From IMG/VR virus record IMGVR_UViG_3300010883_019551, positions 15,700-79,699 of that record: 64,000 bases of DNA, one strand, 5' to 3'. Within the stretch, counting starts at the first letter, position 1. Every line of letters starts with the position of its first letter. This stretch comes from a virus. The position numbers were made by a program, and so were the translations under genes. Positions 1 to 64,000 of this stretch are shown here, in pieces. The notes beneath the pieces were generated by a model, which was given only the letters and a program-made list of their open reading frames with translations, did not search any database and was not told the origin of the DNA.

Positions 1-431
1 CTAATCTCAACTGGAATATCCAGTGAGGTTATCATGGCAATTTGCATTCCATGATCGTTCGCCCATTGCAGTGCCTTAAGCACATCACTGGAATTTCCTG
101 ATGAAGATACTCCTAAGACTAAAGACTTTTTCATTTGTGACTTTGTTCTTGTGCCTGTCCTACAAAACAACCACTGTACCATCCACTGATCAAAGCTGGA
201 GTCATTGATCAAAGACGTCGCAACAACAGCGCTTCCGGGGCACATTGCATTTTTAGTTCCATTAGAAAGGCGTGTAATATCAACAGCAGCATGGTCAGCA
301 ACAGCTAAATTGCCACCATGTCCTAACACATAAATGTCATTGCAATTATTAAACTTTTCTTGTAGATCTTTCCAGTCTGGAGTGTTGACAACTCTTACAA
401 ACTTTTCATCAATATTTTCGAAATTAAGCAT
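1..431 (-). CDS. SIS-domain sugar-phosphate isomerase (GmhA/KdsD-like), 3' end beyond window
   Basis: Hand translation from ATG at 431 (not in ORF track): MLNFENIDEKF...IYVLGHGGNLAVADH...LGVSSSGNSSDVLKALQWANDHGMQIAMIT, i.e. SIS motifs GxGGx and SxSGNS. Confidence 0.8.
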   Translation of the reverse strand, partial: MLNFENIDEKFVRVVNTPDWKDLQEKFNNCNDIYVLGHGGNLAVADHAAVDITRLSNGTKNAMCPGSAVVATSLINDSSFDQWMVQWLFCRTGTRTKSQMKKSLVLGVSSSGNSSDVLKALQWANDHGMQIAMITSLDIPVEI

Positions 432-1116
432 TGTCAATTGCCTCTGTGTGTGATTCTATCATTAGCGTTGTGTCCATTCCCAATGCCAGAACTCCGTACC
501 CATCATATTTCGGTATCTCTCTAGCGATATCGGAAGGAATGTGTATACCCATTTTATGTTTCCCAACAGATGATACAACTTTGTCTAGATACTTGTGATA
601 TAAATCATGATCAAACTGACCTGGGATTCCCAAGCTTGATGTTAGGTCATAAGGGCCTACGAGATAATAGTCAAAATTTCGGCTAGCAATTTGTCCTATA
701 TTGTCGACTCCTTTCTTAGACTCAATCTGTGCTATCAATAGGGGCTTTTTTGTATCTAAAGGTTCTTGACCCCACTTATTTTGTCGAACTAGTCCCATGC
801 CTCTTCGGCCGGTGCTTTTTTGGCTTGGGTATAAACACATGCTAGTAATTTTTTCTGCCTGAGCATGTGTCTCAACAGTAGAGAAAATAAGGCCATCAGC
901 GCCTGAGTCTAGACAGATTCTTACCATAGTCACTGTTTCTTCCGCTAATCGAACAAAACATTTCTTTCCAGAAAGCGTCACAACTTGAATACACGATGTC
1001 AATGTTTCATTATTAAATGACCCATGTTCTGTGTCTATTACTACTCCGTCACAATCTAAATTTGCAAGAATTTCACTTACAATAGGCGATGGTATCTGCT
1101 GCCATGTCAGTATCAT
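424..1116 (-). CDS. HpcH/HpaI-family aldolase
   Basis: VIDTEHG, LDSGADG, QIES, VGPYDLTSSLG motifs. Confidence 0.9.
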   Translation of the reverse strand: MILTWQQIPSPIVSEILANLDCDGVVIDTEHGSFNNETLTSCIQVVTLSGKKCFVRLAEETVTMVRICLDSGADGLIFSTVETHAQAEKITSMCLYPSQKSTGRRGMGLVRQNKWGQEPLDTKKPLLIAQIESKKGVDNIGQIASRNFDYYLVGPYDLTSSLGIPGQFDHDLYHKYLDKVVSSVGKHKMGIHIPSDIAREIPKYDGYGVLALGMDTTLMIESHTEAIDNA

Positions 1117-1829
1117 ACAAATAACTCCTCTAGTTTTTTTCTAGGGTACACATGTAAAGCTCCTCCCACAGAGGCATTAAAAATTTTTACGCCCACATTT
1201 TCTGTCATTCTTTTCGCAAGCATATGAGCCTCATGCGAATGTATATCACCGAGTGGGTCATATTTTATAGGATTATACTTGGGGTCAAAATTTGAAGTAG
1301 TAGGCCCAAATCCTAAATCACAACCCAAAAGATATATTTCTTTGAATCCCATATAAGCTGCCAATTGTATACAAGTTAATAGAATCGTGCCCCACTTAGT
1401 TGCTGTCTCCATTGGATTATTTGACCAGTATTCATCAGGGTACGGATAACCTGCTCTTCCACCGGTGGATTTAATCATGTATACGTGATCTAATTTTTTG
1501 CAATCATTGAAAAAGCTTTTTGTTGTGCTATTGATGTCTACAGAATCGCTGTTAAAAAAGCATGGAATTTCTAGCTCGACGTTTTTATTTGCAGACAACA
1601 ACCAGTCATATCGGTAGATATCTGAGCTTACCATAACATAAAAACTGGGGTGCCAATTTCTTTTTTCGTATAGTAGGGATAATTTATTGCACCCAAATGT
1701 ATACTCATCTCGCAGAAGATCTAGATTTGTCTTGTTAAGACTTGGACCATTTCCCAGGATAAAACATCGTTCGCCTTTATGAATCCCTTTATATTCTTTT
1801 TTGTTTTTAACAATCTTCGCTTTTTTCAT
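1113..1829 (-). CDS. Maf/DUF115 (MptE-like fold) ulosonic-acid transferase-like protein
   Basis: CFILGNGPSL and AYMGFKEIYLLGCD motifs; start placed at ATG 1829 rather than 1865. Confidence 0.75.
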   Translation of the reverse strand: MKKAKIVKNKKEYKGIHKGERCFILGNGPSLNKTNLDLLRDEYTFGCNKLSLLYEKRNWHPSFYVMVSSDIYRYDWLLSANKNVELEIPCFFNSDSVDINSTTKSFFNDCKKLDHVYMIKSTGGRAGYPYPDEYWSNNPMETATKWGTILLTCIQLAAYMGFKEIYLLGCDLGFGPTTSNFDPKYNPIKYDPLGDIHSHEAHMLAKRMTENVGVKIFNASVGGALHVYPRKKLEELFV

Positions 1830-2529
1830 TCGTGCCCTCGATCGTCTTCCAGTACAAAATTTCACCTAAAGTGAATTGCCATTCATAGTCAATATCAAAT
1901 GATTCAAGCTCAGGAACAATATAGAGCGCAGGATCAGAATTCTTAAAAGATCCCATCCAAATATTGTCTTTGATTATATCTAGTCGACTTCCGTACATCG
2001 TATGGGCAGCTTCATATGTCGGTGCGACTGCCTTTGTGTTCATTATAGTCTGGCCTTCTGGCCAGGGTGTTACCATACTACCCTTGTCATTCCAAAAATA
2101 GTTTCTTTTGTCAATAACAGCCATAAGACCGCGCTCTTCTTGATCTAGATAAGCTTGAAAAAATCCATCAATTGACGCTGTTTTAAGCAGAGGATTGCAT
2201 GCACTTACTAATACAACATACTTGAACTTGTCCGGCAACTTATTGTGCCACTCGTATATTGTCTGGAGGCTGTTATCATTTGTAGCAGACTCCTCAGATC
2301 TTTCAAATATATTCACGCCGTGCTTGACAGCAACTTCCTTGAGCTCGTTTTCGTATACAGAAACAAAGAAATTTTCTTTTGGTATCACACTGGACGCCAA
2401 TATTTTTTTAATGCCAATCTCAAATAAAGATGAACCGCAAAACTCTCGAAGCATTTTTCGAGGAACGCGCTCAGAACATAGACGCGCCTGGATTATTACT
2501 GCAACTTCATCTACTGATTTCACTCCCAA
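1807..2529 (-). CDS. CMP-ulosonate synthetase-like cytidylyltransferase (NeuA/KdsB family)
   Basis: IIQARLCSERVPRKM N-terminal motif and DIDYEWQF C-terminal motif. Confidence 0.85.
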   Translation of the reverse strand: MGVKSVDEVAVIIQARLCSERVPRKMLREFCGSSLFEIGIKKILASSVIPKENFFVSVYENELKEVAVKHGVNIFERSEESATNDNSLQTIYEWHNKLPDKFKYVVLVSACNPLLKTASIDGFFQAYLDQEERGLMAVIDKRNYFWNDKGSMVTPWPEGQTIMNTKAVAPTYEAAHTMYGSRLDIIKDNIWMGSFKNSDPALYIVPELESFDIDYEWQFTLGEILYWKTIEGTNEKSEDC

Positions 2530-3308
2530 ACTCCTGATAATGCTGTTTTGATCTTGTCATGAGCGTTAACCAGCGTTTCAATTCTGTCAAGATTGATTTG
2601 ACAATCTCCATCGGAGACAGCGGAGGAAGGCTCAGGATGACATTCCGCAAATATTCCGTTATACTGAAACACGTCTGTTCCTAGCAAGAATCTCTCGGCA
2701 AGATCGCTGCGCCCTTGTATTCCATAAACATCTCTGCTTCTTTGGGTTGAGTGGGTGCAGTCAATAAAAACCTTATCATAGTGTTCTTGAAGTACGTCGA
2801 CAATGTCAAAGTCTACCAAGAGTTTGTGATAGCCATGCATGGTTCCACGCTCTGTAATCCATACTTCTGCATTTTCATTGGTCTCACGGACCTTATCAAC
2901 AGAAACCACTAGATTATTTGGTCCTAACCACTGTCCCTTTTTAATATTGACAACATCAAAATGTCTAGCACATTCTACTACAAGATCTGTCTGACGACAC
3001 AAAAATGCTGGGATTTGAATGCAATCAATAGTGCCCGCTAGCTTCTCAACTTGCCAGACCTCATGAACATCTGTGCATAGTCGAACACCAGGATGTCTAT
3101 TTTTTACTTCTCTAAAGATTTCTAGACTTTCCTCTAAGCCCGGACCTCTGCCTCCATGGAGTGAGGTTCTATTGGCTTTATCAAATGATGCCTTCAAGTA
3201 CCAATCACGGCCGTTCATAACTCGAGCTAGCTCGTCAGAAACCTTGAAATAGTTCTCTCTGTTTTCTATAGAACAGGGTCCTAAAACCCATGTTGTCTCA
3301 TCTTTCAT
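2520..3308 (-). CDS. kdsA: KDO-8-phosphate synthase
   Basis: GPCSIE, KASFDKANRTS, QIPAFLCRQT, KKGQ, ERG, DCTHS, ECHP..SDG. Confidence 0.92.
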   Translation of the reverse strand: MKDETTWVLGPCSIENRENYFKVSDELARVMNGRDWYLKASFDKANRTSLHGGRGPGLEESLEIFREVKNRHPGVRLCTDVHEVWQVEKLAGTIDCIQIPAFLCRQTDLVVECARHFDVVNIKKGQWLGPNNLVVSVDKVRETNENAEVWITERGTMHGYHKLLVDFDIVDVLQEHYDKVFIDCTHSTQRSRDVYGIQGRSDLAERFLLGTDVFQYNGIFAECHPEPSSAVSDGDCQINLDRIETLVNAHDKIKTALSGVWE

Positions 3309-3347
3309 CTTTAATTCCTTGTATACACATCAGTTGCGCTCATATCA

Positions 3348-4007
3348 TTATAGCCTGTCTAGGCCTGCTTTGTACACTTTCACACAGGTATTCCAGTCAT
3401 CTTCGTAATCAATGTCTAGAGACTCGGGAAAAGATGTCTCATAAAAGTATGGATTGTTCCCAACACGACGGCCTGTTTTCATAAATTTGTCTGCATCAAA
3501 CATGTAAAAGAGAGAGTTTTCTCTATAAACCTCTTTCAGCTCCTGAGTTGGCAACAATATTTCTGGATCGTGGTTGTGAGGACACATAACTCCTTTTTCA
3601 TTTGTCCATAGGCGTTCTTGTATTACATCACACGCTGTGACAGAATCATGATGTGCTAGTTTAGAAATTGCAGACTTCAAAGTTTCCGGTCTTATAAAAG
3701 GACTCGTGACATGAACCTGACAAATGGGGCCGGCTACTATGAACTGCATTATAAAATCGGTTATAAGACTACAAACAGAAATGTTATCTCCTAAAAGACT
3801 TGGGTTTCGCTCATATCCTCTTACATGGCTTAAGCTGGGATTGTCGGCGATTTCGTCTAATATCTTGTAGCTATCAGTATCAACATATACTTCAAAATCC
3901 CTAAGACGACTCAAGGTATGCACATAAAGTGGAACACCACCAAAGTCTCTAAAGTTTTTATTAGGTACTCTATTAGAATTCTCTTTTATGGGAACAAATA
4001 CCTTCAT
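3348..4007 (-). CDS. Second NeuA-like acylneuraminate cytidylyltransferase
   Basis: VPIKENSNRVPNKN, VTSPF, DIDYEDDW. Confidence 0.85.
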   Translation of the reverse strand: MKVFVPIKENSNRVPNKNFRDFGGVPLYVHTLSRLRDFEVYVDTDSYKILDEIADNPSLSHVRGYERNPSLLGDNISVCSLITDFIMQFIVAGPICQVHVTSPFIRPETLKSAISKLAHHDSVTACDVIQERLWTNEKGVMCPHNHDPEILLPTQELKEVYRENSLFYMFDADKFMKTGRRVGNNPYFYETSFPESLDIDYEDDWNTCVKVYKAGLDRL

Positions 4008-4807
4008 ACATACTTTACCCGCAAGTGTTCTGGCAGGTTAACTAAATGTTCAGGTGTAACTTTGATTATTTCTTCAAGGTGATCTAATTTCAGCTTACTG
4101 GTTTCGAATACTTCCTCGGGGAATAAAAGATTTATGTCACCTACTGATGCTCTGTTGATTGCATCTTCTCTTTCTTCAACAATAGCATGAGCCATCCATG
4201 ATGAAATAGCAGCATCATGGCTAAAACCATCATATAAACTCGGAGGCTCTTCTCGATAGTAGTGAGGTCTTAGACATGATTTAGAATCGTCGCCGCCAAA
4301 GAAGCTAAAGCCGTATGTTGTTGTAGGAAGCCCAGCTGCCTTATGCCCTTCCATGGCTGTGATAACTGCCAGATATCCCGTTGTCCAATTACACACCCTT
4401 CCATCTGATCTTCGTCTAAACTGGCGCTCAGGAAGTACTCTAACTAATGACTTTTCCATGTTGAGAATTGGCGGTCCGATCTCCTTGTACACAGGGCCGT
4501 CCCTTCTAGTGGCATCCCACTTTTTCTTAATCCACACTTCTCTAAACTGGGTTCCGTCACGAAACGCTATTTCATAGTTTTTGGCTCTGGCCCAAATATC
4601 TGTCTTTGTCCCAACATACTCTTCGTAACCTTTAATTTTATAGCTATTGAGCCTAACAACTGTTCGAAATTGATCAATAATTGGGCCATACCTGTTAAGA
4701 AGCACACTTGGTGCGTTTCCGATTATTATACAACCTGATGTCAGATAGTCTAGATCTCCGCCGTATTTTTCTTCCCAGTCTTTCTTTAGTGTTTTGTAGT
4801 CTGACAT
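4004..4807 (-). CDS. GT29-like (sialyltransferase-motif) glycosyltransferase
   Basis: Sialylmotif-L-like CIIIGNAPS...G..ID....VVRLN...VGTKT; S-like TTG; YGF; HYY. Confidence 0.7.
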   Translation of the reverse strand: MSDYKTLKKDWEEKYGGDLDYLTSGCIIIGNAPSVLLNRYGPIIDQFRTVVRLNSYKIKGYEEYVGTKTDIWARAKNYEIAFRDGTQFREVWIKKKWDATRRDGPVYKEIGPPILNMEKSLVRVLPERQFRRRSDGRVCNWTTGYLAVITAMEGHKAAGLPTTTYGFSFFGGDDSKSCLRPHYYREEPPSLYDGFSHDAAISSWMAHAIVEEREDAINRASVGDINLLFPEEVFETSKLKLDHLEEIIKVTPEHLVNLPEHLRVKYV

Positions 4808-5854
4808 TTATTCCTCGCTTAGTTTATCAATTATGTCTTTAGCAGCCATTACACATGTGTCTATCTTTCCAGAGAACACATTTATTATTTTTGGACCTGA
4901 AGATGACACGATGGTGGGTCTTCCATCAGTATCGTCCATGTTAGGTAGCACTGCTCTTACAGTGTACATGGACCCCTTGTATACCGCATCTGATAGAGAA
5001 GGGATATACTCTTTTCCCGTTTCAATAAATTTGGACCAGTTTGATTCAGCCGGATTGATAATAAACCCTCTGTTTAAGTCCTTGATCATGCTAACTGGTA
5101 CTTTGGGAAAGTGTCCTGTGTTGCTATAATGAATTGCGTGTACAACATTTCCCAAAAGAGACAGACCGCTGCGTCCGTACGGATCAACACACATAAAAGG
5201 ACCGTCCATAACAACTATGCTTTTATCCTGAATCTTACGGGGCATTTCTACCCCTATCTTTTCGCATACTTCGAACTGATAGTCAACCCTATTTTCCTCA
5301 TCTAACAGTTCATTAATATTAGCGTATGTACAGTTCAGAACAATATCAAAATTTTCAATATCCTTTTTTGTAAATTTAGTAGCCCAAAGCTTATTAACTC
5401 TAGAGCTCATGAGTCGTAGCCAACATGTATTATACACATTGTGATAGTCTAAGAGGGCTTCCCTTACTTTGACAGTCAATGCTATTTTATCATTATTTAC
5501 ATGCTCAAAGTTGTCTACTACTTCATAATCTAAATTAAACGTGTCACAAAACTTGAGGTACTCATCTGGAGACACCATGCTGCCTTCATTAGAAATGCAG
5601 TAATAGTGATCATAGTCATCTACAACAGACTTCCTATACTCATCTACAAAAAAATCAATTGAATTTAGTAATGCTGTAACTGTCTCAGGACTTCTTGGAT
5701 AATGATATCCTCGGTGAAGCCTTAACTGATTTGTACGAGAGGCAGATGTCATAATGTCTTTTCTAGACTCGTAAAGGGTTACGTCATGTTTATCACTTAG
5801 CTTAAGTGCTATGGTTACCCCAAATATGCCGGCGCCGACAACAGCGATCCTCAT
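4808..5854 (-). CDS. FAD-dependent oxidoreductase
   Basis: VVGAGIFG Rossmann motif, RLHRGYHYPRS. Confidence 0.85.
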   Translation of the reverse strand: MRIAVVGAGIFGVTIALKLSDKHDVTLYESRKDIMTSASRTNQLRLHRGYHYPRSPETVTALLNSIDFFVDEYRKSVVDDYDHYYCISNEGSMVSPDEYLKFCDTFNLDYEVVDNFEHVNNDKIALTVKVREALLDYHNVYNTCWLRLMSSRVNKLWATKFTKKDIENFDIVLNCTYANINELLDEENRVDYQFEVCEKIGVEMPRKIQDKSIVVMDGPFMCVDPYGRSGLSLLGNVVHAIHYSNTGHFPKVPVSMIKDLNRGFIINPAESNWSKFIETGKEYIPSLSDAVYKGSMYTVRAVLPNMDDTDGRPTIVSSSGPKIINVFSGKIDTCVMAAKDIIDKLSEE

Positions 5855-6702
5855 TGTCTTACTCCGTCGATGAACTTTAATATTTTCTTAGATAAATCTA
5901 GATTATTATAGTCCATGTTATTGTCGACTAAAGATAAAAAATTATCCCGCTGTATATCTAAAAGATTGTTGGCAGCGTTAGATGATACTTCAACTTCATC
6001 ATGCGCAAAGAATCCGGGGGTCCACATGTATAAACCGTTTTCTGTTTCATATACTACAGTCTTGTGTCTGGTTTTGCTTTTCCTATCAATATCAATTACA
6101 GCCTCGACTTCACCCATACTGAAGCTTAGAATACATGCGTCGTCTGAAATACTGCTTGATACTAAACTTTTCTCATGAAGATCCGGTGTGCCTAAGCTGT
6201 CAAAAAGTATTGATAGCTCATGACTGGCTAGATTTAAGAGAATATCATTATCAAAACTTCCCCATTTCTTCCAAACAAATGATGCCTTTTGGATCTTTGT
6301 GGTTGTCAAAGCATGCTTAAAAGACATGTAAGCAGGATCTGCAAGATACAAATAGTTTACTAGACAAACTTTATTATCTCGTGCGCATTCGATTCTTTCA
6401 ATATCTGGAACAGATGCGGCGGCCGGTTTCTCTAGCAAAATGTGCTTGTTGTGTTCTAGACACTGCACAGCAATATCTGGCAAATCGTCAATAGGCACAG
6501 CTATGACAATACAGTCAATCTCATCGTCGCCTAGTAGGTCGTCTATAGAAGAGAAAATTATATTGGGAAGTATTGTTCTTATTTTTTCTAGGTTGAGTTC
6601 ATTGCCGGCGGACACTACTCTTTTGACGTTTCTCTTTTTTGAGAAGCTTCTCGCAATATTACGCCCCCAGCGGCCAGATCCTATTATACCGACACTTTTC
6701 AT
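5851..6702 (-). CDS. Gfo/Idh/MocA-family oxidoreductase
   Basis: GIIGSGRWG and LLEKP motifs. Confidence 0.85.
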   Translation of the reverse strand: MKSVGIIGSGRWGRNIARSFSKKRNVKRVVSAGNELNLEKIRTILPNIIFSSIDDLLGDDEIDCIVIAVPIDDLPDIAVQCLEHNKHILLEKPAAASVPDIERIECARDNKVCLVNYLYLADPAYMSFKHALTTTKIQKASFVWKKWGSFDNDILLNLASHELSILFDSLGTPDLHEKSLVSSSISDDACILSFSMGEVEAVIDIDRKSKTRHKTVVYETENGLYMWTPGFFAHDEVEVSSNAANNLLDIQRDNFLSLVDNNMDYNNLDLSKKILKFIDGVRQ

Positions 6703-7616
6703 TAAAACAATTGTAACACGTGCTTGAAGTATTGGTCAATGCAATCTTCCCAATTTTTTGGCTCTAGAGCACTATTTTTTTCGAATTTGTTTTTCTTAAG
6801 TCGGTTTATAAGCTCATCGAATGATCTGTACACATGATTCTGTCCAACCATTTCAACAGCACCACCTGAATTCCACAGGGCATAAGTTGGAATTTCGCAT
6901 GCGAGGCTCTCAATGATATGATTGGGTCCAGGATCGTGTCGAGAAGCAGAAATATACACGTCATAACGGGAAAGCTTTTCGCCTAAGTCCTTTCCGAATG
7001 TAGGTGGAATTATAACAGTATTTTGAAACTTTGCTTTTGTTCGACCGATATAGGTGAATGTGTAATCATTATTGACTTCTAACCACTTATCGAGCATTTG
7101 ATACACATCTTGCCCCTTGAGCGGATTATCGGACCAATGATGCGTTACTAAGTTTATTTTTCCATTATCTAATTTTGGCCTGGGACAGAAGTGTTCCTTG
7201 TTTGTCCCAGAGTACACCACATGATTTCTGAGACATCTCCAATCTTCTTTGGTATGATAGTCCATTATCCAGTTAGAGATAAACACACAAAGGTCTGTAA
7301 CCCCACTGGCGGCGGTTATCACAGGATCTATATCGTTGTCTAAACCTTTTCGTTGATCACACTCATTAATTCTATAGACAACTTTTGTTTGTGGCCGAAC
7401 GGCTTTGTATTGTGCTATCTCATTAATCGATATTCCCATCTCATCATATCTTGGGTCAATCATAAAAATAAGATCAATACTTTCGTCCAGCTGATATACG
7501 GGCGTGAAGCCATACTTGGGTGCATATTTGTGGATAGCTTTAACAAAGTTGTTTCCGCCGCCCCACGGACCTTCTACCGGGTTTCTATTGATTAGTATTT
7601 TTTTGTTTCCACTCAT
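6702..7616 (-). CDS. GT4-like glycosyltransferase
   Basis: GGG N-terminal loop; DPGPNHIIESLAC (GT-B E/D-x7-E type). Confidence 0.8.
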   Translation of the reverse strand: MSGNKKILINRNPVEGPWGGGNNFVKAIHKYAPKYGFTPVYQLDESIDLIFMIDPRYDEMGISINEIAQYKAVRPQTKVVYRINECDQRKGLDNDIDPVITAASGVTDLCVFISNWIMDYHTKEDWRCLRNHVVYSGTNKEHFCPRPKLDNGKINLVTHHWSDNPLKGQDVYQMLDKWLEVNNDYTFTYIGRTKAKFQNTVIIPPTFGKDLGEKLSRYDVYISASRHDPGPNHIIESLACEIPTYALWNSGGAVEMVGQNHVYRSFDELINRLKKNKFEKNSALEPKNWEDCIDQYFKHVLQLF

Positions 7617-8805
7617 CTATTACTCCATAAACACTTTCCAAGTACAGACCGGTTGAATTAAACTCTGCAGCCCCTTCAAGTGTTTCTTTTAGAAATTTGT
7701 CTCTTTCTTCTTTTTTGTCTTCCCACTTATCCAAGACATTAAAGAAGTCCTCATGAACTGATATCGTTCCGTGATAGTTTTCAAAGTTTGCTACATTGCC
7801 CATTTCCCTTATGATAACTGTTGGCTTGTCAACCTGTAAAGCTTTGAGACACATTGTAGAACCATAAGAAATAATACACTTTGAGTTTGATATAAGCCAA
7901 TTTTCTGCATACTCATCTGCTGTTATAACAAGCGGCATATTCGGGTCAAGTGATGCCCTGTTCTTTGTTACCATACTTTGAAGAAGGTGTACTAGAGCAG
8001 CTTCTTCTTTATTTTTTTCAGATGAGTCAATGATTCTGGGCGGGGGTTTTACCTTAAAGACGACTGGAAGTCTATAACGTTGCCACAAATCATTTATTTG
8101 TAAATTTTCAACGATAGTCATATCTGTTGTCATTCCGTCAAAGTCAACTCTATTAAGAACTATAAGAATATGAGAGTCTGTCTTTACCTCTGCTCTAATC
8201 AAATCATTTGAAGGAATTCCTGTGGTCATTATGTGATTATCAATATCATAAGCCTTGAGCCTATTTCTATCATATTCGCCGTAAATACAGAGCTTGTCAT
8301 AAATTTTTCCCTGCTCTAGGGCAACAAACTTCCAAAGCCTTTCATTGTCAACATTGCCATGAATATTAGCAATTACTGGGATGTTTCTTTTTTTCATCTC
8401 TTCATAGAACGGTTCGAAAATAATCTTTGGAACTTGGTGACCTGCTGTTCTGGAGTCGTCGTATATTACACAATCAACATTAAATGTTGAAACCCTATCC
8501 AACTCATTCACTAACGATGTTAATACATTTTCAATATCACTTTCGTACCAAATAGACACGCCTCTTTCATTAGTCACACGATTGGACCAGACTGTGTATG
8601 CATGATCTTTGTTAAGACTATGCATTTCTTCCTTGATAACATCCACCTGGCGATTTTCGTTTATTGAATTCAAATTTGCAGCACCTAAAGCAAGAATTAA
8701 TATATCATGAGTAATAGACAGCTGCTTAATGACGGGCATAATTCTTTCGGTGCGCCACCAATTGGTGCATAAAAATACTATACTACTTCTCATATTGGGA
8801 CTCAT
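7585..8805 (-). CDS. Putative GT-B-fold glycan transferase, paralog of 8783..9904
   Basis: Shares DDSR, PVIANxHGN, GxPxND and SYGSTMCxK motifs with its neighbour; lies in glycan cluster. Confidence 0.5.
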   Translation of the reverse strand: MSPNMRSSIVFLCTNWWRTERIMPVIKQLSITHDILILALGAANLNSINENRQVDVIKEEMHSLNKDHAYTVWSNRVTNERGVSIWYESDIENVLTSLVNELDRVSTFNVDCVIYDDSRTAGHQVPKIIFEPFYEEMKKRNIPVIANIHGNVDNERLWKFVALEQGKIYDKLCIYGEYDRNRLKAYDIDNHIMTTGIPSNDLIRAEVKTDSHILIVLNRVDFDGMTTDMTIVENLQINDLWQRYRLPVVFKVKPPPRIIDSSEKNKEEAALVHLLQSMVTKNRASLDPNMPLVITADEYAENWLISNSKCIISYGSTMCLKALQVDKPTVIIREMGNVANFENYHGTISVHEDFFNVLDKWEDKKEERDKFLKETLEGAAEFNSTGLYLESVYGVIDEWKQKNTNQ

Positions 8806-9904
8806 TAATTACATCATAAACAGCTTTCACATATAAATCTGATGCATTGCAGTCTACACCACCTGTTACAGTTCTATTAAGAAAGTCAATTCTTTCGTTC
8901 TCATACTTTTCTGGATTTAGAATGTAGTCAAAATAATCTTCGCCCATCTTTACTTTTGCGTAGTAATCATCAAAATTTCCGACGTCGCCCAACTGTTCAA
9001 ATATTATAGTAGGAATTCCTGCCTGGATTGACTTAAAGCACATTGTGGAACCGTAAGATAACACACATGCTGCAGGTTCAATCAGCTTAATATCACTCTC
9101 GATCTTGGATATTATATTATACTCGAGTCCTTCCGGAATATTATTCTCTAGCAAAGATATCTCTTTCCGCACACTATGACCAAAGCGATGTTTAAGCTTA
9201 AAAGTTACCGGTAATTTTAGAATGTCTTGGAGTTCTAGTAGGCGCATTCTTTCTAATGTCTTCTTGTCATACAAATACCAGCTGTCTCTTTTGTGTCCAG
9301 GATTTACAAAATTAACAATAACTAAAATTTGTTCATCTGACCTCACTATGTCAGCAGCAGCATCATTATCTGGGACACCACCTAATAAGAAGAAATCTTT
9401 CTTGGTCATGTCTACTAGATTTTGTTTTTCTTTGGGCCCGAATACAAAAAGCTTGTCAAAGAATTTTTCATGCCCGACGGTTAAAACAGCATTCCAGCGC
9501 TTTGGGTCTTCATTACCATGAGAATTAGCAATGACAGGCACACCGTGCTTTTTACACAGTCTATAAAGTTCATTGAGGCCTACTTTGTCTCTAGAATCGT
9601 CAAGTATTACAACATCAGTAAGCTTATGTGGTATGTCTTTCTTAAAGATATTGATACACTCCCCTCGTAACGCAGGTAGGCCGGCCATCGTCCTGACACC
9701 ACTTGAATTTAATACTTTGCTTATTCTGTCTTTGTTCTTTTCAATTATTTCTGTGAATCTATTAGCCTTATATGGGGTTTGATCGCTTACTTGGCCGGCA
9801 CATATTACAATAACATCATGAGTTTCAGACATCTTGAGAACTGCTGGGAACATTCTTTCAGCATTTCTATGAATAGTTGCAATGAATACTACCTTTCTTC
9901 TCAT
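8783..9904 (-). CDS. Putative GT-B-fold glycan transferase, paralog of 7585..8805
   Basis: Same shared motifs; FKLKH and GST motifs recall CMP/CDP-donor GT-B enzymes. Confidence 0.5.
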   Translation of the reverse strand: MRRKVVFIATIHRNAERMFPAVLKMSETHDVIVICAGQVSDQTPYKANRFTEIIEKNKDRISKVLNSSGVRTMAGLPALRGECINIFKKDIPHKLTDVVILDDSRDKVGLNELYRLCKKHGVPVIANSHGNEDPKRWNAVLTVGHEKFFDKLFVFGPKEKQNLVDMTKKDFFLLGGVPDNDAAADIVRSDEQILVIVNFVNPGHKRDSWYLYDKKTLERMRLLELQDILKLPVTFKLKHRFGHSVRKEISLLENNIPEGLEYNIISKIESDIKLIEPAACVLSYGSTMCFKSIQAGIPTIIFEQLGDVGNFDDYYAKVKMGEDYFDYILNPEKYENERIDFLNRTVTGGVDCNASDLYVKAVYDVINESQYEK

Positions 9905-9913
9905 GTAAATAAC

Positions 9914-11554
9914 CTAGCTTCTTTGAGCGATGAGATTATACTCAGGAAAGTATAGATAGTCAATTTCTGTGCCTAAAAAGCAGTTGACAGCGTGGTTGAC
10001 GTCCTCACAGATAGGCTCTCTATCATTAAAGCTAGTATTTAGAATGATTGGTACACCTGACACTTCTTCCCACTTCTTGAGAAAGTTGTAATACCACTCG
10101 TTATCTTCTTTGCGGACAGTTTGAAGGCGCGCTGTGCCGTCAAAATGAACAACAGCGGGAACTTTGTCTTTTTTATCTTCTTTGAAGCTGAGCACAAATT
10201 GCATATAGGGAGATTCTTGATATTCAGTAAACCACTCACTTACTCGCTCTTCTAGAATCGATGGCGCGAAGGGCCTAAACCACTGTCTATGTTTTACCTT
10301 TTCGTTGATTATATCTTTCATGTTAGGATTCCTTGGGTCTGCTAAAATACTTCTATTTCCCAGCGCTCGGCGCCCTGATTCAGACTTTCCATGAAATACA
10401 GAGACTATATTACCCTCGGTCAGTAGTGATGTCACTCTGTCTAAAGTGCATTCCTCAAATTTAAGATCTTTGGTTTTCATGACTTCATCAAAATGTGATC
10501 TATCCCATACTTCGCCCAAATAGGGCGTGAAGTTATGCTTCCATTCTATTCTTGGGTTACCCAAAACTTCATGCCAGACTATTTGCGCGGCTCCTAAAGT
10601 TAAACCCCCATCGTATGGAACAGGTGGTATATACACATTCTCTACTCTGTCCCCAAACCATGACTTAATTTTTCCCATTGCAACAGAATTTAGAACGACG
10701 CCGCCAGAAAGACAGATATTTTTTGTTGATGGCGATGACTGAAGTGCATAATCAATTAATTGATAGATTACTTTTTCTGTTGCCTTCTGGAGGCTGGCTG
10801 CTAAGTCAAATACATCTTGCTCAGTTTTTCTTCCAATAGCAGCCCAGGGCTCAAGATACGGATGTTTTGGGTCTCGATCAGATGTGGCGCCGACCGGCTG
10901 GTCTAACGGCTTCATCCCTGCAGGAAGTATGTCTACTGTCAACATTCTCCAAAAATCTTCTGCATATTTATCTTTATCCCCAAGTGCAGCCATGGCCATA
11001 ATAGTACCTTCTTGACCACCCTTTGGCCAACCATTCTGTAGCTTAAAAATGTATCTTGTGATTCTAGACCAAACACCTCCAATATTAACTTCATTTGGCC
11101 TGAATGTTCTGACATGCTTCATTGAATTGTCAGATCCATGCCACAAAGTACATGCAGACTCTCCTCCATTTTCATCTTCAGCTCCGCCGCCGTCCATAGT
11201 AAGGACAATAGCATCTTTAAGATTGCTAGAATAGAAGGCATTGGCAGCATGTGCCCTGTGATGAGAAACAAAATGAAATTTCCCACCATTCTTTTCAGCA
11301 GTCTGGCATGCTTTTTCGTAAGACGCTTTGTGCTCTGTTGTCTTTCTAACAGGATGTACTGACGCATAGTGAACTATTTCGTCTGCATGCTCCGGAGAAC
11401 GATCTGTTAAGAACTTGAGGGCATCGCCTGGTGGGCATTTCTCTCTATTGTACCTCTCATATTCTGCATGGATAAGAGGTTTTCCATTTTCTAGTACGGC
11501 GAAAGAGCAGTCGTGCCCACACCAAATTCCGGCAATCTTCATTTTATTTTTCAC
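9914..11554 (-). CDS. O-carbamoyltransferase (NodU/CmcH family)
   Basis: GHD, HHRAHA, DGGG, GRRALGNRSILADP, KHRQWFRPFAPS, VHFDGTARLQT, NTSFN. Confidence 0.95.
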   Translation of the reverse strand: MKNKMKIAGIWCGHDCSFAVLENGKPLIHAEYERYNREKCPPGDALKFLTDRSPEHADEIVHYASVHPVRKTTEHKASYEKACQTAEKNGGKFHFVSHHRAHAANAFYSSNLKDAIVLTMDGGGAEDENGGESACTLWHGSDNSMKHVRTFRPNEVNIGGVWSRITRYIFKLQNGWPKGGQEGTIMAMAALGDKDKYAEDFWRMLTVDILPAGMKPLDQPVGATSDRDPKHPYLEPWAAIGRKTEQDVFDLAASLQKATEKVIYQLIDYALQSSPSTKNICLSGGVVLNSVAMGKIKSWFGDRVENVYIPPVPYDGGLTLGAAQIVWHEVLGNPRIEWKHNFTPYLGEVWDRSHFDEVMKTKDLKFEECTLDRVTSLLTEGNIVSVFHGKSESGRRALGNRSILADPRNPNMKDIINEKVKHRQWFRPFAPSILEERVSEWFTEYQESPYMQFVLSFKEDKKDKVPAVVHFDGTARLQTVRKEDNEWYYNFLKKWEEVSGVPIILNTSFNDREPICEDVNHAVNCFLGTEIDYLYFPEYNLIAQRS

Positions 11555-12650
11555 TCCTATTTCTTATGAATTTGTTAGCTGACACTAGTGCTGATGCTAT
11601 CACCTGATCCATATCATAATACTGATACCTTGCCAGGCGGCCACCAAAAATAATGTTAGATAACTTTCTCACTTCTTTATTATACTCGTTCACTATAGAA
11701 TTGTTATGGCTATCATTGACAGGATAATATGGAATCTTATCTTTAGACCATGCAACAGGCGTTTCGTAAGTGATAACCGTATGTGGTGTCTTGACTTTTT
11801 CAAAATGCTTATGTTCTATAGATCTGGTCCAAGACACATCCTCAGAAGTGTAATTGACAACCGGAACACCTTGCACATTTTCTCTGGGTACTGTTACGTG
11901 AGAAAACTTTAATGTTCTGTACTCTAGTTCCCCATGTTTATAGTCAAAATAAGCATCCAGCGGACCTGTGTATACAACTGTTTTTGCCTTTGAAGCCCAC
12001 TCTTCTTTGTTATCTAAGAAGTCAATATTAAGCTTAACGTCTATACCTTCTAATAATTTATCAAATATTTGTGTATAGCCGCCAGCTGGGATGCCACAGT
12101 ACTTATCGTTATAATAGTTTGCGTCATATGTCAAACGAAAAGGAAGGCGCTTAATAATAAAAGAAGGCAGATCTTTTGGATCTTTTCCCCACTGTTTTTT
12201 AGTATAGCCACGTATCAGTTTCTCATAGACGTCTGTACCCAGTTCAGCTAATACCCACTCTTCTAAATTCTTTGGATTTTCACATTCAATTTTTGTTTGT
12301 TCTATTTTCTCTAAAGCCTCTGCTGGTGTTGTAACACCCCACAGCTGATGAAACGTCCACATGTTGAAGGGCAAAGAATATAAGTCTCCGCGGTAGTTTG
12401 CTACAGGAGAGTAAGTAAATTGTCTAAATTCAGCAAACTGATTTACATAGTTCCAAATCTTTTCGCTGTTAGTGTGAAATATGTGTGGACCGTACTCATG
12501 TACATTAATCCCGTTGTTATTGCTGGTATAACAATTACCCCCTATATGTGATCTTTTGTCAATAACAAGACACTTCTTTCCTGATTTTGCTGCTTCATGA
12601 GCAAAGACAGATCCAAAAAGGCCGGCACCTACAATGAGGATATCATACAT
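11544..12650 (-). CDS. glf: UDP-galactopyranose mutase
   Basis: GAGLFG, HIGGNCY, HEYGPHIFHT, PYYP, GRLARYQYYDMDQ. Confidence 0.96.
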   Translation of the reverse strand: MYDILIVGAGLFGSVFAHEAAKSGKKCLVIDKRSHIGGNCYTSNNNGINVHEYGPHIFHTNSEKIWNYVNQFAEFRQFTYSPVANYRGDLYSLPFNMWTFHQLWGVTTPAEALEKIEQTKIECENPKNLEEWVLAELGTDVYEKLIRGYTKKQWGKDPKDLPSFIIKRLPFRLTYDANYYNDKYCGIPAGGYTQIFDKLLEGIDVKLNIDFLDNKEEWASKAKTVVYTGPLDAYFDYKHGELEYRTLKFSHVTVPRENVQGVPVVNYTSEDVSWTRSIEHKHFEKVKTPHTVITYETPVAWSKDKIPYYPVNDSHNNSIVNEYNKEVRKLSNIIFGGRLARYQYYDMDQVIASALVSANKFIRNRSEK

Positions 12651-12662
12651 GGTTACCTTCGA

Positions 12663-13745
12663 CTAGTCTGTTAACCACTCATCCATAAAATCTAGATTTT
12701 TGCTAGTTACGGGAATATCGGGAGTGGCCTGGGCCTCTATAGTAGATGACGATGCTGTGCCATCAAATAAAGTCACAGGTCCTTCACTGTATAGGGTATC
12801 CATGTTGTTCTTTGTATCATACTTCAAAAGATCGCCGGCTGTATCACGAGAGTAATCCCAGCCAATGCCGTGGCACATATCTGTAAAAGAAATGGGTCGA
12901 CTACTTTGTTCTAGTTTAGCATGGTCTTCAAGCGATGTCATTTCATAGTAAAGCTCTTTTGTCCCAAAGGGTGGTAAATAGTGACCAACCCTATTATCAC
13001 CTCTGACAATTGCATGCATACCTCGTGGATCATTCCAAACCGCAGCAAAAGAAGGGACATGTGGACAAAACATAAACTGTAAAAGATTGGATTGATATGC
13101 CTTTGCAGACATTACATCTTCAGCACTGGTAAATCCGTCGACTGTCTTCTCCTTAAGCTCAACAGGATAATTTCCTATCTTCTCAAAAAGCTTGGGACTG
13201 AATAGACCTGTGGTTCCTAAGTGAATATTACTCATCTGCCAATACTTGCTTTCTGTAATTGGAGATCGCTGTGCCTCTGATCCTTGTACTATGTTAGACT
13301 CAACTGAGACCTTTCTGATAATATGAACAGACTGGTGTGCCTGATTAGACAGTGCAAAGTCAACAACAGATGCGGCAAATGCATGAGTATTAACAAGTTG
13401 ACTATCATCTTGCAAAAAACAGATGACCTGGTCGGGCTTGGTAGTTGCCCATGGCGTTTCCTGGTTGACCCTGGAAAGAATTTCATTTTTTCCTTTCCAC
13501 TCATCATTAGAAGGATCTCTTTCAGGACGATATACTACTTCGTCTATAACCTCACATGTGTCTAGATATTCCTTCGCGCCGGGTTCTGTGGTGCCATTAT
13601 CAACGTATATGACTCTGGTGTTTATCTTGTCAGAATATTGGTCCTTGAAGATTTGCAAACTTTTGAGAAGTGCTTTACTATACAAAAGCCTGTTACATGC
13701 TGTTATTCCTACTAAAAGATTAATATTTTCTGTTACACTATCCAC
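12663..13745 (-). CDS. GT2-like glycosyltransferase
   Basis: ITACNR..., VIYVDNGT, LQDD. Confidence 0.65.
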   Translation of the reverse strand: MDSVTENINLLVGITACNRLLYSKALLKSLQIFKDQYSDKINTRVIYVDNGTTEPGAKEYLDTCEVIDEVVYRPERDPSNDEWKGKNEILSRVNQETPWATTKPDQVICFLQDDSQLVNTHAFAASVVDFALSNQAHQSVHIIRKVSVESNIVQGSEAQRSPITESKYWQMSNIHLGTTGLFSPKLFEKIGNYPVELKEKTVDGFTSAEDVMSAKAYQSNLLQFMFCPHVPSFAAVWNDPRGMHAIVRGDNRVGHYLPPFGTKELYYEMTSLEDHAKLEQSSRPISFTDMCHGIGWDYSRDTAGDLLKYDTKNNMDTLYSEGPVTLFDGTASSSTIEAQATPDIPVTSKNLDFMDEWLTD

Positions 13746-13749
13746 TGTT

Positions 13750-14106
13750 CTAGTCTCCCTTGTGAATTCTTATAGAGTCTTCATCAAAATGTTGAGTTGA
13801 AAATTCGTATATTTTTGTTTCTTCCAGCGCAATCATTCTGTGCTTAAGGCCTGGGTATACATGGAATGCTTGACCGGCGCCTAGAATAATACTGTTAGCT
13901 GTATCAATATCTTCGTCATCTGAGTACAACAAATTTATCTTGCCCGAATGGACAAATAAGACCTCATCTTTGATCTTGTGATAGTGCCATGAACATTGTT
14001 TGCCCTCATCGAAGAATAGAAGTTTTCCACAATATGCTGGCTTATTTACTATCCACTTTTCGTGCCCCCAACCTTTGGTGACATACTTAATTTTTGAAAT
14101 AATCAT
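13750..14106 (-). CDS. Cupin-domain protein (sugar isomerase-like)
   Basis: KGWGHE, SWHYHKIKDE, H in second cupin motif; start placed at 14106. Confidence 0.8.
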   Translation of the reverse strand: MIISKIKYVTKGWGHEKWIVNKPAYCGKLLFFDEGKQCSWHYHKIKDEVLFVHSGKINLLYSDDEDIDTANSIILGAGQAFHVYPGLKHRMIALEETKIYEFSTQHFDEDSIRIHKGD

Positions 14107-14425
14107 TCGCGTTGATCGCCTTATCATCAATATAAACGTCCGCGGCCGGCTTTCCCAGAAAAAGCTGGTGATATTTTACGCCCCACTCATCTAGTTGATT
14201 TGATGTCTTCTGGTAGAATAAAGATGTTGATGCTATCTGATTTCCCGAGGTTCTACCCATTCCTCTTGCAGTGCAATAAATAATTGTATTCCCTTGATCG
14301 TACAGAGAATTGATAGTATCGATTCTTTGTCTTATGGGATAAGCATCAGTGTAGTCGGGTGTATCTCCTTCACACTGAGTACAAATAGTACCGTCGATAT
14401 CGATCACATACGTCTTAGTTTCCAT
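14087..14425 (-). CDS. Small HAD phosphatase (capsule-biosynthesis type; possible GmhB/KdsC role)
   Basis: DIDGT, TAR, GKP, YIDDK. Confidence 0.8.
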   Translation of the reverse strand: METKTYVIDIDGTICTQCEGDTPDYTDAYPIRQRIDTINSLYDQGNTIIYCTARGMGRTSGNQIASTSLFYQKTSNQLDEWGVKYHQLFLGKPAADVYIDDKAINANDYFKN

Positions 14426-15197
14426 TTTCTTCTATGTCCTTTTTAGTTACATTATAGACACCTAAATGTCTAACTGATATTCCTGCGCAGATATTGGCAA
14501 ACTTAATAGATTCTACCATATTTTTTGTCTCAATAAACTTTACTGATAGTGCTGCTAAGAAAGAGTCACCTGCTCCGCAAACGTCAAATACATCATGTAC
14601 TTTTTTTGCCGGATACAAGCTACCTTTCCACTTTGCCCCCCTGTCGCCGAGAGTTATGATAAGCTCACAATCAGCTGGGAGGATTGACGCACGTACGTGT
14701 TCTATCTTATTGATCTTTAATATGCAGTCGCTGAAAGCTGAAAGATCACTCTTCTTGCTATCGACAAATATCGGCTTTGGTAAAATCGGAATCAGTCTAG
14801 ATAATACACTGTGTGGCAGAAATCCCTTGTTATAATCAGATATGACTGTTCCATCGAATTCGTGGGTGTTTAATACTTTGATTAGTTTATTCTGATCTAT
14901 CACATCACATTCATCGTTAGAGTCCACTCGAAGAATTTGTTGCGAAAACCTCTCGTCTAAAAATCTTTCTTTTATAATTTCTGATTCATTTGTAACACTG
15001 ACTGCCTCATAGCCCAGAGACTTTATATTAAGCGCTACATTTGCAGCCATACCCGGCTTTGTTTCTGTTTTTGTCTGAAGAAGAATTGGTACCGGAGCTT
15101 CGACGCTTAGTCGTTCACAACGGCCGAATCGATATAAGTCTAGACACGACTCACCGATTACTAGTATCTTCAATGATTTTTGTGCTTGAGTATCCAC
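14415..15197 (-). CDS. Heptose-7-phosphate kinase (HldE kinase half, HldA/RfaE1)
   Basis: RLSVEAPVP, GMAANVA, SDYNKG, DVCGAGD (PfkB). Confidence 0.88.
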   Translation of the reverse strand: MDTQAQKSLKILVIGESCLDLYRFGRCERLSVEAPVPILLQTKTETKPGMAANVALNIKSLGYEAVSVTNESEIIKERFLDERFSQQILRVDSNDECDVIDQNKLIKVLNTHEFDGTVISDYNKGFLPHSVLSRLIPILPKPIFVDSKKSDLSAFSDCILKINKIEHVRASILPADCELIITLGDRGAKWKGSLYPAKKVHDVFDVCGAGDSFLAALSVKFIETKNMVESIKFANICAGISVRHLGVYNVTKKDIEENGN

Positions 15198-15543
15198 TTA
15201 TTGTTCCAAAAATCACAACCTCAGCGAGGTCATTTCCCACTACCTGTTTGGGTGTATAATCACCACCCTTTACAATTATACTTGGTTTTATTCGTTGTAT
15301 TAGTTCATAAGGTGTATCTTCGTCAAATATTATGACCTCATCTACACATTTCAACTCTTCTAAAAGCACTTTTCTATCATCCTGAGAGTATATCGGGCGA
15401 GTAGGGCCTTTTAGTTTTTGAACGCTTTTGTCACTATTGATGCCTACGATAACCTTATCACCTATAGAAGCACAATGCAGCAACAATTCGATATGTCCTC
15501 TATGAATGACATCAAAGCAACCATTTGTAAAAACTATCTTCAT
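15151..15543 (-). CDS. Heptose-1-phosphate adenylyltransferase (HldC/RfaE2)
   Basis: FTNGCFDVIHRGH, NSDKSVQKLKG, KGGDY, SSTKII. Confidence 0.92.
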   Translation of the reverse strand: MKIVFTNGCFDVIHRGHIELLLHCASIGDKVIVGINSDKSVQKLKGPTRPIYSQDDRKVLLEELKCVDEVIIFDEDTPYELIQRIKPSIIVKGGDYTPKQVVGNDLAEVVIFGTISGYSSTKIIEDTSNR

Positions 15544-16478
15544 TGATTCAATAGAATATTTGTGTATTCTTTTGCTGCTTCAGAAAATTCTCTAAACGGA
15601 GAAGTAAAACCCGCCCTTCTTAGATTTGTAATGTCTGCCTTTGTGTATGACTGGTATTTGTCTTTGAGTTTTTCCGGGAAAGGAACAGTTTTAATTTTAG
15701 CCTCTGTAACAGAAGATACTATTTTTGCTGCATCCATGAAAGAGTTTGTTTCACCTGATCCGCAATTATAAATCCCTACAAATTCTGATTTTCTCATGAA
15801 GTGCATGTTAATCTTGACAATATCATCAATGTGAACAAAATCTCTCAAATAATTCTCACTTCCTTCGAAGACGTTTATTGCCTTGTTTTCTATTGCCTGT
15901 CTTGTGAACTGATTTATTGGTGAAGCCATGCCCTCTTTGTGATCTTCTCCGGGGCCATAAACATTAAAATATCTTAGTCCAACAATCTGTACGTTAGAAT
16001 CAAAGCTATAGTTTCTTCTAAAGTAATTGTCAAACTCGAGTTTTGATTTTCCGTATACATTAAGCGGATTTTCGCAATCCACGTCTGCTTCAAACCCTTT
16101 GTCACCCAATCCGTAAACAGCAGCAGAGGATGCATAGATCATTCTAATATCATGTTCCATACAATGATGAAATATACCCACTGATAACGTGTAATTGGTG
16201 TCCATCATTTCATCATCATCTGGGTGTGTTGTGTCAGTTATGGCCCCTTGATGAAATATCGTTTCAATGTTTCCTATATCACAGAACTTTCCATTTTTGA
16301 TGGACTCAAGACACTTATCTTTTTCGATAATATCTTTGTAGGTACAACCCACTAGATTATTTTCACTGCCGTTTTTGGGGGAGTCAATAATATAAATGTT
16401 TTTGTAGTTCAGATCATTTAGTTTGCGAACAATGTTTGATCCTACAAATCCCATTCCGCCTGTTACAATAATACTCAA
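15540..16478 (-). CDS. hldD: ADP-L-glycero-D-manno-heptose 6-epimerase
   Basis: TGGMGFVGSN, FHQGA, YASSAAVYG, PLNVYGKSK, LRYFNVYGP, YQSYTKAD. Confidence 0.92.
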   Translation of the reverse strand: MSIIVTGGMGFVGSNIVRKLNDLNYKNIYIIDSPKNGSENNLVGCTYKDIIEKDKCLESIKNGKFCDIGNIETIFHQGAITDTTHPDDDEMMDTNYTLSVGIFHHCMEHDIRMIYASSAAVYGLGDKGFEADVDCENPLNVYGKSKLEFDNYFRRNYSFDSNVQIVGLRYFNVYGPGEDHKEGMASPINQFTRQAIENKAINVFEGSENYLRDFVHIDDIVKINMHFMRKSEFVGIYNCGSGETNSFMDAAKIVSSVTEAKIKTVPFPEKLKDKYQSYTKADITNLRRAGFTSPFREFSEAAKEYTNILLNQ

Positions 16479-17308
16479 TTCAATTTACTCCTTACAGACT
16501 CTAGTATTTCAATTGGGTCATGTTTCTGAGCCTCTGAGTTGCAATGATGACAATGTGTCTTCATTCCACACGGTCCGTGGTTTTTACCTACCCATATGTT
16601 TGTATTTTGTGGGTAACATGTCATAGTGGGATGAATGAAGCCAGTATAGAGAATGACCGCCGGCGTGTCGACAGCATTTGCTGCATGCATTAAGCCTCCC
16701 TCAGATGAGACAAATAGGCGTGAGTGTTTAATAATCATTGCTGCTTCTCTAAAAGTTGTCTTTCCGGTTAGATTGACAACTCCTGACAGTGTTTTGTCTT
16801 TGGTCTCTCTTCCGACCTGAACTAAAATGTGGCCGTCTTTGATTAGTTCGTCTGCTACATACTGCCACTTTTCAATAGGGTACTTCTTATTAACAGTATA
16901 CTCATCATTTGATTGAGGCTCTATGACTATGTAACGTTTAAGATGATCCCAGTGTTTTCTAACACTTTGTACCTCATCATCACTAAAGTATAATTCACAC
17001 TTGAGCTCCGGGTTCTTCACACCATAGAACTCACAAATTTGCTGTATTATGTGACAATCATGTCGATGTACAGCCCTTTGAGGCGTGTCTTGTTTGCAAT
17101 AGTTTGTTCGAGGATTATTTAGCTGCATTGGAATAGCAGTGTTATTGTCAAATTCTTGAAGAATATACGGATTATTTTCAAATATTGGCGTTCGTACCGG
17201 CTTGATTAAATTTCCATGTTGCTCGAACGGAAATACTTTTCCGATGCCGGTCGACTGTACTAGTTCTCTAGCAACTGCAGTCCATGTAAGATAACCGCCT
17301 AACCCCAT
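16475..17308 (-). CDS. GT9 (heptosyltransferase-family) glycosyltransferase
   Basis: GLGG start, KKYPIEKW, LTGKT, EGGLMHAANA. Confidence 0.85.
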   Translation of the reverse strand: MGLGGYLTWTAVARELVQSTGIGKVFPFEQHGNLIKPVRTPIFENNPYILQEFDNNTAIPMQLNNPRTNYCKQDTPQRAVHRHDCHIIQQICEFYGVKNPELKCELYFSDDEVQSVRKHWDHLKRYIVIEPQSNDEYTVNKKYPIEKWQYVADELIKDGHILVQVGRETKDKTLSGVVNLTGKTTFREAAMIIKHSRLFVSSEGGLMHAANAVDTPAVILYTGFIHPTMTCYPQNTNIWVGKNHGPCGMKTHCHHCNSEAQKHDPIEILESVRSKLN

Positions 17309-18225
17309 TTTCCCCTCAAGACGCTTTCATATTTGTCAGCAACAATCTCTATGTTTAGATGTCTATGATCTACATCAATTATATCTGGTAAAACAACATT
17401 GGTCAAATCAATATTCGGTGGTGACGTGTAGTCTGTCAACCTATAATCGTACTCTTCTGTCTCTGGCACAATTATACCTGATGCTTTTACTATTTCTTTA
17501 GTTCCACCTGAGCTGCTACATATAACAGGACAGTTTTGTGATAGTGCCTCTACTACTACATTGGGACAATGATCTAGCCACGCTAAATGAATCATCCAGT
17601 CTGCAGCATAGAAAATTTGCAAGCACAATTCATGCGGAATATTACCCGTGTACACAATGTTTTCTTTTTTGACAATATGATCAGGGTTACTTCCCATTAC
17701 AATTAGATAACATTTCTTTTCCGGATTTTCAGATTCATATTTTAGAAATAAATCTGTGTTATCACGCAGTCTTTTCTGGCCGTGCCAATTAGAAGAACAT
17801 ACAAATATAACATCATATGTGTTTCGAATATTTTTTAAGTTATCGTCAGAAACTCTGGTCTCTACAAGATCTATACCATTTGCTATGATAGAACCGGTTC
17901 TGCTTCCCCAGTGATTAAACGTCATATTTTTATCAAACTGTGTTTGCCATATTACATGGTGACAATTATCATATGACCATCTTATTCCTCTGTTCTTTGT
18001 ATGAAACTCTTCAGGGGAGAACCAAATTCCGTCTAGTCTTTGCAAAAATTTTGCACCTTTTCGTGGGTGAGAAGCAGGTTCTATAAAAGCTAAAAAAGTT
18101 TCGTAATCATCGTCGGGACCGACAAATTCGACTCCTCTTTTCTGAAGATTCAGTGCTAGGCGGTGTGCAAAAGAATTAGGACCGGATCTAGATTGGAAGT
18201 CTACATTTGAGAAATGAACCTTCAT
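17299..18225 (-). CDS. GT4-like glycosyltransferase
   Basis: DHCPNVVVEAL...GGTKE; resembles 6702..7616. Confidence 0.82.
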   Translation of the reverse strand: MKVHFSNVDFQSRSGPNSFAHRLALNLQKRGVEFVGPDDDYETFLAFIEPASHPRKGAKFLQRLDGIWFSPEEFHTKNRGIRWSYDNCHHVIWQTQFDKNMTFNHWGSRTGSIIANGIDLVETRVSDDNLKNIRNTYDVIFVCSSNWHGQKRLRDNTDLFLKYESENPEKKCYLIVMGSNPDHIVKKENIVYTGNIPHELCLQIFYAADWMIHLAWLDHCPNVVVEALSQNCPVICSSSGGTKEIVKASGIIVPETEEYDYRLTDYTSPPNIDLTNVVLPDIIDVDHRHLNIEIVADKYESVLRGKWG

Positions 18226-18947
18226 GGCATTGCCGGCGAATTATAGAATTTTATAAAGAATTGAGCACTAGGGGTTTTGTTATGTTCTCCCCATAATGAC
18301 TTTGATGTTCTAGAGACCTGTGTTATCTGGAATGTCTTTGAAAGCCTTTCATACGCGAACTTAGGTTTCACCACCAATGAGACTCCAAGCTCTTCCCAGA
18401 ATTCACCAGATTCAACGTAGTCAGCTTCTGGTTCGCGCTCGTTGATTGCCATGTACAGTATACCACATCCTGCAGGTTTTAACACTCTTTCGATCTGGGA
18501 AATATAAAATTCTGCTTCTGCCCAATGAGAGAAATGTTGAAATACTATAAAACTATAGACAAAGTCAATTGAATTATCTTCAATACTTTCAATGTTATCT
18601 CGGTGAACTAGCTCAAAATTATTGCATCCCTCTCTCTTAAGAATTTCTTCGGTGCGATCAAAGCTCTCGTGGATATCAACCCCAACTACTTTCCCAAAGT
18701 AATTGCTAGCAGCATTTAATAGACGACCGCCGCCGAATCCAATTTCTAAAGCTGTCTTATCACGAGGGTCCCCAAGGATAGAATAAAAATCAGAAGTAAA
18801 TATTCTATGTGAAAAATCTATAAATCCATGTTTTAGAGCATTAGAAACTGAGTCATCAATGTCAAAAAAGTTGTGAAATTCAGCTTCGTTTTCTAAGACA
18901 GACGGACCTTTTGTCCAAACATCTTTCACTCTTTTAATATCACGCAT
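18222..18947 (-). CDS. Class I SAM-dependent methyltransferase
   Basis: LEIGFGGG, GVD, VFQH, LKPAG. Confidence 0.88.
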   Translation of the reverse strand: MRDIKRVKDVWTKGPSVLENEAEFHNFFDIDDSVSNALKHGFIDFSHRIFTSDFYSILGDPRDKTALEIGFGGGRLLNAASNYFGKVVGVDIHESFDRTEEILKREGCNNFELVHRDNIESIEDNSIDFVYSFIVFQHFSHWAEAEFYISQIERVLKPAGCGILYMAINEREPEADYVESGEFWEELGVSLVVKPKFAYERLSKTFQITQVSRTSKSLWGEHNKTPSAQFFIKFYNSPAMP

Positions 18948-19665
18948 CTGGGTCCTTGAGATTTTCGTCAGTTAAGTGCCGATTTTTCCTTGGTGTTCCC
19001 TTTCTGCACAAAATATTGATTCTGTCTGGATTAGCTATATCTTCATGATCATCTGATGTTTCTATGACATTCCATCCTGCGATATCCAGCATTGACTTGC
19101 ATGCTAATTTAGACGGATGGAATACACATGTTTGTGCTCTGTCTGCCGGAGAGTACGGTGGGTAGTGGACTTCAATAATATTCTTGTCCATGAGCTCTTC
19201 AGTTCTAGTGGTAGAGCTTTCAAATATCATATACGCGCCGTCGGCTGCTAGATCATACAATCTTTGGAGTTGTCCCATTTGATTAATGTTGTGATAGATA
19301 ACACCGGCATAAAAAATAAGGTCGTATTTGTCTTCACTTATGTATCGATCAAAATCCTGGTAGTGTACCTCAAACTTTTCTGTCTTAACGTGTGGTATCC
19401 ACATTCTATTTTCTCTAAGATATCTTTCATTTGACCTTAGCTTATTGGGACCTTCGACGCAAGTTATACTTTTTGGCTCATGGGCATCAATCAACACAGT
19501 ATGAAGACCATGCTTCGGTCCTACTTCAAAAAAATTGCAGTCGCTACAATCAATCTCAACATTACATAATGCTCTTTGAGCAAAGATCCATGTGTCGCCG
19601 CCCTCCATCTTTTTTGTAACTTCTGCGCTGCCCTGTACAAATAGGTTGTCTTTCTCAAACTTCAT
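18940..19665 (-). CDS. Class I SAM-dependent methyltransferase
   Basis: FEVGPKHG, DLIFYAGVIYH. Confidence 0.75.
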   Translation of the reverse strand: MKFEKDNLFVQGSAEVTKKMEGGDTWIFAQRALCNVEIDCSDCNFFEVGPKHGLHTVLIDAHEPKSITCVEGPNKLRSNERYLRENRMWIPHVKTEKFEVHYQDFDRYISEDKYDLIFYAGVIYHNINQMGQLQRLYDLAADGAYMIFESSTTRTEELMDKNIIEVHYPPYSPADRAQTCVFHPSKLACKSMLDIAGWNVIETSDDHEDIANPDRINILCRKGTPRKNRHLTDENLKDPDA

Positions 19666-20384
19666 TTCACAAATCCTCGCGATCTTAGATACTCACCCTC
19701 TGTCTTCTGAAACTTGGCATCGTCAGTTTGAAATGTCAAAGGGTTCATGTCAATAGTATAGTGGTACGCAACGATAGGCTCAAAATGCCAGTTGCCGGCG
19801 GACTGGTGTAACACGGGCAAATATATTGCTTGATCACCTATGCGCTTAAAGTACTCACCATCAGCAGACCTAAAATTTTCGTCTTTGACACGTTCTATTA
19901 CACTCTTCTTAAATGTTTTGAAGTGTGAGCTTACCCATTGATGTTCATAGGGATTAGCATCTCTTGGTAGCGGCGCTGATATGTTTTGATTTGTAAATGC
20001 CCAACGATGTTTGGTCCACAAAACATTACATCCAGTAGTTCTGTATCTATGATCGATTATAGTTAATGCATCTGAATCGCAGAGCCAGTCATCTCCATCA
20101 AGTCGACAAACAATATCATTTGTTTCACATTCTTCGAGGGACTCTAGAATATTTCTAACTTCCCACTTCTTTTCTGTATTAGTTGTTAATGATATTTGAT
20201 CGTTAGAGAGACCAAAGTTTTTCTTAAAGTGTTCTACAGCTACTCTAGTTTTATCGGTTGACATATCATCTTTGATAATGATCTTCCAATTAGGATAAGT
20301 TTGTGACCAAACAGACAATAATGTACGACTAATAGTTTCTTCTGCATTAAATGCCGGCATGATAAAGACAAACCTATTACTCAT
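19662..20384 (-). CDS. GT2 glycosyltransferase
   Basis: MPAFNAE, DDMSTD, LDGDD; start placed at 20384. Confidence 0.9.
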   Translation of the reverse strand: MSNRFVFIMPAFNAEETISRTLLSVWSQTYPNWKIIIKDDMSTDKTRVAVEHFKKNFGLSNDQISLTTNTEKKWEVRNILESLEECETNDIVCRLDGDDWLCDSDALTIIDHRYRTTGCNVLWTKHRWAFTNQNISAPLPRDANPYEHQWVSSHFKTFKKSVIERVKDENFRSADGEYFKRIGDQAIYLPVLHQSAGNWHFEPIVAYHYTIDMNPLTFQTDDAKFQKTEGEYLRSRGFVK

Positions 20385-21184
20385 TTTTTCACCAAATATC
20401 TTTCGACCCATGGGCCGCCTTCATGTGTTCTATTGGAAAGAGACAAAATAATAAATCCCACATCCCGTAACATGTGTGCCATATCTCTTTCATGAAATGG
20501 AAACATATGAGCAAATTCTAATCTTGGAATTCCGGGCTCTACAGGAATTTCTACATGAAAATAAGCATCAGCATCCATGGCGTCATATACTTTCTGAAGT
20601 GCTATAAGTGGATCTGATAAGTGTTCTAGCATGTGGTAAGAAACAACTAGCGATGCACCCTTCAGATCTAGAACTTCAGAACAATTATTAAAGTCGTATT
20701 TTCGTCCATCATAGCCCATTTTTTCTGTTACACCTATGCTTAAAGGTGTCACATCATATCCCCATGCTGGTACACTGAGCTTTTCTCCATAGTGTTTCAT
20801 TAGTCTCGGAACTCTAAATCCCAACTCCACAAACCCGGAATGACTTACCTTTCCAAGATTAACCTCTAAAGAGCGCCACGTGTCTTCTAGCTCATTAATT
20901 CTTACTTGATCGGCACTGTTTAGTTTCATGACTTCGTCTATCTGAGACATCACATTCTCTAAAGTGTCGTTTTCGTATATTGCTAGACTTCTAGAAGACT
21001 GTAGATCAATGTACACATCATTATCAATTCTTTCGTAGCATTGACGTGTTCCAAATGAATACTTTCGCTCAACTAGTGAGAAATTTTTGTTTGATCTAGT
21101 TTCTGACCAATTATTCTGGCCCTTGAGTGATACTAGTCTGTTAACTTCTTCTCGTAAGGACTCAAAGACTGTCTCTTTACTCAT
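20381..21184 (-). CDS. Methyltransferase-domain protein
   Basis: VELG, GYD, HMLEHLSDP. Confidence 0.75.
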   Translation of the reverse strand: MSKETVFESLREEVNRLVSLKGQNNWSETRSNKNFSLVERKYSFGTRQCYERIDNDVYIDLQSSRSLAIYENDTLENVMSQIDEVMKLNSADQVRINELEDTWRSLEVNLGKVSHSGFVELGFRVPRLMKHYGEKLSVPAWGYDVTPLSIGVTEKMGYDGRKYDFNNCSEVLDLKGASLVVSYHMLEHLSDPLIALQKVYDAMDADAYFHVEIPVEPGIPRLEFAHMFPFHERDMAHMLRDVGFIILSLSNRTHEGGPWVERYLVKK

Positions 21185-23105
21185 TGCTTCCGAAATCCAT
21201 TACTGATGGGTGATTCGTTTTAAGTGTTAGATGCGGTGTAGGCTTAGAGAAATCAATCGGGGCATGGAATATCCACCCACCCATTTCATTAGCTAGCTTA
21301 GCCGACAATTCTTTAATATCTTCGTCTGTAACTTCTGACCATGGACGTCCAAAGAACAAATTGTTGTCTGCAGTATCTTCTTGCTGAATATCGTACAGAC
21401 TCTGCCAATGCTGTGACCAGTAGTCTCTGTAAGTTCTGATCTTTCTAGGGAGATCAAACCAAGAGTAGTGATGTACACTCGGAAGTAATTGAGTGCAATT
21501 ATCAAACCACTCTTCGTATTGATCCTTGACTTCGTTATTCCCAGCTAAGGCTTGCACTCTAGCTACATGGGTCTCGTTAGTATAGAAACTAGCATGAGGA
21601 ATTACTTCATATGTTTGATTATGGATGTAATCACACCCATCAGTTCCCATCTGTGCGTAGAGATTTCCATCAGAGTCAGTTTTCTGAAGTTGTTTTGGTA
21701 TCCCATGGGTGATATGTGGCATATTTCTGGATAATCGCCACTTCCACGGGTTGACATCCATTCTAACCTTTTCTTCGCCGCCCCAGTACTCGATCACAGG
21801 CAGTGCTATTAAATCAACTTGGCCTGGGAATGCTGAGCAGAGATTACGTATCTTATCATAATCATTCTCATGGACAACCTCATCAGCATCTTGCTGCCAT
21901 AGGAAATCCATAGTGCATCTTTTTCTAGCCTCAGCCTTTTGGGCACCATCGAAGACCGCAAACCTGGGATGATCCCAGTCTCTCTCTACAAGATGCACTT
22001 TAAGCTTGTCTTCTGTTTCTGACCAAGCTTGAAGATCCTCATAAGTTCCGTCGTCTGAACCACCGTCAACAATAACTACTTCATCACAGAATCCCAAAAG
22101 AGACTTGATTGACTGTTTCCATGGGTACTGATGTCTGTTGCAGTTAAATGTCGTTGTATAACCGCTGATAGAAGGTGTCCAGTTCATGTCTTGCTTAATT
22201 GTCTCCCAAAAGCGTCCTCGCGCCGCGTAAAGATATGCCTCTGTGTCAAAAGGATCGTCGGTATTAAACCAAATTTCATCCTTGTGTTGAACATTATCAT
22301 TTAGATGAAGTTCGCACCCTAGCATCTGAGCTTCAATAACCATACGTGGGCATGTATCCCAGCCGGCTGGAAGATAAACAAAACCCTGGGCTTGAACTAA
22401 CTTCTCAAGTACTTGTTCATAAGGAAGACCCCAGACAACTTCATAGTCTTTATTGGTATCTTTACACCACTGTTCAGCTGCATCGGCTCCTTTGACCCAG
22501 CTAGTTGAGCCTAAAACGATCCAACCTTTTCGCTCAACATCTTTGTATTTTTCTTTAAGAACGTTAACTGCAGCAAAATATCTGTCATCAAAGACAGAGC
22601 TGAGGACAACATTATTCTTCTCTTCTAGAAAGGGAAATGTTTTATGATAGTGGTACATCTGAGCTTCAGACATCCACCAGAGCGAACGGGCACCAAACAT
22701 AAATGCAGATATCATTTTACCATGCATCGATTCATTATCATCACAAGGCTTGCCTTCGATATTCTCATGCTTCTGAGGTGATCTCCACTTGCAATACTTG
22801 TAGTCATACTCAAGCATGGAATAAGAGATATTTGCCACAATTGTCGGAATCAACTCATGTTTCATGTGTGAGTAATTACCGAAAATCCAATGACAATTTT
22901 GACCCTCTTCAAGCAGCTCAAGAGACACATCCCTAGCTCTAAGTTTGTGAATATTAAATGGACACTTCTCAATGAGTGCCTCTGAGGTCAGCTCAGCTCC
23001 TCCTACATAGTCCTCAACGAACATGTCTGAGACGAAAACTATTTCTGTTCCATCTGGTAAGCTGGCTTCTTGTTTCTGGTCAAATGGGCTCTGATTTCCG
23101 AACAT
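21177..23105 (-). CDS. Two-domain glycosyltransferase (GT-B N-half plus GT2 C-half)
   Basis: GGAE and DTCPRMVIEA in N-half; VDGGSDDGT and DADE in C-half. Confidence 0.8.
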   Translation of the reverse strand: MFGNQSPFDQKQEASLPDGTEIVFVSDMFVEDYVGGAELTSEALIEKCPFNIHKLRARDVSLELLEEGQNCHWIFGNYSHMKHELIPTIVANISYSMLEYDYKYCKWRSPQKHENIEGKPCDDNESMHGKMISAFMFGARSLWWMSEAQMYHYHKTFPFLEEKNNVVLSSVFDDRYFAAVNVLKEKYKDVERKGWIVLGSTSWVKGADAAEQWCKDTNKDYEVVWGLPYEQVLEKLVQAQGFVYLPAGWDTCPRMVIEAQMLGCELHLNDNVQHKDEIWFNTDDPFDTEAYLYAARGRFWETIKQDMNWTPSISGYTTTFNCNRHQYPWKQSIKSLLGFCDEVVIVDGGSDDGTYEDLQAWSETEDKLKVHLVERDWDHPRFAVFDGAQKAEARKRCTMDFLWQQDADEVVHENDYDKIRNLCSAFPGQVDLIALPVIEYWGGEEKVRMDVNPWKWRLSRNMPHITHGIPKQLQKTDSDGNLYAQMGTDGCDYIHNQTYEVIPHASFYTNETHVARVQALAGNNEVKDQYEEWFDNCTQLLPSVHHYSWFDLPRKIRTYRDYWSQHWQSLYDIQQEDTADNNLFFGRPWSEVTDEDIKELSAKLANEMGGWIFHAPIDFSKPTPHLTLKTNHPSVMDFGSNE

Positions 23106-23215
23106 AGTATACTGTATCCTGATTCTGTTACTGTCTTAAGAGAATCTATCTTCTTAGTTATAAGAAATAAACTGTCTCTCAGAACTGTATAAGAAGAAAT
23201 ATTCTTTACTACAGA

Positions 23216-23243
23216 ATTATACACTGTCAGGAACAGGTGTAAC
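23216..23243 (-). promoter_or_regulatory. Putative promoter of the glycan cluster (GTTACA-N16-TATAAT)
   Basis: Perfect -10 with a degenerate -35, about 110 nt upstream of the first cluster gene. Confidence 0.55.
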
Positions 23244-23312
23244 CTTTCTATGTCTTAAGAGTATTCTATCTAATCTATTATATTAATAGAGCGAGAGGTT
23301 CAGTATGAGAGA

Positions 23313-26300
23313 TTAGCCACAGTAAATGTAACCATAGATACCTGATGCTTCGCCCTCAGAATCAAATGTAACATCTTGCATTGCTTTTGCAACTGTATAT
23401 GAATGCATCAGATCATCATCTTGCTTCATGAGATGACCCGGGGTTGAGCTAGTGCAGAGAAGATCTCCTGTCTCAATAGTACCGCCTTCATTACAAACTT
23501 TGAATCCCTGTATATCTGTAGCATAATTTACTGATTCATCAGGGCTTTCATGCTGACGACTGTCGCCTAAGGATATTACCTTCCAAACCTTCGCATATTC
23601 AGAGTGTATATCCCAATTGTCATTCTCGTCTCGGGCAGCTTGATCATATAAATTACCCAGAGAATCGCGCCATTTTTTCGAAAACTCTTTGCTATAAGGA
23701 TCCTCCGCAGCTTCCCAGTCCTCTATAGAGTCGTATATCGGCCCATTAGTATGGGGCACTTGATATTTTCCAATATGCTCAGACTCTGAGTCGAAAATGA
23801 CCTCAGGTTGTGGCTGAATACCAAAGACACGATTAAAACCATTACCACCAATGTCTTCTGATTTATGATCGCAGAGGCGATACCAAGCAATTCCTGCTAC
23901 ATTTTTTTGCTTAGGAGCTGATGATTTTTTCAGTTTGCCGTCGGTTAAAACTAGACAGTCACCCTTCTCAATTGAAGGAGCTTCGACGCCGTCTACTTTA
24001 TACTGATGTCCATCTGAGAAGAACGCGTCCTCAGTAATGTTTCCATCTAATTGTAAACATGTGGCGTCAGTTGTCGCACGAAATACGGCTGCTTTATCAT
24101 TCACCGTACTACCGGCAGGTGTTGCATATATTTGTACTCTAGTCGCGTGGGTGGAGTTATTAACCCAGGACTCATCTGCCACACACTCAACCGCACCAAC
24201 TCCATAATAAGTGGAGCTTTCGGCACCTTGAAATATCATTCGACCAAGCTGGTTACCGCTGACGAGGGTACTGTCTTGTCTTCTAAGTACGAAATCAGCA
24301 GCCGATCCGTAATTGACATAGGGTCTTGTTTCAAGATAAAGACCGTTTGCACCAATTACAATGTTGGCATCTCCGCCAGAGCCCGCGAATATACTTCTAT
24401 TGGACGACATGTCCAGAAACCTTAAAGTCCTGGCACCTCCGGGAGCACTGATTGTAATACCCTCAGCGGCATCATCGCTAGCATTCATCTCTAACTCAAC
24501 ATGTCCGTATCCTCTATTAGCGGCCGCATCACCGATCATAGCGCCGCCCTGGACATGGAGGGCATTGAATGTCTTATCTGCCCATATCCCAGTCACATCA
24601 GTACCATTAGATGTTATACTAGCGGCCCATGACTGTCCAGTTTGAATAGCCCAACCTTCTGAGTTAGCCCCTATGTTGTTGAGCGCGTAACCTTCGGGAT
24701 TTGTACCTCCGAGGATAGAAACCCAGCATTTAGCGCCAATATTAGTAGACTGAACCCATAGAGATGCAGCATCGGCGGTAGCATCGAAAGAAAGCGTAAC
24801 ATTTGAAGGTGACCAGGCACCGATGTCGTCGTGGGATGATAATAATTCTACAGTAACATCACAGTCAGATGTATTTGCATTTCCGGAGCTATCGCCGCTG
24901 AGTCTAACATAAGCAATATATGTCTCTGTGGCCGCCCGAGCAGTATCTCCCAAATAAGTCTGATGTATTAGGAACGTTGTTTGATTGGTACCGTAAGTTA
25001 TGCTATTGAATGCATTTGCTATAGACGCAACTTTAATCCATTGGTCGTCGCTGCCGCTGTCATATCCCGGCTCACCCACTAGAACAGAATTTGACTTGTT
25101 AAGTCCTTTAACTATCTCAACATATCCCCCGTCCGAGATGTTGATTGCGTCATCTCCATCAGTAAATTCCAGACCGATTGTTTTAACTTTTCCAGAGACA
25201 GAAAGATCTGTGCCATCAAAAGTAAGACTAGACTCAGCATTCATAGCGTCAGCACTAGTTGCTGTTATGATTCTGTTGTTTGCACCGTTGGTCAAGAAGT
25301 CAGAGACATCGACAGCTAATGCATTTCCCGAAAGATCTAGTCCAGAACCTGCTGTTCGCGCCGGTATTACAGCACCATCAACATATGCCTTAATTGACTG
25401 CTGTGTCGCTAGCGATGTGGCGCTGTTCGAATCCATTGCATCTTCGTCTAAGACACCTGCCACTGTAGTACTAGATCCGATTTGTAAAGTACCGTCAAAC
25501 TGTAAGTTGCCGCTCTCGTCCAGATCTAATATTGTAGCATCAGCACCGTTCTTAATCAAAAATTCTGCTGTGCCATTGTTGTCTGTGTCTAGATTAACAA
25601 TAACATGGTGAGGAGAATCCAACTCTAGTGTCTGTCCAGCTGCAGCTTTGAAGTGCCCGTCTCCAACAGTTATGTTGGTGCCTACTGTAAGGGCAGTAAA
25701 TTGTGGGCTAGCATCAGTAGTCACGTCCTGATTGATATTTGAGTCTGCCTCGATGTTCAATGAACCTGCAACTGTTAGTGTCTTATTAGCGTTGACATCA
25801 ATCTTTAACTCACTGCCATCTGGCGCTTTAAGGTCCCAGTTACCCCGATCGTCATCTGCAACTCTAATGTATCCGGTGATAGAACCGTTTTCTTCAATGT
25901 CTAGTCCGGCTCCAGCACCAGAAGCGGCGCCGCCGCCGTCATTGATAACAATGTTTTTATCTTTGACCAGTAAGTTAGTTGTATTAACTGTTGTTGTTGT
26001 ACCTTCAATTGTCAGATCACCGGTTATTCTAGCATTACCAGTGACATCTAAACTATGACCAGGTGTTGCTGTTCCAATCCCTACCAAACCATCATGAGTA
26101 ATACGCATGCGCTCGGTAAGTCCGTCATCACCTGCGTCGTTTGTGGCAAATGTTAGGTTAGCATCATGGTTGGCCGGGTTTGTGCTAGCAGATGTGTCCC
26201 GCTCTACACGTATGGCAGCACCAATGGAGTCCTCATCTGCCTCAGAAGATACATCGAAGGCAATACCCGCGAACGAATTCACTGTGGTTGAGAGATTCTT

Positions 26301-27776
26301 GAGGAACAGAGTAAAATCCTGTAGCTGATTGTCTGCCCCGGCGACGGTAGTCTCAGTGTGTTCTATGTGCACTCTAGAGGCCGGCCTGTTATTAGCCCAG
26401 ATAGACGAGTCAAACCCCAGACCAATCCGATCGAAGTATCCATCAACATAGAACATATGAGTATCTTCACCCGACTCTATCCTGAAGTCGAATTCCCGCT
26501 CGCTCCCCTCGTTAAAAATCACATCGGAGGTGCTGTTCGTACAGTCGATTCTCATTGCATCAATATTACTGCCATTTTGGTTTGTCTTGAATATGAGGCT
26601 CTTTTGTGAAGTCAGGTTTTGTACTGTCCAATCTCCACTATTATCCTGCTTAAAGTCGAGGGGAGTTGTGCCATCATCTTTGAAAGTGATATTAGCGCCG
26701 GCTGCGTCCAGTATGATATCAGCAGCAGAATCGATTGTAAGATCCCCGGATGTGTTTTTAATATGATTACCGACAACTGTTAGATCGCCTTGAATTGAAG
26801 CATTCTGATCTGCATCAACTGTTATAACAAGTTCATTGTCAACGTTATAGATACGGTTGTTGCCAAGTATTAGGTTGTTGCCAATCGTAACGTTATCTGA
26901 GGTATCTAGCGTGATCGCTGTGCCACCGTCTGATGCTTTTATGGTGTTACTACCAATAGTAACGCTTCCGTCCATCTGAACGTTACCAGATTCATCGACC
27001 TCAAACTTAGAAGTTTCAGAGTTATTCCAGACGACGAACTTATTGGTACCGTCATTATCTTGATCAAGCTGAACAATGACATTGGCATCAGATCTAATTC
27101 TTAAGTTTGCATCTGTGGGTCCGTAAATGTCGCCACCGTCAACATGCAGATCACCTGCAACAGTTACATTTGTGGGAAAACTTAAGGATATGCTTCCTTC
27201 TCCTAAAGTTACATCAATCTCATTTGATGTGCCGGTGATTGCTGCATTTTCCCATCGGGACTGATTGTTATCCCATACTAGTACATGTCCAGCAGCTTTA
27301 GTTACATCTGCTGTATTGACATTTCCAATCTCGCTAAGTGTATCCGGTGTCGAGGCATCAACATAAGCCTTGATGCTTTGCTGTGTAGCTAAAGCAATTG
27401 CACTGTTGGTTGACATGTTGTCTTCGTCTAGAATCCCGTTACATAATGAGCCAGTGCCTATCTTAAGATTTCCGGAAACAAACAGGTCTGATGCTGCGTA
27501 TGCATCGCCCATAATTTTTGCTTCACCAGAACCAGAAAGATGAATAGCAATTGCTCCGCCCTCGTCCTTAATGTCTTTACCACCTACCTGTATATCACCC
27601 GTGAGTGTAAGATTGGGCATGTCAACAGAACCAGAAACTGATATGTCCCCAGAGACATAAAGATCGTTGCCAACCGTTAAGTCACCGAAGACCTGGTCGA
27701 CTAATCCATCGACATCTAAGCTGCCGGAGATGTGGGCAGAGCCCGTAACCATTAATGTGCTGGTATAAATTCCCAT
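23313..27776 (-). CDS. Large tail fibre/spike-like virion protein (1487 aa)
   Basis: beta-rich G/T/D repeats, ERMRI..G.VGIG motif, two DEDxMxxNSxxxLATQQSIKAYVD repeats, C-terminal GDLLCTSSTPGHLMKQ chaperone-like domain. Confidence 0.75.
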   Translation of the reverse strand: MGIYTSTLMVTGSAHISGSLDVDGLVDQVFGDLTVGNDLYVSGDISVSGSVDMPNLTLTGDIQVGGKDIKDEGGAIAIHLSGSGEAKIMGDAYAASDLFVSGNLKIGTGSLCNGILDEDNMSTNSAIALATQQSIKAYVDASTPDTLSEIGNVNTADVTKAAGHVLVWDNNQSRWENAAITGTSNEIDVTLGEGSISLSFPTNVTVAGDLHVDGGDIYGPTDANLRIRSDANVIVQLDQDNDGTNKFVVWNNSETSKFEVDESGNVQMDGSVTIGSNTIKASDGGTAITLDTSDNVTIGNNLILGNNRIYNVDNELVITVDADQNASIQGDLTVVGNHIKNTSGDLTIDSAADIILDAAGANITFKDDGTTPLDFKQDNSGDWTVQNLTSQKSLIFKTNQNGSNIDAMRIDCTNSTSDVIFNEGSEREFDFRIESGEDTHMFYVDGYFDRIGLGFDSSIWANNRPASRVHIEHTETTVAGADNQLQDFTLFLKNLSTTVNSFAGIAFDVSSEADEDSIGAAIRVERDTSASTNPANHDANLTFATNDAGDDGLTERMRITHDGLVGIGTATPGHSLDVTGNARITGDLTIEGTTTTVNTTNLLVKDKNIVINDGGGAASGAGAGLDIEENGSITGYIRVADDDRGNWDLKAPDGSELKIDVNANKTLTVAGSLNIEADSNINQDVTTDASPQFTALTVGTNITVGDGHFKAAAGQTLELDSPHHVIVNLDTDNNGTAEFLIKNGADATILDLDESGNLQFDGTLQIGSSTTVAGVLDEDAMDSNSATSLATQQSIKAYVDGAVIPARTAGSGLDLSGNALAVDVSDFLTNGANNRIITATSADAMNAESSLTFDGTDLSVSGKVKTIGLEFTDGDDAINISDGGYVEIVKGLNKSNSVLVGEPGYDSGSDDQWIKVASIANAFNSITYGTNQTTFLIHQTYLGDTARAATETYIAYVRLSGDSSGNANTSDCDVTVELLSSHDDIGAWSPSNVTLSFDATADAASLWVQSTNIGAKCWVSILGGTNPEGYALNNIGANSEGWAIQTGQSWAASITSNGTDVTGIWADKTFNALHVQGGAMIGDAAANRGYGHVELEMNASDDAAEGITISAPGGARTLRFLDMSSNRSIFAGSGGDANIVIGANGLYLETRPYVNYGSAADFVLRRQDSTLVSGNQLGRMIFQGAESSTYYGVGAVECVADESWVNNSTHATRVQIYATPAGSTVNDKAAVFRATTDATCLQLDGNITEDAFFSDGHQYKVDGVEAPSIEKGDCLVLTDGKLKKSSAPKQKNVAGIAWYRLCDHKSEDIGGNGFNRVFGIQPQPEVIFDSESEHIGKYQVPHTNGPIYDSIEDWEAAEDPYSKEFSKKWRDSLGNLYDQAARDENDNWDIHSEYAKVWKVISLGDSRQHESPDESVNYATDIQGFKVCNEGGTIETGDLLCTSSTPGHLMKQDDDLMHSYTVAKAMQDVTFDSEGEASGIYGYIYCG

Positions 27777-30700
27777 TATTCACTCTCCTCTATTGGTTCA
27801 AGCATCATCTTAAATTTCTTTCCTGTTGTGTTGTTAATAACACAAAGATAGTCAGCTTCCTCAACAATAGTCCAATCACCTTTGTCATTTTTGAGATTCA
27901 AGTCACCGGTGTAAATATTTCGGAACCGAGATGATTCAGACCCTAAATCGTAAGTGTTGTTAGTCGCTGGAAGAATGTGCCCGGTAAACTGATGAGCGGC
28001 ATCTGCATTACTATTTACGTAATTAATAACTGTTGTATTCGGAGAGCTAATATAGCGTGACGTTCCGCCAAACTCCAAGTTTTTGGTAGCAGCCATCCTT
28101 AACGACGCGTTATTTCCCTGAAGCCTCATAACTTCTGTTGGAGTACCGCCGTCGTTAACACCAAAAATGATGTTCCCATCAGAGACTTCACCCAGTATCG
28201 ATACTAAGCTACTATTGGCAGCCTTAGTAATATCATATCCAGGGAGTATTGAGAATACGTCTACACCCGAATTATTCTTTCCAATTAGAGGTGCTTGATA
28301 GCCTACCGCTTCGAAGGAAGCAGATAGAGCATATTGTACAGTACCAGGTGCTGCTCCCCAAGAATTAAATCTTGCGCCTGCGACCAGTGATCCGGACGCA
28401 ACAACATCGCCACCAAACGCGGCGACCTTAGTGTCTGATGAAGAGCCTCTATCAATGGTACCGGAGACATAAAAGTAGATGTCACTTGCAACTTGTTCCG
28501 CATATTGATTAGCAGAACTTAGTGAGAACGATCCCGTGCTTCTAATTTTAAGAGTATCAGGTGACTGAGTTGCTAGCATCTCGAATGCTGTGCTAATAGC
28601 ACCTATCGAGGAAAGATCTGTTAGAGTTTTTACGCCCCCTGTAGCTGTATCTCTAAATGTAAGATCATTACTTACGCGTTGGATATAATTGTTGGCATCA
28701 CCAAATCTGATGTAGCTATTTGTCTGTAGGTCTAGATTAGTAAGTGCTAGCGCGTTAGGCGTTAATGTTCCACTAACAAAAACATCTCCCGAGTAATAAG
28801 TCTCTTCGGATTCAACATTCAATAAGTGCGATGCAAGTATTAGGTCATTTTGCTTACCCGAAACAGTAGAGTTTGAGAGTGAAACGTTAGCGCTTCCGAA
28901 CCGTACTTGTTTTCCGGGTGCCACCTTGAGTGCAGAAACATCTCCGTCAAGCCTCATAACCTCTGTCATGGTCCCGCCGTCGTTCACCATGAAGATCATG
29001 TCTTTGTCGGAAACAGAAGAAGAGAGATATAAATCAGAAGATCTGCTTCTAATAGAACCTATCTCAGTACCGCTATCTTTAAGAACCCAGTTACCTAAAT
29101 CAGAGTCTAACCAGATATCTGACTCTGAATCTAGAATAACAAAACCACCCTTAGCTGTTAGACCAACTCCATCGCCCTCAATCTTTTCACCATCATTTCC
29201 AAACGTAAGGCCGATACTAGTAGGAATATTAATGTTTGCTGCGGCTGTCAGGTTAATGTCGGCGCCGGCAATCGTCAAATTAGTTCCATCGCCCTCGATC
29301 TTCTCACCATCGTTACCGAATGTAAGACCAATGTTAGCTGGGATATTAATGTCACCCCCTGCACCAACACCAAAGTGAATATCAGTTCCGTCTCCGTAGA
29401 TATGCTCTTCAGCTGTACCAAGTTGTATTTGCTTACTACCTGAAATGGCAAGGGCTGAGGTGCTGCCATCGAGCCTGAATATCTCTGTCATGGCGCCGGC
29501 GTCATTCACCATAAAGATCATGTCTTTATTTTGCTGTGAAGAAGAAAGATATAGATTGCCTGCTCTGCTTCTAATAGACCCAAGCTCATACGACCCATCT
29601 TGAAATACCCAGTTGCCCGAATCAGAGTTCAACCAGATATCTGACTCTGAATCTAGAATAACAAAACCACCCTTAGCGGTCAATCCAAATCCGTCGCCTT
29701 CAATCTTCTCACCATCGTTACCAAACGTGAGACCTATTTCTGATGGGATGTTGATATCACCACCCACCTCAATAACAAAATCAAGCTCAGATGCAGAAAC
29801 TATTAACTTGGTTCCGTCGCCTTCAATCTTCTCACCATCGTTACCGAATGTAAGACCAATGTTAGCTGGAACGTTGATGTCTCCTCCGGCTCCGACTGTG
29901 ATCGTTAGATCTGTCCCATCAGACTCAATCTTTTCTCCGCCGCCCATGAGGATTCCGACATTAGCAGGAATCACCACATCTTCTGTCGCAGTGAGATTAA
30001 TATTGTTTCCGGATATTGTTAAGTCTGTGCCATCACCTGATATTTTCTCCCCATCGTTTCCAAATGTTACACCAATGCCAGAAGGTATGTTGACATTAGC
30101 TTCTGCAGTTAGATTAATGTCACCTCCCTGAATTGTCAGATTTGTTCCGTCACCCGAAATATTCTCGCCGTCGTTACCGAAAGTCAAACCAATATTGGCC
30201 GGAATGTTTATATCCCCACCCGCTCCGACACCAAAGTGAATATCAGTTCCGTCTCCGTAGATATGCTCTTCAGCAGCTCCAAGCTGCAATTGTTTGCTGG
30301 CAGCGATCTTCAATGCTGAAACATCACCATCTAGTCTAAAGACCTCAGTTGGTGTGCCTCCATCATTCACCATAAAGATCATGTCTTTGTCTGAAACAGA
30401 AGCTGACAGATACATGTCGCCTGCAACGCCCTGTATCTTTCCGTATTCCGACAACGATCCTGATGCGAAGATAACTTCTCCGGAGTCCGGACGGAGCTTC
30501 AAGTAACCCATGGTTTCAAAGTCTACGCCAGAGTGATCACCATTCCATGTTTTGTTGAGATTCAGCCGCGCGTTGAGCACACCATTTCTCAAGAAGTCGA
30601 TATCAGAACCAGCAGCATCGAGAATAATGTCTCCCCCAGAATCGAGCGTAATTTTTCCAGCTGCGTCGATCTCTAGATTATTACTTCCGTCTACTTCGAT

Positions 30701-33700
30701 TTTGTTGGTGTCAGCACCGAATGTAAGACCAATTTGAGAAGGAATATTAATGTCTGCCTCTGCAGTTAGATTAATGTCTCCTCCCTGAATTGTCAGATTC
30801 GTTCCATTGCCTTCGATCTTCTCACCATCAGCACCAAACGTGAGACCAATGTTAGCTGGGATGTTAATATCACCTCCGGACGCTAAGCCGAAGTTAATGT
30901 CATCGCCATCGCCGTAGATGTGCTCAGCACCGTCGTCATATAGATCAACCCGCCTTACTCGAACTGTACCAGGGTTACCAGAAAAGACCTCAGATGCATT
31001 GGTGGCATCAGGAATAAAAGTAAAGACACCACCCGAATCATCGTAACCCATGAAACCGGTCTTGCCGGCGGATCCATTATGCCAGTGGAATTCAATACCA
31101 CGATCCTTGTTATCATCAGATCCGGACGCTAGCTCTCCACCAATAACAATGACAGGATCATCAACACTAATTGTTGTGCTGTTAACTGTTGTTGTTGTGC
31201 CGTTGACTGTGAGGTCACCTTGAACTGTAAGGTTGTCGTTAACCGTAGTCTCTGACGTCGCATGACCAATGCTGATTGCTGTTCCTGATGTGGCGCCTAC
31301 AATAACTCTTGCTACACCGGCTCCAGCGTTGGAAGCATCAATCGTAAGATTCTTTGTGCTGCCGTGATTCGCCGCCATTGTCAAGTTAACTGAGTCAGCC
31401 GCATCTAGAGATAGAGTTGAAGTCCCGTCTATAGTAATAGCCCCGGACGCGTCAATGTCTAGAGCAACAGCATCGAAGTCTACATTACCAGATCCGTCAT
31501 AAGCCAGCGCTTCAGTATCATCTCCAATAGATGCCCCGGCGTCACCACTGATTACGATCGTAGACGTGCTGTCCACAGTAACTGCACCAGAAGCATCAAT
31601 ATCCAGTGAGGTTGAGTTCATGTCGACAGGAGCAGCTGTTGTTGCACCTATCTGAATAATAGCTGCGCTATCAATCGCCACAGCACCCACAGCGTCAATA
31701 TCAATTGTGCCTGCAGTTGCATTAAGTTTCAATGCCGATGCACCGGCACCCGCTGATGTAAGACGAAGTTCCTGTGTACTGCCACCAGCCACCGCGATGT
31801 CTAAGTCTTTTCCTGAAGCTGTAACGGTAATATTTGAGTCGTCAACAGCGTCTATAGATAATGTACTACCACCAAGAATATCGATTGCGCCCGACGCGTC
31901 AATGTCCAATGTAACAGCATCGAAGTCTACATTACCAGATCCGTCGTAAGAAAGGCCTTCAGTATCATCGCTAAGAGTCGCGCCTCCATCGCCACTAATT
32001 ACGATAGTAGATGTGCTATCCATGGTGATTGCGCCCGACGCGTCAATGTCCAATGTTGTTGAGTCAATATCAATAGGTGTGTCTGTTTCAGTACCAATGT
32101 AGACTCCGGCAGATCCGTCTAAGTTTAGGCGACCTGCGTCTGCATCGATGTCGATCACTCCTTGCGCATCGAGAACTATGTTTCCATCTGCAATTACATT
32201 AAAGTGCGCAGATGCAGCATCATCATCTATTGTTGTGAATGTTGTGACACCGTGTTGTTCTATTTTAATTTCTAGCTTGTCGCCTGTGTCTTGATCATCA
32301 TGCAATGTAAGCTTTGTATTATCAACATCAAAGTCGAAGATCGTGTCAGTGGCATCGCTCATTACAACGTTACCGCCGTCGGCACTTAGATGAATATTTC
32401 TACCAGCGTCTAGTGTAATACCACCAGCATCAGCTTGAACAAGCACAGCCGCGACGCTGGCGCCAGCATCTTCAGCACCTTGAGTATTTTTAACAGTGAT
32501 TCTTTCTGAAGTTCCGGCGTTTGTAGTGATATTGATCGCGCCAGTGTTGTTAAACGTCGAGTCTAGACTTAAAGGTCCAGCAGTATCAACTGAAATTCCC
32601 GTTGTTCCGGCATCAATGTTTATTCCACCGGCAGCATTCGATGCGTTAATAGTGATAGCATTTATATCAGCTTCGCCGGCACCGATATTAACTGATCCGG
32701 CTGTGTTGACAATATCAATATCTTCACTGGCTGCACCAGCAGCTAATATATCAATACCACCAGCAGCAGCATTTATTGTAATAGCATCAGGTTCGTTTTC
32801 TGTTGATAAGAGATTAATCCCCGTATTAGAAACTAAGTCTAAGTTTTCCCCTGATGCTCCTCCAGCAACTGTAATATCAATACCACCCGCTGTGGCACTT
32901 ATTTGCAAAGCATCAGCAGCTGTTCCAGCAGATGACAAGATTAAACTAGCATCAACACCGGCGTCCATTGCTATGGTGAAATCACCATCAGCAGTAGCAG
33001 TATGACTGATATTTGAAGCGCCTCCTGCTGAGTCAACAGAAAGAGTTCCCTCTGTATCTAGCGTTACGTTACCCGCTGCATTGATATCAAGTGTCGATGA
33101 CTCCATAACAACTGGGACATCTGCCTCAACTCCGATATTGATTCCGGTTGAACCATCTAGACTTAGTGCACCTGCATTCGCATCAATGTCAACGGCACCG
33201 TCTGCAACAACGGTAAAGTCAGCTGCCCCTGCTGCAGCGTCTACAGTTGTAATTGTTAAATCACCATTTGTACCGACGCCCAACGTGGAGTAATCATCTG
33301 CATTATTAGAAAGCTTAAGCTGCACTGTGGATCCGTAGACTTCTAGTAAAGAATCAGGATCTGCAACACCTATACCCACTTTGCCGCTGTCTAGAATTCG
33401 CATTCTTTCTGTAGACGCAGTGTCATCAGCTTGACCAATTGGTGATGTTACAAAGACAAGATCTGTTCCCTTAGCAGTAGAGCTGTGAGCCTCCGCCGCG
33501 TAGGCAATAATAGCTGCACCTGCTTCTGTAACAGAGTTAGGTACATTTCCATCTTCGCTATCAAATCCAATCCCGCCTAGAATGTCCCCGTCAACCGTTT
33601 CTCGATCAGCTCTGACAATCATAATACCGTTATCATTAGCAGATCCCGAAACCATTACCTGGAGTCTATTACTGGGAGAGTTTGTCCCTAACCCGATTCT

Positions 33701-34327
33701 ATCTGAGCTAGCATCTACAAAGAACGTGTACGGCTTAGTCGATGTATGAATTACAAAGTCATTTCCAGGAACAGGAGTTCCACCAGCTCCGGATCCAGCG
33801 CCGCCAATAGTTGTGTAATGTGTTGTTCCGCTAGAAATATTAAATACTGCGCCTTGATTGACATGAAGCGATCCTGAGATGTGTGCCCTATGAGGCACCA
33901 TAAGGTCGCCTCGAACGGCTTCATCGACTTGCATGACCTGACGTTCAGCATACAATGTTCCGGAGATTACAACATCTCCACCGAATAGAACAACTTTACC
34001 GCCGTGATAGTCATCTTCAAGTGCCCGGCCTGGTGAGCCAGGATGAGATCCCGTTAGAACTCTGTGAAAATTATTTCCAGCTGTTCCATCATAATATCCC
34101 CACTGAGGGTGAGACTGCGCGCCGGAAACAAACATCCATACGTCTTTTCCCACGTTATTAAGCATGGAAGGTTCTAGTGTTCCGTCGTATTTTTGAGTTC
34201 CGCCACTGTTAACTGCATGTCGATGGTCATATACAGCTAGCCCTAGATAAGGAGTTCCAGCTGCGATACCACCCGATCCAATTAACTTGGATGTTCTTAT
34301 CTGTTTGCTTCTAAAGTCTTTTGCCAT
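27776..34327 (-). CDS. Very large tail fibre-like virion protein (2183 aa) with internal repeats
   Basis: DINIPANIGLTFGNDGEKIEGDG and LDIDASGA repeats; C-terminal YDLGS..RFRNIYTGDL..WTIVE..GKKFK fibre-tip motif. Confidence 0.78.
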   Translation of the reverse strand: MAKDFRSKQIRTSKLIGSGGIAAGTPYLGLAVYDHRHAVNSGGTQKYDGTLEPSMLNNVGKDVWMFVSGAQSHPQWGYYDGTAGNNFHRVLTGSHPGSPGRALEDDYHGGKVVLFGGDVVISGTLYAERQVMQVDEAVRGDLMVPHRAHISGSLHVNQGAVFNISSGTTHYTTIGGAGSGAGGTPVPGNDFVIHTSTKPYTFFVDASSDRIGLGTNSPSNRLQVMVSGSANDNGIMIVRADRETVDGDILGGIGFDSEDGNVPNSVTEAGAAIIAYAAEAHSSTAKGTDLVFVTSPIGQADDTASTERMRILDSGKVGIGVADPDSLLEVYGSTVQLKLSNNADDYSTLGVGTNGDLTITTVDAAAGAADFTVVADGAVDIDANAGALSLDGSTGINIGVEADVPVVMESSTLDINAAGNVTLDTEGTLSVDSAGGASNISHTATADGDFTIAMDAGVDASLILSSAGTAADALQISATAGGIDITVAGGASGENLDLVSNTGINLLSTENEPDAITINAAAGGIDILAAGAASEDIDIVNTAGSVNIGAGEADINAITINASNAAGGINIDAGTTGISVDTAGPLSLDSTFNNTGAINITTNAGTSERITVKNTQGAEDAGASVAAVLVQADAGGITLDAGRNIHLSADGGNVVMSDATDTIFDFDVDNTKLTLHDDQDTGDKLEIKIEQHGVTTFTTIDDDAASAHFNVIADGNIVLDAQGVIDIDADAGRLNLDGSAGVYIGTETDTPIDIDSTTLDIDASGAITMDSTSTIVISGDGGATLSDDTEGLSYDGSGNVDFDAVTLDIDASGAIDILGGSTLSIDAVDDSNITVTASGKDLDIAVAGGSTQELRLTSAGAGASALKLNATAGTIDIDAVGAVAIDSAAIIQIGATTAAPVDMNSTSLDIDASGAVTVDSTSTIVISGDAGASIGDDTEALAYDGSGNVDFDAVALDIDASGAITIDGTSTLSLDAADSVNLTMAANHGSTKNLTIDASNAGAGVARVIVGATSGTAISIGHATSETTVNDNLTVQGDLTVNGTTTTVNSTTISVDDPVIVIGGELASGSDDNKDRGIEFHWHNGSAGKTGFMGYDDSGGVFTFIPDATNASEVFSGNPGTVRVRRVDLYDDGAEHIYGDGDDINFGLASGGDINIPANIGLTFGADGEKIEGNGTNLTIQGGDINLTAEADINIPSQIGLTFGADTNKIEVDGSNNLEIDAAGKITLDSGGDIILDAAGSDIDFLRNGVLNARLNLNKTWNGDHSGVDFETMGYLKLRPDSGEVIFASGSLSEYGKIQGVAGDMYLSASVSDKDMIFMVNDGGTPTEVFRLDGDVSALKIAASKQLQLGAAEEHIYGDGTDIHFGVGAGGDINIPANIGLTFGNDGENISGDGTNLTIQGGDINLTAEANVNIPSGIGVTFGNDGEKISGDGTDLTISGNNINLTATEDVVIPANVGILMGGGEKIESDGTDLTITVGAGGDINVPANIGLTFGNDGEKIEGDGTKLIVSASELDFVIEVGGDINIPSEIGLTFGNDGEKIEGDGFGLTAKGGFVILDSESDIWLNSDSGNWVFQDGSYELGSIRSRAGNLYLSSSQQNKDMIFMVNDAGAMTEIFRLDGSTSALAISGSKQIQLGTAEEHIYGDGTDIHFGVGAGGDINIPANIGLTFGNDGEKIEGDGTNLTIAGADINLTAAANINIPTSIGLTFGNDGEKIEGDGVGLTAKGGFVILDSESDIWLDSDLGNWVLKDSGTEIGSIRSRSSDLYLSSSVSDKDMIFMVNDGGTMTEVMRLDGDVSALKVAPGKQVRFGSANVSLSNSTVSGKQNDLILASHLLNVESEETYYSGDVFVSGTLTPNALALTNLDLQTNSYIRFGDANNYIQRVSNDLTFRDTATGGVKTLTDLSSIGAISTAFEMLATQSPDTLKIRSTGSFSLSSANQYAEQVASDIYFYVSGTIDRGSSSDTKVAAFGGDVVASGSLVAGARFNSWGAAPGTVQYALSASFEAVGYQAPLIGKNNSGVDVFSILPGYDITKAANSSLVSILGEVSDGNIIFGVNDGGTPTEVMRLQGNNASLRMAATKNLEFGGTSRYISSPNTTVINYVNSNADAAHQFTGHILPATNNTYDLGSESSRFRNIYTGDLNLKNDKGDWTIVEEADYLCVINNTTGKKFKMMLEPIEESE

Positions 34328-34337
34328 TTTTAGCTCC

Positions 34338-34619
34338 CTAAACTCTCTCTAGAATTTGGCCCATTGCTTGGTAATTAAACGTGATCAAAGGTTCTGAAGA
34401 TATTGTTACAACCCACTGCCCTGTACTTTTTGAGACACTCTTTATAATAACATTTGCATTACCAAAAGCATCTGCAGCCGCTGTACTATCCGCATCACCC
34501 TGCCCAATTACAGTAATGATTGGAGGGTAGTAGTATTGACCCGTAAGTGTTACCTGTCCCACTCCAGTCGCGTCTGTTGACCCGTTTCCCGTTTCCATTG
34601 AAAAGTTCGTAAGTCTCAT
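34338..34619 (-). CDS. Small putative structural protein
   Basis: 93 aa beta-rich ORF translationally coupled within the fibre block. Confidence 0.5.
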   Translation of the reverse strand: MRLTNFSMETGNGSTDATGVGQVTLTGQYYYPPIITVIGQGDADSTAAADAFGNANVIIKSVSKSTGQWVVTISSEPLITFNYQAMGQILERV

Positions 34620-34963
34620 TATTGATCCATAAGAATTGCATGCACCGCCACTTTGCCCGTGAAGGCGTCAGAGGCCCCGATCACGACGTGAGTTCGTGCG
34701 ACCTGCTTTACATAAATATTGACGTTCTGTGTATCTCCGGTATCTCCTTCATTTACAATGAGGGCACATGTCACGCTTGGAGACCCGGAGAACGCCGATT
34801 CATAATTGTGTGTAACTTCATCTACATTATCGAATGTTACTTCAAAAACTTCCAGCTCGAATCTTTGATTACTATAAAGCTGTGTTTTGGGCAGATGTCT
34901 AGTATATGGATATTTTTTTGAAAGACGCGCAGCGTCTCTAACCTTTAGCTTAAGTGTAGCCAT
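34619..34963 (-). CDS. Small putative structural protein
   Basis: F..SPSVT motif like fibre-associated small beta domains; first gene of the block, GGAG RBS. Confidence 0.5.
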   Translation of the reverse strand: MATLKLKVRDAARLSKKYPYTRHLPKTQLYSNQRFELEVFEVTFDNVDEVTHNYESAFSGSPSVTCALIVNEGDTGDTQNVNIYVKQVARTHVVIGASDAFTGKVAVHAILMDQ

Positions 34964-35046
34964 GCATATTCTCCAGCACAGTGATCCTATGCTAAATATG
35001 CATCTACTGAGGCAGGGTTAGATCAGAGATTCGTAAAGTCTTCGAT

Positions 35047-36354
35047 TTATAGCGTCTTGCTAGCAAGAGTTGCCAGCCTAGATCTTTCTCCCTTGGAGAG
35101 ATGTACATGACATGTAAGATCACTGTCACGAAGCTTATCAATTATTATTGACAAACCATTTGATCTGCTATTAATATAGGGAGTGTCTACCTGGTCTGTG
35201 TCACCCATTAATACAACTTTAGAATTTTCGCCTAGTCTGGTGACAATTGTCTTGAGCTCGTGGATCGTAGCATTTTGAGCTTCGTCTACAATCAAAAATG
35301 CGTTATTAAAAGTTCTGCCTCTAATAAAGCTTAGGGGTGCAATTTCAATTTGTCCTCGCTCTATCATAGTATTAAAGTAAGATAGATCCTTAAAAGCATG
35401 TCTAAAGTTGTCCACTAAGGGTGCCATCCATGGAGCCATTTTTTCTTGTAAATCGCCAGGCAAGAAACCCAGGTCTCTTCCGACCGGTTGGATAGATCGT
35501 GTAACAACAATTCTATCACAAATCCCTTCGTTCAAAGCATTGAGCGCACTCAGTAGAGTTAAAAATGTTTTTCCTGAGCCTGCGATGCCTGTTAAACAAA
35601 CTAGTGGAATGTCAGGATCAGTTAGCGCTGAAAGCGCAAAGTGTTGTTCCTTATTACGTGGATTAACAGGCGCAGCAGAGAATTTCCCGCGGGGGACAGA
35701 TTTTATTAGACACGAATTTTTGTATGTTGCCAAGACTGAACCGCCTCCGTTACCGGTAACAACAACAGAGCAGTTCTCATAAAGGCTAAACTTCTGTACT
35801 TCTTCCTCCATGATATCGACGGTATTATTCTCATGAAGTTCAGTGACCCTATTATCTTCAATCATAATTGCCAGTACAGATCCTTCATCTTCTGTAAGCT
35901 TTGATGTAAGATGATCCTTATAGTAGTCTTCTGCGGAAATCCCTAGAGCATCACACTTGACCCTCAAGTTAATATCCTTGGTGATGACCTTAACCTTCTT
36001 CGAAGAGTCCTCAGATTTAACGCAGAGGGCTACAGAGATGATTCTATTATCGCCCTGTCCAACATCAAGTCCCAAGTCTTTGGCTGGCTGAAGATTTTCT
36101 TGCGTCAGAATCTTAATAGTCTGATCTCTATCTTCTAATAGCACACCCTCGTCGAGGCGCCCTAAACTTCTAAGATTATCTAGAAATCTATTAACATACC
36201 GAGCTGACTCTCCCAAAAGTCCCGGAGCTTCTTTTTTCCGATCCAGCTCATCTAAAACAGTAAAGGGTAGTATTACATCATTGCCCGGGAAGGAATGAAT
36301 CGACTCCTTGTCGTATAAAAGAACTGACGTATCTAGTATAAGTGATTTTCTCAA
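35047..36354 (-). CDS. phoH: PhoH-family ATPase with N-terminal PIN domain (PhoH2/YlaK type)
   Basis: LDTSVL PIN, GIAGSGKT, GFLPGD, RGRT, DEAQN, GD..Q.D; TTG start with AGGAG. Confidence 0.93.
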   Translation of the reverse strand: MRKSLILDTSVLLYDKESIHSFPGNDVILPFTVLDELDRKKEAPGLLGESARYVNRFLDNLRSLGRLDEGVLLEDRDQTIKILTQENLQPAKDLGLDVGQGDNRIISVALCVKSEDSSKKVKVITKDINLRVKCDALGISAEDYYKDHLTSKLTEDEGSVLAIMIEDNRVTELHENNTVDIMEEEVQKFSLYENCSVVVTGNGGGSVLATYKNSCLIKSVPRGKFSAAPVNPRNKEQHFALSALTDPDIPLVCLTGIAGSGKTFLTLLSALNALNEGICDRIVVTRSIQPVGRDLGFLPGDLQEKMAPWMAPLVDNFRHAFKDLSYFNTMIERGQIEIAPLSFIRGRTFNNAFLIVDEAQNATIHELKTIVTRLGENSKVVLMGDTDQVDTPYINSRSNGLSIIIDKLRDSDLTCHVHLSKGERSRLATLASKTL

Positions 36355-36450
36355 TGAGGCTCCTATGCTCTGTATACTCTAATCTTTTCTAGTAAATGTG
36401 TACATGTTAATTACTCAGCGTACGTTTTCATTAAGTAAGTAGGCGAATAA

Positions 36451-36741
36451 ATGAGTGATAATTTGTTAGATGATAAAGAGACAGAAGACAAAGTTTTAGA
36501 AGGAACAACGTGTTTTAAGGAACATAAAGCTTCCGGGCAAGCCTGTAACAAAACAAGCTGCCGTTATTGGATTGACTATGATAAAAGCCACAACTGTACC
36601 ATGATTGCTGCTGATAAAGGTCCTATGACGCTGCAAGAGATCGGCGACATATTTGGTGTCACAAGAATGAGAATATGTCAAATAGAAAAATCTGTGCTGA
36701 AGAAACTTTGTTCTAGAACTGTCGACTTATCTGATTTATAA
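36451..36741 (+). CDS. Stand-alone sigma-70 region-4 HTH protein with Cys-rich N-terminus
   Basis: MTLQEIGDIFGVTRMRICQIEKSVLKKL matches sigma region 4.2. Confidence 0.85.
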   Translation: MSDNLLDDKETEDKVLEGTTCFKEHKASGQACNKTSCRYWIDYDKSHNCTMIAADKGPMTLQEIGDIFGVTRMRICQIEKSVLKKLCSRTVDLSDL

Positions 36742-37941
36742 ACCGCCCATAAGGGTTATAGCAATAAGTCCTGGAAGTCTATCTTTAACATAGACTCCGG
36801 AGAAGAGTGTGTTTGCCCTGCCGCCAACATATGAGAATGCTGACTCCAGTCTTCTACTTACTTCTGGATCATTTGCCATATCGTTATCAACAACTAAAAG
36901 CAATACACCTGTTTCGGAATTACCGGTAGGTGACGGACAAGGTGAAGATCTTAGGCAACCCTGATATACCAGCGAGCCCAAATCATTTCTAGTTACGTCT
37001 CTAACTACTGTACTTCCTACGACCATGCGACCATCAGTACTTAGACAGCGCTCTAGATCTTTAGAGTCGAATGTTTGGATAGGCGAATGCTCTGATGCTA
37101 GCTTGAAAATTTGTGATAGAAGCTTGGCAAAGTTTTTATTCGCTGATGGGAACATGTTCATCATCCCCACCTTTCCTCTTAGCAACTGTAATTGCTTTTC
37201 GTTATCAATGATAATATGAGGATGACTAGAAACATCAGCCTTTAATGAGTCAAAGTTTCTCTTAATTGTAGGATTAAGAAGCTCTTGAGCTGTAGGCTTG
37301 GTTACTATATAAACAACCTTGCCGGCTGCCTCTATAGACTCAAGATATCTTGAAAGCGATCCGTGTAAGCTATGACATGCGCTTCCTGTTCCTCCACCTC
37401 CACCGGCGAGGACAAAGAGCCAATCAACTTTTCCAAGGCGCGTTCTAACAGCATCTTCTACCATCGTGCTTTGTTCGCCAAGAATCTTTTTGCCTAAGTC
37501 AATATCTTTCCCCACACCGTCTGCGCCTGGTACTACCAAAACATTGGCTTCCTCGACACCAACCGGCTGGTCCTTTTCTGTTGTATTAACCAACAAGGTT
37601 TTCGAAAACCCTAAGTCTAGAAATGCTTTAGCTAGTTTTCCACCGCCTCCGCCAACTCCAACAAATCCAGCTAAAATTGCGCTTTTAGCACTATTCTCTG
37701 GAAGAAGTCTTTCATCTGCTGCCGCCGGCGCATCATCATATGCTTCGACGAAATCAAAATCGTCTGCATCGTTGATGTAAGTGTCGTCGTCATTTCCACC
37801 ATGGTCGTTTGACATTGTCTTATCTCCTACAAGTCTATTATCGTTAGAATCTTCTACTGGAATCTGTTTCGAAACTTTCTGTTTCGATTTCATCGGTCCG
37901 GGCGGTATTTTTCCCACCAAGCTGTATGTGCTTGACCCCAT
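36736..37941 (-). CDS. Tubulin/FtsZ-family GTPase (PhuZ/TubZ-like); alternative start at 37815
   Basis: GVGGGGG, VNT, AGGGGGTGS signature, IDNE, T7-like DSKD; AGGAG RBS before ATG 37815. Confidence 0.88.
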   Translation of the reverse strand: MGSSTYSLVGKIPPGPMKSKQKVSKQIPVEDSNDNRLVGDKTMSNDHGGNDDDTYINDADDFDFVEAYDDAPAAADERLLPENSAKSAILAGFVGVGGGGGKLAKAFLDLGFSKTLLVNTTEKDQPVGVEEANVLVVPGADGVGKDIDLGKKILGEQSTMVEDAVRTRLGKVDWLFVLAGGGGGTGSACHSLHGSLSRYLESIEAAGKVVYIVTKPTAQELLNPTIKRNFDSLKADVSSHPHIIIDNEKQLQLLRGKVGMMNMFPSANKNFAKLLSQIFKLASEHSPIQTFDSKDLERCLSTDGRMVVGSTVVRDVTRNDLGSLVYQGCLRSSPCPSPTGNSETGVLLLVVDNDMANDPEVSRRLESAFSYVGGRANTLFSGVYVKDRLPGLIAITLMGGL

Positions 37942-38009
37942 TCATTAGACTCCCTATCTTTAGATGATTAATCATATAGCTAATTATACTCTTGGCTGTG
38001 TTTAAGTAA

Positions 38010-38372
38010 TGGTGGAGGCGGCGGGAGTCGAACCCGCGTCCAAAATGTTTAGCATATCAGGTCATTCACAAGCTTATCTGACTTATTCCCAAATCAAAAA
38101 GGTATCTACAAATTTTCCCATTTCCTATGTAGACTTGGAAATCCACCTATTACAAATAGGGTAACCATTTTGGTCTTGTTTATTTCGATGGGACCAACCA
38201 CTTATCCTAAATTGGTTAGACGGCTTTAGGAAACCACCCGATTAAGCTGCTAGAGCGTATTCGTAATTGTCATTGTTGGCAATTAAATTGTTGTAACACT
38301 GTCAAGCCATGCGTTACCGTTGGCTGCTTGCACCCTCAAGACCTTGCACCCTGTCGAGACCGTTTCGCCCCC
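38010..38372 (-). ncRNA. ssrA: tmRNA, tag peptide (A)ANNDNYEYALAA at 38242..38280
   Basis: 5' GGGGGCG...TCGAC; 3' GGACGCGGGTTCGACTCCCGCCGCCTCCACCA; G3-U wobble in acceptor stem; tag ORF ending LAA-TAA. Confidence 0.96.
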
Positions 38373-38380
38373 GTTATTAA

Positions 38381-38569
38381 CTAATCCTTTCTATCTTTTT
38401 CTTCCTTAATTGTTGCCTTAACAAGAGATGCAGACGCATTCTTTAACGCTCGCAAACCCTTCCGTGCTCTAACACCCGCCGAGGCGTTACCGCCGGCATT
38501 CTTATGTACATCTAGATCTAAGCTTTCAATTAGAACCTTGATTTCATTCCACTGGTCCAATACAGACAT
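38381..38569 (-). CDS. Histone H1-like (Hc1-family) small basic protein
   Basis: GNASAGVRARK matches the Hc1-family GNKAAGxRARK motif. Confidence 0.75.
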   Translation of the reverse strand: MSVLDQWNEIKVLIESLDLDVHKNAGGNASAGVRARKGLRALKNASASLVKATIKEEKDRKD

Positions 38570-38580
38570 GTTTTTTCTCC

Positions 38581-38826
38581 TTAAATGTCAGTAATTAAGC
38601 CGCCACTTTTTGGTTTTTCAACGCTGTGGTCGGTATTAATACACTCAACTATTGATATCATAGTCTCGCGGTCTTCTAGCTCCATTGCTAAAATTTCTAT
38701 AATCTTGATAATTTGACTTTGTGATACGCCATATTTCAAGATCTCCTGAACAATCTCTCTACAAACTACGTTTTCTAACGTTGCTGTTTGTTGAACAGGT
38801 TGTATTTCCTCTGCTTTGCTGTTCAC
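38581..38826 (-). CDS. Hypothetical protein
   Basis: Coupled ORF in a co-oriented run. Confidence 0.6.
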   Translation of the reverse strand: MNSKAEEIQPVQQTATLENVVCREIVQEILKYGVSQSQIIKIIEILAMELEDRETMISIVECINTDHSVEKPKSGGLITDI

Positions 38827-39287
38827 TATACGCTCTCGCTTATGATGTAATTTTCAATCATTATTGAATCTTCACCATTCAACCTTAAAACCTTGCCCTG
38901 GACTTCATCGTTCATCGTGTCTCGAGTCATAACAACAGTTTGCCCCCATAGCTGATTCAGATATATAAACAAAACATTCTCCCAAATCGGAAGATCACAA
39001 TCATAACTCTCTAAAATTTCTCTAAGATCTACTGGGAGCCCTCTTCGAATTTCGCTTACTGTTGTGACAGTATTGAGTTCATCTTTTCCTGTGATCATTT
39101 CTGATTTGCAAATATCATATACTTTATGCACAGCACCACAATTATTACATTGAACATACTTGGGTATAACAGTATCACTGTCATCAATCACAGAAAACAC
39201 AATGAACTTGTGAAATACAGGATCTTTTCTTCCTCTATACTGAGGTAACATGCAATGACACTGAAGTAGGTGCTGTTGTCCTCGCAT
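38826..39287 (-). CDS. Hypothetical protein with Zn-ribbon-like CxC/CxxC
   Basis: QCHC and CNNCG. Confidence 0.6.
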   Translation of the reverse strand: MRGQQHLLQCHCMLPQYRGRKDPVFHKFIVFSVIDDSDTVIPKYVQCNNCGAVHKVYDICKSEMITGKDELNTVTTVSEIRRGLPVDLREILESYDCDLPIWENVLFIYLNQLWGQTVVMTRDTMNDEVQGKVLRLNGEDSIMIENYIISESV

Positions 39288-39291
39288 TACC

Positions 39292-39510
39292 CTAGCCTTC
39301 GTTTTTTACAATTTTCTGAAGCATTGGAATAGAGCTAGAAAATGTTGCATCAAGCGCAGCATTGACATGCTGCATAACTAAAGCAAGATCTTCATCGCTT
39401 ATCTCCAATTCGTTTCCGTTCCTAGCCTCAAGCAACCCGCTGGCTACTTTTGTCTTAGCAACTTCCATTATGTCTAGGGTCGCTCGACCCACTTTTGTTT
39501 CAAGTGACAT
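39292..39510 (-). CDS. Hypothetical protein
   Basis: AGGAG RBS; TATAAATA upstream on the minus strand. Confidence 0.6.
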   Translation of the reverse strand: MSLETKVGRATLDIMEVAKTKVASGLLEARNGNELEISDEDLALVMQHVNAALDATFSSSIPMLQKIVKNEG

Positions 39511-39571
39511 GTTTATCTCCTTTGATAGCTGTAGGTATTTATACAGCGAGGCAACCGACTAAGTAAAATTA

Positions 39572-40066
39572 CTATTTCGCATGCCAATCAGCGACACTCG
39601 TCGCTGCCCATGAATCGGGCTTAGCAACAAACTCAACGCCGACAGCACAGGCCCAGTTTCTAATAGTTCTAGTAAATTTAGTTGTTGGGTATCTTTCGTC
39701 TGTGTTAGTGTCAGAGTGCATAACAATTTTTCTATTGGGAAACTTGGTGTATATCTCTTGTGCCATGGCAATGGATCTTGCTGCTTCTTCCATTATTCTA
39801 TCTGCTAAATTGGTAAATTTTCTATTGGGTGTTTCTCTGGAAAAATAATAGAAAGCTCCATGACCTTGCTCGTATAAACAAATGACAGTTGCAAAAACAT
39901 GGTTACCATTAGTCCCTTTCTTTATATGAGAGTCAGTACCAATATGAATAGAATGAAAGTTATTCTTTGCAATGACCTTGATGATATCTTCTAACGACAG
40001 TACGTTGTCTTTAGACGGGGATCTCCATTGGTTTCTCCACCTTGTCTTTTTATCATCCTTCATCAA
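39572..40066 (-). CDS. RNase H-like YkuK (DUF458) family protein
   Basis: IGTDS, EEAARS, HSD, KPDSWAATSVAD. Confidence 0.85.
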   Translation of the reverse strand: MMKDDKKTRWRNQWRSPSKDNVLSLEDIIKVIAKNNFHSIHIGTDSHIKKGTNGNHVFATVICLYEQGHGAFYYFSRETPNRKFTNLADRIMEEAARSIAMAQEIYTKFPNRKIVMHSDTNTDERYPTTKFTRTIRNWACAVGVEFVAKPDSWAATSVADWHAK

Positions 40067-41486
40067 TCATTAACCATGCACCTATTTTATTCATCATCAC
40101 TGCATTTGCAATTCCAACTCTGAAGGCACATGCCATGCCCGGCGGAGAGAAACTAGTAATGTTTGAATCTATAAGTTTGCTAAGTACTCGGTCTGTTATG
40201 GGATCTATTTTTTGTTCTCTACACTTTCGCAGATTTGTTAGGCCGTAACGGGATGCTTGGCTATACATTCTTATGATTGTAGATATTCGATCTTGTCTAA
40301 TGCCACGTGATGATCCATGCTCTTTACCCAGGGTTATCGTCACACCTGAAGACATTAAGGAAAATATTCTTTCTTGTAATATTGATCGCTGCTCCCTAAG
40401 ACTCTCTTCAACACCCTGGCTCTGCTCCGGTGTAAAATCGCCAGTCTCATCCTCAGAATTTCTAAACGTTGCAGATAATTTATTTTGGATATTGTTTTTG
40501 TGAGATGTCACTCGCCCAGCAGCGCCCCGGTTCTCTATGGAGATTTCTTTAGGTGTAATACGGATATGATCAACTGATTTCAAATCATCCCACTCAATAG
40601 TGCTTATGAGTTCGCCCTTAAGGGAGGAAACAACATCACACCTACTACATACAGCAATGTCTACTAACTGATTAATTCCTCTAATGTCATAGGGTACTAT
40701 AACGGGAATAACATTTAGCCTGCCCTTAGAATGATTCACAGCTAGAGTATTAGTGACATCATCGTTAAAGCCTCTAGCAAATATTACAGCAGATTGCCCG
40801 GTTCTGAAGGACTGGTCCATAATATTATGAATTTCAGAGACTGACTCAACAATTCCGTCGATGCATACAATCTTAGATTTGTACAAAGAAACCAGCGATG
40901 TTTCTGCAGCTGACCAGAATAAGTCGCTTGAAGTAACTTTTATCACATACCCACTAGTGGAAGCAATCACTGTATGGATTCCAACTTCATCTAGTAAGTT
41001 GGCACTCGATGTCCCAGCCATTTCCAGAGTATTCTTAACAATCTCTATTTCGTATTTAGACCCAACAATTTGTTCAATAGACTCAAAGATATCTTGACTG
41101 CTGACACGCCTCGAGTTTATGCCGATCGATCTGTTTAATTTCGAATAGTCATACGAAGAACGTACGTTCATTAATTTATTTTTCTGAAATGATTTGCTAG
41201 ACTCGAGGAGGGCCAACAATGATATGATCCCAGACCCAGCCCATAGTCCTTCTGATGTCACCACTGTGTTAATCAATAGGTTTCTAAGGGTCTGATTCTT
41301 CGAATCATTAGGGATCAATTCTGTGATTACCCTTAGCACATCTCCGGGCAGCGCTTGAATTACTTTTTCACCATACAAAAAAGAAAGTTGATGACGCAGT
41401 ATGCCATCAACTTTCCCCTGTGTTTCATTGAGAAGTAATCTTATATTTTGGTCTATCTCACTTCGGAGTAATACTGATGTCGACAT
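40053..41486 (-). CDS. Divergent GroEL/Cpn60-like chaperonin
   Basis: Apical-domain similarity (KIVCIDG..ESVSEI...IFARGF..DV..TLAVN...LNV; L.DIAV); canonical GDGTT appears as GSGII. Confidence 0.7.
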   Translation of the reverse strand: MSTSVLLRSEIDQNIRLLLNETQGKVDGILRHQLSFLYGEKVIQALPGDVLRVITELIPNDSKNQTLRNLLINTVVTSEGLWAGSGIISLLALLESSKSFQKNKLMNVRSSYDYSKLNRSIGINSRRVSSQDIFESIEQIVGSKYEIEIVKNTLEMAGTSSANLLDEVGIHTVIASTSGYVIKVTSSDLFWSAAETSLVSLYKSKIVCIDGIVESVSEIHNIMDQSFRTGQSAVIFARGFNDDVTNTLAVNHSKGRLNVIPVIVPYDIRGINQLVDIAVCSRCDVVSSLKGELISTIEWDDLKSVDHIRITPKEISIENRGAAGRVTSHKNNIQNKLSATFRNSEDETGDFTPEQSQGVEESLREQRSILQERIFSLMSSGVTITLGKEHGSSRGIRQDRISTIIRMYSQASRYGLTNLRKCREQKIDPITDRVLSKLIDSNITSFSPPGMACAFRVGIANAVMMNKIGAWLMIDEG

Positions 41487-41496
41487 AAAACCGACC

Positions 41497-41760
41497 TTAG
41501 TTCAAGTCAGTGTTACTATTTCGACCAGAACTTCCTAGTGCGTTTAGGAATTTACCGATTGCTTCACCGGCATCTGTAATTGACTGAGCTGTGCCTTCAA
41601 TTGTTTTTGCCTGCTCTTGCTTTGCTTGCTGTTCTAGGCCGAGCCTCATTATTGCACCGAGTATTCCTAAACTAAAGAATACCCATCCTGGAATTATCTG
41701 ACCACCAACCAATAATATAGCTGATGACAATGTTAACACTTCTGGCATTTGAATCTTCAT
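41497..41760 (-). CDS. Small membrane protein
   Basis: Two hydrophobic segments, AGGAG RBS. Confidence 0.6.
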   Translation of the reverse strand: MKIQMPEVLTLSSAILLVGGQIIPGWVFFSLGILGAIMRLGLEQQAKQEQAKTIEGTAQSITDAGEAIGKFLNALGSSGRNSNTDLN

Positions 41761-41771
41761 GAAATCTCCTT

Positions 41772-43709
41772 TTAGCTATCACGCCACAGATTATTACTGG
41801 CATAAGTTAAAATCTCTTCTGCAGAGTCTGCATTATACCCGTACTCATCAATCATAACCTGCACCATGTCACTGTATTTCTTTTGTTGATCATCATCTCT
41901 AGTCTTAGACTTTGTGACGATTCGTGCCATGTCTTTGACAGATGAGATAAGATACGATTCAATTGCTTCCTTGAGCGGCTCATACGATGTGTAATCAACT
42001 GTGTCATTTCTTCTCATTCTAGCAAACATGTAAGCTGTAACATCACTTCTGAATCCGTCTCTAGCTGATCCTGTGATTCCGATCTGTTCTTCGATTGACT
42101 TCATGAAGTTTTCGTCGGGTTCCATTTCCTGCTTAGTGATCTGATCTTTAAGCTTCTGACGTGTTGTGTAAGCTTCTGCATTATCTAGATACGCATCAAA
42201 CAAGGACTGGGCTTGCTCTTCATAAGCAGTAATAAACGCCTTGGCAATTTCTGTCTCAAGAATTTTAAGGTATTCTTCTCTTACTACCTGTTGAATAAGC
42301 TGTAAGCATGTTTCCTTAAAGTCCTCATCTATTAATTGCTCTTTGATCTGCTTTCTGAGAGAGTTAATAATAGATACCGGCGTGATAATATTTTTTTCTG
42401 CGTCTGACAAAGCATTGTCGATGGCCTTCATAATAAATCTCGTTGAGATTCCGGACATACCTTCGTTTGGTGCTTCCTCTCTAAGATCTCGAATATCAAC
42501 CTTCTTTACACGCCCCTTTTCAATAACATCATCGCCGTTATAAATTTTCATCTTTGTCAAAATATCACACTTTTGTGATTGCTTAAGACGAGACATAACA
42601 GAGAACATTGATGCAACACGAAGTGTGTGAGGTGCGATATGTGAAGTGAAGTCTGATCTACCGAGAATTTTCTCATAGATCCGCATTTCCTGATCTAGCT
42701 CTAGAACATACGGGACATTAATCTTTACCACACGGTCTAGAATAGCCTCGTTGGTGTGTTCGCTCTGAAATCTATTCCACTCTGACTCATTACAGTGGGC
42801 CAGAATGACCCCATCAAAGTGAAGCATATCATGCTTACCGGGACAGGGAACTCTCTTTTCCTGCGTTGCTGTAATAATAGTATGGAGAAATTCAATTTCA
42901 TTTTTGAATACTTCAACTAGCTCAACAATACCTCGATTACCGATATTGAACGCGCCTGTCAAGGAGAGGACACGTGGGTCGTCTTCTGAATATCGATCCA
43001 GCTTGGAGATATCTTCTGAGCCGATTAGAACACCGACATCTTGGCTGTTAGCATCCATAGGTGGAACTGATGCAATTCCACGACGTCCTCGCTGGGAAAA
43101 CGTGGACTCAACGACAGTATACTCTTCGTACTTTCCTTCAAGCTCATGCATTAACTTGTGGCGCGCAATAGGACTAATATCGCCCTCGATCTTTGTGCCA
43201 AGTGCCTCTTCAAATTTCCCGCGTAAGCCTCGAGGAATCAACTGCAAGGGTTCACCTCGTTGTGGGTCACCTTCAAGATGGTAATACGACAGTTGTTCTA
43301 TAGACTCCTTAATATGTTCTGTTAATGCAGATTTTCCAGCACCAACAGGACCCATTAAAAGAATAACCTGGCGTGATTCTTCGCCTCTTTTAGCCGCTGA
43401 CTTGAGAAACCTCATTATCTTTGCGATGACTCGCTCATGACCAAAAAATTCGGTTTGGAAATAATCGTAAATCTTGATGTTGTCACCATCAAATATTTTA
43501 TTTTTACGAATATCAGACTCAGGCATTGTCTCCATACCATAATCCATAATGGCATGATATAGGCGCTTATGCGCTAGTTTAGTGATACTAGGATCTTCCT
43601 TGACCAAGTCAAAATAGTCTAGAAGCGTTCCCTTGAACTTTTGCTTCTTTTTCTTACTTCTCTGAGTCTTTATCAGATCTAAAAATTCATTTTTCTTCTT
43701 AGTAGCCAT
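41772..43709 (-). CDS. prkA: PrkA/YeaG-family AAA+ protein (annotated as serine kinase)
   Basis: GPVGAGKS, GAFNIGNRGIVELVEVFK, NEAILDR, EGMSGISTRF. Confidence 0.95.
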   Translation of the reverse strand: MATKKKNEFLDLIKTQRSKKKKQKFKGTLLDYFDLVKEDPSITKLAHKRLYHAIMDYGMETMPESDIRKNKIFDGDNIKIYDYFQTEFFGHERVIAKIMRFLKSAAKRGEESRQVILLMGPVGAGKSALTEHIKESIEQLSYYHLEGDPQRGEPLQLIPRGLRGKFEEALGTKIEGDISPIARHKLMHELEGKYEEYTVVESTFSQRGRRGIASVPPMDANSQDVGVLIGSEDISKLDRYSEDDPRVLSLTGAFNIGNRGIVELVEVFKNEIEFLHTIITATQEKRVPCPGKHDMLHFDGVILAHCNESEWNRFQSEHTNEAILDRVVKINVPYVLELDQEMRIYEKILGRSDFTSHIAPHTLRVASMFSVMSRLKQSQKCDILTKMKIYNGDDVIEKGRVKKVDIRDLREEAPNEGMSGISTRFIMKAIDNALSDAEKNIITPVSIINSLRKQIKEQLIDEDFKETCLQLIQQVVREEYLKILETEIAKAFITAYEEQAQSLFDAYLDNAEAYTTRQKLKDQITKQEMEPDENFMKSIEEQIGITGSARDGFRSDVTAYMFARMRRNDTVDYTSYEPLKEAIESYLISSVKDMARIVTKSKTRDDDQQKKYSDMVQVMIDEYGYNADSAEEILTYASNNLWRDS

Positions 43710-43727
43710 GTTTATGGTTCTCCGATT

Positions 43728-45038
43728 TTATATTTCCCAAATGTCACCTTCGACTTCAGTATATAGTTTGACAACGTCACCCCAAAGATGACTAATATGA
43801 AGCACAACTTCATCAGCATGCCCCAAATCTATGTCTCTTCCATCGTGATCGTGTCTTAATACTAATACATTCCCATCCTCTACATCGTCTACGTAAATAA
43901 CAGGTATCCCGTTTGTTCCAACTTGTGAAATAAGATCATCTCTAACCTTTTTCCACCCGCCTTCGTCGGAGATGTCTGTTATCTCAAGCTGCTCCTTGTT
44001 CTTAGCGTAGCTAAACAATCCTAAATCGTAACAGTCTTCTTGTGTAAGGTATTGTCGTAAAAAAGAGACATCATGTGCTGTTTCTCTTGCAAGAAAACAT
44101 TCTTCTATACCATGCCTCTCTTCGATACGCTTGAACATTTCGAAGCCAAGGTGATAAGGATTTAAGCCGCCGATATGAGGGCGAACAACTTGATTGTGAC
44201 TCTTAAGAAACGGGATATGGTACTCTTGAGGTAACTCTAGTTTGTGCATAAGGCGATAGTGCCAAAACGATGCCCACCCTTCATTCATAATTTTAGTTTG
44301 CATTTGGGGAATGAAGTACTTTGCTTGGTCTCTGCATATTTCTATTACATCCTGTGTCCAAGGCTCTAGCTTCGCATGATTATTAACAAACTCTAGTACA
44401 TCATAATTGGGCTCTAGAGGCACTTTGTTAATATCAAATTCTGAATAAATTCCGTCCTCATCGTTGTTTATTATATCAACGTACTTCTGTCTTATCTGTT
44501 TTTCTGTCTGTTTCATGAAAGGATAGCGATCAGTTTGAAACTGTACAGCATGACATGCGTCAAGAATTTTTTCTACTTTTTCAATACCAATGTTGGGATT
44601 CTCTACATACTTTTGAATTCGTTTCTTACCATTTCGAAATCTCTGTATAACAGTACCAGCTCTAGTATCTTGGAACATCCTGTTGTTCTTAAAGAAGTCA
44701 GAATGTCCCACACAGTGACACATGATAAGAAGCTGTAGGTATGCTGGGTTTTCTCTCATTAGATAGGCGATGGATGGGTCGCTGTTAATAATGAGTTCGT
44801 ATGGAAGACCTTCCTGGCCCAGATTATATTTTTGATGTGTTACTTCAAATGTCTTGCCATGTGACCAGTGACCATAATGAGATGGCATGCCATGATACGA
44901 CATATGACCAATCATACTATAGTAATCACAAATTTCATAATTGATAGGATACCAATCAAGACCTTCTGACTGTGCCAGGTCAATAATCTTGTCATCCCAT
45001 TCTGTAAGAAAATCTGTATTCCAGTCTACATTAAACAT
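43728..45038 (-). CDS. spoVR: SpoVR/YcgB-family protein
   Basis: YELIINSDP, HCVGHSDFFKNN, PQMQTKIMNEGWASFWH, LNPYHLG. Confidence 0.95.
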   Translation of the reverse strand: MFNVDWNTDFLTEWDDKIIDLAQSEGLDWYPINYEICDYYSMIGHMSYHGMPSHYGHWSHGKTFEVTHQKYNLGQEGLPYELIINSDPSIAYLMRENPAYLQLLIMCHCVGHSDFFKNNRMFQDTRAGTVIQRFRNGKKRIQKYVENPNIGIEKVEKILDACHAVQFQTDRYPFMKQTEKQIRQKYVDIINNDEDGIYSEFDINKVPLEPNYDVLEFVNNHAKLEPWTQDVIEICRDQAKYFIPQMQTKIMNEGWASFWHYRLMHKLELPQEYHIPFLKSHNQVVRPHIGGLNPYHLGFEMFKRIEERHGIEECFLARETAHDVSFLRQYLTQEDCYDLGLFSYAKNKEQLEITDISDEGGWKKVRDDLISQVGTNGIPVIYVDDVEDGNVLVLRHDHDGRDIDLGHADEVVLHISHLWGDVVKLYTEVEGDIWEI

Positions 45039-45039
45039 T

Positions 45040-46239
45040 TTATGCGGATCCCGCCGGAATTGCTACTCTTTTACCAAGTAGTTTCTTGAATGCCGGCCAG
45101 ATGTCTTCCTTCTGATGAATCTTTACAATCTTAAGACGCTTGTCTTTAATTGTTTCATAAGTCGACGACATTCTTGATCCCTCAGATATCCACTTAAGTC
45201 TGTCTGAATCCGGCTCAATTTCACAATAGCCAAACAGCTGACATTTTTCTTTAATTGTCTCTGCTATTTTAATAGTTGCTGGTAGATCTGATGGCCAGTT
45301 ATCCCCATCTGAGCACTGGAAAAGATAAACGTTCCATGCAGAAGGATGATATCTCTTGTCAATAATTTCATTGACTTTCTCCAGACCTGATGAAACTATG
45401 GTGCCCCCACTATTCCCTCTTCTAAAGAATCTGTCTTCATCAACTTCGTAAGCAGAAGTATCATGTGCAACAAATACTACTTCACAATTTTCGTACCGGT
45501 TATTGATAAAGTGATAAAGAAGAAAGTAAAAGCTTCGGGCTAAAAATTTCTTATGCTGGGTCATTGAACCAGAGATATCCATTAAAAAGAAGATAACAGC
45601 GTTAGAGGATTCTTTGAGTGTCTTTTTTATGTGACGATATTTGAGGTCATTTTGATTGAATAGAAATCTTTCTCCATCATCTTCGCCGCCCTCTTCAATC
45701 CTTCTTTTTTCCGCTGCCTTCTTTCTCCTGATCCTATTGACCGCAGTCTTTTTCTTATCAAGGCGAGGCCGTATTCCATCATTACGATAACCGTGTCTTT
45801 TCCATTTCTCTCCGGTCACGTTTGTGATTGACTTTCTCTCTAAGTCCGGAAGCTCTAGATCATTAAAAAGATAGTATGTCAACTCCTCAAGCGTAATTTC
45901 TACTTCGTAGTATTCTTCACCTTGCTCATCGCCTGCCTGATTACCTTGACCTTGCTGACGCTGCTGAGCATCTCCTATCTTTTGTCCACGCTTAATATCT
46001 TTGCCTGGAGCAGACCCTACTTTTTTATTTTGATTGTTATCGCCGTAGACAAATCGGTACTCTTTGATTCCTCGAACTGGGATCTTAATCTTCTTCTTGC
46101 CGTCCTGGCCAATAATAGACTCTTCAGCAACAATACTGTGTACACCATCCTTGATGGCTTCTTCTATTTTTTTGTTATGCCGACGTCGGTCAGATGCCGA
46201 TCTGTCTGCGTTTGTATTGTGTTCTCTGAAAATGGACAT
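45040..46239 (-). CDS. yeaH: YeaH/YhbH (DUF444) vWA-domain protein
   Basis: MDISGSM MIDAS, GGTIVSS, WNVY..CSDGDNW. Confidence 0.93.
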   Translation of the reverse strand: MSIFREHNTNADRSASDRRRHNKKIEEAIKDGVHSIVAEESIIGQDGKKKIKIPVRGIKEYRFVYGDNNQNKKVGSAPGKDIKRGQKIGDAQQRQQGQGNQAGDEQGEEYYEVEITLEELTYYLFNDLELPDLERKSITNVTGEKWKRHGYRNDGIRPRLDKKKTAVNRIRRKKAAEKRRIEEGGEDDGERFLFNQNDLKYRHIKKTLKESSNAVIFFLMDISGSMTQHKKFLARSFYFLLYHFINNRYENCEVVFVAHDTSAYEVDEDRFFRRGNSGGTIVSSGLEKVNEIIDKRYHPSAWNVYLFQCSDGDNWPSDLPATIKIAETIKEKCQLFGYCEIEPDSDRLKWISEGSRMSSTYETIKDKRLKIVKIHQKEDIWPAFKKLLGKRVAIPAGSA

Positions 46240-46283
46240 AATTCTACTCTAAGTATGGTCTGGGATTTGCTGCAGTAAATCTC

Positions 46284-47282
46284 TTATGTATCATTAACGA
46301 CACTCCTTGCCCACAATATTGCCGGCTTGAGGTAATCATAAACGCGGTTCTCCATGAAGTCCCAATCAACCCATGCAGCAGCATGATGTTCAAAGACTCC
46401 AGTGTGAGGATTTTTCTTAACTGCTGGGTCCTGTGTTGTTTCTGCAATGTATACTGTAATATTAGCTTTACCAGAAATTAATTTGGGCTCTTTACCCCAT
46501 CTAAAATTAAGTTCTGAGATATCGGCTTCTTCTAGAGTTTCTCTGAGAGCTGTTGAGAAAGTGTCTTCCCCTTCTTCAATGCCGCCCTTAGGGATATCAT
46601 ACTTGCCATAAAGTCTAAGACCCAGAACTTTCCATTCTTCGTCTATTCTTTTGACGACAACCACGCCGGCGCCATCAGGCAAGTTATTTTTTGTGATCTT
46701 TACAGACATCTTGTCTTCCCTTAGAATTGTCCTGATGATCTTCTTCAAGTAAGAAAAAGATTCAGCAACTAGCGTTGATTGAAATTTGATACCAGAGTCA
46801 TCTACAACTCTTTTAATAGCACGTATATTGTTAGCATTGTCTTCATAGACATGCACTAAATCATAGTCGCCTGTCTTAATTCGACTCATGACATACTTTG
46901 CCTTTACCATTGGGTTTGAGTCACCGACAGCCTGGATATCAATACCGGTAAGACCTTGATCTTGAAGATACATTCTGACCGGTTTATCTGCAGCCCGGGC
47001 AGTAAGAATTACTATGTTCTCAACCCCATGCTTAGCTATAGCATTATTCAATGCGCCAAAAGTGCTATCGATAGGCTCAGCGCCAGGAGGATATGAATCA
47101 AATTCGGCGTAGTCGAATTCATCATCGCGCTCCGCAGTGTACTCAGCATACTCTTCAGTACTCAGCATCTCTTCGGATCCGTCGCTGTGAATTACCCTAA
47201 CACGCGCTGTTGATTTAATCAACGTGTCGTCAAAGTCAAATATCGATAGTACATTTCCCAAATCTTTCCATCCTACTGACAA
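46284..47282 (-). CDS. HAD phosphatase-NUDIX hydrolase fusion
   Basis: FDFDDTL / LTAR / YEDN, then Nudix box GGIEEGEDTFSTALRETLEE. Confidence 0.85.
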   Translation of the reverse strand: MSVGWKDLGNVLSIFDFDDTLIKSTARVRVIHSDGSEEMLSTEEYAEYTAERDDEFDYAEFDSYPPGAEPIDSTFGALNNAIAKHGVENIVILTARAADKPVRMYLQDQGLTGIDIQAVGDSNPMVKAKYVMSRIKTGDYDLVHVYEDNANNIRAIKRVVDDSGIKFQSTLVAESFSYLKKIIRTILREDKMSVKITKNNLPDGAGVVVVKRIDEEWKVLGLRLYGKYDIPKGGIEEGEDTFSTALRETLEEADISELNFRWGKEPKLISGKANITVYIAETTQDPAVKKNPHTGVFEHHAAAWVDWDFMENRVYDYLKPAILWARSVVNDT

Positions 47283-47760
47283 GAGAAGAGCTGCTTTGAA
47301 CCTTGCTGCCTCCTACATTAAATAGGACCTCACACTTAATAACATCACATACTTTAGATTCAGGCACATTTTCGAAAGAATCTCGGTCACCGCCCTTGCA
47401 AAAAAAGTCAGGAGAGAGAATTTCTAATGCACCGCACACAGTTTGACTTTCATCATTCCAAAGTACTGCAAAGTCTACGCTACGGAATCCAGAAATGATC
47501 TCTAGACGTTCTTTCTCATCCATGAAGGCAAACCCCTTCTTCCGTTCTAAGAACCCATCTCCGTTAACTATGATCACTGTAAGGGCATCCTCATGGCGGT
47601 TCCAAGAAATACTACGCATTTCATCGAAACATCTTAAGTGTCCCACGTGTACAGGATCAAACCCACCGGATGTAGCAAATATCTTTTTGCCCGGATGCCA
47701 CTTGTTCAAATGTGCCTTAAAGCGTTCGATATCTGTAAACCCTTTTATTTCTTGAGACAT
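47236..47760 (-). CDS. HxGH cytidylyltransferase-family protein (TagD/FAD-synthase-like)
   Basis: GGFDPVHVGH, KGGDR, KVQSSS. Confidence 0.88.
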   Translation of the reverse strand: MSQEIKGFTDIERFKAHLNKWHPGKKIFATSGGFDPVHVGHLRCFDEMRSISWNRHEDALTVIIVNGDGFLERKKGFAFMDEKERLEIISGFRSVDFAVLWNDESQTVCGALEILSPDFFCKGGDRDSFENVPESKVCDVIKCEVLFNVGGSKVQSSSSLVSRMERFGKCTIDI

Positions 47761-49358
47761 GATTGAAATCCCTCTGGAAAGTATTGTTTATTTCTAGAGT
47801 AGAAGTAGCCAAAGTCTGAGTCTAAAATGTAGGTAACCGCGTGGTCATGATCGCTTCTTACACTTCGTCCGACTGCTTGCACAATTGTCTTTGCAGTCTG
47901 GAGAGGATACCACCACTTCCATTTATGCATGCGCTTTTTGACCAGCTTATCACCAAGATATGGATAGGGTACTTTGCATACTACTTGAAATCTACTTGCT
48001 TCGTCTACTAAGTCCACACCCTCTGTCATCGAAGGCGAAAGCAAAACAGTGGGCTTCTTTGACGTCAGATGTTTCTTAAGCACTTCTTCTCTGTTGGTCG
48101 AGTCATGAATAAGAATTCGTCCGGACTTGATATTGCGCTTAAGATAGTTTGCGATTTTATAAGAATGAGCATGAATGATACCCTTTTCATTCTCGTGTTG
48201 TTCTAGAATGCTCTCAATTGCCTGGGCTAGTTTTGGTAGAGTTTTGTCAATTTCTTTGTAAGACATCTTTCCGATAGCAAAAGAAAGAATGGGTCGATTC
48301 TCTACGGGAAATGGAGAGGGTAAGGAAATAAACGCTGCTTCCTCCGGATTAATACCTAGGGTCCGACAAAACCCCTCTTTGTCTAAGATTGTAGCAGACA
48401 TCATGATAACTTTTCGTCCAAGACTAAACAGGATATCTTCTGAGTATGGCGCTACATCGATTGGCTTAAATTGCAAACGCTTGCTTTTTCGACCATCAGC
48501 AGGAATAACTTCGAAAACCCAGTTTTCACTATCATAAATTTCTAGAAATCGTTTAATCTTAGCATAGTGTCCGTCTAAGAGCTCCAGCTGGCGCGCCAAT
48601 GTAACAAAGTCTTTAAGCTTACTTTTAAGTCCGGAAAATTTCTCCATCATCGAGGCAACATGCTTTTTGTAAGAGACGAGCTTAGGATAGTAAACTTCAG
48701 ATATCCATTTGTAAGCCTGAACTTGTGTCTTGAGATACGGCAGCTGCAACTTAAGCATTGATTTAGAAAACCTATCGGTGACAGTAATTTCTACAAATTT
48801 ACTAAGTTCTGACTCTGCGTTGTGTGCCTCATCGACCACAAGAATATTTCTCGGCTTAATTCCCTTAGAGTAAGTTGACTCTGTGAGAAGATACGGAAAG
48901 TTTGTTACACTATTCTTAGATGAGATAAAGTCTTCTTTTGATTTTCTATACACACATTTGAATGTACACGCCTTGAAGAATCTAGATGATTTATCTTCTA
49001 CTCTCAATTCCTTAAGACTGTCACCGCAAGTATTTCCTTTCTTAAAACTACATGTGTAATTAGATGAGCTTTTAATAGAGCGCATTCCTCGAGTTGCGAA
49101 GTCATTGATGTACTGATCCTGCAGAATTTTTTGTGTTGTAACATACAAAGAACCCGGAACATATTTGTCATTTGTCATGATGTGTTGGTTTATATAGTTC
49201 GCAGCTGTGTATCCAATTGCACTTTTCCCAACTCCGGTACCGGCTTCAATAATAACAAATCTCTTGTCATTATTCAACAAAGCATCAATGCTAAAATTAA
49301 TTGCTTCTTCTTGCTGCTCACGGATGACAGGGTACGGAAAAATCTTTGAGTAATCCAT
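47745..49358 (-). CDS. DinG/Rad3-like SF2 helicase
   Basis: Q-motif REQQ, EAGTGVGKS, DEAH, SAT, EGVD, QAVGRSVR. Confidence 0.92.
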   Translation of the reverse strand: MDYSKIFPYPVIREQQEEAINFSIDALLNNDKRFVIIEAGTGVGKSAIGYTAANYINQHIMTNDKYVPGSLYVTTQKILQDQYINDFATRGMRSIKSSSNYTCSFKKGNTCGDSLKELRVEDKSSRFFKACTFKCVYRKSKEDFISSKNSVTNFPYLLTESTYSKGIKPRNILVVDEAHNAESELSKFVEITVTDRFSKSMLKLQLPYLKTQVQAYKWISEVYYPKLVSYKKHVASMMEKFSGLKSKLKDFVTLARQLELLDGHYAKIKRFLEIYDSENWVFEVIPADGRKSKRLQFKPIDVAPYSEDILFSLGRKVIMMSATILDKEGFCRTLGINPEEAAFISLPSPFPVENRPILSFAIGKMSYKEIDKTLPKLAQAIESILEQHENEKGIIHAHSYKIANYLKRNIKSGRILIHDSTNREEVLKKHLTSKKPTVLLSPSMTEGVDLVDEASRFQVVCKVPYPYLGDKLVKKRMHKWKWWYPLQTAKTIVQAVGRSVRSDHDHAVTYILDSDFGYFYSRNKQYFPEGFQSCLKK

Positions 49359-49376
49359 GTATACCTTCCTTAAATG

Positions 49377-50054
49377 TTAAACAATTTTGTCGACTAGACC
49401 GTATTCAAGACATTTTTCTGCGTCTAGCCATAAGTCGCGAATTAGAATTTCATCAACAACTTCGGGAGACATATCAGATTTATCGATATAGAGCTGCCTA
49501 ATCTTGTCCATAAGCTTTTGTTGATTTTCAAATTCATCCTTAAATTGTTCATGAGTTCCGTGGACCATTAAAGAAGATATCTGATGAATTAGCATGAATG
49601 AGTTTTTATACATGAAACGTTTGTCGCCCACAAGGCTCATGAGCGTCGCTGCACTAGCTGCTTGCCCCTCAACGTATGTGTGGATGGGTGACTTGAGGCT
49701 TTGAATGACATCTACTGCAGCCAATCCAGCAAAAAGGTCACCACCCCCGGAGTGAATATGGAGTTCAATAGGCACCCGGGATACCTTAAGTCTAAGCGCT
49801 AAAACTTGCATTTCGATATCGAGTGATCTTAGAATTTTAATAAGCTCTAACACAGTGCTATCAGTGACAGGAGCATAAAAATATATTCTATTTTCGTCTA
49901 CTTCGACCCCTTTTCCAGGTGCTTCTGGCATGCCAATCGGTCCAGTGCCACCAGCTCCTGTCATTTCCATCAATGCAGCAATTGCCTCAGCTGCATCGTC
50001 AGATGAATTATCATCTGACATTTGAATTCCATTCTTCTTAACAAATTTGTACAT
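49377..50054 (-). CDS. ClpP-like protease
   Basis: IHSGGG, GQAASAA (Ser), IHQ (His), RDLWL (Asp), GLVD; start placed at ATG 50054 with AGGAG RBS. Confidence 0.9.
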   Translation of the reverse strand: MYKFVKKNGIQMSDDNSSDDAAEAIAALMEMTGAGGTGPIGMPEAPGKGVEVDENRIYFYAPVTDSTVLELIKILRSLDIEMQVLALRLKVSRVPIELHIHSGGGDLFAGLAAVDVIQSLKSPIHTYVEGQAASAATLMSLVGDKRFMYKNSFMLIHQISSLMVHGTHEQFKDEFENQQKLMDKIRQLYIDKSDMSPEVVDEILIRDLWLDAEKCLEYGLVDKIV

Positions 50055-50083
50055 TTTATGACTCCTAAGTTTTTGTAAAAGGG

Positions 50084-50156
50084 AGCGGGAGATGAGACTC
50101 GAACTCATAACATTCAGTTTGGAAAACTGATACTCTACCAATTGAGTTACACCCGC
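50084..50156 (-). tRNA. tRNA-Gly(TCC), CCA not encoded
   Basis: GCGGGTG acceptor, ACTC/GAGT D-stem, TCAGT-TTTCCAA-ACTGA anticodon arm, TTCGAGT T-loop, U discriminator. Confidence 0.9.
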
Positions 50157-50164
50157 ACATTAAA

Positions 50165-50764
50165 TTAAATTTTCCATTGGCCGGCCTGTTTTCCTTCGCT
50201 GGTCCATCCTGGCCGGGAGGTTCTAGAGTATAAGTCTAGAAAGGGACCTCTGCTTCTGCTTTCAACCCATGTATAAAACTCCTCAGGCTTTCTAGAGTGC
50301 TGCCTTCTTGGCGCATTAATATAGTCTCTAGAACCACACAGTCCTTTCCCATTAGGGACAGACTCAACATCATCTGTGCCTGAGTATCTGGTATTTTTTC
50401 CCATGCCTTTACGATATCTAACAGCAAAAATGCACATTTCTGTGTATCTCATTCCGTACGGCGTGGGACTTCCAACATTAGACTTAACCCATGGAATCAA
50501 GGTAATGGGCTTGAACCCCAGCTCTTCACAAACATAAAGAGCCGGCAGAATACCCTGGTCTGACCCAGCTGAGAATGTATTGACAGTCCACAAGTACAGA
50601 TGTGCCTCCGGAGCTACTATGTGATGTGAAGTCCAGTCCTTGATTGTCTTTACAATTTCATGCTTAGATTGAACATCGTAATGGGTCGATGGCTGTAAAG
50701 TCTTATGACCAACGCCCCCATTAGATTTCTTCCATGGTGGGTCTATAACAATTGTTCTATACAA
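50165..50764 (-). CDS. MT-A70-family adenine methyltransferase
   Basis: IDPPW, LYLW, HSRKP, DLYSR..RPGW...G; TTG start after GGGAG. Confidence 0.9.
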   Translation of the reverse strand: MYRTIVIDPPWKKSNGGVGHKTLQPSTHYDVQSKHEIVKTIKDWTSHHIVAPEAHLYLWTVNTFSAGSDQGILPALYVCEELGFKPITLIPWVKSNVGSPTPYGMRYTEMCIFAVRYRKGMGKNTRYSGTDDVESVPNGKGLCGSRDYINAPRRQHSRKPEEFYTWVESRSRGPFLDLYSRTSRPGWTSEGKQAGQWKI

Positions 50765-50823
50765 ATCCAACTCCCTACTTAACAATAATAAACTGCAAGA
50801 TGGAAAAGTATTAGAAGAGTTGA

Positions 50824-51144
50824 TTAAATGTAGGGAATTGCGTAGCCTTCGTTTAGAAGCCATGAGTTGATATTCTCTTCATCTAAGAATATCTCAACTA
50901 GCCAGCGGCCGTACTTTCCTCTACGATCAGACATAACGATTACTTCTTTGCCAAGAATTCTGTCTCTGAGCGCATCACGCGAAACAATTCCTTCTTTCTT
51001 TTCTTTACCGCGGACTTCAGGTGTGTCAATATTAAGAAGGCGAAGGCGTTGCCCGCGCAGCCACACTTCAAAACCCAGATCGATATCTGCTGTTACTGTA
51101 TCGCCGTCGTAGACAGCAGTTATTTTCGCTCTATATTCGTACAT
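50824..51144 (-). CDS. Thermonuclease (SNase-like)
   Basis: YDGDT, RL..IDTPE, KYGRWL, GYA. Confidence 0.92.
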   Translation of the reverse strand: MYEYRAKITAVYDGDTVTADIDLGFEVWLRGQRLRLLNIDTPEVRGKEKKEGIVSRDALRDRILGKEVIVMSDRRGKYGRWLVEIFLDEENINSWLLNEGYAIPYI

Positions 51145-51354
51145 CTAGATCTCTTTGGTGTCTTCGTCCCAATCAAATCTAAGTATTATCTTCTTTCCCT
51201 TGCGAACGAGAGAAGCGTCTGAATTATGAATGAGGCAGCCGATGTTAATAGTGTCTGTTCTAGACCGCACGCGTGATAGCCAATGGACTAAAGACTCAAT
51301 AACTTCTTCGTCATCAAAGGCAACCTCATATCTCTTTAATGACTTGATCTTCAT
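51145..51354 (-). CDS. Hypothetical protein
   Basis: Fills the gap in a co-oriented run. Confidence 0.55.
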   Translation of the reverse strand: MKIKSLKRYEVAFDDEEVIESLVHWLSRVRSRTDTINIGCLIHNSDASLVRKGKKIILRFDWDEDTKEI

Positions 51355-51366
51355 AAGCTTATCAAA

Positions 51367-51888
51367 CTAGCCCTGGTCTGTCCAGTCTCCGTCAAGAGAA
51401 GTTAAGGCGCTGCCGGCGCGAGGTGCTGTAACCAACGTATGACCTGACTCCATCCAAGTTCCATCATCACAAAAATCGATATCACACCGACCACGCAAGT
51501 AGTGGATTAAAATCTCTTCTCCGGGTTCTATTACTTTTTTAGCGTAGAATTCTACACACGGTATTTTTGTTTGCATTCTATAGCTTGAATTAGAGGCGTC
51601 GCCGTTGCCATGATTGTATAGAGAGCCATTCCCCCAAACAACAGCACATTGTCCCCCTTCCCAATTAAATGTGTAGTGCATTAAAGTGTGATCTCTTCCC
51701 TGGAAATGGTCTGAGTCTCTTATTACCCTGAACACTTCAGGTGAGAATATGAGCACTGCAGCACGTTCAAAAATTTCGTGCTTTTTAATATTTTCAATTG
51801 CAAACACACCCAAGCCCCGATCAGCTGTTTCTTTGACCACCACCTTCTTAGAAAACCAATTGGGAAGGTTCTCGGGTAGCTTAAACAT
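51367..51888 (-). CDS. SET-domain lysine methyltransferase
   Basis: RGLGVFA, SLYNH, IEPGEEILIHY. Confidence 0.9.
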   Translation of the reverse strand: MFKLPENLPNWFSKKVVVKETADRGLGVFAIENIKKHEIFERAAVLIFSPEVFRVIRDSDHFQGRDHTLMHYTFNWEGGQCAVVWGNGSLYNHGNGDASNSSYRMQTKIPCVEFYAKKVIEPGEEILIHYLRGRCDIDFCDDGTWMESGHTLVTAPRAGSALTSLDGDWTDQG

Positions 51889-51909
51889 ATAGACACCTTA
51901 GTTTGTGTA

Positions 51910-51985
51910 TGGAGCCATTGAGAGGGCTCGAACCTCCGACCTGTGCTTTACAAGAGCACTGCTCTACCAACTGAGCTACAATGGC
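51910..51985 (-). tRNA. tRNA-Thr(TGT), CCA encoded
   Basis: GCCATTG/CAATGGC acceptor, GTGCT-CTTGTAA-AGCAC anticodon arm, GGTTCGAGCC T-arm. Confidence 0.95.
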
Positions 51986-51998
51986 ATACATGTATATT

Positions 51999-52358
51999 CT
52001 ATTTGAACGAATCAAGATTTACACCTTCAATAGCATCTAGTGTTTCTAGAATCAATATCTTTACTGGGTTACGCTCTTGCACGTCGGTCATCTTATGTCT
52101 CGCAGCATCTGTCCAGTATCCCTTGACTTCAATATAGAGGTCATACTCAGGCAAGAAAAAGTCTGGAATATAACGACGCTTTCTCCCCCGTATTGTTCGA
52201 TATTCTAGAACCAATGATTCATCACGCGCCCACTTAACCCCAAGCTCGTCCAATTTCTTTGCCATGGCGACCTCCCATGTGCTGTCCATCTTTACTTCAA
52301 GCCCATCCACAGTAGTGTATAAGGATTCTTTACTCCAAAGCTTTTTACGTTTTGTCAA
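51999..52358 (-). CDS. PD-(D/E)xK endonuclease
   Basis: STWE, YIPDF, IEVKG. Confidence 0.85.
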   Translation of the reverse strand: MTKRKKLWSKESLYTTVDGLEVKMDSTWEVAMAKKLDELGVKWARDESLVLEYRTIRGRKRRYIPDFFLPEYDLYIEVKGYWTDAARHKMTDVQERNPVKILILETLDAIEGVNLDSFK

Positions 52359-52376
52359 GATATCTCCAAGTGTTTA

Positions 52377-52724
52377 TCATGTTGTCATCATCCACATCGC
52401 CAGGAACATGAGTCCGAAAAACCCAAACATTATTATGTACATCATAACAATCCATCCTGCCCGGGCGAACAAATAAGACCAGGTTATTCGAAATACTTCT
52501 CTATCATTGGGAAGCCATGAATCTTTTTCGGCGCGCAATTGTGCATGTTTTTCTTTCCGAGGGACTTCCCTTTCGGATTCGTGGAACCTGGGCGGGCCAA
52601 ATTTTTCATACTCGTGTTGGTCCCATTTCTCTGACTTTTTGACCAACTCACGCACCATGCTGTGCTCTTTGCTTAGCGGCCCCCACTGTGCAGAAACTTT
52701 TTTCTTGAACTCAGTTCTATTCAT
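52377..52724 (-). CDS. Hypothetical membrane protein
   Basis: C-terminal hydrophobic helix. Confidence 0.55.
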   Translation of the reverse strand: MNRTEFKKKVSAQWGPLSKEHSMVRELVKKSEKWDQHEYEKFGPPRFHESEREVPRKEKHAQLRAEKDSWLPNDREVFRITWSYLFARAGWIVMMYIIMFGFFGLMFLAMWMMTT

Positions 52725-52725
52725 G

Positions 52726-53178
52726 TTATAACTCTAATATCCCCACTGCAGTGTGTGCTTCTATGTGTAGCCTTGAGATGTCTTCTTCTTCCATAAGCTT
52801 AAGCTGACCGATCGTAGCCCATAACGAAAACTCAAAGGATACAAACACTTTCTTGTGGGTCTTATTAAACTCACTTACTCTAATACCCGGTATTTTTTGG
52901 TAATGTAAACTCATTATTGTTTTTACATGTGGCAGGTCAAATGGCTTTCCGTCCAAAAGATTTTTTATCATCTCTTTCGTAGGGTGCTTATCACACACAG
53001 GCAAAGAAATAAAATTAAACAATTGTAATGGAAGATCAGACTTAGACATGCTAGTGCCAATATACGATGGGTCATTGAAATGAAGGCATTCATGTCTGGC
53101 AAACATTGTTAGCTTACACAGACAATTGTCTGAAAACGCATCAGACTGAATCATATCATACACACCGTTATCAGACAT
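52726..53178 (-). CDS. Hypothetical protein
   Basis: Overlap-coupled ORF. Confidence 0.55.
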   Translation of the reverse strand: MSDNGVYDMIQSDAFSDNCLCKLTMFARHECLHFNDPSYIGTSMSKSDLPLQLFNFISLPVCDKHPTKEMIKNLLDGKPFDLPHVKTIMSLHYQKIPGIRVSEFNKTHKKVFVSFEFSLWATIGQLKLMEEEDISRLHIEAHTAVGILEL

Positions 53179-53992
53179 TTTGTGTGGTCCTTAGCACATT
53201 TGTGATATGATTGATATGAGATATTGTGTTCTCAGGTCCCGTGGTCTCAAAGCTAGCGATACCAGGTTCTAGTGCCTCGTATAATGTTCTATCATTTCCA
53301 TATTCATCACATCGGTCCCCTATGAAATACACAGCTTCATATGACTGCACATGTCGCAGCACGTACGTTTTATCCCACCCCTCTGGGTAGATATCAATTG
53401 ATGTGTTGCCACCCATCACGCTAGTAATGGTAGAAATTCCCAAATAATCAAGTGTCTCCTCAAGCTCCCGTATAAGAAACTTTCTGCACTGATGTTTCTT
53501 ATCAAATATCTGAAATGCCTTACGATCGCTGTCTTCAGCATCTCGTCCCACAGGGCACCAGTTAATCATACTTTTTCTGTCTGATATAAAATTTCCTGTG
53601 AGAGGCATGCTATGATGTCTGTCAGCATAATTTGCCTGAATTGAAAGAATCTCTCTTACAATGTTCCGATAATTGGTATCGCTAATATGATCACGCATGT
53701 TAGTACTACTGTTAACTACCCATTTTTTCTTATTGGGTGAGAATGAGTAGGACTGAGTTCCGTTACACGGGAATAAAGAAATACAGTCAACGTTAACAGA
53801 GCCTAGCTCAGACCATAAAATTTCACACTGTTGTTCTAGATAGACCATGGGGCTGCCAGTCACAATGCCGATATCAGCGAATTCGCTAAGTGTTCTCAAT
53901 GGGTTGACCATTGTCCAGTCAGCTTTTTTTCTGGCCGCTGTTAATGTCCCGTCCATATCAAAAAGAACTAGGTAGTCTTTATCTGCAGGCAC
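53171..53992 (-). CDS. HAD-IIB phosphomannomutase (eukaryotic PMM/Sec53 type)
   Basis: FDMDGTLT..R, FI..R..MINWCPVGR, GG..SIDIYPEGWDKTY.L, FIGD....GND. Confidence 0.88.
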   Translation of the reverse strand: MPADKDYLVLFDMDGTLTAARKKADWTMVNPLRTLSEFADIGIVTGSPMVYLEQQCEILWSELGSVNVDCISLFPCNGTQSYSFSPNKKKWVVNSSTNMRDHISDTNYRNIVREILSIQANYADRHHSMPLTGNFISDRKSMINWCPVGRDAEDSDRKAFQIFDKKHQCRKFLIRELEETLDYLGISTITSVMGGNTSIDIYPEGWDKTYVLRHVQSYEAVYFIGDRCDEYGNDRTLYEALEPGIASFETTGPENTISHINHITNVLRTTQNV

Positions 53993-54118
53993 TTTCTTTC
54001 TCCTACTTTTATATGAAAACTACTGCGTGAATCCCTGCGTGTAACACAAAGATTGCCACATAATTTTCTCATTCGATACTTAGAAAGTAGCTATTACGCA
54101 ATTACATATAGACTGATT

Positions 54119-55024
54119 ATGGACCCCTACAAACGATTCAAACATTTTACCATTGGCCTGACTACCTTGTGGTTTAGTCTTCTGCTAACCTCTTGTGCAA
54201 CTCTTTCCGGGTGCAATGGGTGTAACTTAACCTCAAGTTATACCGCGCCCTATAAACCCCCGTCTTTCACGCTGATTGAAGTAAGTCTTAGGCTAAAGCC
54301 GGCTGACTGTACAGTAAAGGGAACGGGAGAAAAATGTGAAAGTCTGCTGTCCATGCTCCCACCCAGGACTATAGAGACCAGCGGTTCCGGGACTGTTGTG
54401 AAAACAGTCGGTGGCAAGACTTATGTTCTGACTGCAGACCATGTATGCAGTCACCCAAAAGAAACAGTATTCGAAATGCCGTATCAATTAAGATCTGGCG
54501 ACCCAAGAAGAGTAGCAGTAATCACAGTCAAACAGGCAACCTTAATAACAGCCATCGATGGCGAAGGTATTTCTCATATTTCTGTTGTTCACTCTACTGA
54601 TGTACTAAATGATGTGTGTCTGATCAAATCAGACGGCGGATGGGGAATACAAAGAGAAGTTGATGTAGCATCCAATATGCCCAAGGTCGGCGCACCGGTC
54701 TTTAATATTGCTGCACCCTTTGGAATCTTTGAACCGGGTAACCCTGGTGTCAAGTTACATTTTGAAGGAAGATACTCAGGCAGCGACGCTAAAGGAAACT
54801 ATTTTTATACTGTACCTGCCAGACCTGGCTCATCCGGATCTTCTGTCTTAAACGACGACGGAGAAATCATCGGAGTAATCCACTCTGCCATGGTTCATTT
54901 TGAACATGTAGCCCTGGCATCGTCGTTAACATCAATCCAGGCCCTCATGGCAACGATCCCTAAAGAAGAAACACGTGCAGACGTTCATCAGGATGCCCTA
55001 CATCATTTTGTATTTGGCTTCTGA
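54119..55024 (+). CDS. Trypsin-like serine protease with lipoprotein-type signal
   Basis: LLTSC lipobox-like segment, LTADHVC, NDVCL, PGSSGS. Confidence 0.85.
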   Translation: MDPYKRFKHFTIGLTTLWFSLLLTSCATLSGCNGCNLTSSYTAPYKPPSFTLIEVSLRLKPADCTVKGTGEKCESLLSMLPPRTIETSGSGTVVKTVGGKTYVLTADHVCSHPKETVFEMPYQLRSGDPRRVAVITVKQATLITAIDGEGISHISVVHSTDVLNDVCLIKSDGGWGIQREVDVASNMPKVGAPVFNIAAPFGIFEPGNPGVKLHFEGRYSGSDAKGNYFYTVPARPGSSGSSVLNDDGEIIGVIHSAMVHFEHVALASSLTSIQALMATIPKEETRADVHQDALHHFVFGF

Positions 55025-55339
55025 TTACTTCTTCTTCGGCTTCTGATTATTTCTTCTGATTTTTCGCACAACAGCTCCATTGATCTTCGAACGTTGTTGC
55101 GTGGTGGGATTTGCTATGATTCCTTTCATAAGAGATAATCGGTAAGATCCTGTGACGCTACACATGAATGTAAAGGCCGGCCCGCCTTCTGTTTCTTCAT
55201 GAAACCACTTGATCTCTCCTTCGCTTAAAAGCTCATCGGGCCATCGAAAGCAGTAGACAATGTCACCACGCTTGTAGCCACCCAGTTCCACAGGCCCGGG
55301 TGTTTCGAATTTAATTTTCGATCGCTTTTCACGTGTCAT
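55025..55339 (-). CDS. Hypothetical protein, probably leaderless
   Basis: ATG lies 5 nt after TGTACA-N17-TATACT. Confidence 0.6.
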   Translation of the reverse strand: MTREKRSKIKFETPGPVELGGYKRGDIVYCFRWPDELLSEGEIKWFHEETEGGPAFTFMCSVTGSYRLSLMKGIIANPTTQQRSKINGAVVRKIRRNNQKPKKK

Positions 55340-55375
55340 ATAAAAGTATAAGTCACTAAGTACGCGTTGTACAGA

Positions 55376-55717
55376 TTATGTGTCTGAGTTATTTAGTACT
55401 TGCATAAGAAAGTCTAGATACTTCCTAGCGTAGAGAGTAGCTTCTTCTTCATCATGGAATGTACGTAAATCAGGTTCTAGATCTGCATCTTGTTCAACAG
55501 ATATTTCTACGGCAAACTGCTGTTTACTACCATGCTGGCCGGCCACGGCTGAGTCTAGACCGGTTACGTAGATATCAACATCTACACCATCGATTAGAGG
55601 GAGCCCGGCTCCCCCCATGCCACCGGCGTATACCTGTGAGTCCTTTCTTCCGGGGACAGTGCCCATGGGTCGGGTGTCAGCGGCCCATTCTTTAATTCGT
55701 TTTCGTTTTTGCTTCAT
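55376..55717 (-). CDS. Hypothetical protein
   Basis: Co-oriented ORF. Confidence 0.55.
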   Translation of the reverse strand: MKQKRKRIKEWAADTRPMGTVPGRKDSQVYAGGMGGAGLPLIDGVDVDIYVTGLDSAVAGQHGSKQQFAVEISVEQDADLEPDLRTFHDEEEATLYARKYLDFLMQVLNNSDT

Positions 55718-56012
55718 GTGAATAGGTATCCTGATTCCAGGCTAGCCGGAGAATTGCGGAACTAGAAGCTTCAAGCACCAAGATGTTGCCGTCTTCAGAA
55801 GGAACCCAGATATATTTTCTTATTTTGTGCTTGAAAGCGTCTTCTACAATCCAGATAGGAAGATAACGTATATTTGAATCTTCTTTCTTATCTAGCCGAA
55901 GTTCTAGACTGGGTGTCTCTTTCGAAATAATATTTTTTCTCTTCGGCTGAGCTAGTGCACTATTTGCGAATAATCCAAGCGATACAGCAATTATAATTAT
56001 AAAATTTTTCAT
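55692..56012 (-). CDS. Hypothetical exported protein
   Basis: Signal peptide ending ALA-Q. Confidence 0.6.
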   Translation of the reverse strand: MKNFIIIIAVSLGLFANSALAQPKRKNIISKETPSLELRLDKKEDSNIRYLPIWIVEDAFKHKIRKYIWVPSEDGNILVLEASSSAILRLAWNQDTYSHEAKTKTN

Positions 56013-56089
56013 GAACTGATTTCTTCAACTTAAGTTAACACTACAAACATGTGTGATGTTTCGTATTACATATGATGCAACACAGATAA

Positions 56090-56458
56090 CTATTCACGAA
56101 TATAAGCAGTCCATGCATATCTTTTGCGCTTGCCTAAATAAGTGGGCTTCTTTTCATTAGAATAGGCTTCCCTTTCGAACGGATTTTCCCTATACGCTTT
56201 AGCACCGTCTCGATATCGTACGAGACCTACAAGCCAGAATGTGACATAAAGAAGCCATTGCAGAACAAATCCTAATTCTAGCTGCTGTTGAAAATGAATT
56301 GTCTCATGGCGCCGTGTCGTCTTATTCATTTCGCCTCTACACCAAACCCAAAAGCCGAAGCTAATAGCCCAGATATCGATAGGTGCTAATTTGCTAAGCC
56401 AGACAGGTATCTTGCTATTGTTGATGAACCGAGGTTCCCAAAGCTTAGGTGATTTCAT
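56090..56458 (-). CDS. HExxH zincin-like small protein
   Basis: RHETIHFQQ ... PFEREAY. Confidence 0.7.
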   Translation of the reverse strand: MKSPKLWEPRFINNSKIPVWLSKLAPIDIWAISFGFWVWCRGEMNKTTRRHETIHFQQQLELGFVLQWLLYVTFWLVGLVRYRDGAKAYRENPFEREAYSNEKKPTYLGKRKRYAWTAYIRE

Positions 56459-56513
56459 AATGGTAATTCTCCTAGATAACTATTATATACATTTGATCAG
56501 ATGGGTAAACACA

Positions 56514-56915
56514 TTAAGGACGATCGTCCTTGACACCTTTACCATACCAGCGCGCGTTCCTGCCCCTTACATCATAATGAGTAAAGGTAGTGTATAGGCC
56601 AATTCCGCCCACGTTCATCTTACCTTCTTTGATAAGCTCAACTATAACAGCTTTGACTTCAGCGGGGGTCATTCCCTTAATCTTGATATCTGCCGCTTTT
56701 GCAACCATATGTTGGCTCTTTCTAGCCCCGCCAATTTTTCGATTGTATTTGGGGGATCGATAACCACTTATAACTCGTATGGGTAGTCCGACATGCTCTC
56801 TTAGAACTTGAAGGTTTTTTGCCAGTAGACAAACATTGTCCATGAGATCTTCCGGGACGTCACTGCCGTCACGGCACTTAAACTCAGACAGAGAAAAATT
56901 TTCTTCTAGCTTCAT
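56514..56915 (-). CDS. Peptidase M15A-family cell-wall peptidase (endolysin candidate)
   Basis: FSLSEFKC, SGYRS, SQH...AAD, FTHYDVR. Confidence 0.9.
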   Translation of the reverse strand: MKLEENFSLSEFKCRDGSDVPEDLMDNVCLLAKNLQVLREHVGLPIRVISGYRSPKYNRKIGGARKSQHMVAKAADIKIKGMTPAEVKAVIVELIKEGKMNVGGIGLYTTFTHYDVRGRNARWYGKGVKDDRP

Positions 56916-56950
56916 ATTTCCGCTCCTTAAAGCTTTCTATTTGTGTAGAA

Positions 56951-57598
56951 TCAAAGAGAAGCTATAAAAGAAACGTTTCCATTATTACAACTAGGCTCTT
57001 TGATTTCTATAACTTTGTAAGTATTACGCTTAAGTAGCGCCAGAATGATATCACCTTCTTTGGGAGGAATCATTGGGTAGTGCACTTCTAGAATGATGTG
57101 ATTAATTCTCTTATTTTTTATCATTTCGGTTGCACCTTGGAGTACTTCAAGCTCATACCCCTCTGTGTCTATTTTAAGAATATCAATAACAAGATCGGTG
57201 GCAAGGTATAAATCGTCTATAGACCTAGTATCTACCTGGTACGATGATTTGCTCCATTTAGGCTTTTTCTTGCATGTTGATGACTTATGTCCTGTATATA
57301 TTGTCGTAGTTCCAGTACGACAGCCGATGGCTGTATTGTGGGCCTTGACTCTTTTGTTTCCACTCGGGTGGTCACCGATTACTGCTTGGAGGTGACTAAA
57401 TGCCTCTCTGTCTGGTTCGTAAGCGTGGATGATACACTCATCAGAGGCAGAGATCAGCGCGCGCTTAGTATAATATCCAACTTCTGCCCCCACATCGACA
57501 ATAAGCTTGGAGCCGGCTTTACATAGATTGTCAAATACCTTAATGGTATTTTCTTCTGTCTTCCACGTCTCTAGTTTCTTAAGATTAAATGTTGCCAT
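56951..57598 (-). CDS. FkbM-family methyltransferase
   Basis: DVGAEVGYY, YEP, KIDTEGYE. Confidence 0.9.
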   Translation of the reverse strand: MATFNLKKLETWKTEENTIKVFDNLCKAGSKLIVDVGAEVGYYTKRALISASDECIIHAYEPDREAFSHLQAVIGDHPSGNKRVKAHNTAIGCRTGTTTIYTGHKSSTCKKKPKWSKSSYQVDTRSIDDLYLATDLVIDILKIDTEGYELEVLQGATEMIKNKRINHIILEVHYPMIPPKEGDIILALLKRNTYKVIEIKEPSCNNGNVSFIASL

Positions 57599-57621
57599 GA
57601 TACTAAATATCTAATGACAAT

Positions 57622-57650
57622 AAAAAAGGGGCGCCCAAAAAGGGCGCCCC
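57622..57650 (-). terminator. Intrinsic terminator after hsp20
   Basis: GGGGCGCCC-TTTTT-GGGCGCCCC followed by T6. Confidence 0.9.
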
Positions 57651-57678
57651 GAGAGCTATATAGCTTAGACGATGTCAG

Positions 57679-58146
57679 TTATTCAACATCAATAGTAAGC
57701 TTACGGACCTCTTCGCTACTCACGGGAACGTGAACAGCAAGAATGCCGGCATGGTAACGTGCTCCGATTGAGTTAGCATTGACACCCTTGGGAAGGGTCC
57801 ACGAACGAGCGAAAGAAGAGAAAGAGTACTCCTTGCTGGTGTACATGTCCTCGACATCGCCCTGAACATTCTCCACAGCTGCTGAGACTGTTAGTGTGTT
57901 GTTCTCCACGCTGATGATTAAATCCTCGCGGCTCATTCCCGGGACGGCCAACTCAATGGTATAGCCCTCATCGTTCTTCGCAATATTTGCACGAGGAACG
58001 TTAGTAAACGACGTGGACTCTCCGCGGCGTCGTGTGGGCCCAAAGAAGGACCCCAAAAGATTATCTAGCTCGGTGTCTAGATCACGGATGTAACCATCCG
58101 CGTACTGATTCATTCGATTAATCGGAAAAATACTGTTCATTGTCAT
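57679..58146 (-). CDS. Small heat-shock protein (Hsp20)
   Basis: P..NI, ELAVPG, FARSWTLP, A.Y.AGIL.V.VP. Confidence 0.93.
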   Translation of the reverse strand: MTMNSIFPINRMNQYADGYIRDLDTELDNLLGSFFGPTRRRGESTSFTNVPRANIAKNDEGYTIELAVPGMSREDLIISVENNTLTVSAAVENVQGDVEDMYTSKEYSFSSFARSWTLPKGVNANSIGARYHAGILAVHVPVSSEEVRKLTIDVE

Positions 58147-58377
58147 TGTGATTATCTCCTAGTTGTGTGATCACATTCTTACTTCAAACTCAAGAGGAAA
58201 ACACTCCTCTTTTTGATGCATAGTAAATTTATACTCTAAGTCATAAATGTACACCTCTGTATCAATAAAAATTAAATGCCTCTGGAGATCACGAAAACTC
58301 AAGGGCATATAAAACCTCGTTACTATAGTAAGGATGCAACCAGGGACCAACCAGATCCCTCTAAGAGCCCTCTAGAA

Positions 58378-58812
58378 CTATAGGGTATCATCATCGGAAG
58401 TGAGCATGCTGGTAATATTAATATCATCACCATCTGAAAAAGCTTTTAAGATCTTGACCAGATCTAGAACACGAGCGACCTCATTGATACCCATGACATC
58501 GAGTCCCATTAAGGCACGCATCTCCATGGCCTCAAGATCGACAGTAAGCTCACCGCCACCGAGGTCAAATGTAATTGCTCTAATAAATGTCTTAGGGCCA
58601 ACCTTGTGTCCGTCTTTGATCGCATGCGGGTGGCTCTTAAGGCCCATCTCATGTTCCATGCGCTCAACAGCATACTTGGCCTCTTTGAGGCCAGTGTTCG
58701 TCGCACTTCTAAGCTTCTTGATCGCAGCGATCTTACGGGAGTGGTTGATATCGTCTTTAATCTCGTTAAGGATCTTGGTGTCGACTTGGAGTCGTTTGTC
58801 GCCGTTACTCAT
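58378..58812 (-). CDS. Protein with ribosomal bL12 C-terminal-like domain
   Basis: KIAAIKKLRSATNTGLKEAKYAVE. Confidence 0.75.
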   Translation of the reverse strand: MSNGDKRLQVDTKILNEIKDDINHSRKIAAIKKLRSATNTGLKEAKYAVERMEHEMGLKSHPHAIKDGHKVGPKTFIRAITFDLGGGELTVDLEAMEMRALMGLDVMGINEVARVLDLVKILKAFSDGDDINITSMLTSDDDTL

Positions 58813-59062
58813 TAGTAATTACCTCTAGTGTGTTTGATTTTTCGTATGTAGCAAAAGCGTGTCCCCAAAGAACCAACACTCTATCAGATATCCCATCTTT
58901 TGTCGGACCGAACCCATCAACCATATTACCTCGGATGCACTTACCACGCTCTAGAGACTTATAGATCTTGAAAGCCTGCCGTGCACCGTAGTAGTCCTTG
59001 TCGACTTTCTCAACAATACCAATATGACCGTCATAAGACCTAACGAGATCACCTACTTTCAT
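58805..59062 (-). CDS. Small KOW/SH3-like hypothetical protein
   Basis: MKVGDLVR...GIV. Confidence 0.55.
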   Translation of the reverse strand: MKVGDLVRSYDGHIGIVEKVDKDYYGARQAFKIYKSLERGKCIRGNMVDGFGPTKDGISDRVLVLWGHAFATYEKSNTLEVITNE

Positions 59063-59152
59063 TATGATCCTTAGCTGGGAGAAAATGACATGTCATAATG
59101 AGGGTGAAGGGAATCACAAAGGCTGCACCGAATAAAACGAAGAAGGTTGACA

Positions 59153-59521
59153 CTATAGAGAGTCTCCGCAAACACCATGAAGTGCAAGATAATCGGCTTC
59201 CGGATAATCAGGATGAAGAACAAAGAGCTGAACACATGGACCATCTAGATCCTCAGTATCATCATCCTCAAAATAAGACCAACCCGCAAAATCCTTAGTA
59301 CCAGCCTCGGAATCAGCAAAATAGGTAGGCCCACCGCCGGTATAAACAACAGCACGACCACGACGATCTACAACTGAAATAGCGCGAGGCGCCGCACCGA
59401 ATGCACCAAAGGGTACCGCATCAAACGGAACCACAACACCACCATCACCACGACCATCGGGACGACCCCAACCGTTACGATCTGGCAGAAAACGAAAATC
59501 TGAAAGATTAAGAACTGACAT
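59153..59521 (-). CDS. Hypothetical protein
   Basis: ATG 59521 with AGGAG RBS (ORF-track extension to 59644 not used). Confidence 0.6.
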   Translation of the reverse strand: MSVLNLSDFRFLPDRNGWGRPDGRGDGGVVVPFDAVPFGAFGAAPRAISVVDRRGRAVVYTGGGPTYFADSEAGTKDFAGWSYFEDDDTEDLDGPCVQLFVLHPDYPEADYLALHGVCGDSL

Positions 59522-59522
59522 A

Positions 59523-59693
59523 TTATTCTCCTGGGATAATACCCATGTTAAGCAGCACTTCACCATGACCACCGCCTGGTGTGCCATAGGTGTATACGGT
59601 GCCTCCGTTACGAGCTGGTCGCTGCGGAATGAAAACCGTCCCAACCGGAAAAGTACATGTACCAGAGTTCCAAGATTCAGTAAGCGTAATCAT
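59523..59693 (-). CDS. 56-aa hypothetical protein (not in ORF track)
   Basis: MITLTESWNSG...IIPGE; TAATG-coupled to the upstream gene. Confidence 0.55.
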   Translation of the reverse strand: MITLTESWNSGTCTFPVGTVFIPQRPARNGGTVYTYGTPGGGHGEVLLNMGIIPGE

Positions 59694-59971
59694 TACAAAG
59701 ACTCCACAAAGTTAGTAACAGAGGCACCACCGATAAGACGCGGGGTACCGTTAACAGGAGGATGCGTATAGCGACCCACTCGAGTAGTAGAATCCTCACC
59801 GCCGAAAACATCACGCTCAACTAGAATACGATATCGAAGGCAGCCCTCAACAGTAACCAGCGACTCAACACGACCCTCTACAAAACAGGCACGGTCACCA
59901 TCAAGATCACGTCCACCGGGTGAGGTAGAAAAATCAAAAGAACGAACTCGATCACCAACTGAAACAGACAT
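59693..59971 (-). CDS. Small KOW/SH3-like hypothetical protein
   Basis: VGDRVRS; AGGAGG RBS; promoter at 60000..60028. Confidence 0.65.
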   Translation of the reverse strand: MSVSVGDRVRSFDFSTSPGGRDLDGDRACFVEGRVESLVTVEGCLRYRILVERDVFGGEDSTTRVGRYTHPPVNGTPRLIGGASVTNFVESL

Positions 59972-60097
59972 TATGCCTTTCCTCCTTAAGTACATGGTTA
60001 TTATACACCACCCCGGGGGCGATTTGCACAGGAAAGTTGGTTTTTTTAGTTTAGTTTGTTAGTAACCGGCCTGCCGGCTTCGCGCGCGCAGGGGGCC

Positions 60098-60280
60098 CTA
60101 ACTTTTATCTAGAAGCTCGAGATCGAGGGAGGCGACGTGACTAGTTTCTCCCGTACCCCATGATACGACACACTTAAGGTCATTATCAGCTAGGTCGCAG
60201 CGTAGTACGACACCAATACGATCAGTATCACGGCATTGAACTAGCGAACCCACTTTAATGGAGTGTACTGTCTCACCCAC
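60098..60280 (-). CDS. Small KOW/SH3-like hypothetical protein
   Basis: KVGSLV...GVV...VSW. Confidence 0.5.
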   Translation of the reverse strand: MGETVHSIKVGSLVQCRDTDRIGVVLRCDLADNDLKCVVSWGTGETSHVASLDLELLDKS

Positions 60281-60659
60281 AGCCGGCCTCCAGGAGATAT
60301 TGATCTGCTATCATGATTGACATCGATGGCTCATCGCAGCCCTTGGCTGCGCGCTCGCCTTCGACGGTTGGAAAAACATGTTGCCAAAAAGAAGGTCTAA
60401 CCCTCCAGACGCGGCCTCGCCACAGAACCTCCCGTACGAGCGTACGCTTAGAATCCATGGTTCTACCATGGGTCTTGATGAACTGTTCCTCAGAATGATC
60501 ACCGAGATACACTATGACCTCATTCTCAGCCGGCTCCCAATCATCCCACCATGCCATGAACTTGCTAACTTGAAGATGCGACCCATGCGGCGCGCCGTAC
60601 ACGTATAGACCGGAACGCGCCCGGAGCATCATGCCCTCGGTAAGGTCCTTGACTTTCAT
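60273..60659 (-). CDS. Hypothetical protein
   Basis: ATGA-coupled ORF. Confidence 0.55.
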   Translation of the reverse strand: MKVKDLTEGMMLRARSGLYVYGAPHGSHLQVSKFMAWWDDWEPAENEVIVYLGDHSEEQFIKTHGRTMDSKRTLVREVLWRGRVWRVRPSFWQHVFPTVEGERAAKGCDEPSMSIMIADQYLLEAGCG

Positions 60660-61042
60660 GTAGCGAGATCACTCCCACTCTCCGCATCCGTGTCGGCCTT
60701 GCCGCCGTCGATCACCCGGAGCTTGGACCTCATGCGATTACGCTCCATCTCTTCGAAGCTTTCCTCTATAAGACCCTCGAGCTCAGACTCATAGCGCATG
60801 AAGTCAACCATCCAGTCTTTTCGGTTAAGGGCATACATGAGAAAACTCAGACAGGTGCTTACTTGAGTCCACTCCTCGATGTCTATCTCTCCGGCAGTAT
60901 CGTCTGGAGAGGGTAACAGTAGTTTGATGTCTCCACCGGGCATCATCAAGATGCCACCCACCGGTGGCTCTTCGATTCCAGCCCACTTGAGAGACTTGTC
61001 AGTATCGCTTGATCCGCTAGCAATGATATTAGTTACATCCAC
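60656..61042 (-). CDS. Hypothetical protein
   Basis: GGAAGG RBS; acidic, ends with LRVIDGGK. Confidence 0.6.
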   Translation of the reverse strand: MDVTNIIASGSSDTDKSLKWAGIEEPPVGGILMMPGGDIKLLLPSPDDTAGEIDIEEWTQVSTCLSFLMYALNRKDWMVDFMRYESELEGLIEESFEEMERNRMRSKLRVIDGGKADTDAESGSDLAT

Positions 61043-61104
61043 ACTACACCTTCCTTCATGAGTATATTATAAATCGTATATGTCTCATTGTTTTAGTCAT
61101 ATGA

Positions 61105-61452
61105 TTAGTCATTTAGTGTGCGATCTGGTACTGCCATACCCAACCGCTTAAGATGTGATGTGTGTATTTGTACCAGCCCAAGACCGGTAATAACAGCGTA
61201 GACACCCCCACCCTTGTCTGCAGTGATCACTCCCATAGTGCCTACCGGGACGTTAGCGTTAACAGGGACATACGCTGAACTCACCGTGGTAGGGATATTA
61301 AGAGCAGCAGTGACTAGAACTAGGTCGCCTGGCTTGATAAAGGGCACGGTATCTCCATAAGATAACAGTATACGGAGAAACATATGTGTTAATTCTTTAT
61401 CAGCGTACATCGAAGACGATATCAGATGTAGCAGTCGTCGACGCAGGTGCAT
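61105..61452 (-). CDS. Hypothetical KOW-like protein (true start probably downstream)
   Basis: IKPGDLVLV...MGVI. Confidence 0.45.
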   Translation of the reverse strand: MHLRRRLLHLISSSMYADKELTHMFLRILLSYGDTVPFIKPGDLVLVTAALNIPTTVSSAYVPVNANVPVGTMGVITADKGGGVYAVITGLGLVQIHTSHLKRLGMAVPDRTLND

Positions 61453-61551
61453 GCGCGCGTTCGTGTTGCACCCATAGCCATATCCCTATAGCCGTTAACA
61501 GTGCAATTGCTGCCAGGCCGGGTCGGAAGGGGAGCTTACGCGATCTGCGTG

Positions 61552-62136
61552 TTACCATTTCTTGATAGGACACTGAGAAGCCTTAAGGAACGCCTTGAGT
61601 TCCATAAAACAACTACATTTTCCGCACCTGATCCGTCCCAGGGTCTCGAATGCCTCGGGACACTCACTACAGATGGCTAGCCGTTCCCTGTAATAGGCAC
61701 GCTGAGAAGGCTTCACCTCTGGTGTCTTGGGCCGGGGTACTTCATCCATCGCCTTGGGATTCGGAGTTACGCCATTCCACGTGAGCAATACAGCAAGATA
61801 GGCGTACGCAGTGGCCATGTCGTTGCCGGGGTTAGAGTTGATGATCTCGCTGTATAACCCCTTGATATTGTTGATGTTTTTAAGGTCGAGCCGGTCTCCG
61901 GTGAATCCCATCTTTTCCAGGACAGGGACGAGACTTCGTTCGACGTAACCCACGTATTGTGGAGTGAGCCCCTCTTTAAGGTTAACAGCTTTAGTCTGAG
62001 GCGCATTGGGGATGGGCGCCGCGGAATCATCCTTATCATAAGCCCTTGCGCGGCTGGAGTCATCATCTTTGACTGTTTTTGGGCTGTTCTTCTTTCGGAG
62101 CCCTTTGAAGCCACTGTCTAACTGCTTGATTTTCAT
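61552..62136 (-). CDS. Hypothetical protein with C-terminal Cys cluster
   Basis: RLAICSEC...CGKCSCFM..K.....CPIKKW. Confidence 0.65.
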   Translation of the reverse strand: MKIKQLDSGFKGLRKKNSPKTVKDDDSSRARAYDKDDSAAPIPNAPQTKAVNLKEGLTPQYVGYVERSLVPVLEKMGFTGDRLDLKNINNIKGLYSEIINSNPGNDMATAYAYLAVLLTWNGVTPNPKAMDEVPRPKTPEVKPSQRAYYRERLAICSECPEAFETLGRIRCGKCSCFMELKAFLKASQCPIKKW

Positions 62137-62211
62137 GATCTTCTATACTCACTATATGGGCTTTTAGTTAAAGTATATCCTGTCATTGCACAGCTGTACT
62201 GGAAAGTTTGA

Positions 62212-62364
62212 TCATTTTTCGGGAAGAATTTTTTGATCTTTTGGGCCCTTTTCTTTTTTAGTACTGCGTGCCTTTTTGATCCTCCATGCGAAATACACTA
62301 GTAGTCCGCCCGGTATTACCACGGCCATGACGAGTACTAGTCCATGCACTAGGGGGTTGTTCAT
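62212..62364 (-). CDS. 50-aa single-TM protein (not in ORF track)
   Basis: MNNPLVHGLVLVMAVVIPGGLLVYFAWRIKK...; ATGA overlap with the upstream gene. Confidence 0.55.
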   Translation of the reverse strand: MNNPLVHGLVLVMAVVIPGGLLVYFAWRIKKARSTKKEKGPKDQKILPEK

Positions 62365-62603
62365 CGACCTGAGGAATCATCTCCTGGGATATCGGCTTTT
62401 TCGGCCCGAGTGGCAGCATCGGCATCGAGGCGCCGCTTCATTTCGCGGCCTTCCTCTGGAGTGTCGACAGGGCATAACATACCCTTACCCACTAGATAGT
62501 AGCCATCGGATCGGCGTTCAACCCTAAGCTCTCCGTCTGTATTGAACGTGACACCGTCATTGAATCTCATGATACTCATCATCCACTCCTCATTTCTACT
62601 CAA
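62361..62603 (-). CDS. Hypothetical protein
   Basis: TTG start with AGGAG RBS. Confidence 0.6.
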   Translation of the reverse strand: MSRNEEWMMSIMRFNDGVTFNTDGELRVERRSDGYYLVGKGMLCPVDTPEEGREMKRRLDADAATRAEKADIPGDDSSGR

Positions 62604-62634
62604 TGTTATAACTCCTGTTATAACGGTAATAAAT

Positions 62635-62822
62635 GGCTGGGGTCACCCGACATCCCCAGCCTGGTACGGCCTACGTGACGACTTAAACCATGCCTGGCAC
62701 TTCGAAGTTCTTCGAACAGTCAGTCTGTCACATGCTTACACAATGACGCCTCTATCGCAACCGGCATGCCACTCATTGAGTGCCCGGTGATCTTGAGTAG
62801 AGAACTCTCATCCGTACCTCCC
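62635..62822 (-). ncRNA. Candidate structured non-coding RNA with 3' hairpin
   Basis: GGTACGG/CCGTACC closing stem, two long internal arms, then GGCTGGGG/CCCCAGCC hairpin; no credible ORF. Confidence 0.5.
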
Positions 62823-63179
62823 ACATTAATACATATCACATCCTAAAAAAAAGTTTTTGCCGAAGTCCCGCGAAGAAATTTTGGGTCGGGACCAAAACCA
62901 ACCTCCCCCAGAAGCCCGACTGAGTATGCAGAGAGGCCCTGCCGAGGGCCCTTTTTGGCCCATTTTTAAGGCCCTTTGTGAGGCCCTCTCGAGGGGGGCT
63001 ATGCCAGCCCTCTGCGAGGGCCTTGAGGGGGAGCCTTTACGGGGCCCTTCTAACCCCTTGATATTGTTGATTTAATTATAATCCGGGGGGCGACTGCCGG
63101 TTCAAGTCTCCGCGATCTCCGCGAAGCACGCCCTTAACTGGGGTTGATCATCATTTCCTACCTCCTATCTACAGTACTA

Positions 63180-63359
63180 TTATACCACAGTGGCCGCTGA
63201 TTTACACTGGCTACGATTCTTTTTTAGCCACCGACCGAGCTGAGCGCGGAGCTGCTGACTGGGTGCTGGGTCGGCTCCGTTACGGATGGCTCCCTCTAGC
63301 GCAGTCATCAATTCGCGTGCTGCCTTCCCGGCATTCTCTTCATAGGTTGCTTTGTACAT
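63180..63359 (-). CDS. Hypothetical protein
   Basis: MYKATYEENAG..., probable start at 63359. Confidence 0.45.
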   Translation of the reverse strand: MYKATYEENAGKAARELMTALEGAIRNGADPAPSQQLRAQLGRWLKKNRSQCKSAATVV

Positions 63360-63514
63360 ATGATCACCACATCGGAGGCTGATTGCGCCTCCAGTCCTTG
63401 TATCTCTCTCTTGCACTCATAGCCAACCAGCAGCCGATGAATGCGCATATCACCTCTCCCACCATGCATAACCCCTTGATAACGTTGATCTTTTTAGTTT
63501 TAGTCGCGCGTGTC

Positions 63515-64000
63515 TTAGACGTTACGCGAGGCTTGGACTGCCTTGACGACCTTCTGTCCGATCAACTTGTGGAGCTTCTGGATGTTAGGCAGATTCTGCG
63601 TGGTGCTGATCGCGTTCCAGAGCGACACCAGCATCTCACCACCGAGGTCACCAGCGAAGGCTGCGACGTTCTTAGCCTGCTTGGCCTTCCACTCGTTCTC
63701 CTTGCAGTGGGCGGTCACCTTCTCAATGATACCCGCGATGGTAGAAGCCTCTGCCTCTGCGATGCGGTCCTTGACGTCGTCGTAACCGTTGATGATGTCC
63801 TCAGCGGAGATCACCATCTCGTACTTCTCGACGAACTCGGTGAGCGCGATAGCTGCCTCGAAACCGACGAATCCAGTAGCCAGAGCGTAGAAGCCCTCCG
63901 GACGAGTACCGGCAATAGCTGCCGGGCTCATGCCACAAGAAGCGTACGTCTCAGCGAGACGGTGCCAGGAAGCGGGATTAGGAGCGACCGTACCAGGCTC
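63515..64000 (-). CDS. C-terminal part of a probable MoxR-like AAA+ ATPase (5' end beyond window)
   Basis: Frame is open to the window edge; APNPASW resembles the P-x-P-R-S-W lid motif; strongly GC3-biased codons. Confidence 0.5.
   Translation of the reverse strand, partial: EPGTVAPNPASWHRLAETYASCGMSPAAIAGTRPEGFYALATGFVGFEAAIALTEFVEKYEMVISAEDIINGYDDVKDRIAEAEASTIAGIIEKVTAHCKENEWKAKQAKNVAAFAGDLGGEMLVSLWNAISTTQNLPNIQKLHKLIGQKVVKAVQASRNV

Follow-up and report, generated by a model that had tools for sequence, protein, structure and literature searches.

The window, a 64,000-nucleotide stretch of DNA covering bases 15700-79699 of a 79.7-kb contig, opens inside a long island of glycan genes. According to contig gene calls and Pfam matches, the whole island is about 35.5 kb long and holds about 40 co-oriented, mostly overlapping genes (only 4 of the 39 gene junctions exceed 20 nt); it continues for 12.4 kb past the window start, and lies between two fibre-like giant genes upstream and a baseplate hub and wedge module downstream. 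The contig represents one piece of the roughly 290-kb genome of an uncultured marine phage of T4 type, a jumbo phage in the T4 superfamily. The features of the island and of its fibre side are as follows:

3..437, minus strand: SIS-domain sugar-phosphate isomerase, N-terminal 145 of 333 aa (Pfam SIS/SIS_2)
424..1116, minus strand: HpcH/HpaI-family pyruvate aldolase (PF03328, E 2.8e-19)
1113..1865, minus strand: MptE/Maf-like (former DUF115) domain protein, 250 aa (PF01973, 46.6 bits, exceeding the cut-off)
1807..2529, minus strand: CMP-ulosonate synthetase 2 (PF02348, E 1.2e-14)
2520..3308, minus strand: KdsA, Kdo-8-phosphate synthase (NF003543 equivalog, 244.4 bits against a cut-off of 242; PF00793, 148 bits)
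3348..4007, minus strand: CMP-ulosonate synthetase 1 (PF02348, E 1e-16)
4004..4807, minus strand: GT29-like (sialyltransferase-like) soluble protein (PF00777, E 4e-11, residues 25-71 only)
4808..6702, minus strand: FAD oxidoreductase (348 aa) and GFO/IDH/MocA oxidoreductase (283 aa), sugar tailoring (Pfam DAO, GFO_IDH_MocA)
6702..7616, minus strand: GT4-like transferase, weak match (Glyco_trans_1_4, E 6e-4)
7585..9904, minus strand: two proteins of 406 and 373 aa, no family match
9914..11554, minus strand: NodU/CmcH-type O-carbamoyltransferase (PF16861, C-terminal domain, 214 bits; PF02543)
11544..12650, minus strand: Glf, UDP-galactopyranose mutase (PF03275, 257 bits)
12663..13745, minus strand: 360-aa protein, no family match, homologues in two related loci (L006, L022)
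13750..16478, minus strand: heptose donor module of cupin (126 aa), HAD-like protein (112 aa), HldA-type kinase, HldC adenylyltransferase and HldD epimerase
16475..17308, minus strand: GT9 heptosyltransferase-like protein, 277 aa, with a short N-terminal (acceptor) half (PF01075, E 3e-19)
17299..21184, minus strand: GT4 (308 aa), two methyltransferases (241 aa each), GT2 (249 aa) and a methyltransferase (267 aa) (Pfam)
21177..23105, minus strand: 642-aa two-domain transferase (compact GT-B plus GT-A), the first island gene
23106..23312, minus strand: 207-nt gap with promoter-like GTTACA-N16-TATAAT, extended -10, TGTATAAT
23313..27776, minus strand: fibre-like giant protein, 1487 aa, pI 4.2, Gly/Asp/Ser/Thr-rich repeats
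27776..34327, minus strand: fibre-like giant protein, 2183 aa (PHROG 697 'structural protein', E 3e-33)
34338..34963, minus strand: two small genes (93 and 114 aa) leading the fibre genes

Over its full length the island encodes KdsA, NeuB, the HpcH aldolase, three CMP-ulosonate synthetases, HldA, HldC and HldD, Glf, one carbamoyltransferase, five methyltransferases and at least 11 glycosyltransferase domains, together with four genes without a recognisable family. The transferase and tailoring families within the window are GT9, GT4, GT2, the GT29-like protein, the MptE/Maf-like domain and three SAM methyltransferases; the part outside it contributes NeuB, the third CMP-synthetase, two UGDH-like genes, an epimerase, a GT2, two GT4, FkbM, DUF4910 and a PD-(D/E)XK nuclease. 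An earlier note, made from the letters of the window, had described about 27 tightly coupled, co-oriented genes adjoining fibre genes on the same strand, and this holds: all 27 genes in 1-23105 are on the minus strand, as are the 1487- and 2183-aa genes next to them. The 23-kb cluster of that note is a real run, but it is only the in-window part of the larger island. Its list of donor enzymes stands for the LPS inner-core set, since KdsA and HldD pass their equivalog cut-offs (HldD with 330 bits against an NCBIfam cut-off of 275), and HldC (159 bits) and the HldA-type kinase (153 bits) are strong though under cut-off. Outside that set, Glf matches its family well. The weak members are the “HAD phosphatase”, matched at E 0.002, and the SIS isomerase, which scores just 35 bits against GmhA (its gene crosses the window start, at contig 15135-16136, and is 86% identical to the copy in the sister contig G006). 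The two CMP-ulosonate synthetases are supported by PF02348, but neither reaches the KdsB or PseF cut-off, these being the closest families of synthetase 2.

Among the less certain members, the HpcH/HpaI aldolase may be a third ulosonic-acid condensing enzyme, and the MptE/Maf-like protein is a candidate ulosonate transferase; the top PDB sequence match of the latter, 5mu5 (deposited as uncharacterised, to our understanding a flagellin glycosyltransferase of the Maf type), lacks significance at E 0.6. The GT29-like protein, 85% identical in G006, scores 43 bits as a whole against a Pfam cut-off of 23, with an alignment confined to residues 25-71, the sialylmotif L region, which also matches ST6GalNAc2 and ST3Gal1 in the PDB. 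Searches of Pfam, PHROG and PDB sequences gave no match for the 406- and 373-aa proteins, while the neighbouring weak GT4-like transferase has homologues in 16 related loci. The gene order GT9-(HldD)-HldC-HldA-cupin is repeated in three relatives (L006, L011, L017), and the cupin is presumably an isomerase of the heptose donor module. Only the C-terminal half of the GT9 protein aligns to WaaC, WaaF, WaaQ and TibC/Aah, always under cut-off and at model positions of about 150-310, so it is not a full-length WaaC/WaaF-type enzyme with an acceptor domain; its assignment as a TibC/Aah autotransporter heptosyltransferase was rejected (24.9 bits against a TIGR04414 cut-off of 200). Homologues of the 249-aa GT2 and the 308-aa GT4 occur in 29 and 22 related loci. 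The predicted model of the 642-aa fusion transferase (pLDDT 92) has the peptide S-glycosyltransferases SunS and ThuS as top PDB matches (E 1e-9). To judge from its promoter-like motif, the 207-nt gap is probably the start of the island operon, and TGTATAA or TTGTACA with an A-run recurs upstream of the fusion gene in relatives; promoter and terminator scans as such gave chance-level results. Both giant fibre-like proteins are acidic, repetitive and rich in Gly, Asp, Ser and Thr: the 1487-aa protein has partial homologues in 11 related loci, and by tblastn the 2183-aa protein matches structural proteins with YadA domains in T4-like cyanophages. The 114-aa gene sits ahead of fibre genes in 17 related loci.

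Comparison of 43 related loci revealed a fixed frame with a swapped interior. In each, the fusion transferase (kept in 43 of 43, at 46-68% identity) is followed by 0-31 kb of variable sequence, then by the PD-(D/E)XK nuclease, two GT4 transferases (GT4b and GT4a) and the baseplate hub, and the sugar content between these ends is replaced from relative to relative, the heptose, Kdo, nonulosonate and Galf/carbamoyl blocks moving independently. The island is thus real, and its content is swapped between related phages; in the sister contig 27 island and flanking genes are intact at 58-92% identity, which we count as a sign of selection. The relatives carry T4-type gp23 capsid genes and baseplate genes, confirming that the contig is viral. 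Downstream of the island are a hub/spike-like protein (fold matches weak, Z 5.5-6.3), a gp6-like wedge (phrog_219, E 2.7e-10) and further giant genes, and on this contig the hub genes show translational coupling with GT4b and GT4a, from which late expression may be supposed; in a complete relative (G002), inspection by eye showed a hairpin with a T-run after it ahead of GT4b. The adjacency to fibre genes, by contrast, is not conserved: at least 8 of the 43 loci have the island directly after phoH, and in one of these the fibre-like genes are about 40 kb away. Lysyl-tRNA ligase is a near-core gene of moraphages (Perez-Hernandez et al. 2025, PMC12619734), and the present lineage does not share this feature: PF00152 is absent in four large relatives, including the complete one, while control genomes matched.

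Genes for export are missing from the island and beyond it. Scanned by hydropathy, the contig yielded no polytopic membrane protein; Wzx, Wzy, WaaL, Gtr and ABC membrane proteins are absent from the contig, from the complete 293-kb genome of G002 and from 785 kb of related loci, and no chain-length regulator, exporter, flippase, polymerase or ligase was found in the islands of the 43 loci. This search combined hydropathy with Pfam on the candidates rather than an HMM scan of every gene, so that a monotopic initiating transferase could slip past it in relatives. Among the 40 island genes there is no Pfam match to a polyprenyl-phosphate initiating transferase, a WaaA-type Kdo transferase or Lpx genes, and the remaining unscanned ORFs of the window (the longest 215 aa) are too short for Lpx or WaaA. 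The earlier claim that the window lacks export and lipid A genes is therefore borne out, and extends to the contig and a complete relative. What does not follow is the conclusion drawn from it, that the glycan must be built on phage proteins: LPS-core transferases act on host lipid A-Kdo and use host MsbA and Lpt, and such enzymes need no phage exporter. The interpretation as a whole keeps its viral contig, its fibre adjacency at this locus and its absence of export machinery, but loses that argument for a phage-protein acceptor.

Most likely, this jumbo phage of the T4 superfamily carries a hypervariable glycan-assembly island within its tail module, the one for host recognition. That the island's sugars go onto virion protein we put at a little under even chances. 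The phage enzymes would make activated rare sugars in the cytoplasm (CMP-Kdo, CMP-nonulosonate, ADP-L,D-heptose, UDP-Galf and UDP-uronate, with a third CMP-ulosonate probably among them), and at least 11 soluble transferase domains would add these sequentially to a phage structural protein, with no lipid carrier or flipping, methyl and carbamoyl groups being put on afterwards. The likeliest acceptors would be the acidic giant fibres or baseplate proteins, and the product would cover the host-contacting part of the virion with sugars that differ between strains. The position between fibre and baseplate modules and the coupling of the conserved GT4s to hub genes support such a target. The absence of exporter genes fits it as well, and the conserved transferases have acidic pI values (5.0-6.4), which DNA- or membrane-binding enzymes typically do not. 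The Maf-like domain, a GT9 acceptor half that is short and unlike that of LPS enzymes, and a GT-A domain nearest to peptide-glycosylating SunS/ThuS would also fit, although GT-A and GT-B fold matches say nothing about the acceptor. Against it stand the loci, at least 8 of 43, that have the island without neighbouring fibres, and we know of no evidence for a glycoprotein in any T4-type phage. Like TibC/Aah and Maf systems, the island pairs ADP-heptose with a GT9-type enzyme and a CMP-nonulosonate with a Maf-type domain, beside repetitive fibrous proteins; its Maf-like protein, however, is short, with 250 aa where Maf transferases have about 600-660 aa, and the PDB match of this protein falls short of significance. 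Mycobacteriophages glycosylate capsid and tail proteins with their own cytoplasmic transferases and without export machinery, as reported for siphoviruses of Actinobacteria, which use 2-4 transferases and draw their sugar donors from the host (Freeman et al. 2023, cited in PMC12619734). Those enzymes have no known sequence relation to the island enzymes, and the acceptor is proven there and only a candidate here.

A more general proposal, which we advance tentatively and with rather less than even expectation, is that a widespread T4-type jumbo lineage coats its fibres or baseplate with an LPS-core-like glycan (Kdo, heptose, nonulosonate and Galf, methylated and carbamoylated), made wholly in the cytoplasm by soluble transferases acting in sequence, from modules that related phages swap like bacterial O-antigen genes; the outcome would be a “virion serotype” system with its genes placed between those for fibres and baseplate. 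Tens of kb of sugar genes lie beside fibres in marine T4-type phages, the published guess being a change of the host surface; to our knowledge their role has been shown by nobody. The contig and its relatives make a clean test case, with a three-transferase frame tied to the baseplate, a swappable interior of 0-31 kb and a complete genome free of exporters. If the virion is the target, phages would own a variable sugar coat, which would matter for host range, grazing and adsorption and for recognition by immune or defence systems; and either a virion or a DNA target would change the annotation of “LPS genes” in viral metagenomes as auxiliary metabolic genes.

The foremost alternative, in our view unlikely, is that the phage enzymes lengthen or modify glycans of the host, those of the lipid A-core or lipid-linked ones, on the inner side of the membrane, which host MsbA/Lpt, Wzx or an ABC system would export, so that the changed cell surface blocks superinfection or stops progeny from sticking to debris. 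Kdo, L,D-heptose and GT9 typify an LPS inner core, and the lack of membrane proteins is compatible with this reading, because LPS-core transferases are peripheral proteins. Envelope change is also the published reading of fibre-plus-transferase islands in pelagimyophages (PMC7029224) and of kdsA/kdsB with 13 transferases in cyanophage S-SCSM2R (PMC12801897). Yet a WaaA-type Kdo transferase, lipid A genes, an initiating phosphoglycosyl transferase and a ligase are absent both here and in the complete relative, and the GT9 lacks its usual acceptor half. Moreover, the coupling of the conserved transferases to baseplate genes suggests late expression, when export to the outer membrane would gain little, and 40 genes are a heavy investment for altering a cell about to lyse.

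The earlier note had missed a further alternative, one that we consider unlikely: that 5-hydroxymethylcytosine takes the place of cytosine and the island transferases hang Kdo, heptose or short chains on DNA against restriction, the content varying under pressure of modification-dependent nucleases. Four relatives (G001-G004) each have a thymidylate-synthase-family gene whose best phage matches are T-even gene 42 (gp42-like dCMP hydroxymethylase); in each, Asp stands where E. coli ThyA has Asn177, as it does in T4 gp42, and the residue at this position plays a role in base specificity. In G002 the gene lies beside a DnaE-type polymerase and a dUTPase-family gene. As all GT2 and GT4 genes of these four relatives are located in the island, at least one island transferase could act on DNA, and the nuclease fixed in the frame is consistent with this. 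Phages do have LPS-enzyme-like transferases that decorate 5hmC with Kdo, heptose, uronic acids and di- or trisaccharides (Pyle et al., 10.1101/2023.12.21.572611), and the clusters of these enzymes resemble the island in soluble LPS-enzyme-like transferases, own sugar-activating genes, Kdo and heptose, and (in relatives here) a 5hmC source. Those clusters, however, have 3-8 genes by a cytosine methyltransferase and a TET-type oxygenase, for one to three sugars (Cell Rep 2024; 10.1101/2023.12.21.572611), whereas here 40 genes lie in the tail module and the gp42-type enzyme is far off. In G002 the island is at 82-113 kb and the hydroxymethylase at 225 kb, some 110 kb between the island and the nucleotide-metabolism genes, so the transferases are not beside base-modifying genes. 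With 11 or more transferase domains, five methyltransferases and a carbamoyltransferase, the island goes far beyond any known DNA glycan (were DNA the target, this would be by far the most elaborate such system known), and the acidity of the conserved transferases likewise speaks against it. Searches for gp56 dCTPase and T4 beta-glucosyltransferase families gave no match, though with silent controls, and so did that for a TET-type oxygenase, its control silent as well. For the source phage, a hydroxymethylase is presumed from the relatives, because that genome region is off this contig. Two near-complete phages with Kdo modules, G008 (190 kb, with nuclease-GT4b-GT4a homologues at 34-40% identity) and G009 (143 kb), have no thymidylate-synthase-family gene at all, so that a hydroxymethylase is not required elsewhere.

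Some other cytoplasmic product (a free oligosaccharide, a glycolipid or a small molecule bearing sugar), or a mixed island whose modules have different acceptors, is highly unlikely: the independent movement of the modules and the four genes without a family would suit it, but we know of no phage precedent, and the fixed three-transferase frame beside baseplate genes points to a single macromolecular acceptor.

Fibre-plus-glycan islands in marine myophages have already been published, and the present island, for which we favour a virion target, is a variant of that kind. Large T4-like cyanophages with “LPS” or cell-wall-modification genes include P-SSM2, S-SCSM1 and S-SCSM2R (PMC12801897); S-SCSM2R, a cultured marine myophage, has kdsA, kdsB, UDP-glucose dehydrogenase, epimerases and 13 glycosyltransferases (PMC12801897). 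That set is scattered, whereas ours forms one coupled run with additional heptose and nonulosonate routes, in a phage whose host is non-cyanobacterial as far as the absence of psbA shows. The host recognition cluster (HRC) of pelagimyophages and cyanomyophages, with published bounds at VrlC and the neck gene gp14 (Zaragoza-Solas et al. 2020, PMC7029224), is similarly hypervariable, tens of kb long and inside the structural region of marine T4-type phages (PMC7029224), with fibre genes mixed with many glycosyltransferases and LPS-type sugar genes (rfaE, UDP-glucose dehydrogenase), the roles being putative in both. The present island shares the tail-region position in a T4-type phage and, over the 43 loci, non-syntenic content between conserved flanks. 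It differs in its lineage (a jumbo phage of about 290 kb with tubulin and the PrkA/YeaH/SpoVR set, and no psbA), in its fixed frame, with the fusion at one end and nuclease-GT4b-GT4a-hub at the other, and in a far richer content, with three ulosonate routes, Glf and a carbamoyltransferase.

The cluster reported in the earlier note is real, and larger than the 23 kb and ~27 genes given there: it spans ~35.5 kb and 40 genes. Every gene in window 1-34963 is on the minus strand, the window covers positions 15700-79699 of one 79.7-kb viral contig, on which a further 12.4 kb of the cluster lies past the window edge, and four of the 39 junctions across the 40-gene unit exceed 20 nt. The enzyme list proposed earlier was mostly confirmed by Pfam and NCBIfam, but several assignments are weaker than claimed. 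KdsA and HldD reach the NCBIfam equivalog cut-off, and HldC and an HldA-type kinase are strong family matches; Pfam and NCBIfam also place in the window Glf, a NodU/CmcH-type carbamoyltransferase, GT9, GT4 and GT2 proteins, a GT29-like protein, an MptE/Maf-like protein, an HpcH aldolase, two CMP-sugar synthetases, oxidoreductases, and three methyltransferases. Among the weaker assignments, the “HAD phosphatase” is a 112-aa protein with a match of E 0.002, the SIS protein bears a faint resemblance to GmhA, the nearest family of the cytidylyltransferases is PseF (none reaches the KdsB cut-off), and the GT29 match is confined to the motif-L stretch. The part of the island beyond the window contains:

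NeuB
third CMP-synthetase
2-hydroxyacid dehydrogenase
DUF4910/M28 protein
FkbM protein
GT2 transferase
two UGDH-like genes
epimerase
PD-(D/E)XK nuclease
two GT4 genes (GT4b and GT4a)

The two UDP-glucose-dehydrogenase-like genes are adjacent (L001:7557-9289, contig coordinates, outside the window) and encode proteins of 287 and 290 aa, both having the N-terminal and central domains and lacking the C-terminal domain; they are 83-86% conserved in the sister contig, G006. A 126-aa cupin (window 13750-14130) is always found beside HldA and HldC, also in the related loci L006, L011, L017, and L020, and GmhA is absent from all these neighbourhoods. Since the order GT9-(HldD)-HldC-HldA-cupin recurs, the cupin may be the heptose pathway's isomerase, a candidate non-orthologous sedoheptulose-7-phosphate isomerase. 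PDB sequence searches gave no match for four island proteins of unknown family and weak matches only for the GT9, Maf-like, GT29-like, and fusion proteins (the last being the 642-aa GT4-GT2 transferase encoded by the first island gene, window 21177..23105, minus strand); neither the cluster nor the flank had a megablast match among 50,697 phage records.

Using the 642-aa transferase to search IMG/VR, we found 43 related loci (46-68% identity), on contigs that include ones of 242-293 kb; one of these, G002 (293,409 bp), is complete with terminal repeats. T4-type gp23 capsid genes are present in the large related genomes; the gp23-type major capsid paralogues (~640 aa) are in tandem, two per genome, at 176.5-180.1 kb in G002 and 139.3-142.9 kb in G004, another large relative. 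The large related genomes contain no psbA, which makes a cyanobacterial host unlikely, and identity with the published “moraphages” was rejected because lysyl-tRNA ligase is absent from these genomes. A homologue search with the gene after the island returned 693 relatives, many from ocean surveys, so the lineage is common.

Synteny maps of the relatives revealed a fixed frame around a variable interior. The frame starts with phoH, optional small gene(s) and fibre genes, and then the 642-aa transferase; it ends, after the interior, with the PD-(D/E)XK nuclease, GT4b, and GT4a, past which are a small membrane-anchored protein, two small proteins, and a 536-aa protein. The interior measures about 18-31 kb in large genomes (31 kb on the present contig) and is missing in four loci (L012, L038, L040, and L041). 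Heptose, Kdo, Galf/carbamoyl, and UDP-uronate modules are variably present among relatives, and the ulosonate block (KdsA, NeuB, HpcH, three synthetases, the GT29-like and the Maf-like protein) is absent from the 43 loci. This block is retained gene for gene in G006 (where 27 island and flanking genes are intact, at 58-92% identity), and its intactness there indicates that it is under selection. Another 30 viral contigs carry KdsA together with a synthetase and a small HAD gene, in several cases adjoining the nuclease, GT4b, and GT4a.

The two giant genes beside the island (1487 and 2183 aa) encode acidic, repetitive proteins with a high content of Gly, Asp, Ser, and Thr, and the 2183-aa protein has matches both in a PHROG structural family and among the YadA-domain structural proteins of T4-like cyanophages; the label “fibre-like” is therefore reasonable. 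A pattern search of IMG/VR for the 1487-aa fibre found no relative, and G006 stops before the region of this gene. Cluster and fibres, which the earlier note found adjoining in the window, commonly adjoin in relatives too, but in at least eight related loci the island directly follows phoH with no fibre genes between (in one such genome, fibre-like genes are ~40 kb distant), so the adjacency is common, not obligatory. The flank opposite the fibres is baseplate. A language model gave a lead from the 536-aa protein to gp5/VgrG-type spikes, and its structural model (pLDDT 72) has repeated weak matches (Z 5.5-6.3) to phage baseplate hub/spike proteins, including those of cyanophage A-1(L), phiKZ, P2 gpV, P1, PhiTE, and Pa193. 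In G006 its homologue is followed by a 615-aa protein matching baseplate wedge PHROG 219 (E 2.7e-10), and then by a run of giant co-oriented genes (up to 3376 aa). GT4b and GT4a are translationally coupled to the hub-side genes on the present contig; in G002, a hairpin with a T-run, taken by eye for a terminator, lies between the variable interior and GT4b/GT4a.

Because the island lies between fibre and baseplate genes, is coupled to hub genes, and belongs to a lineage in which any lipid-linked or export step is absent throughout, we tentatively favour glycosylation of phage structural proteins; virion glycosylation, as first proposed, is one of three live readings. The high-confidence model of the 642-aa protein (pLDDT 92) has a compact GT-B domain and a GT-A domain, and the solved structures closest to it are those of SunS and ThuS, which are peptide S-glycosyltransferases, followed by teichoic-acid and glycosaminoglycan enzymes; as a pointer to the acceptor, this predicted likeness is suggestive only. 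Proof of virion glycosylation exists for mycobacteriophages only (Freeman et al. 2023, cited in PMC12619734).

Remodelling of the host envelope by the island enzymes seems to us somewhat unlikely. The lack of an exporter, noticed earlier in the window, extends to the whole genome of G002 when flippase, ligase, and Gtr genes are sought by hydropathy and Pfam. Hydropathy scans found no polytopic membrane proteins on the whole contig or in the islands of the 43 loci (785 kb); in G002, several hydrophobic segments occur only in one protein of 1585 aa and in a few small proteins, and Pfam placed no multi-segment protein in a Gtr, Wzx, Wzy, ligase, or ABC family. The sole lipid-related membrane enzyme seen is a small membrane protein of the fatty-acid hydroxylase family (L046:15070-15498, in G002). 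The further step, from a missing exporter to a phage-protein acceptor, fails: exporter absence does not decide the acceptor, since the transferases of the LPS core are peripheral enzymes, working on the host's lipid A-Kdo and relying on the host for export. Pelagimyophages and cyanomyophages have hypervariable islands in which fibre genes occur together with many transferases and with sugar genes of LPS type; these “host recognition clusters” (mean 34-45 kb) were read as modifying the host O-chain (PMC7029224), and a cultured cyanomyophage with kdsA, kdsB, and 13 transferases was given the same host-modification reading (PMC12801897). Like them, the present island combines hypervariable sugar genes with nearby fibres in a T4-type phage; it is unusually rich, but of a kind already known and not a new category.

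DNA hypermodification, in which island transferases would add sugars to 5hmC, is a rival overlooked in the earlier note and seems to us unlikely. All four large relatives (G001-G004) carry a thymidylate-synthase-family gene whose best phage matches are T-even gene 42:

L056:16301-17143 (G002 225301-226146), gp42-like gene
L061:587-1576, gp42-like gene
L062:706-1392, gp42-like gene
L063:837-1682, gp42-like gene

In the alignment, the gene of G001-G004 has Asp at the E. coli ThyA Asn177 position, as in T4 dCMP hydroxymethylase; the residue at this position has a role in base specificity. Judged from sequence, this points to cytosine hydroxymethylation (or methylation) in the DNA of the lineage. 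The G002 gene comes after a DnaE-type polymerase and is followed by DUF6378, a dUTPase-family gene, and a myo-inositol-1-phosphate-synthase-like gene, and all GT2 and GT4 genes of G001-G004 are confined to the island. Since Pyle et al. (10.1101/2023.12.21.572611) showed that 5hmC can carry Kdo, heptose, uronic acid, and short chains, added by phage transferases related to LPS enzymes, DNA is a serious candidate acceptor for at least one transferase. DNA as the main role is harder to square with the size of the island and its tailoring content, or with its location in the tail module, at a distance of about 110 kb in G002 from the genes for nucleotide metabolism; the conserved transferases are also acidic, isoelectric points being weak evidence as to the acceptor. 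Moreover, two near-complete Kdo-module phages (190 and 143 kb), one of them also having nuclease-GT4b-GT4a homologues, lack a thymidylate-synthase-family gene, and a third has a true ThyA. Searches for T4 gp56 dCTPase, the T4 beta-glucosyltransferase family, and TET/JBP gave no match, but the controls were silent too, so these genes may nonetheless be present.

Within the island, scans for sigma-70 promoters and for terminators gave no excess over shuffled sequence and were therefore not used for expression timing. In L002-L043, TGTATAA or TTGTACA, then an A/T run, recurs ahead of the gene for the 642-aa transferase and may be a lineage-specific promoter. The extended -10 motif TGGTATAAT is enriched upstream of G002 genes, including the polymerase gene, and defines no clear class for island genes there.

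The contig flank contains PhoH, tubulin, tmRNA, a PrkA/YeaH/SpoVR set, a helicase, and a ClpP-type protease. The tubulin/FtsZ-like gene (window 36736-37941; a weak Pfam match, 68-80% identical in relatives) adjoins the tmRNA (38010-38372), whose tag is ANNDNYEYALAA. The PrkA(YeaG)/YeaH/SpoVR set is complete (window 41772-46239), and its PrkA-like protein is 30-33% identical to genes of Thermus phages, Ralstonia phage RsoM2USA, and huge metagenomic phages. Two tRNA genes are present:

window 50082-50156, tRNA-Gly
window 51910-51985, tRNA-Thr

Sugar/nucleotide genes are also found outside the island (window 46284-47760, 50165-50863, and 53171-53992): a HAD-Nudix fusion, a cytidylyltransferase-like protein (PHROG “heptose kinase/adenylyltransferase”), an MT-A70 adenine methyltransferase, and a eukaryote-type phosphomannomutase. 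Across window 58000-64000, G+C reaches 0.46-0.52, up from about 0.40, and the small ORFs have no homologues in the 43 loci; this stretch may be another module or a mobile element, or may result from a join made in assembly.
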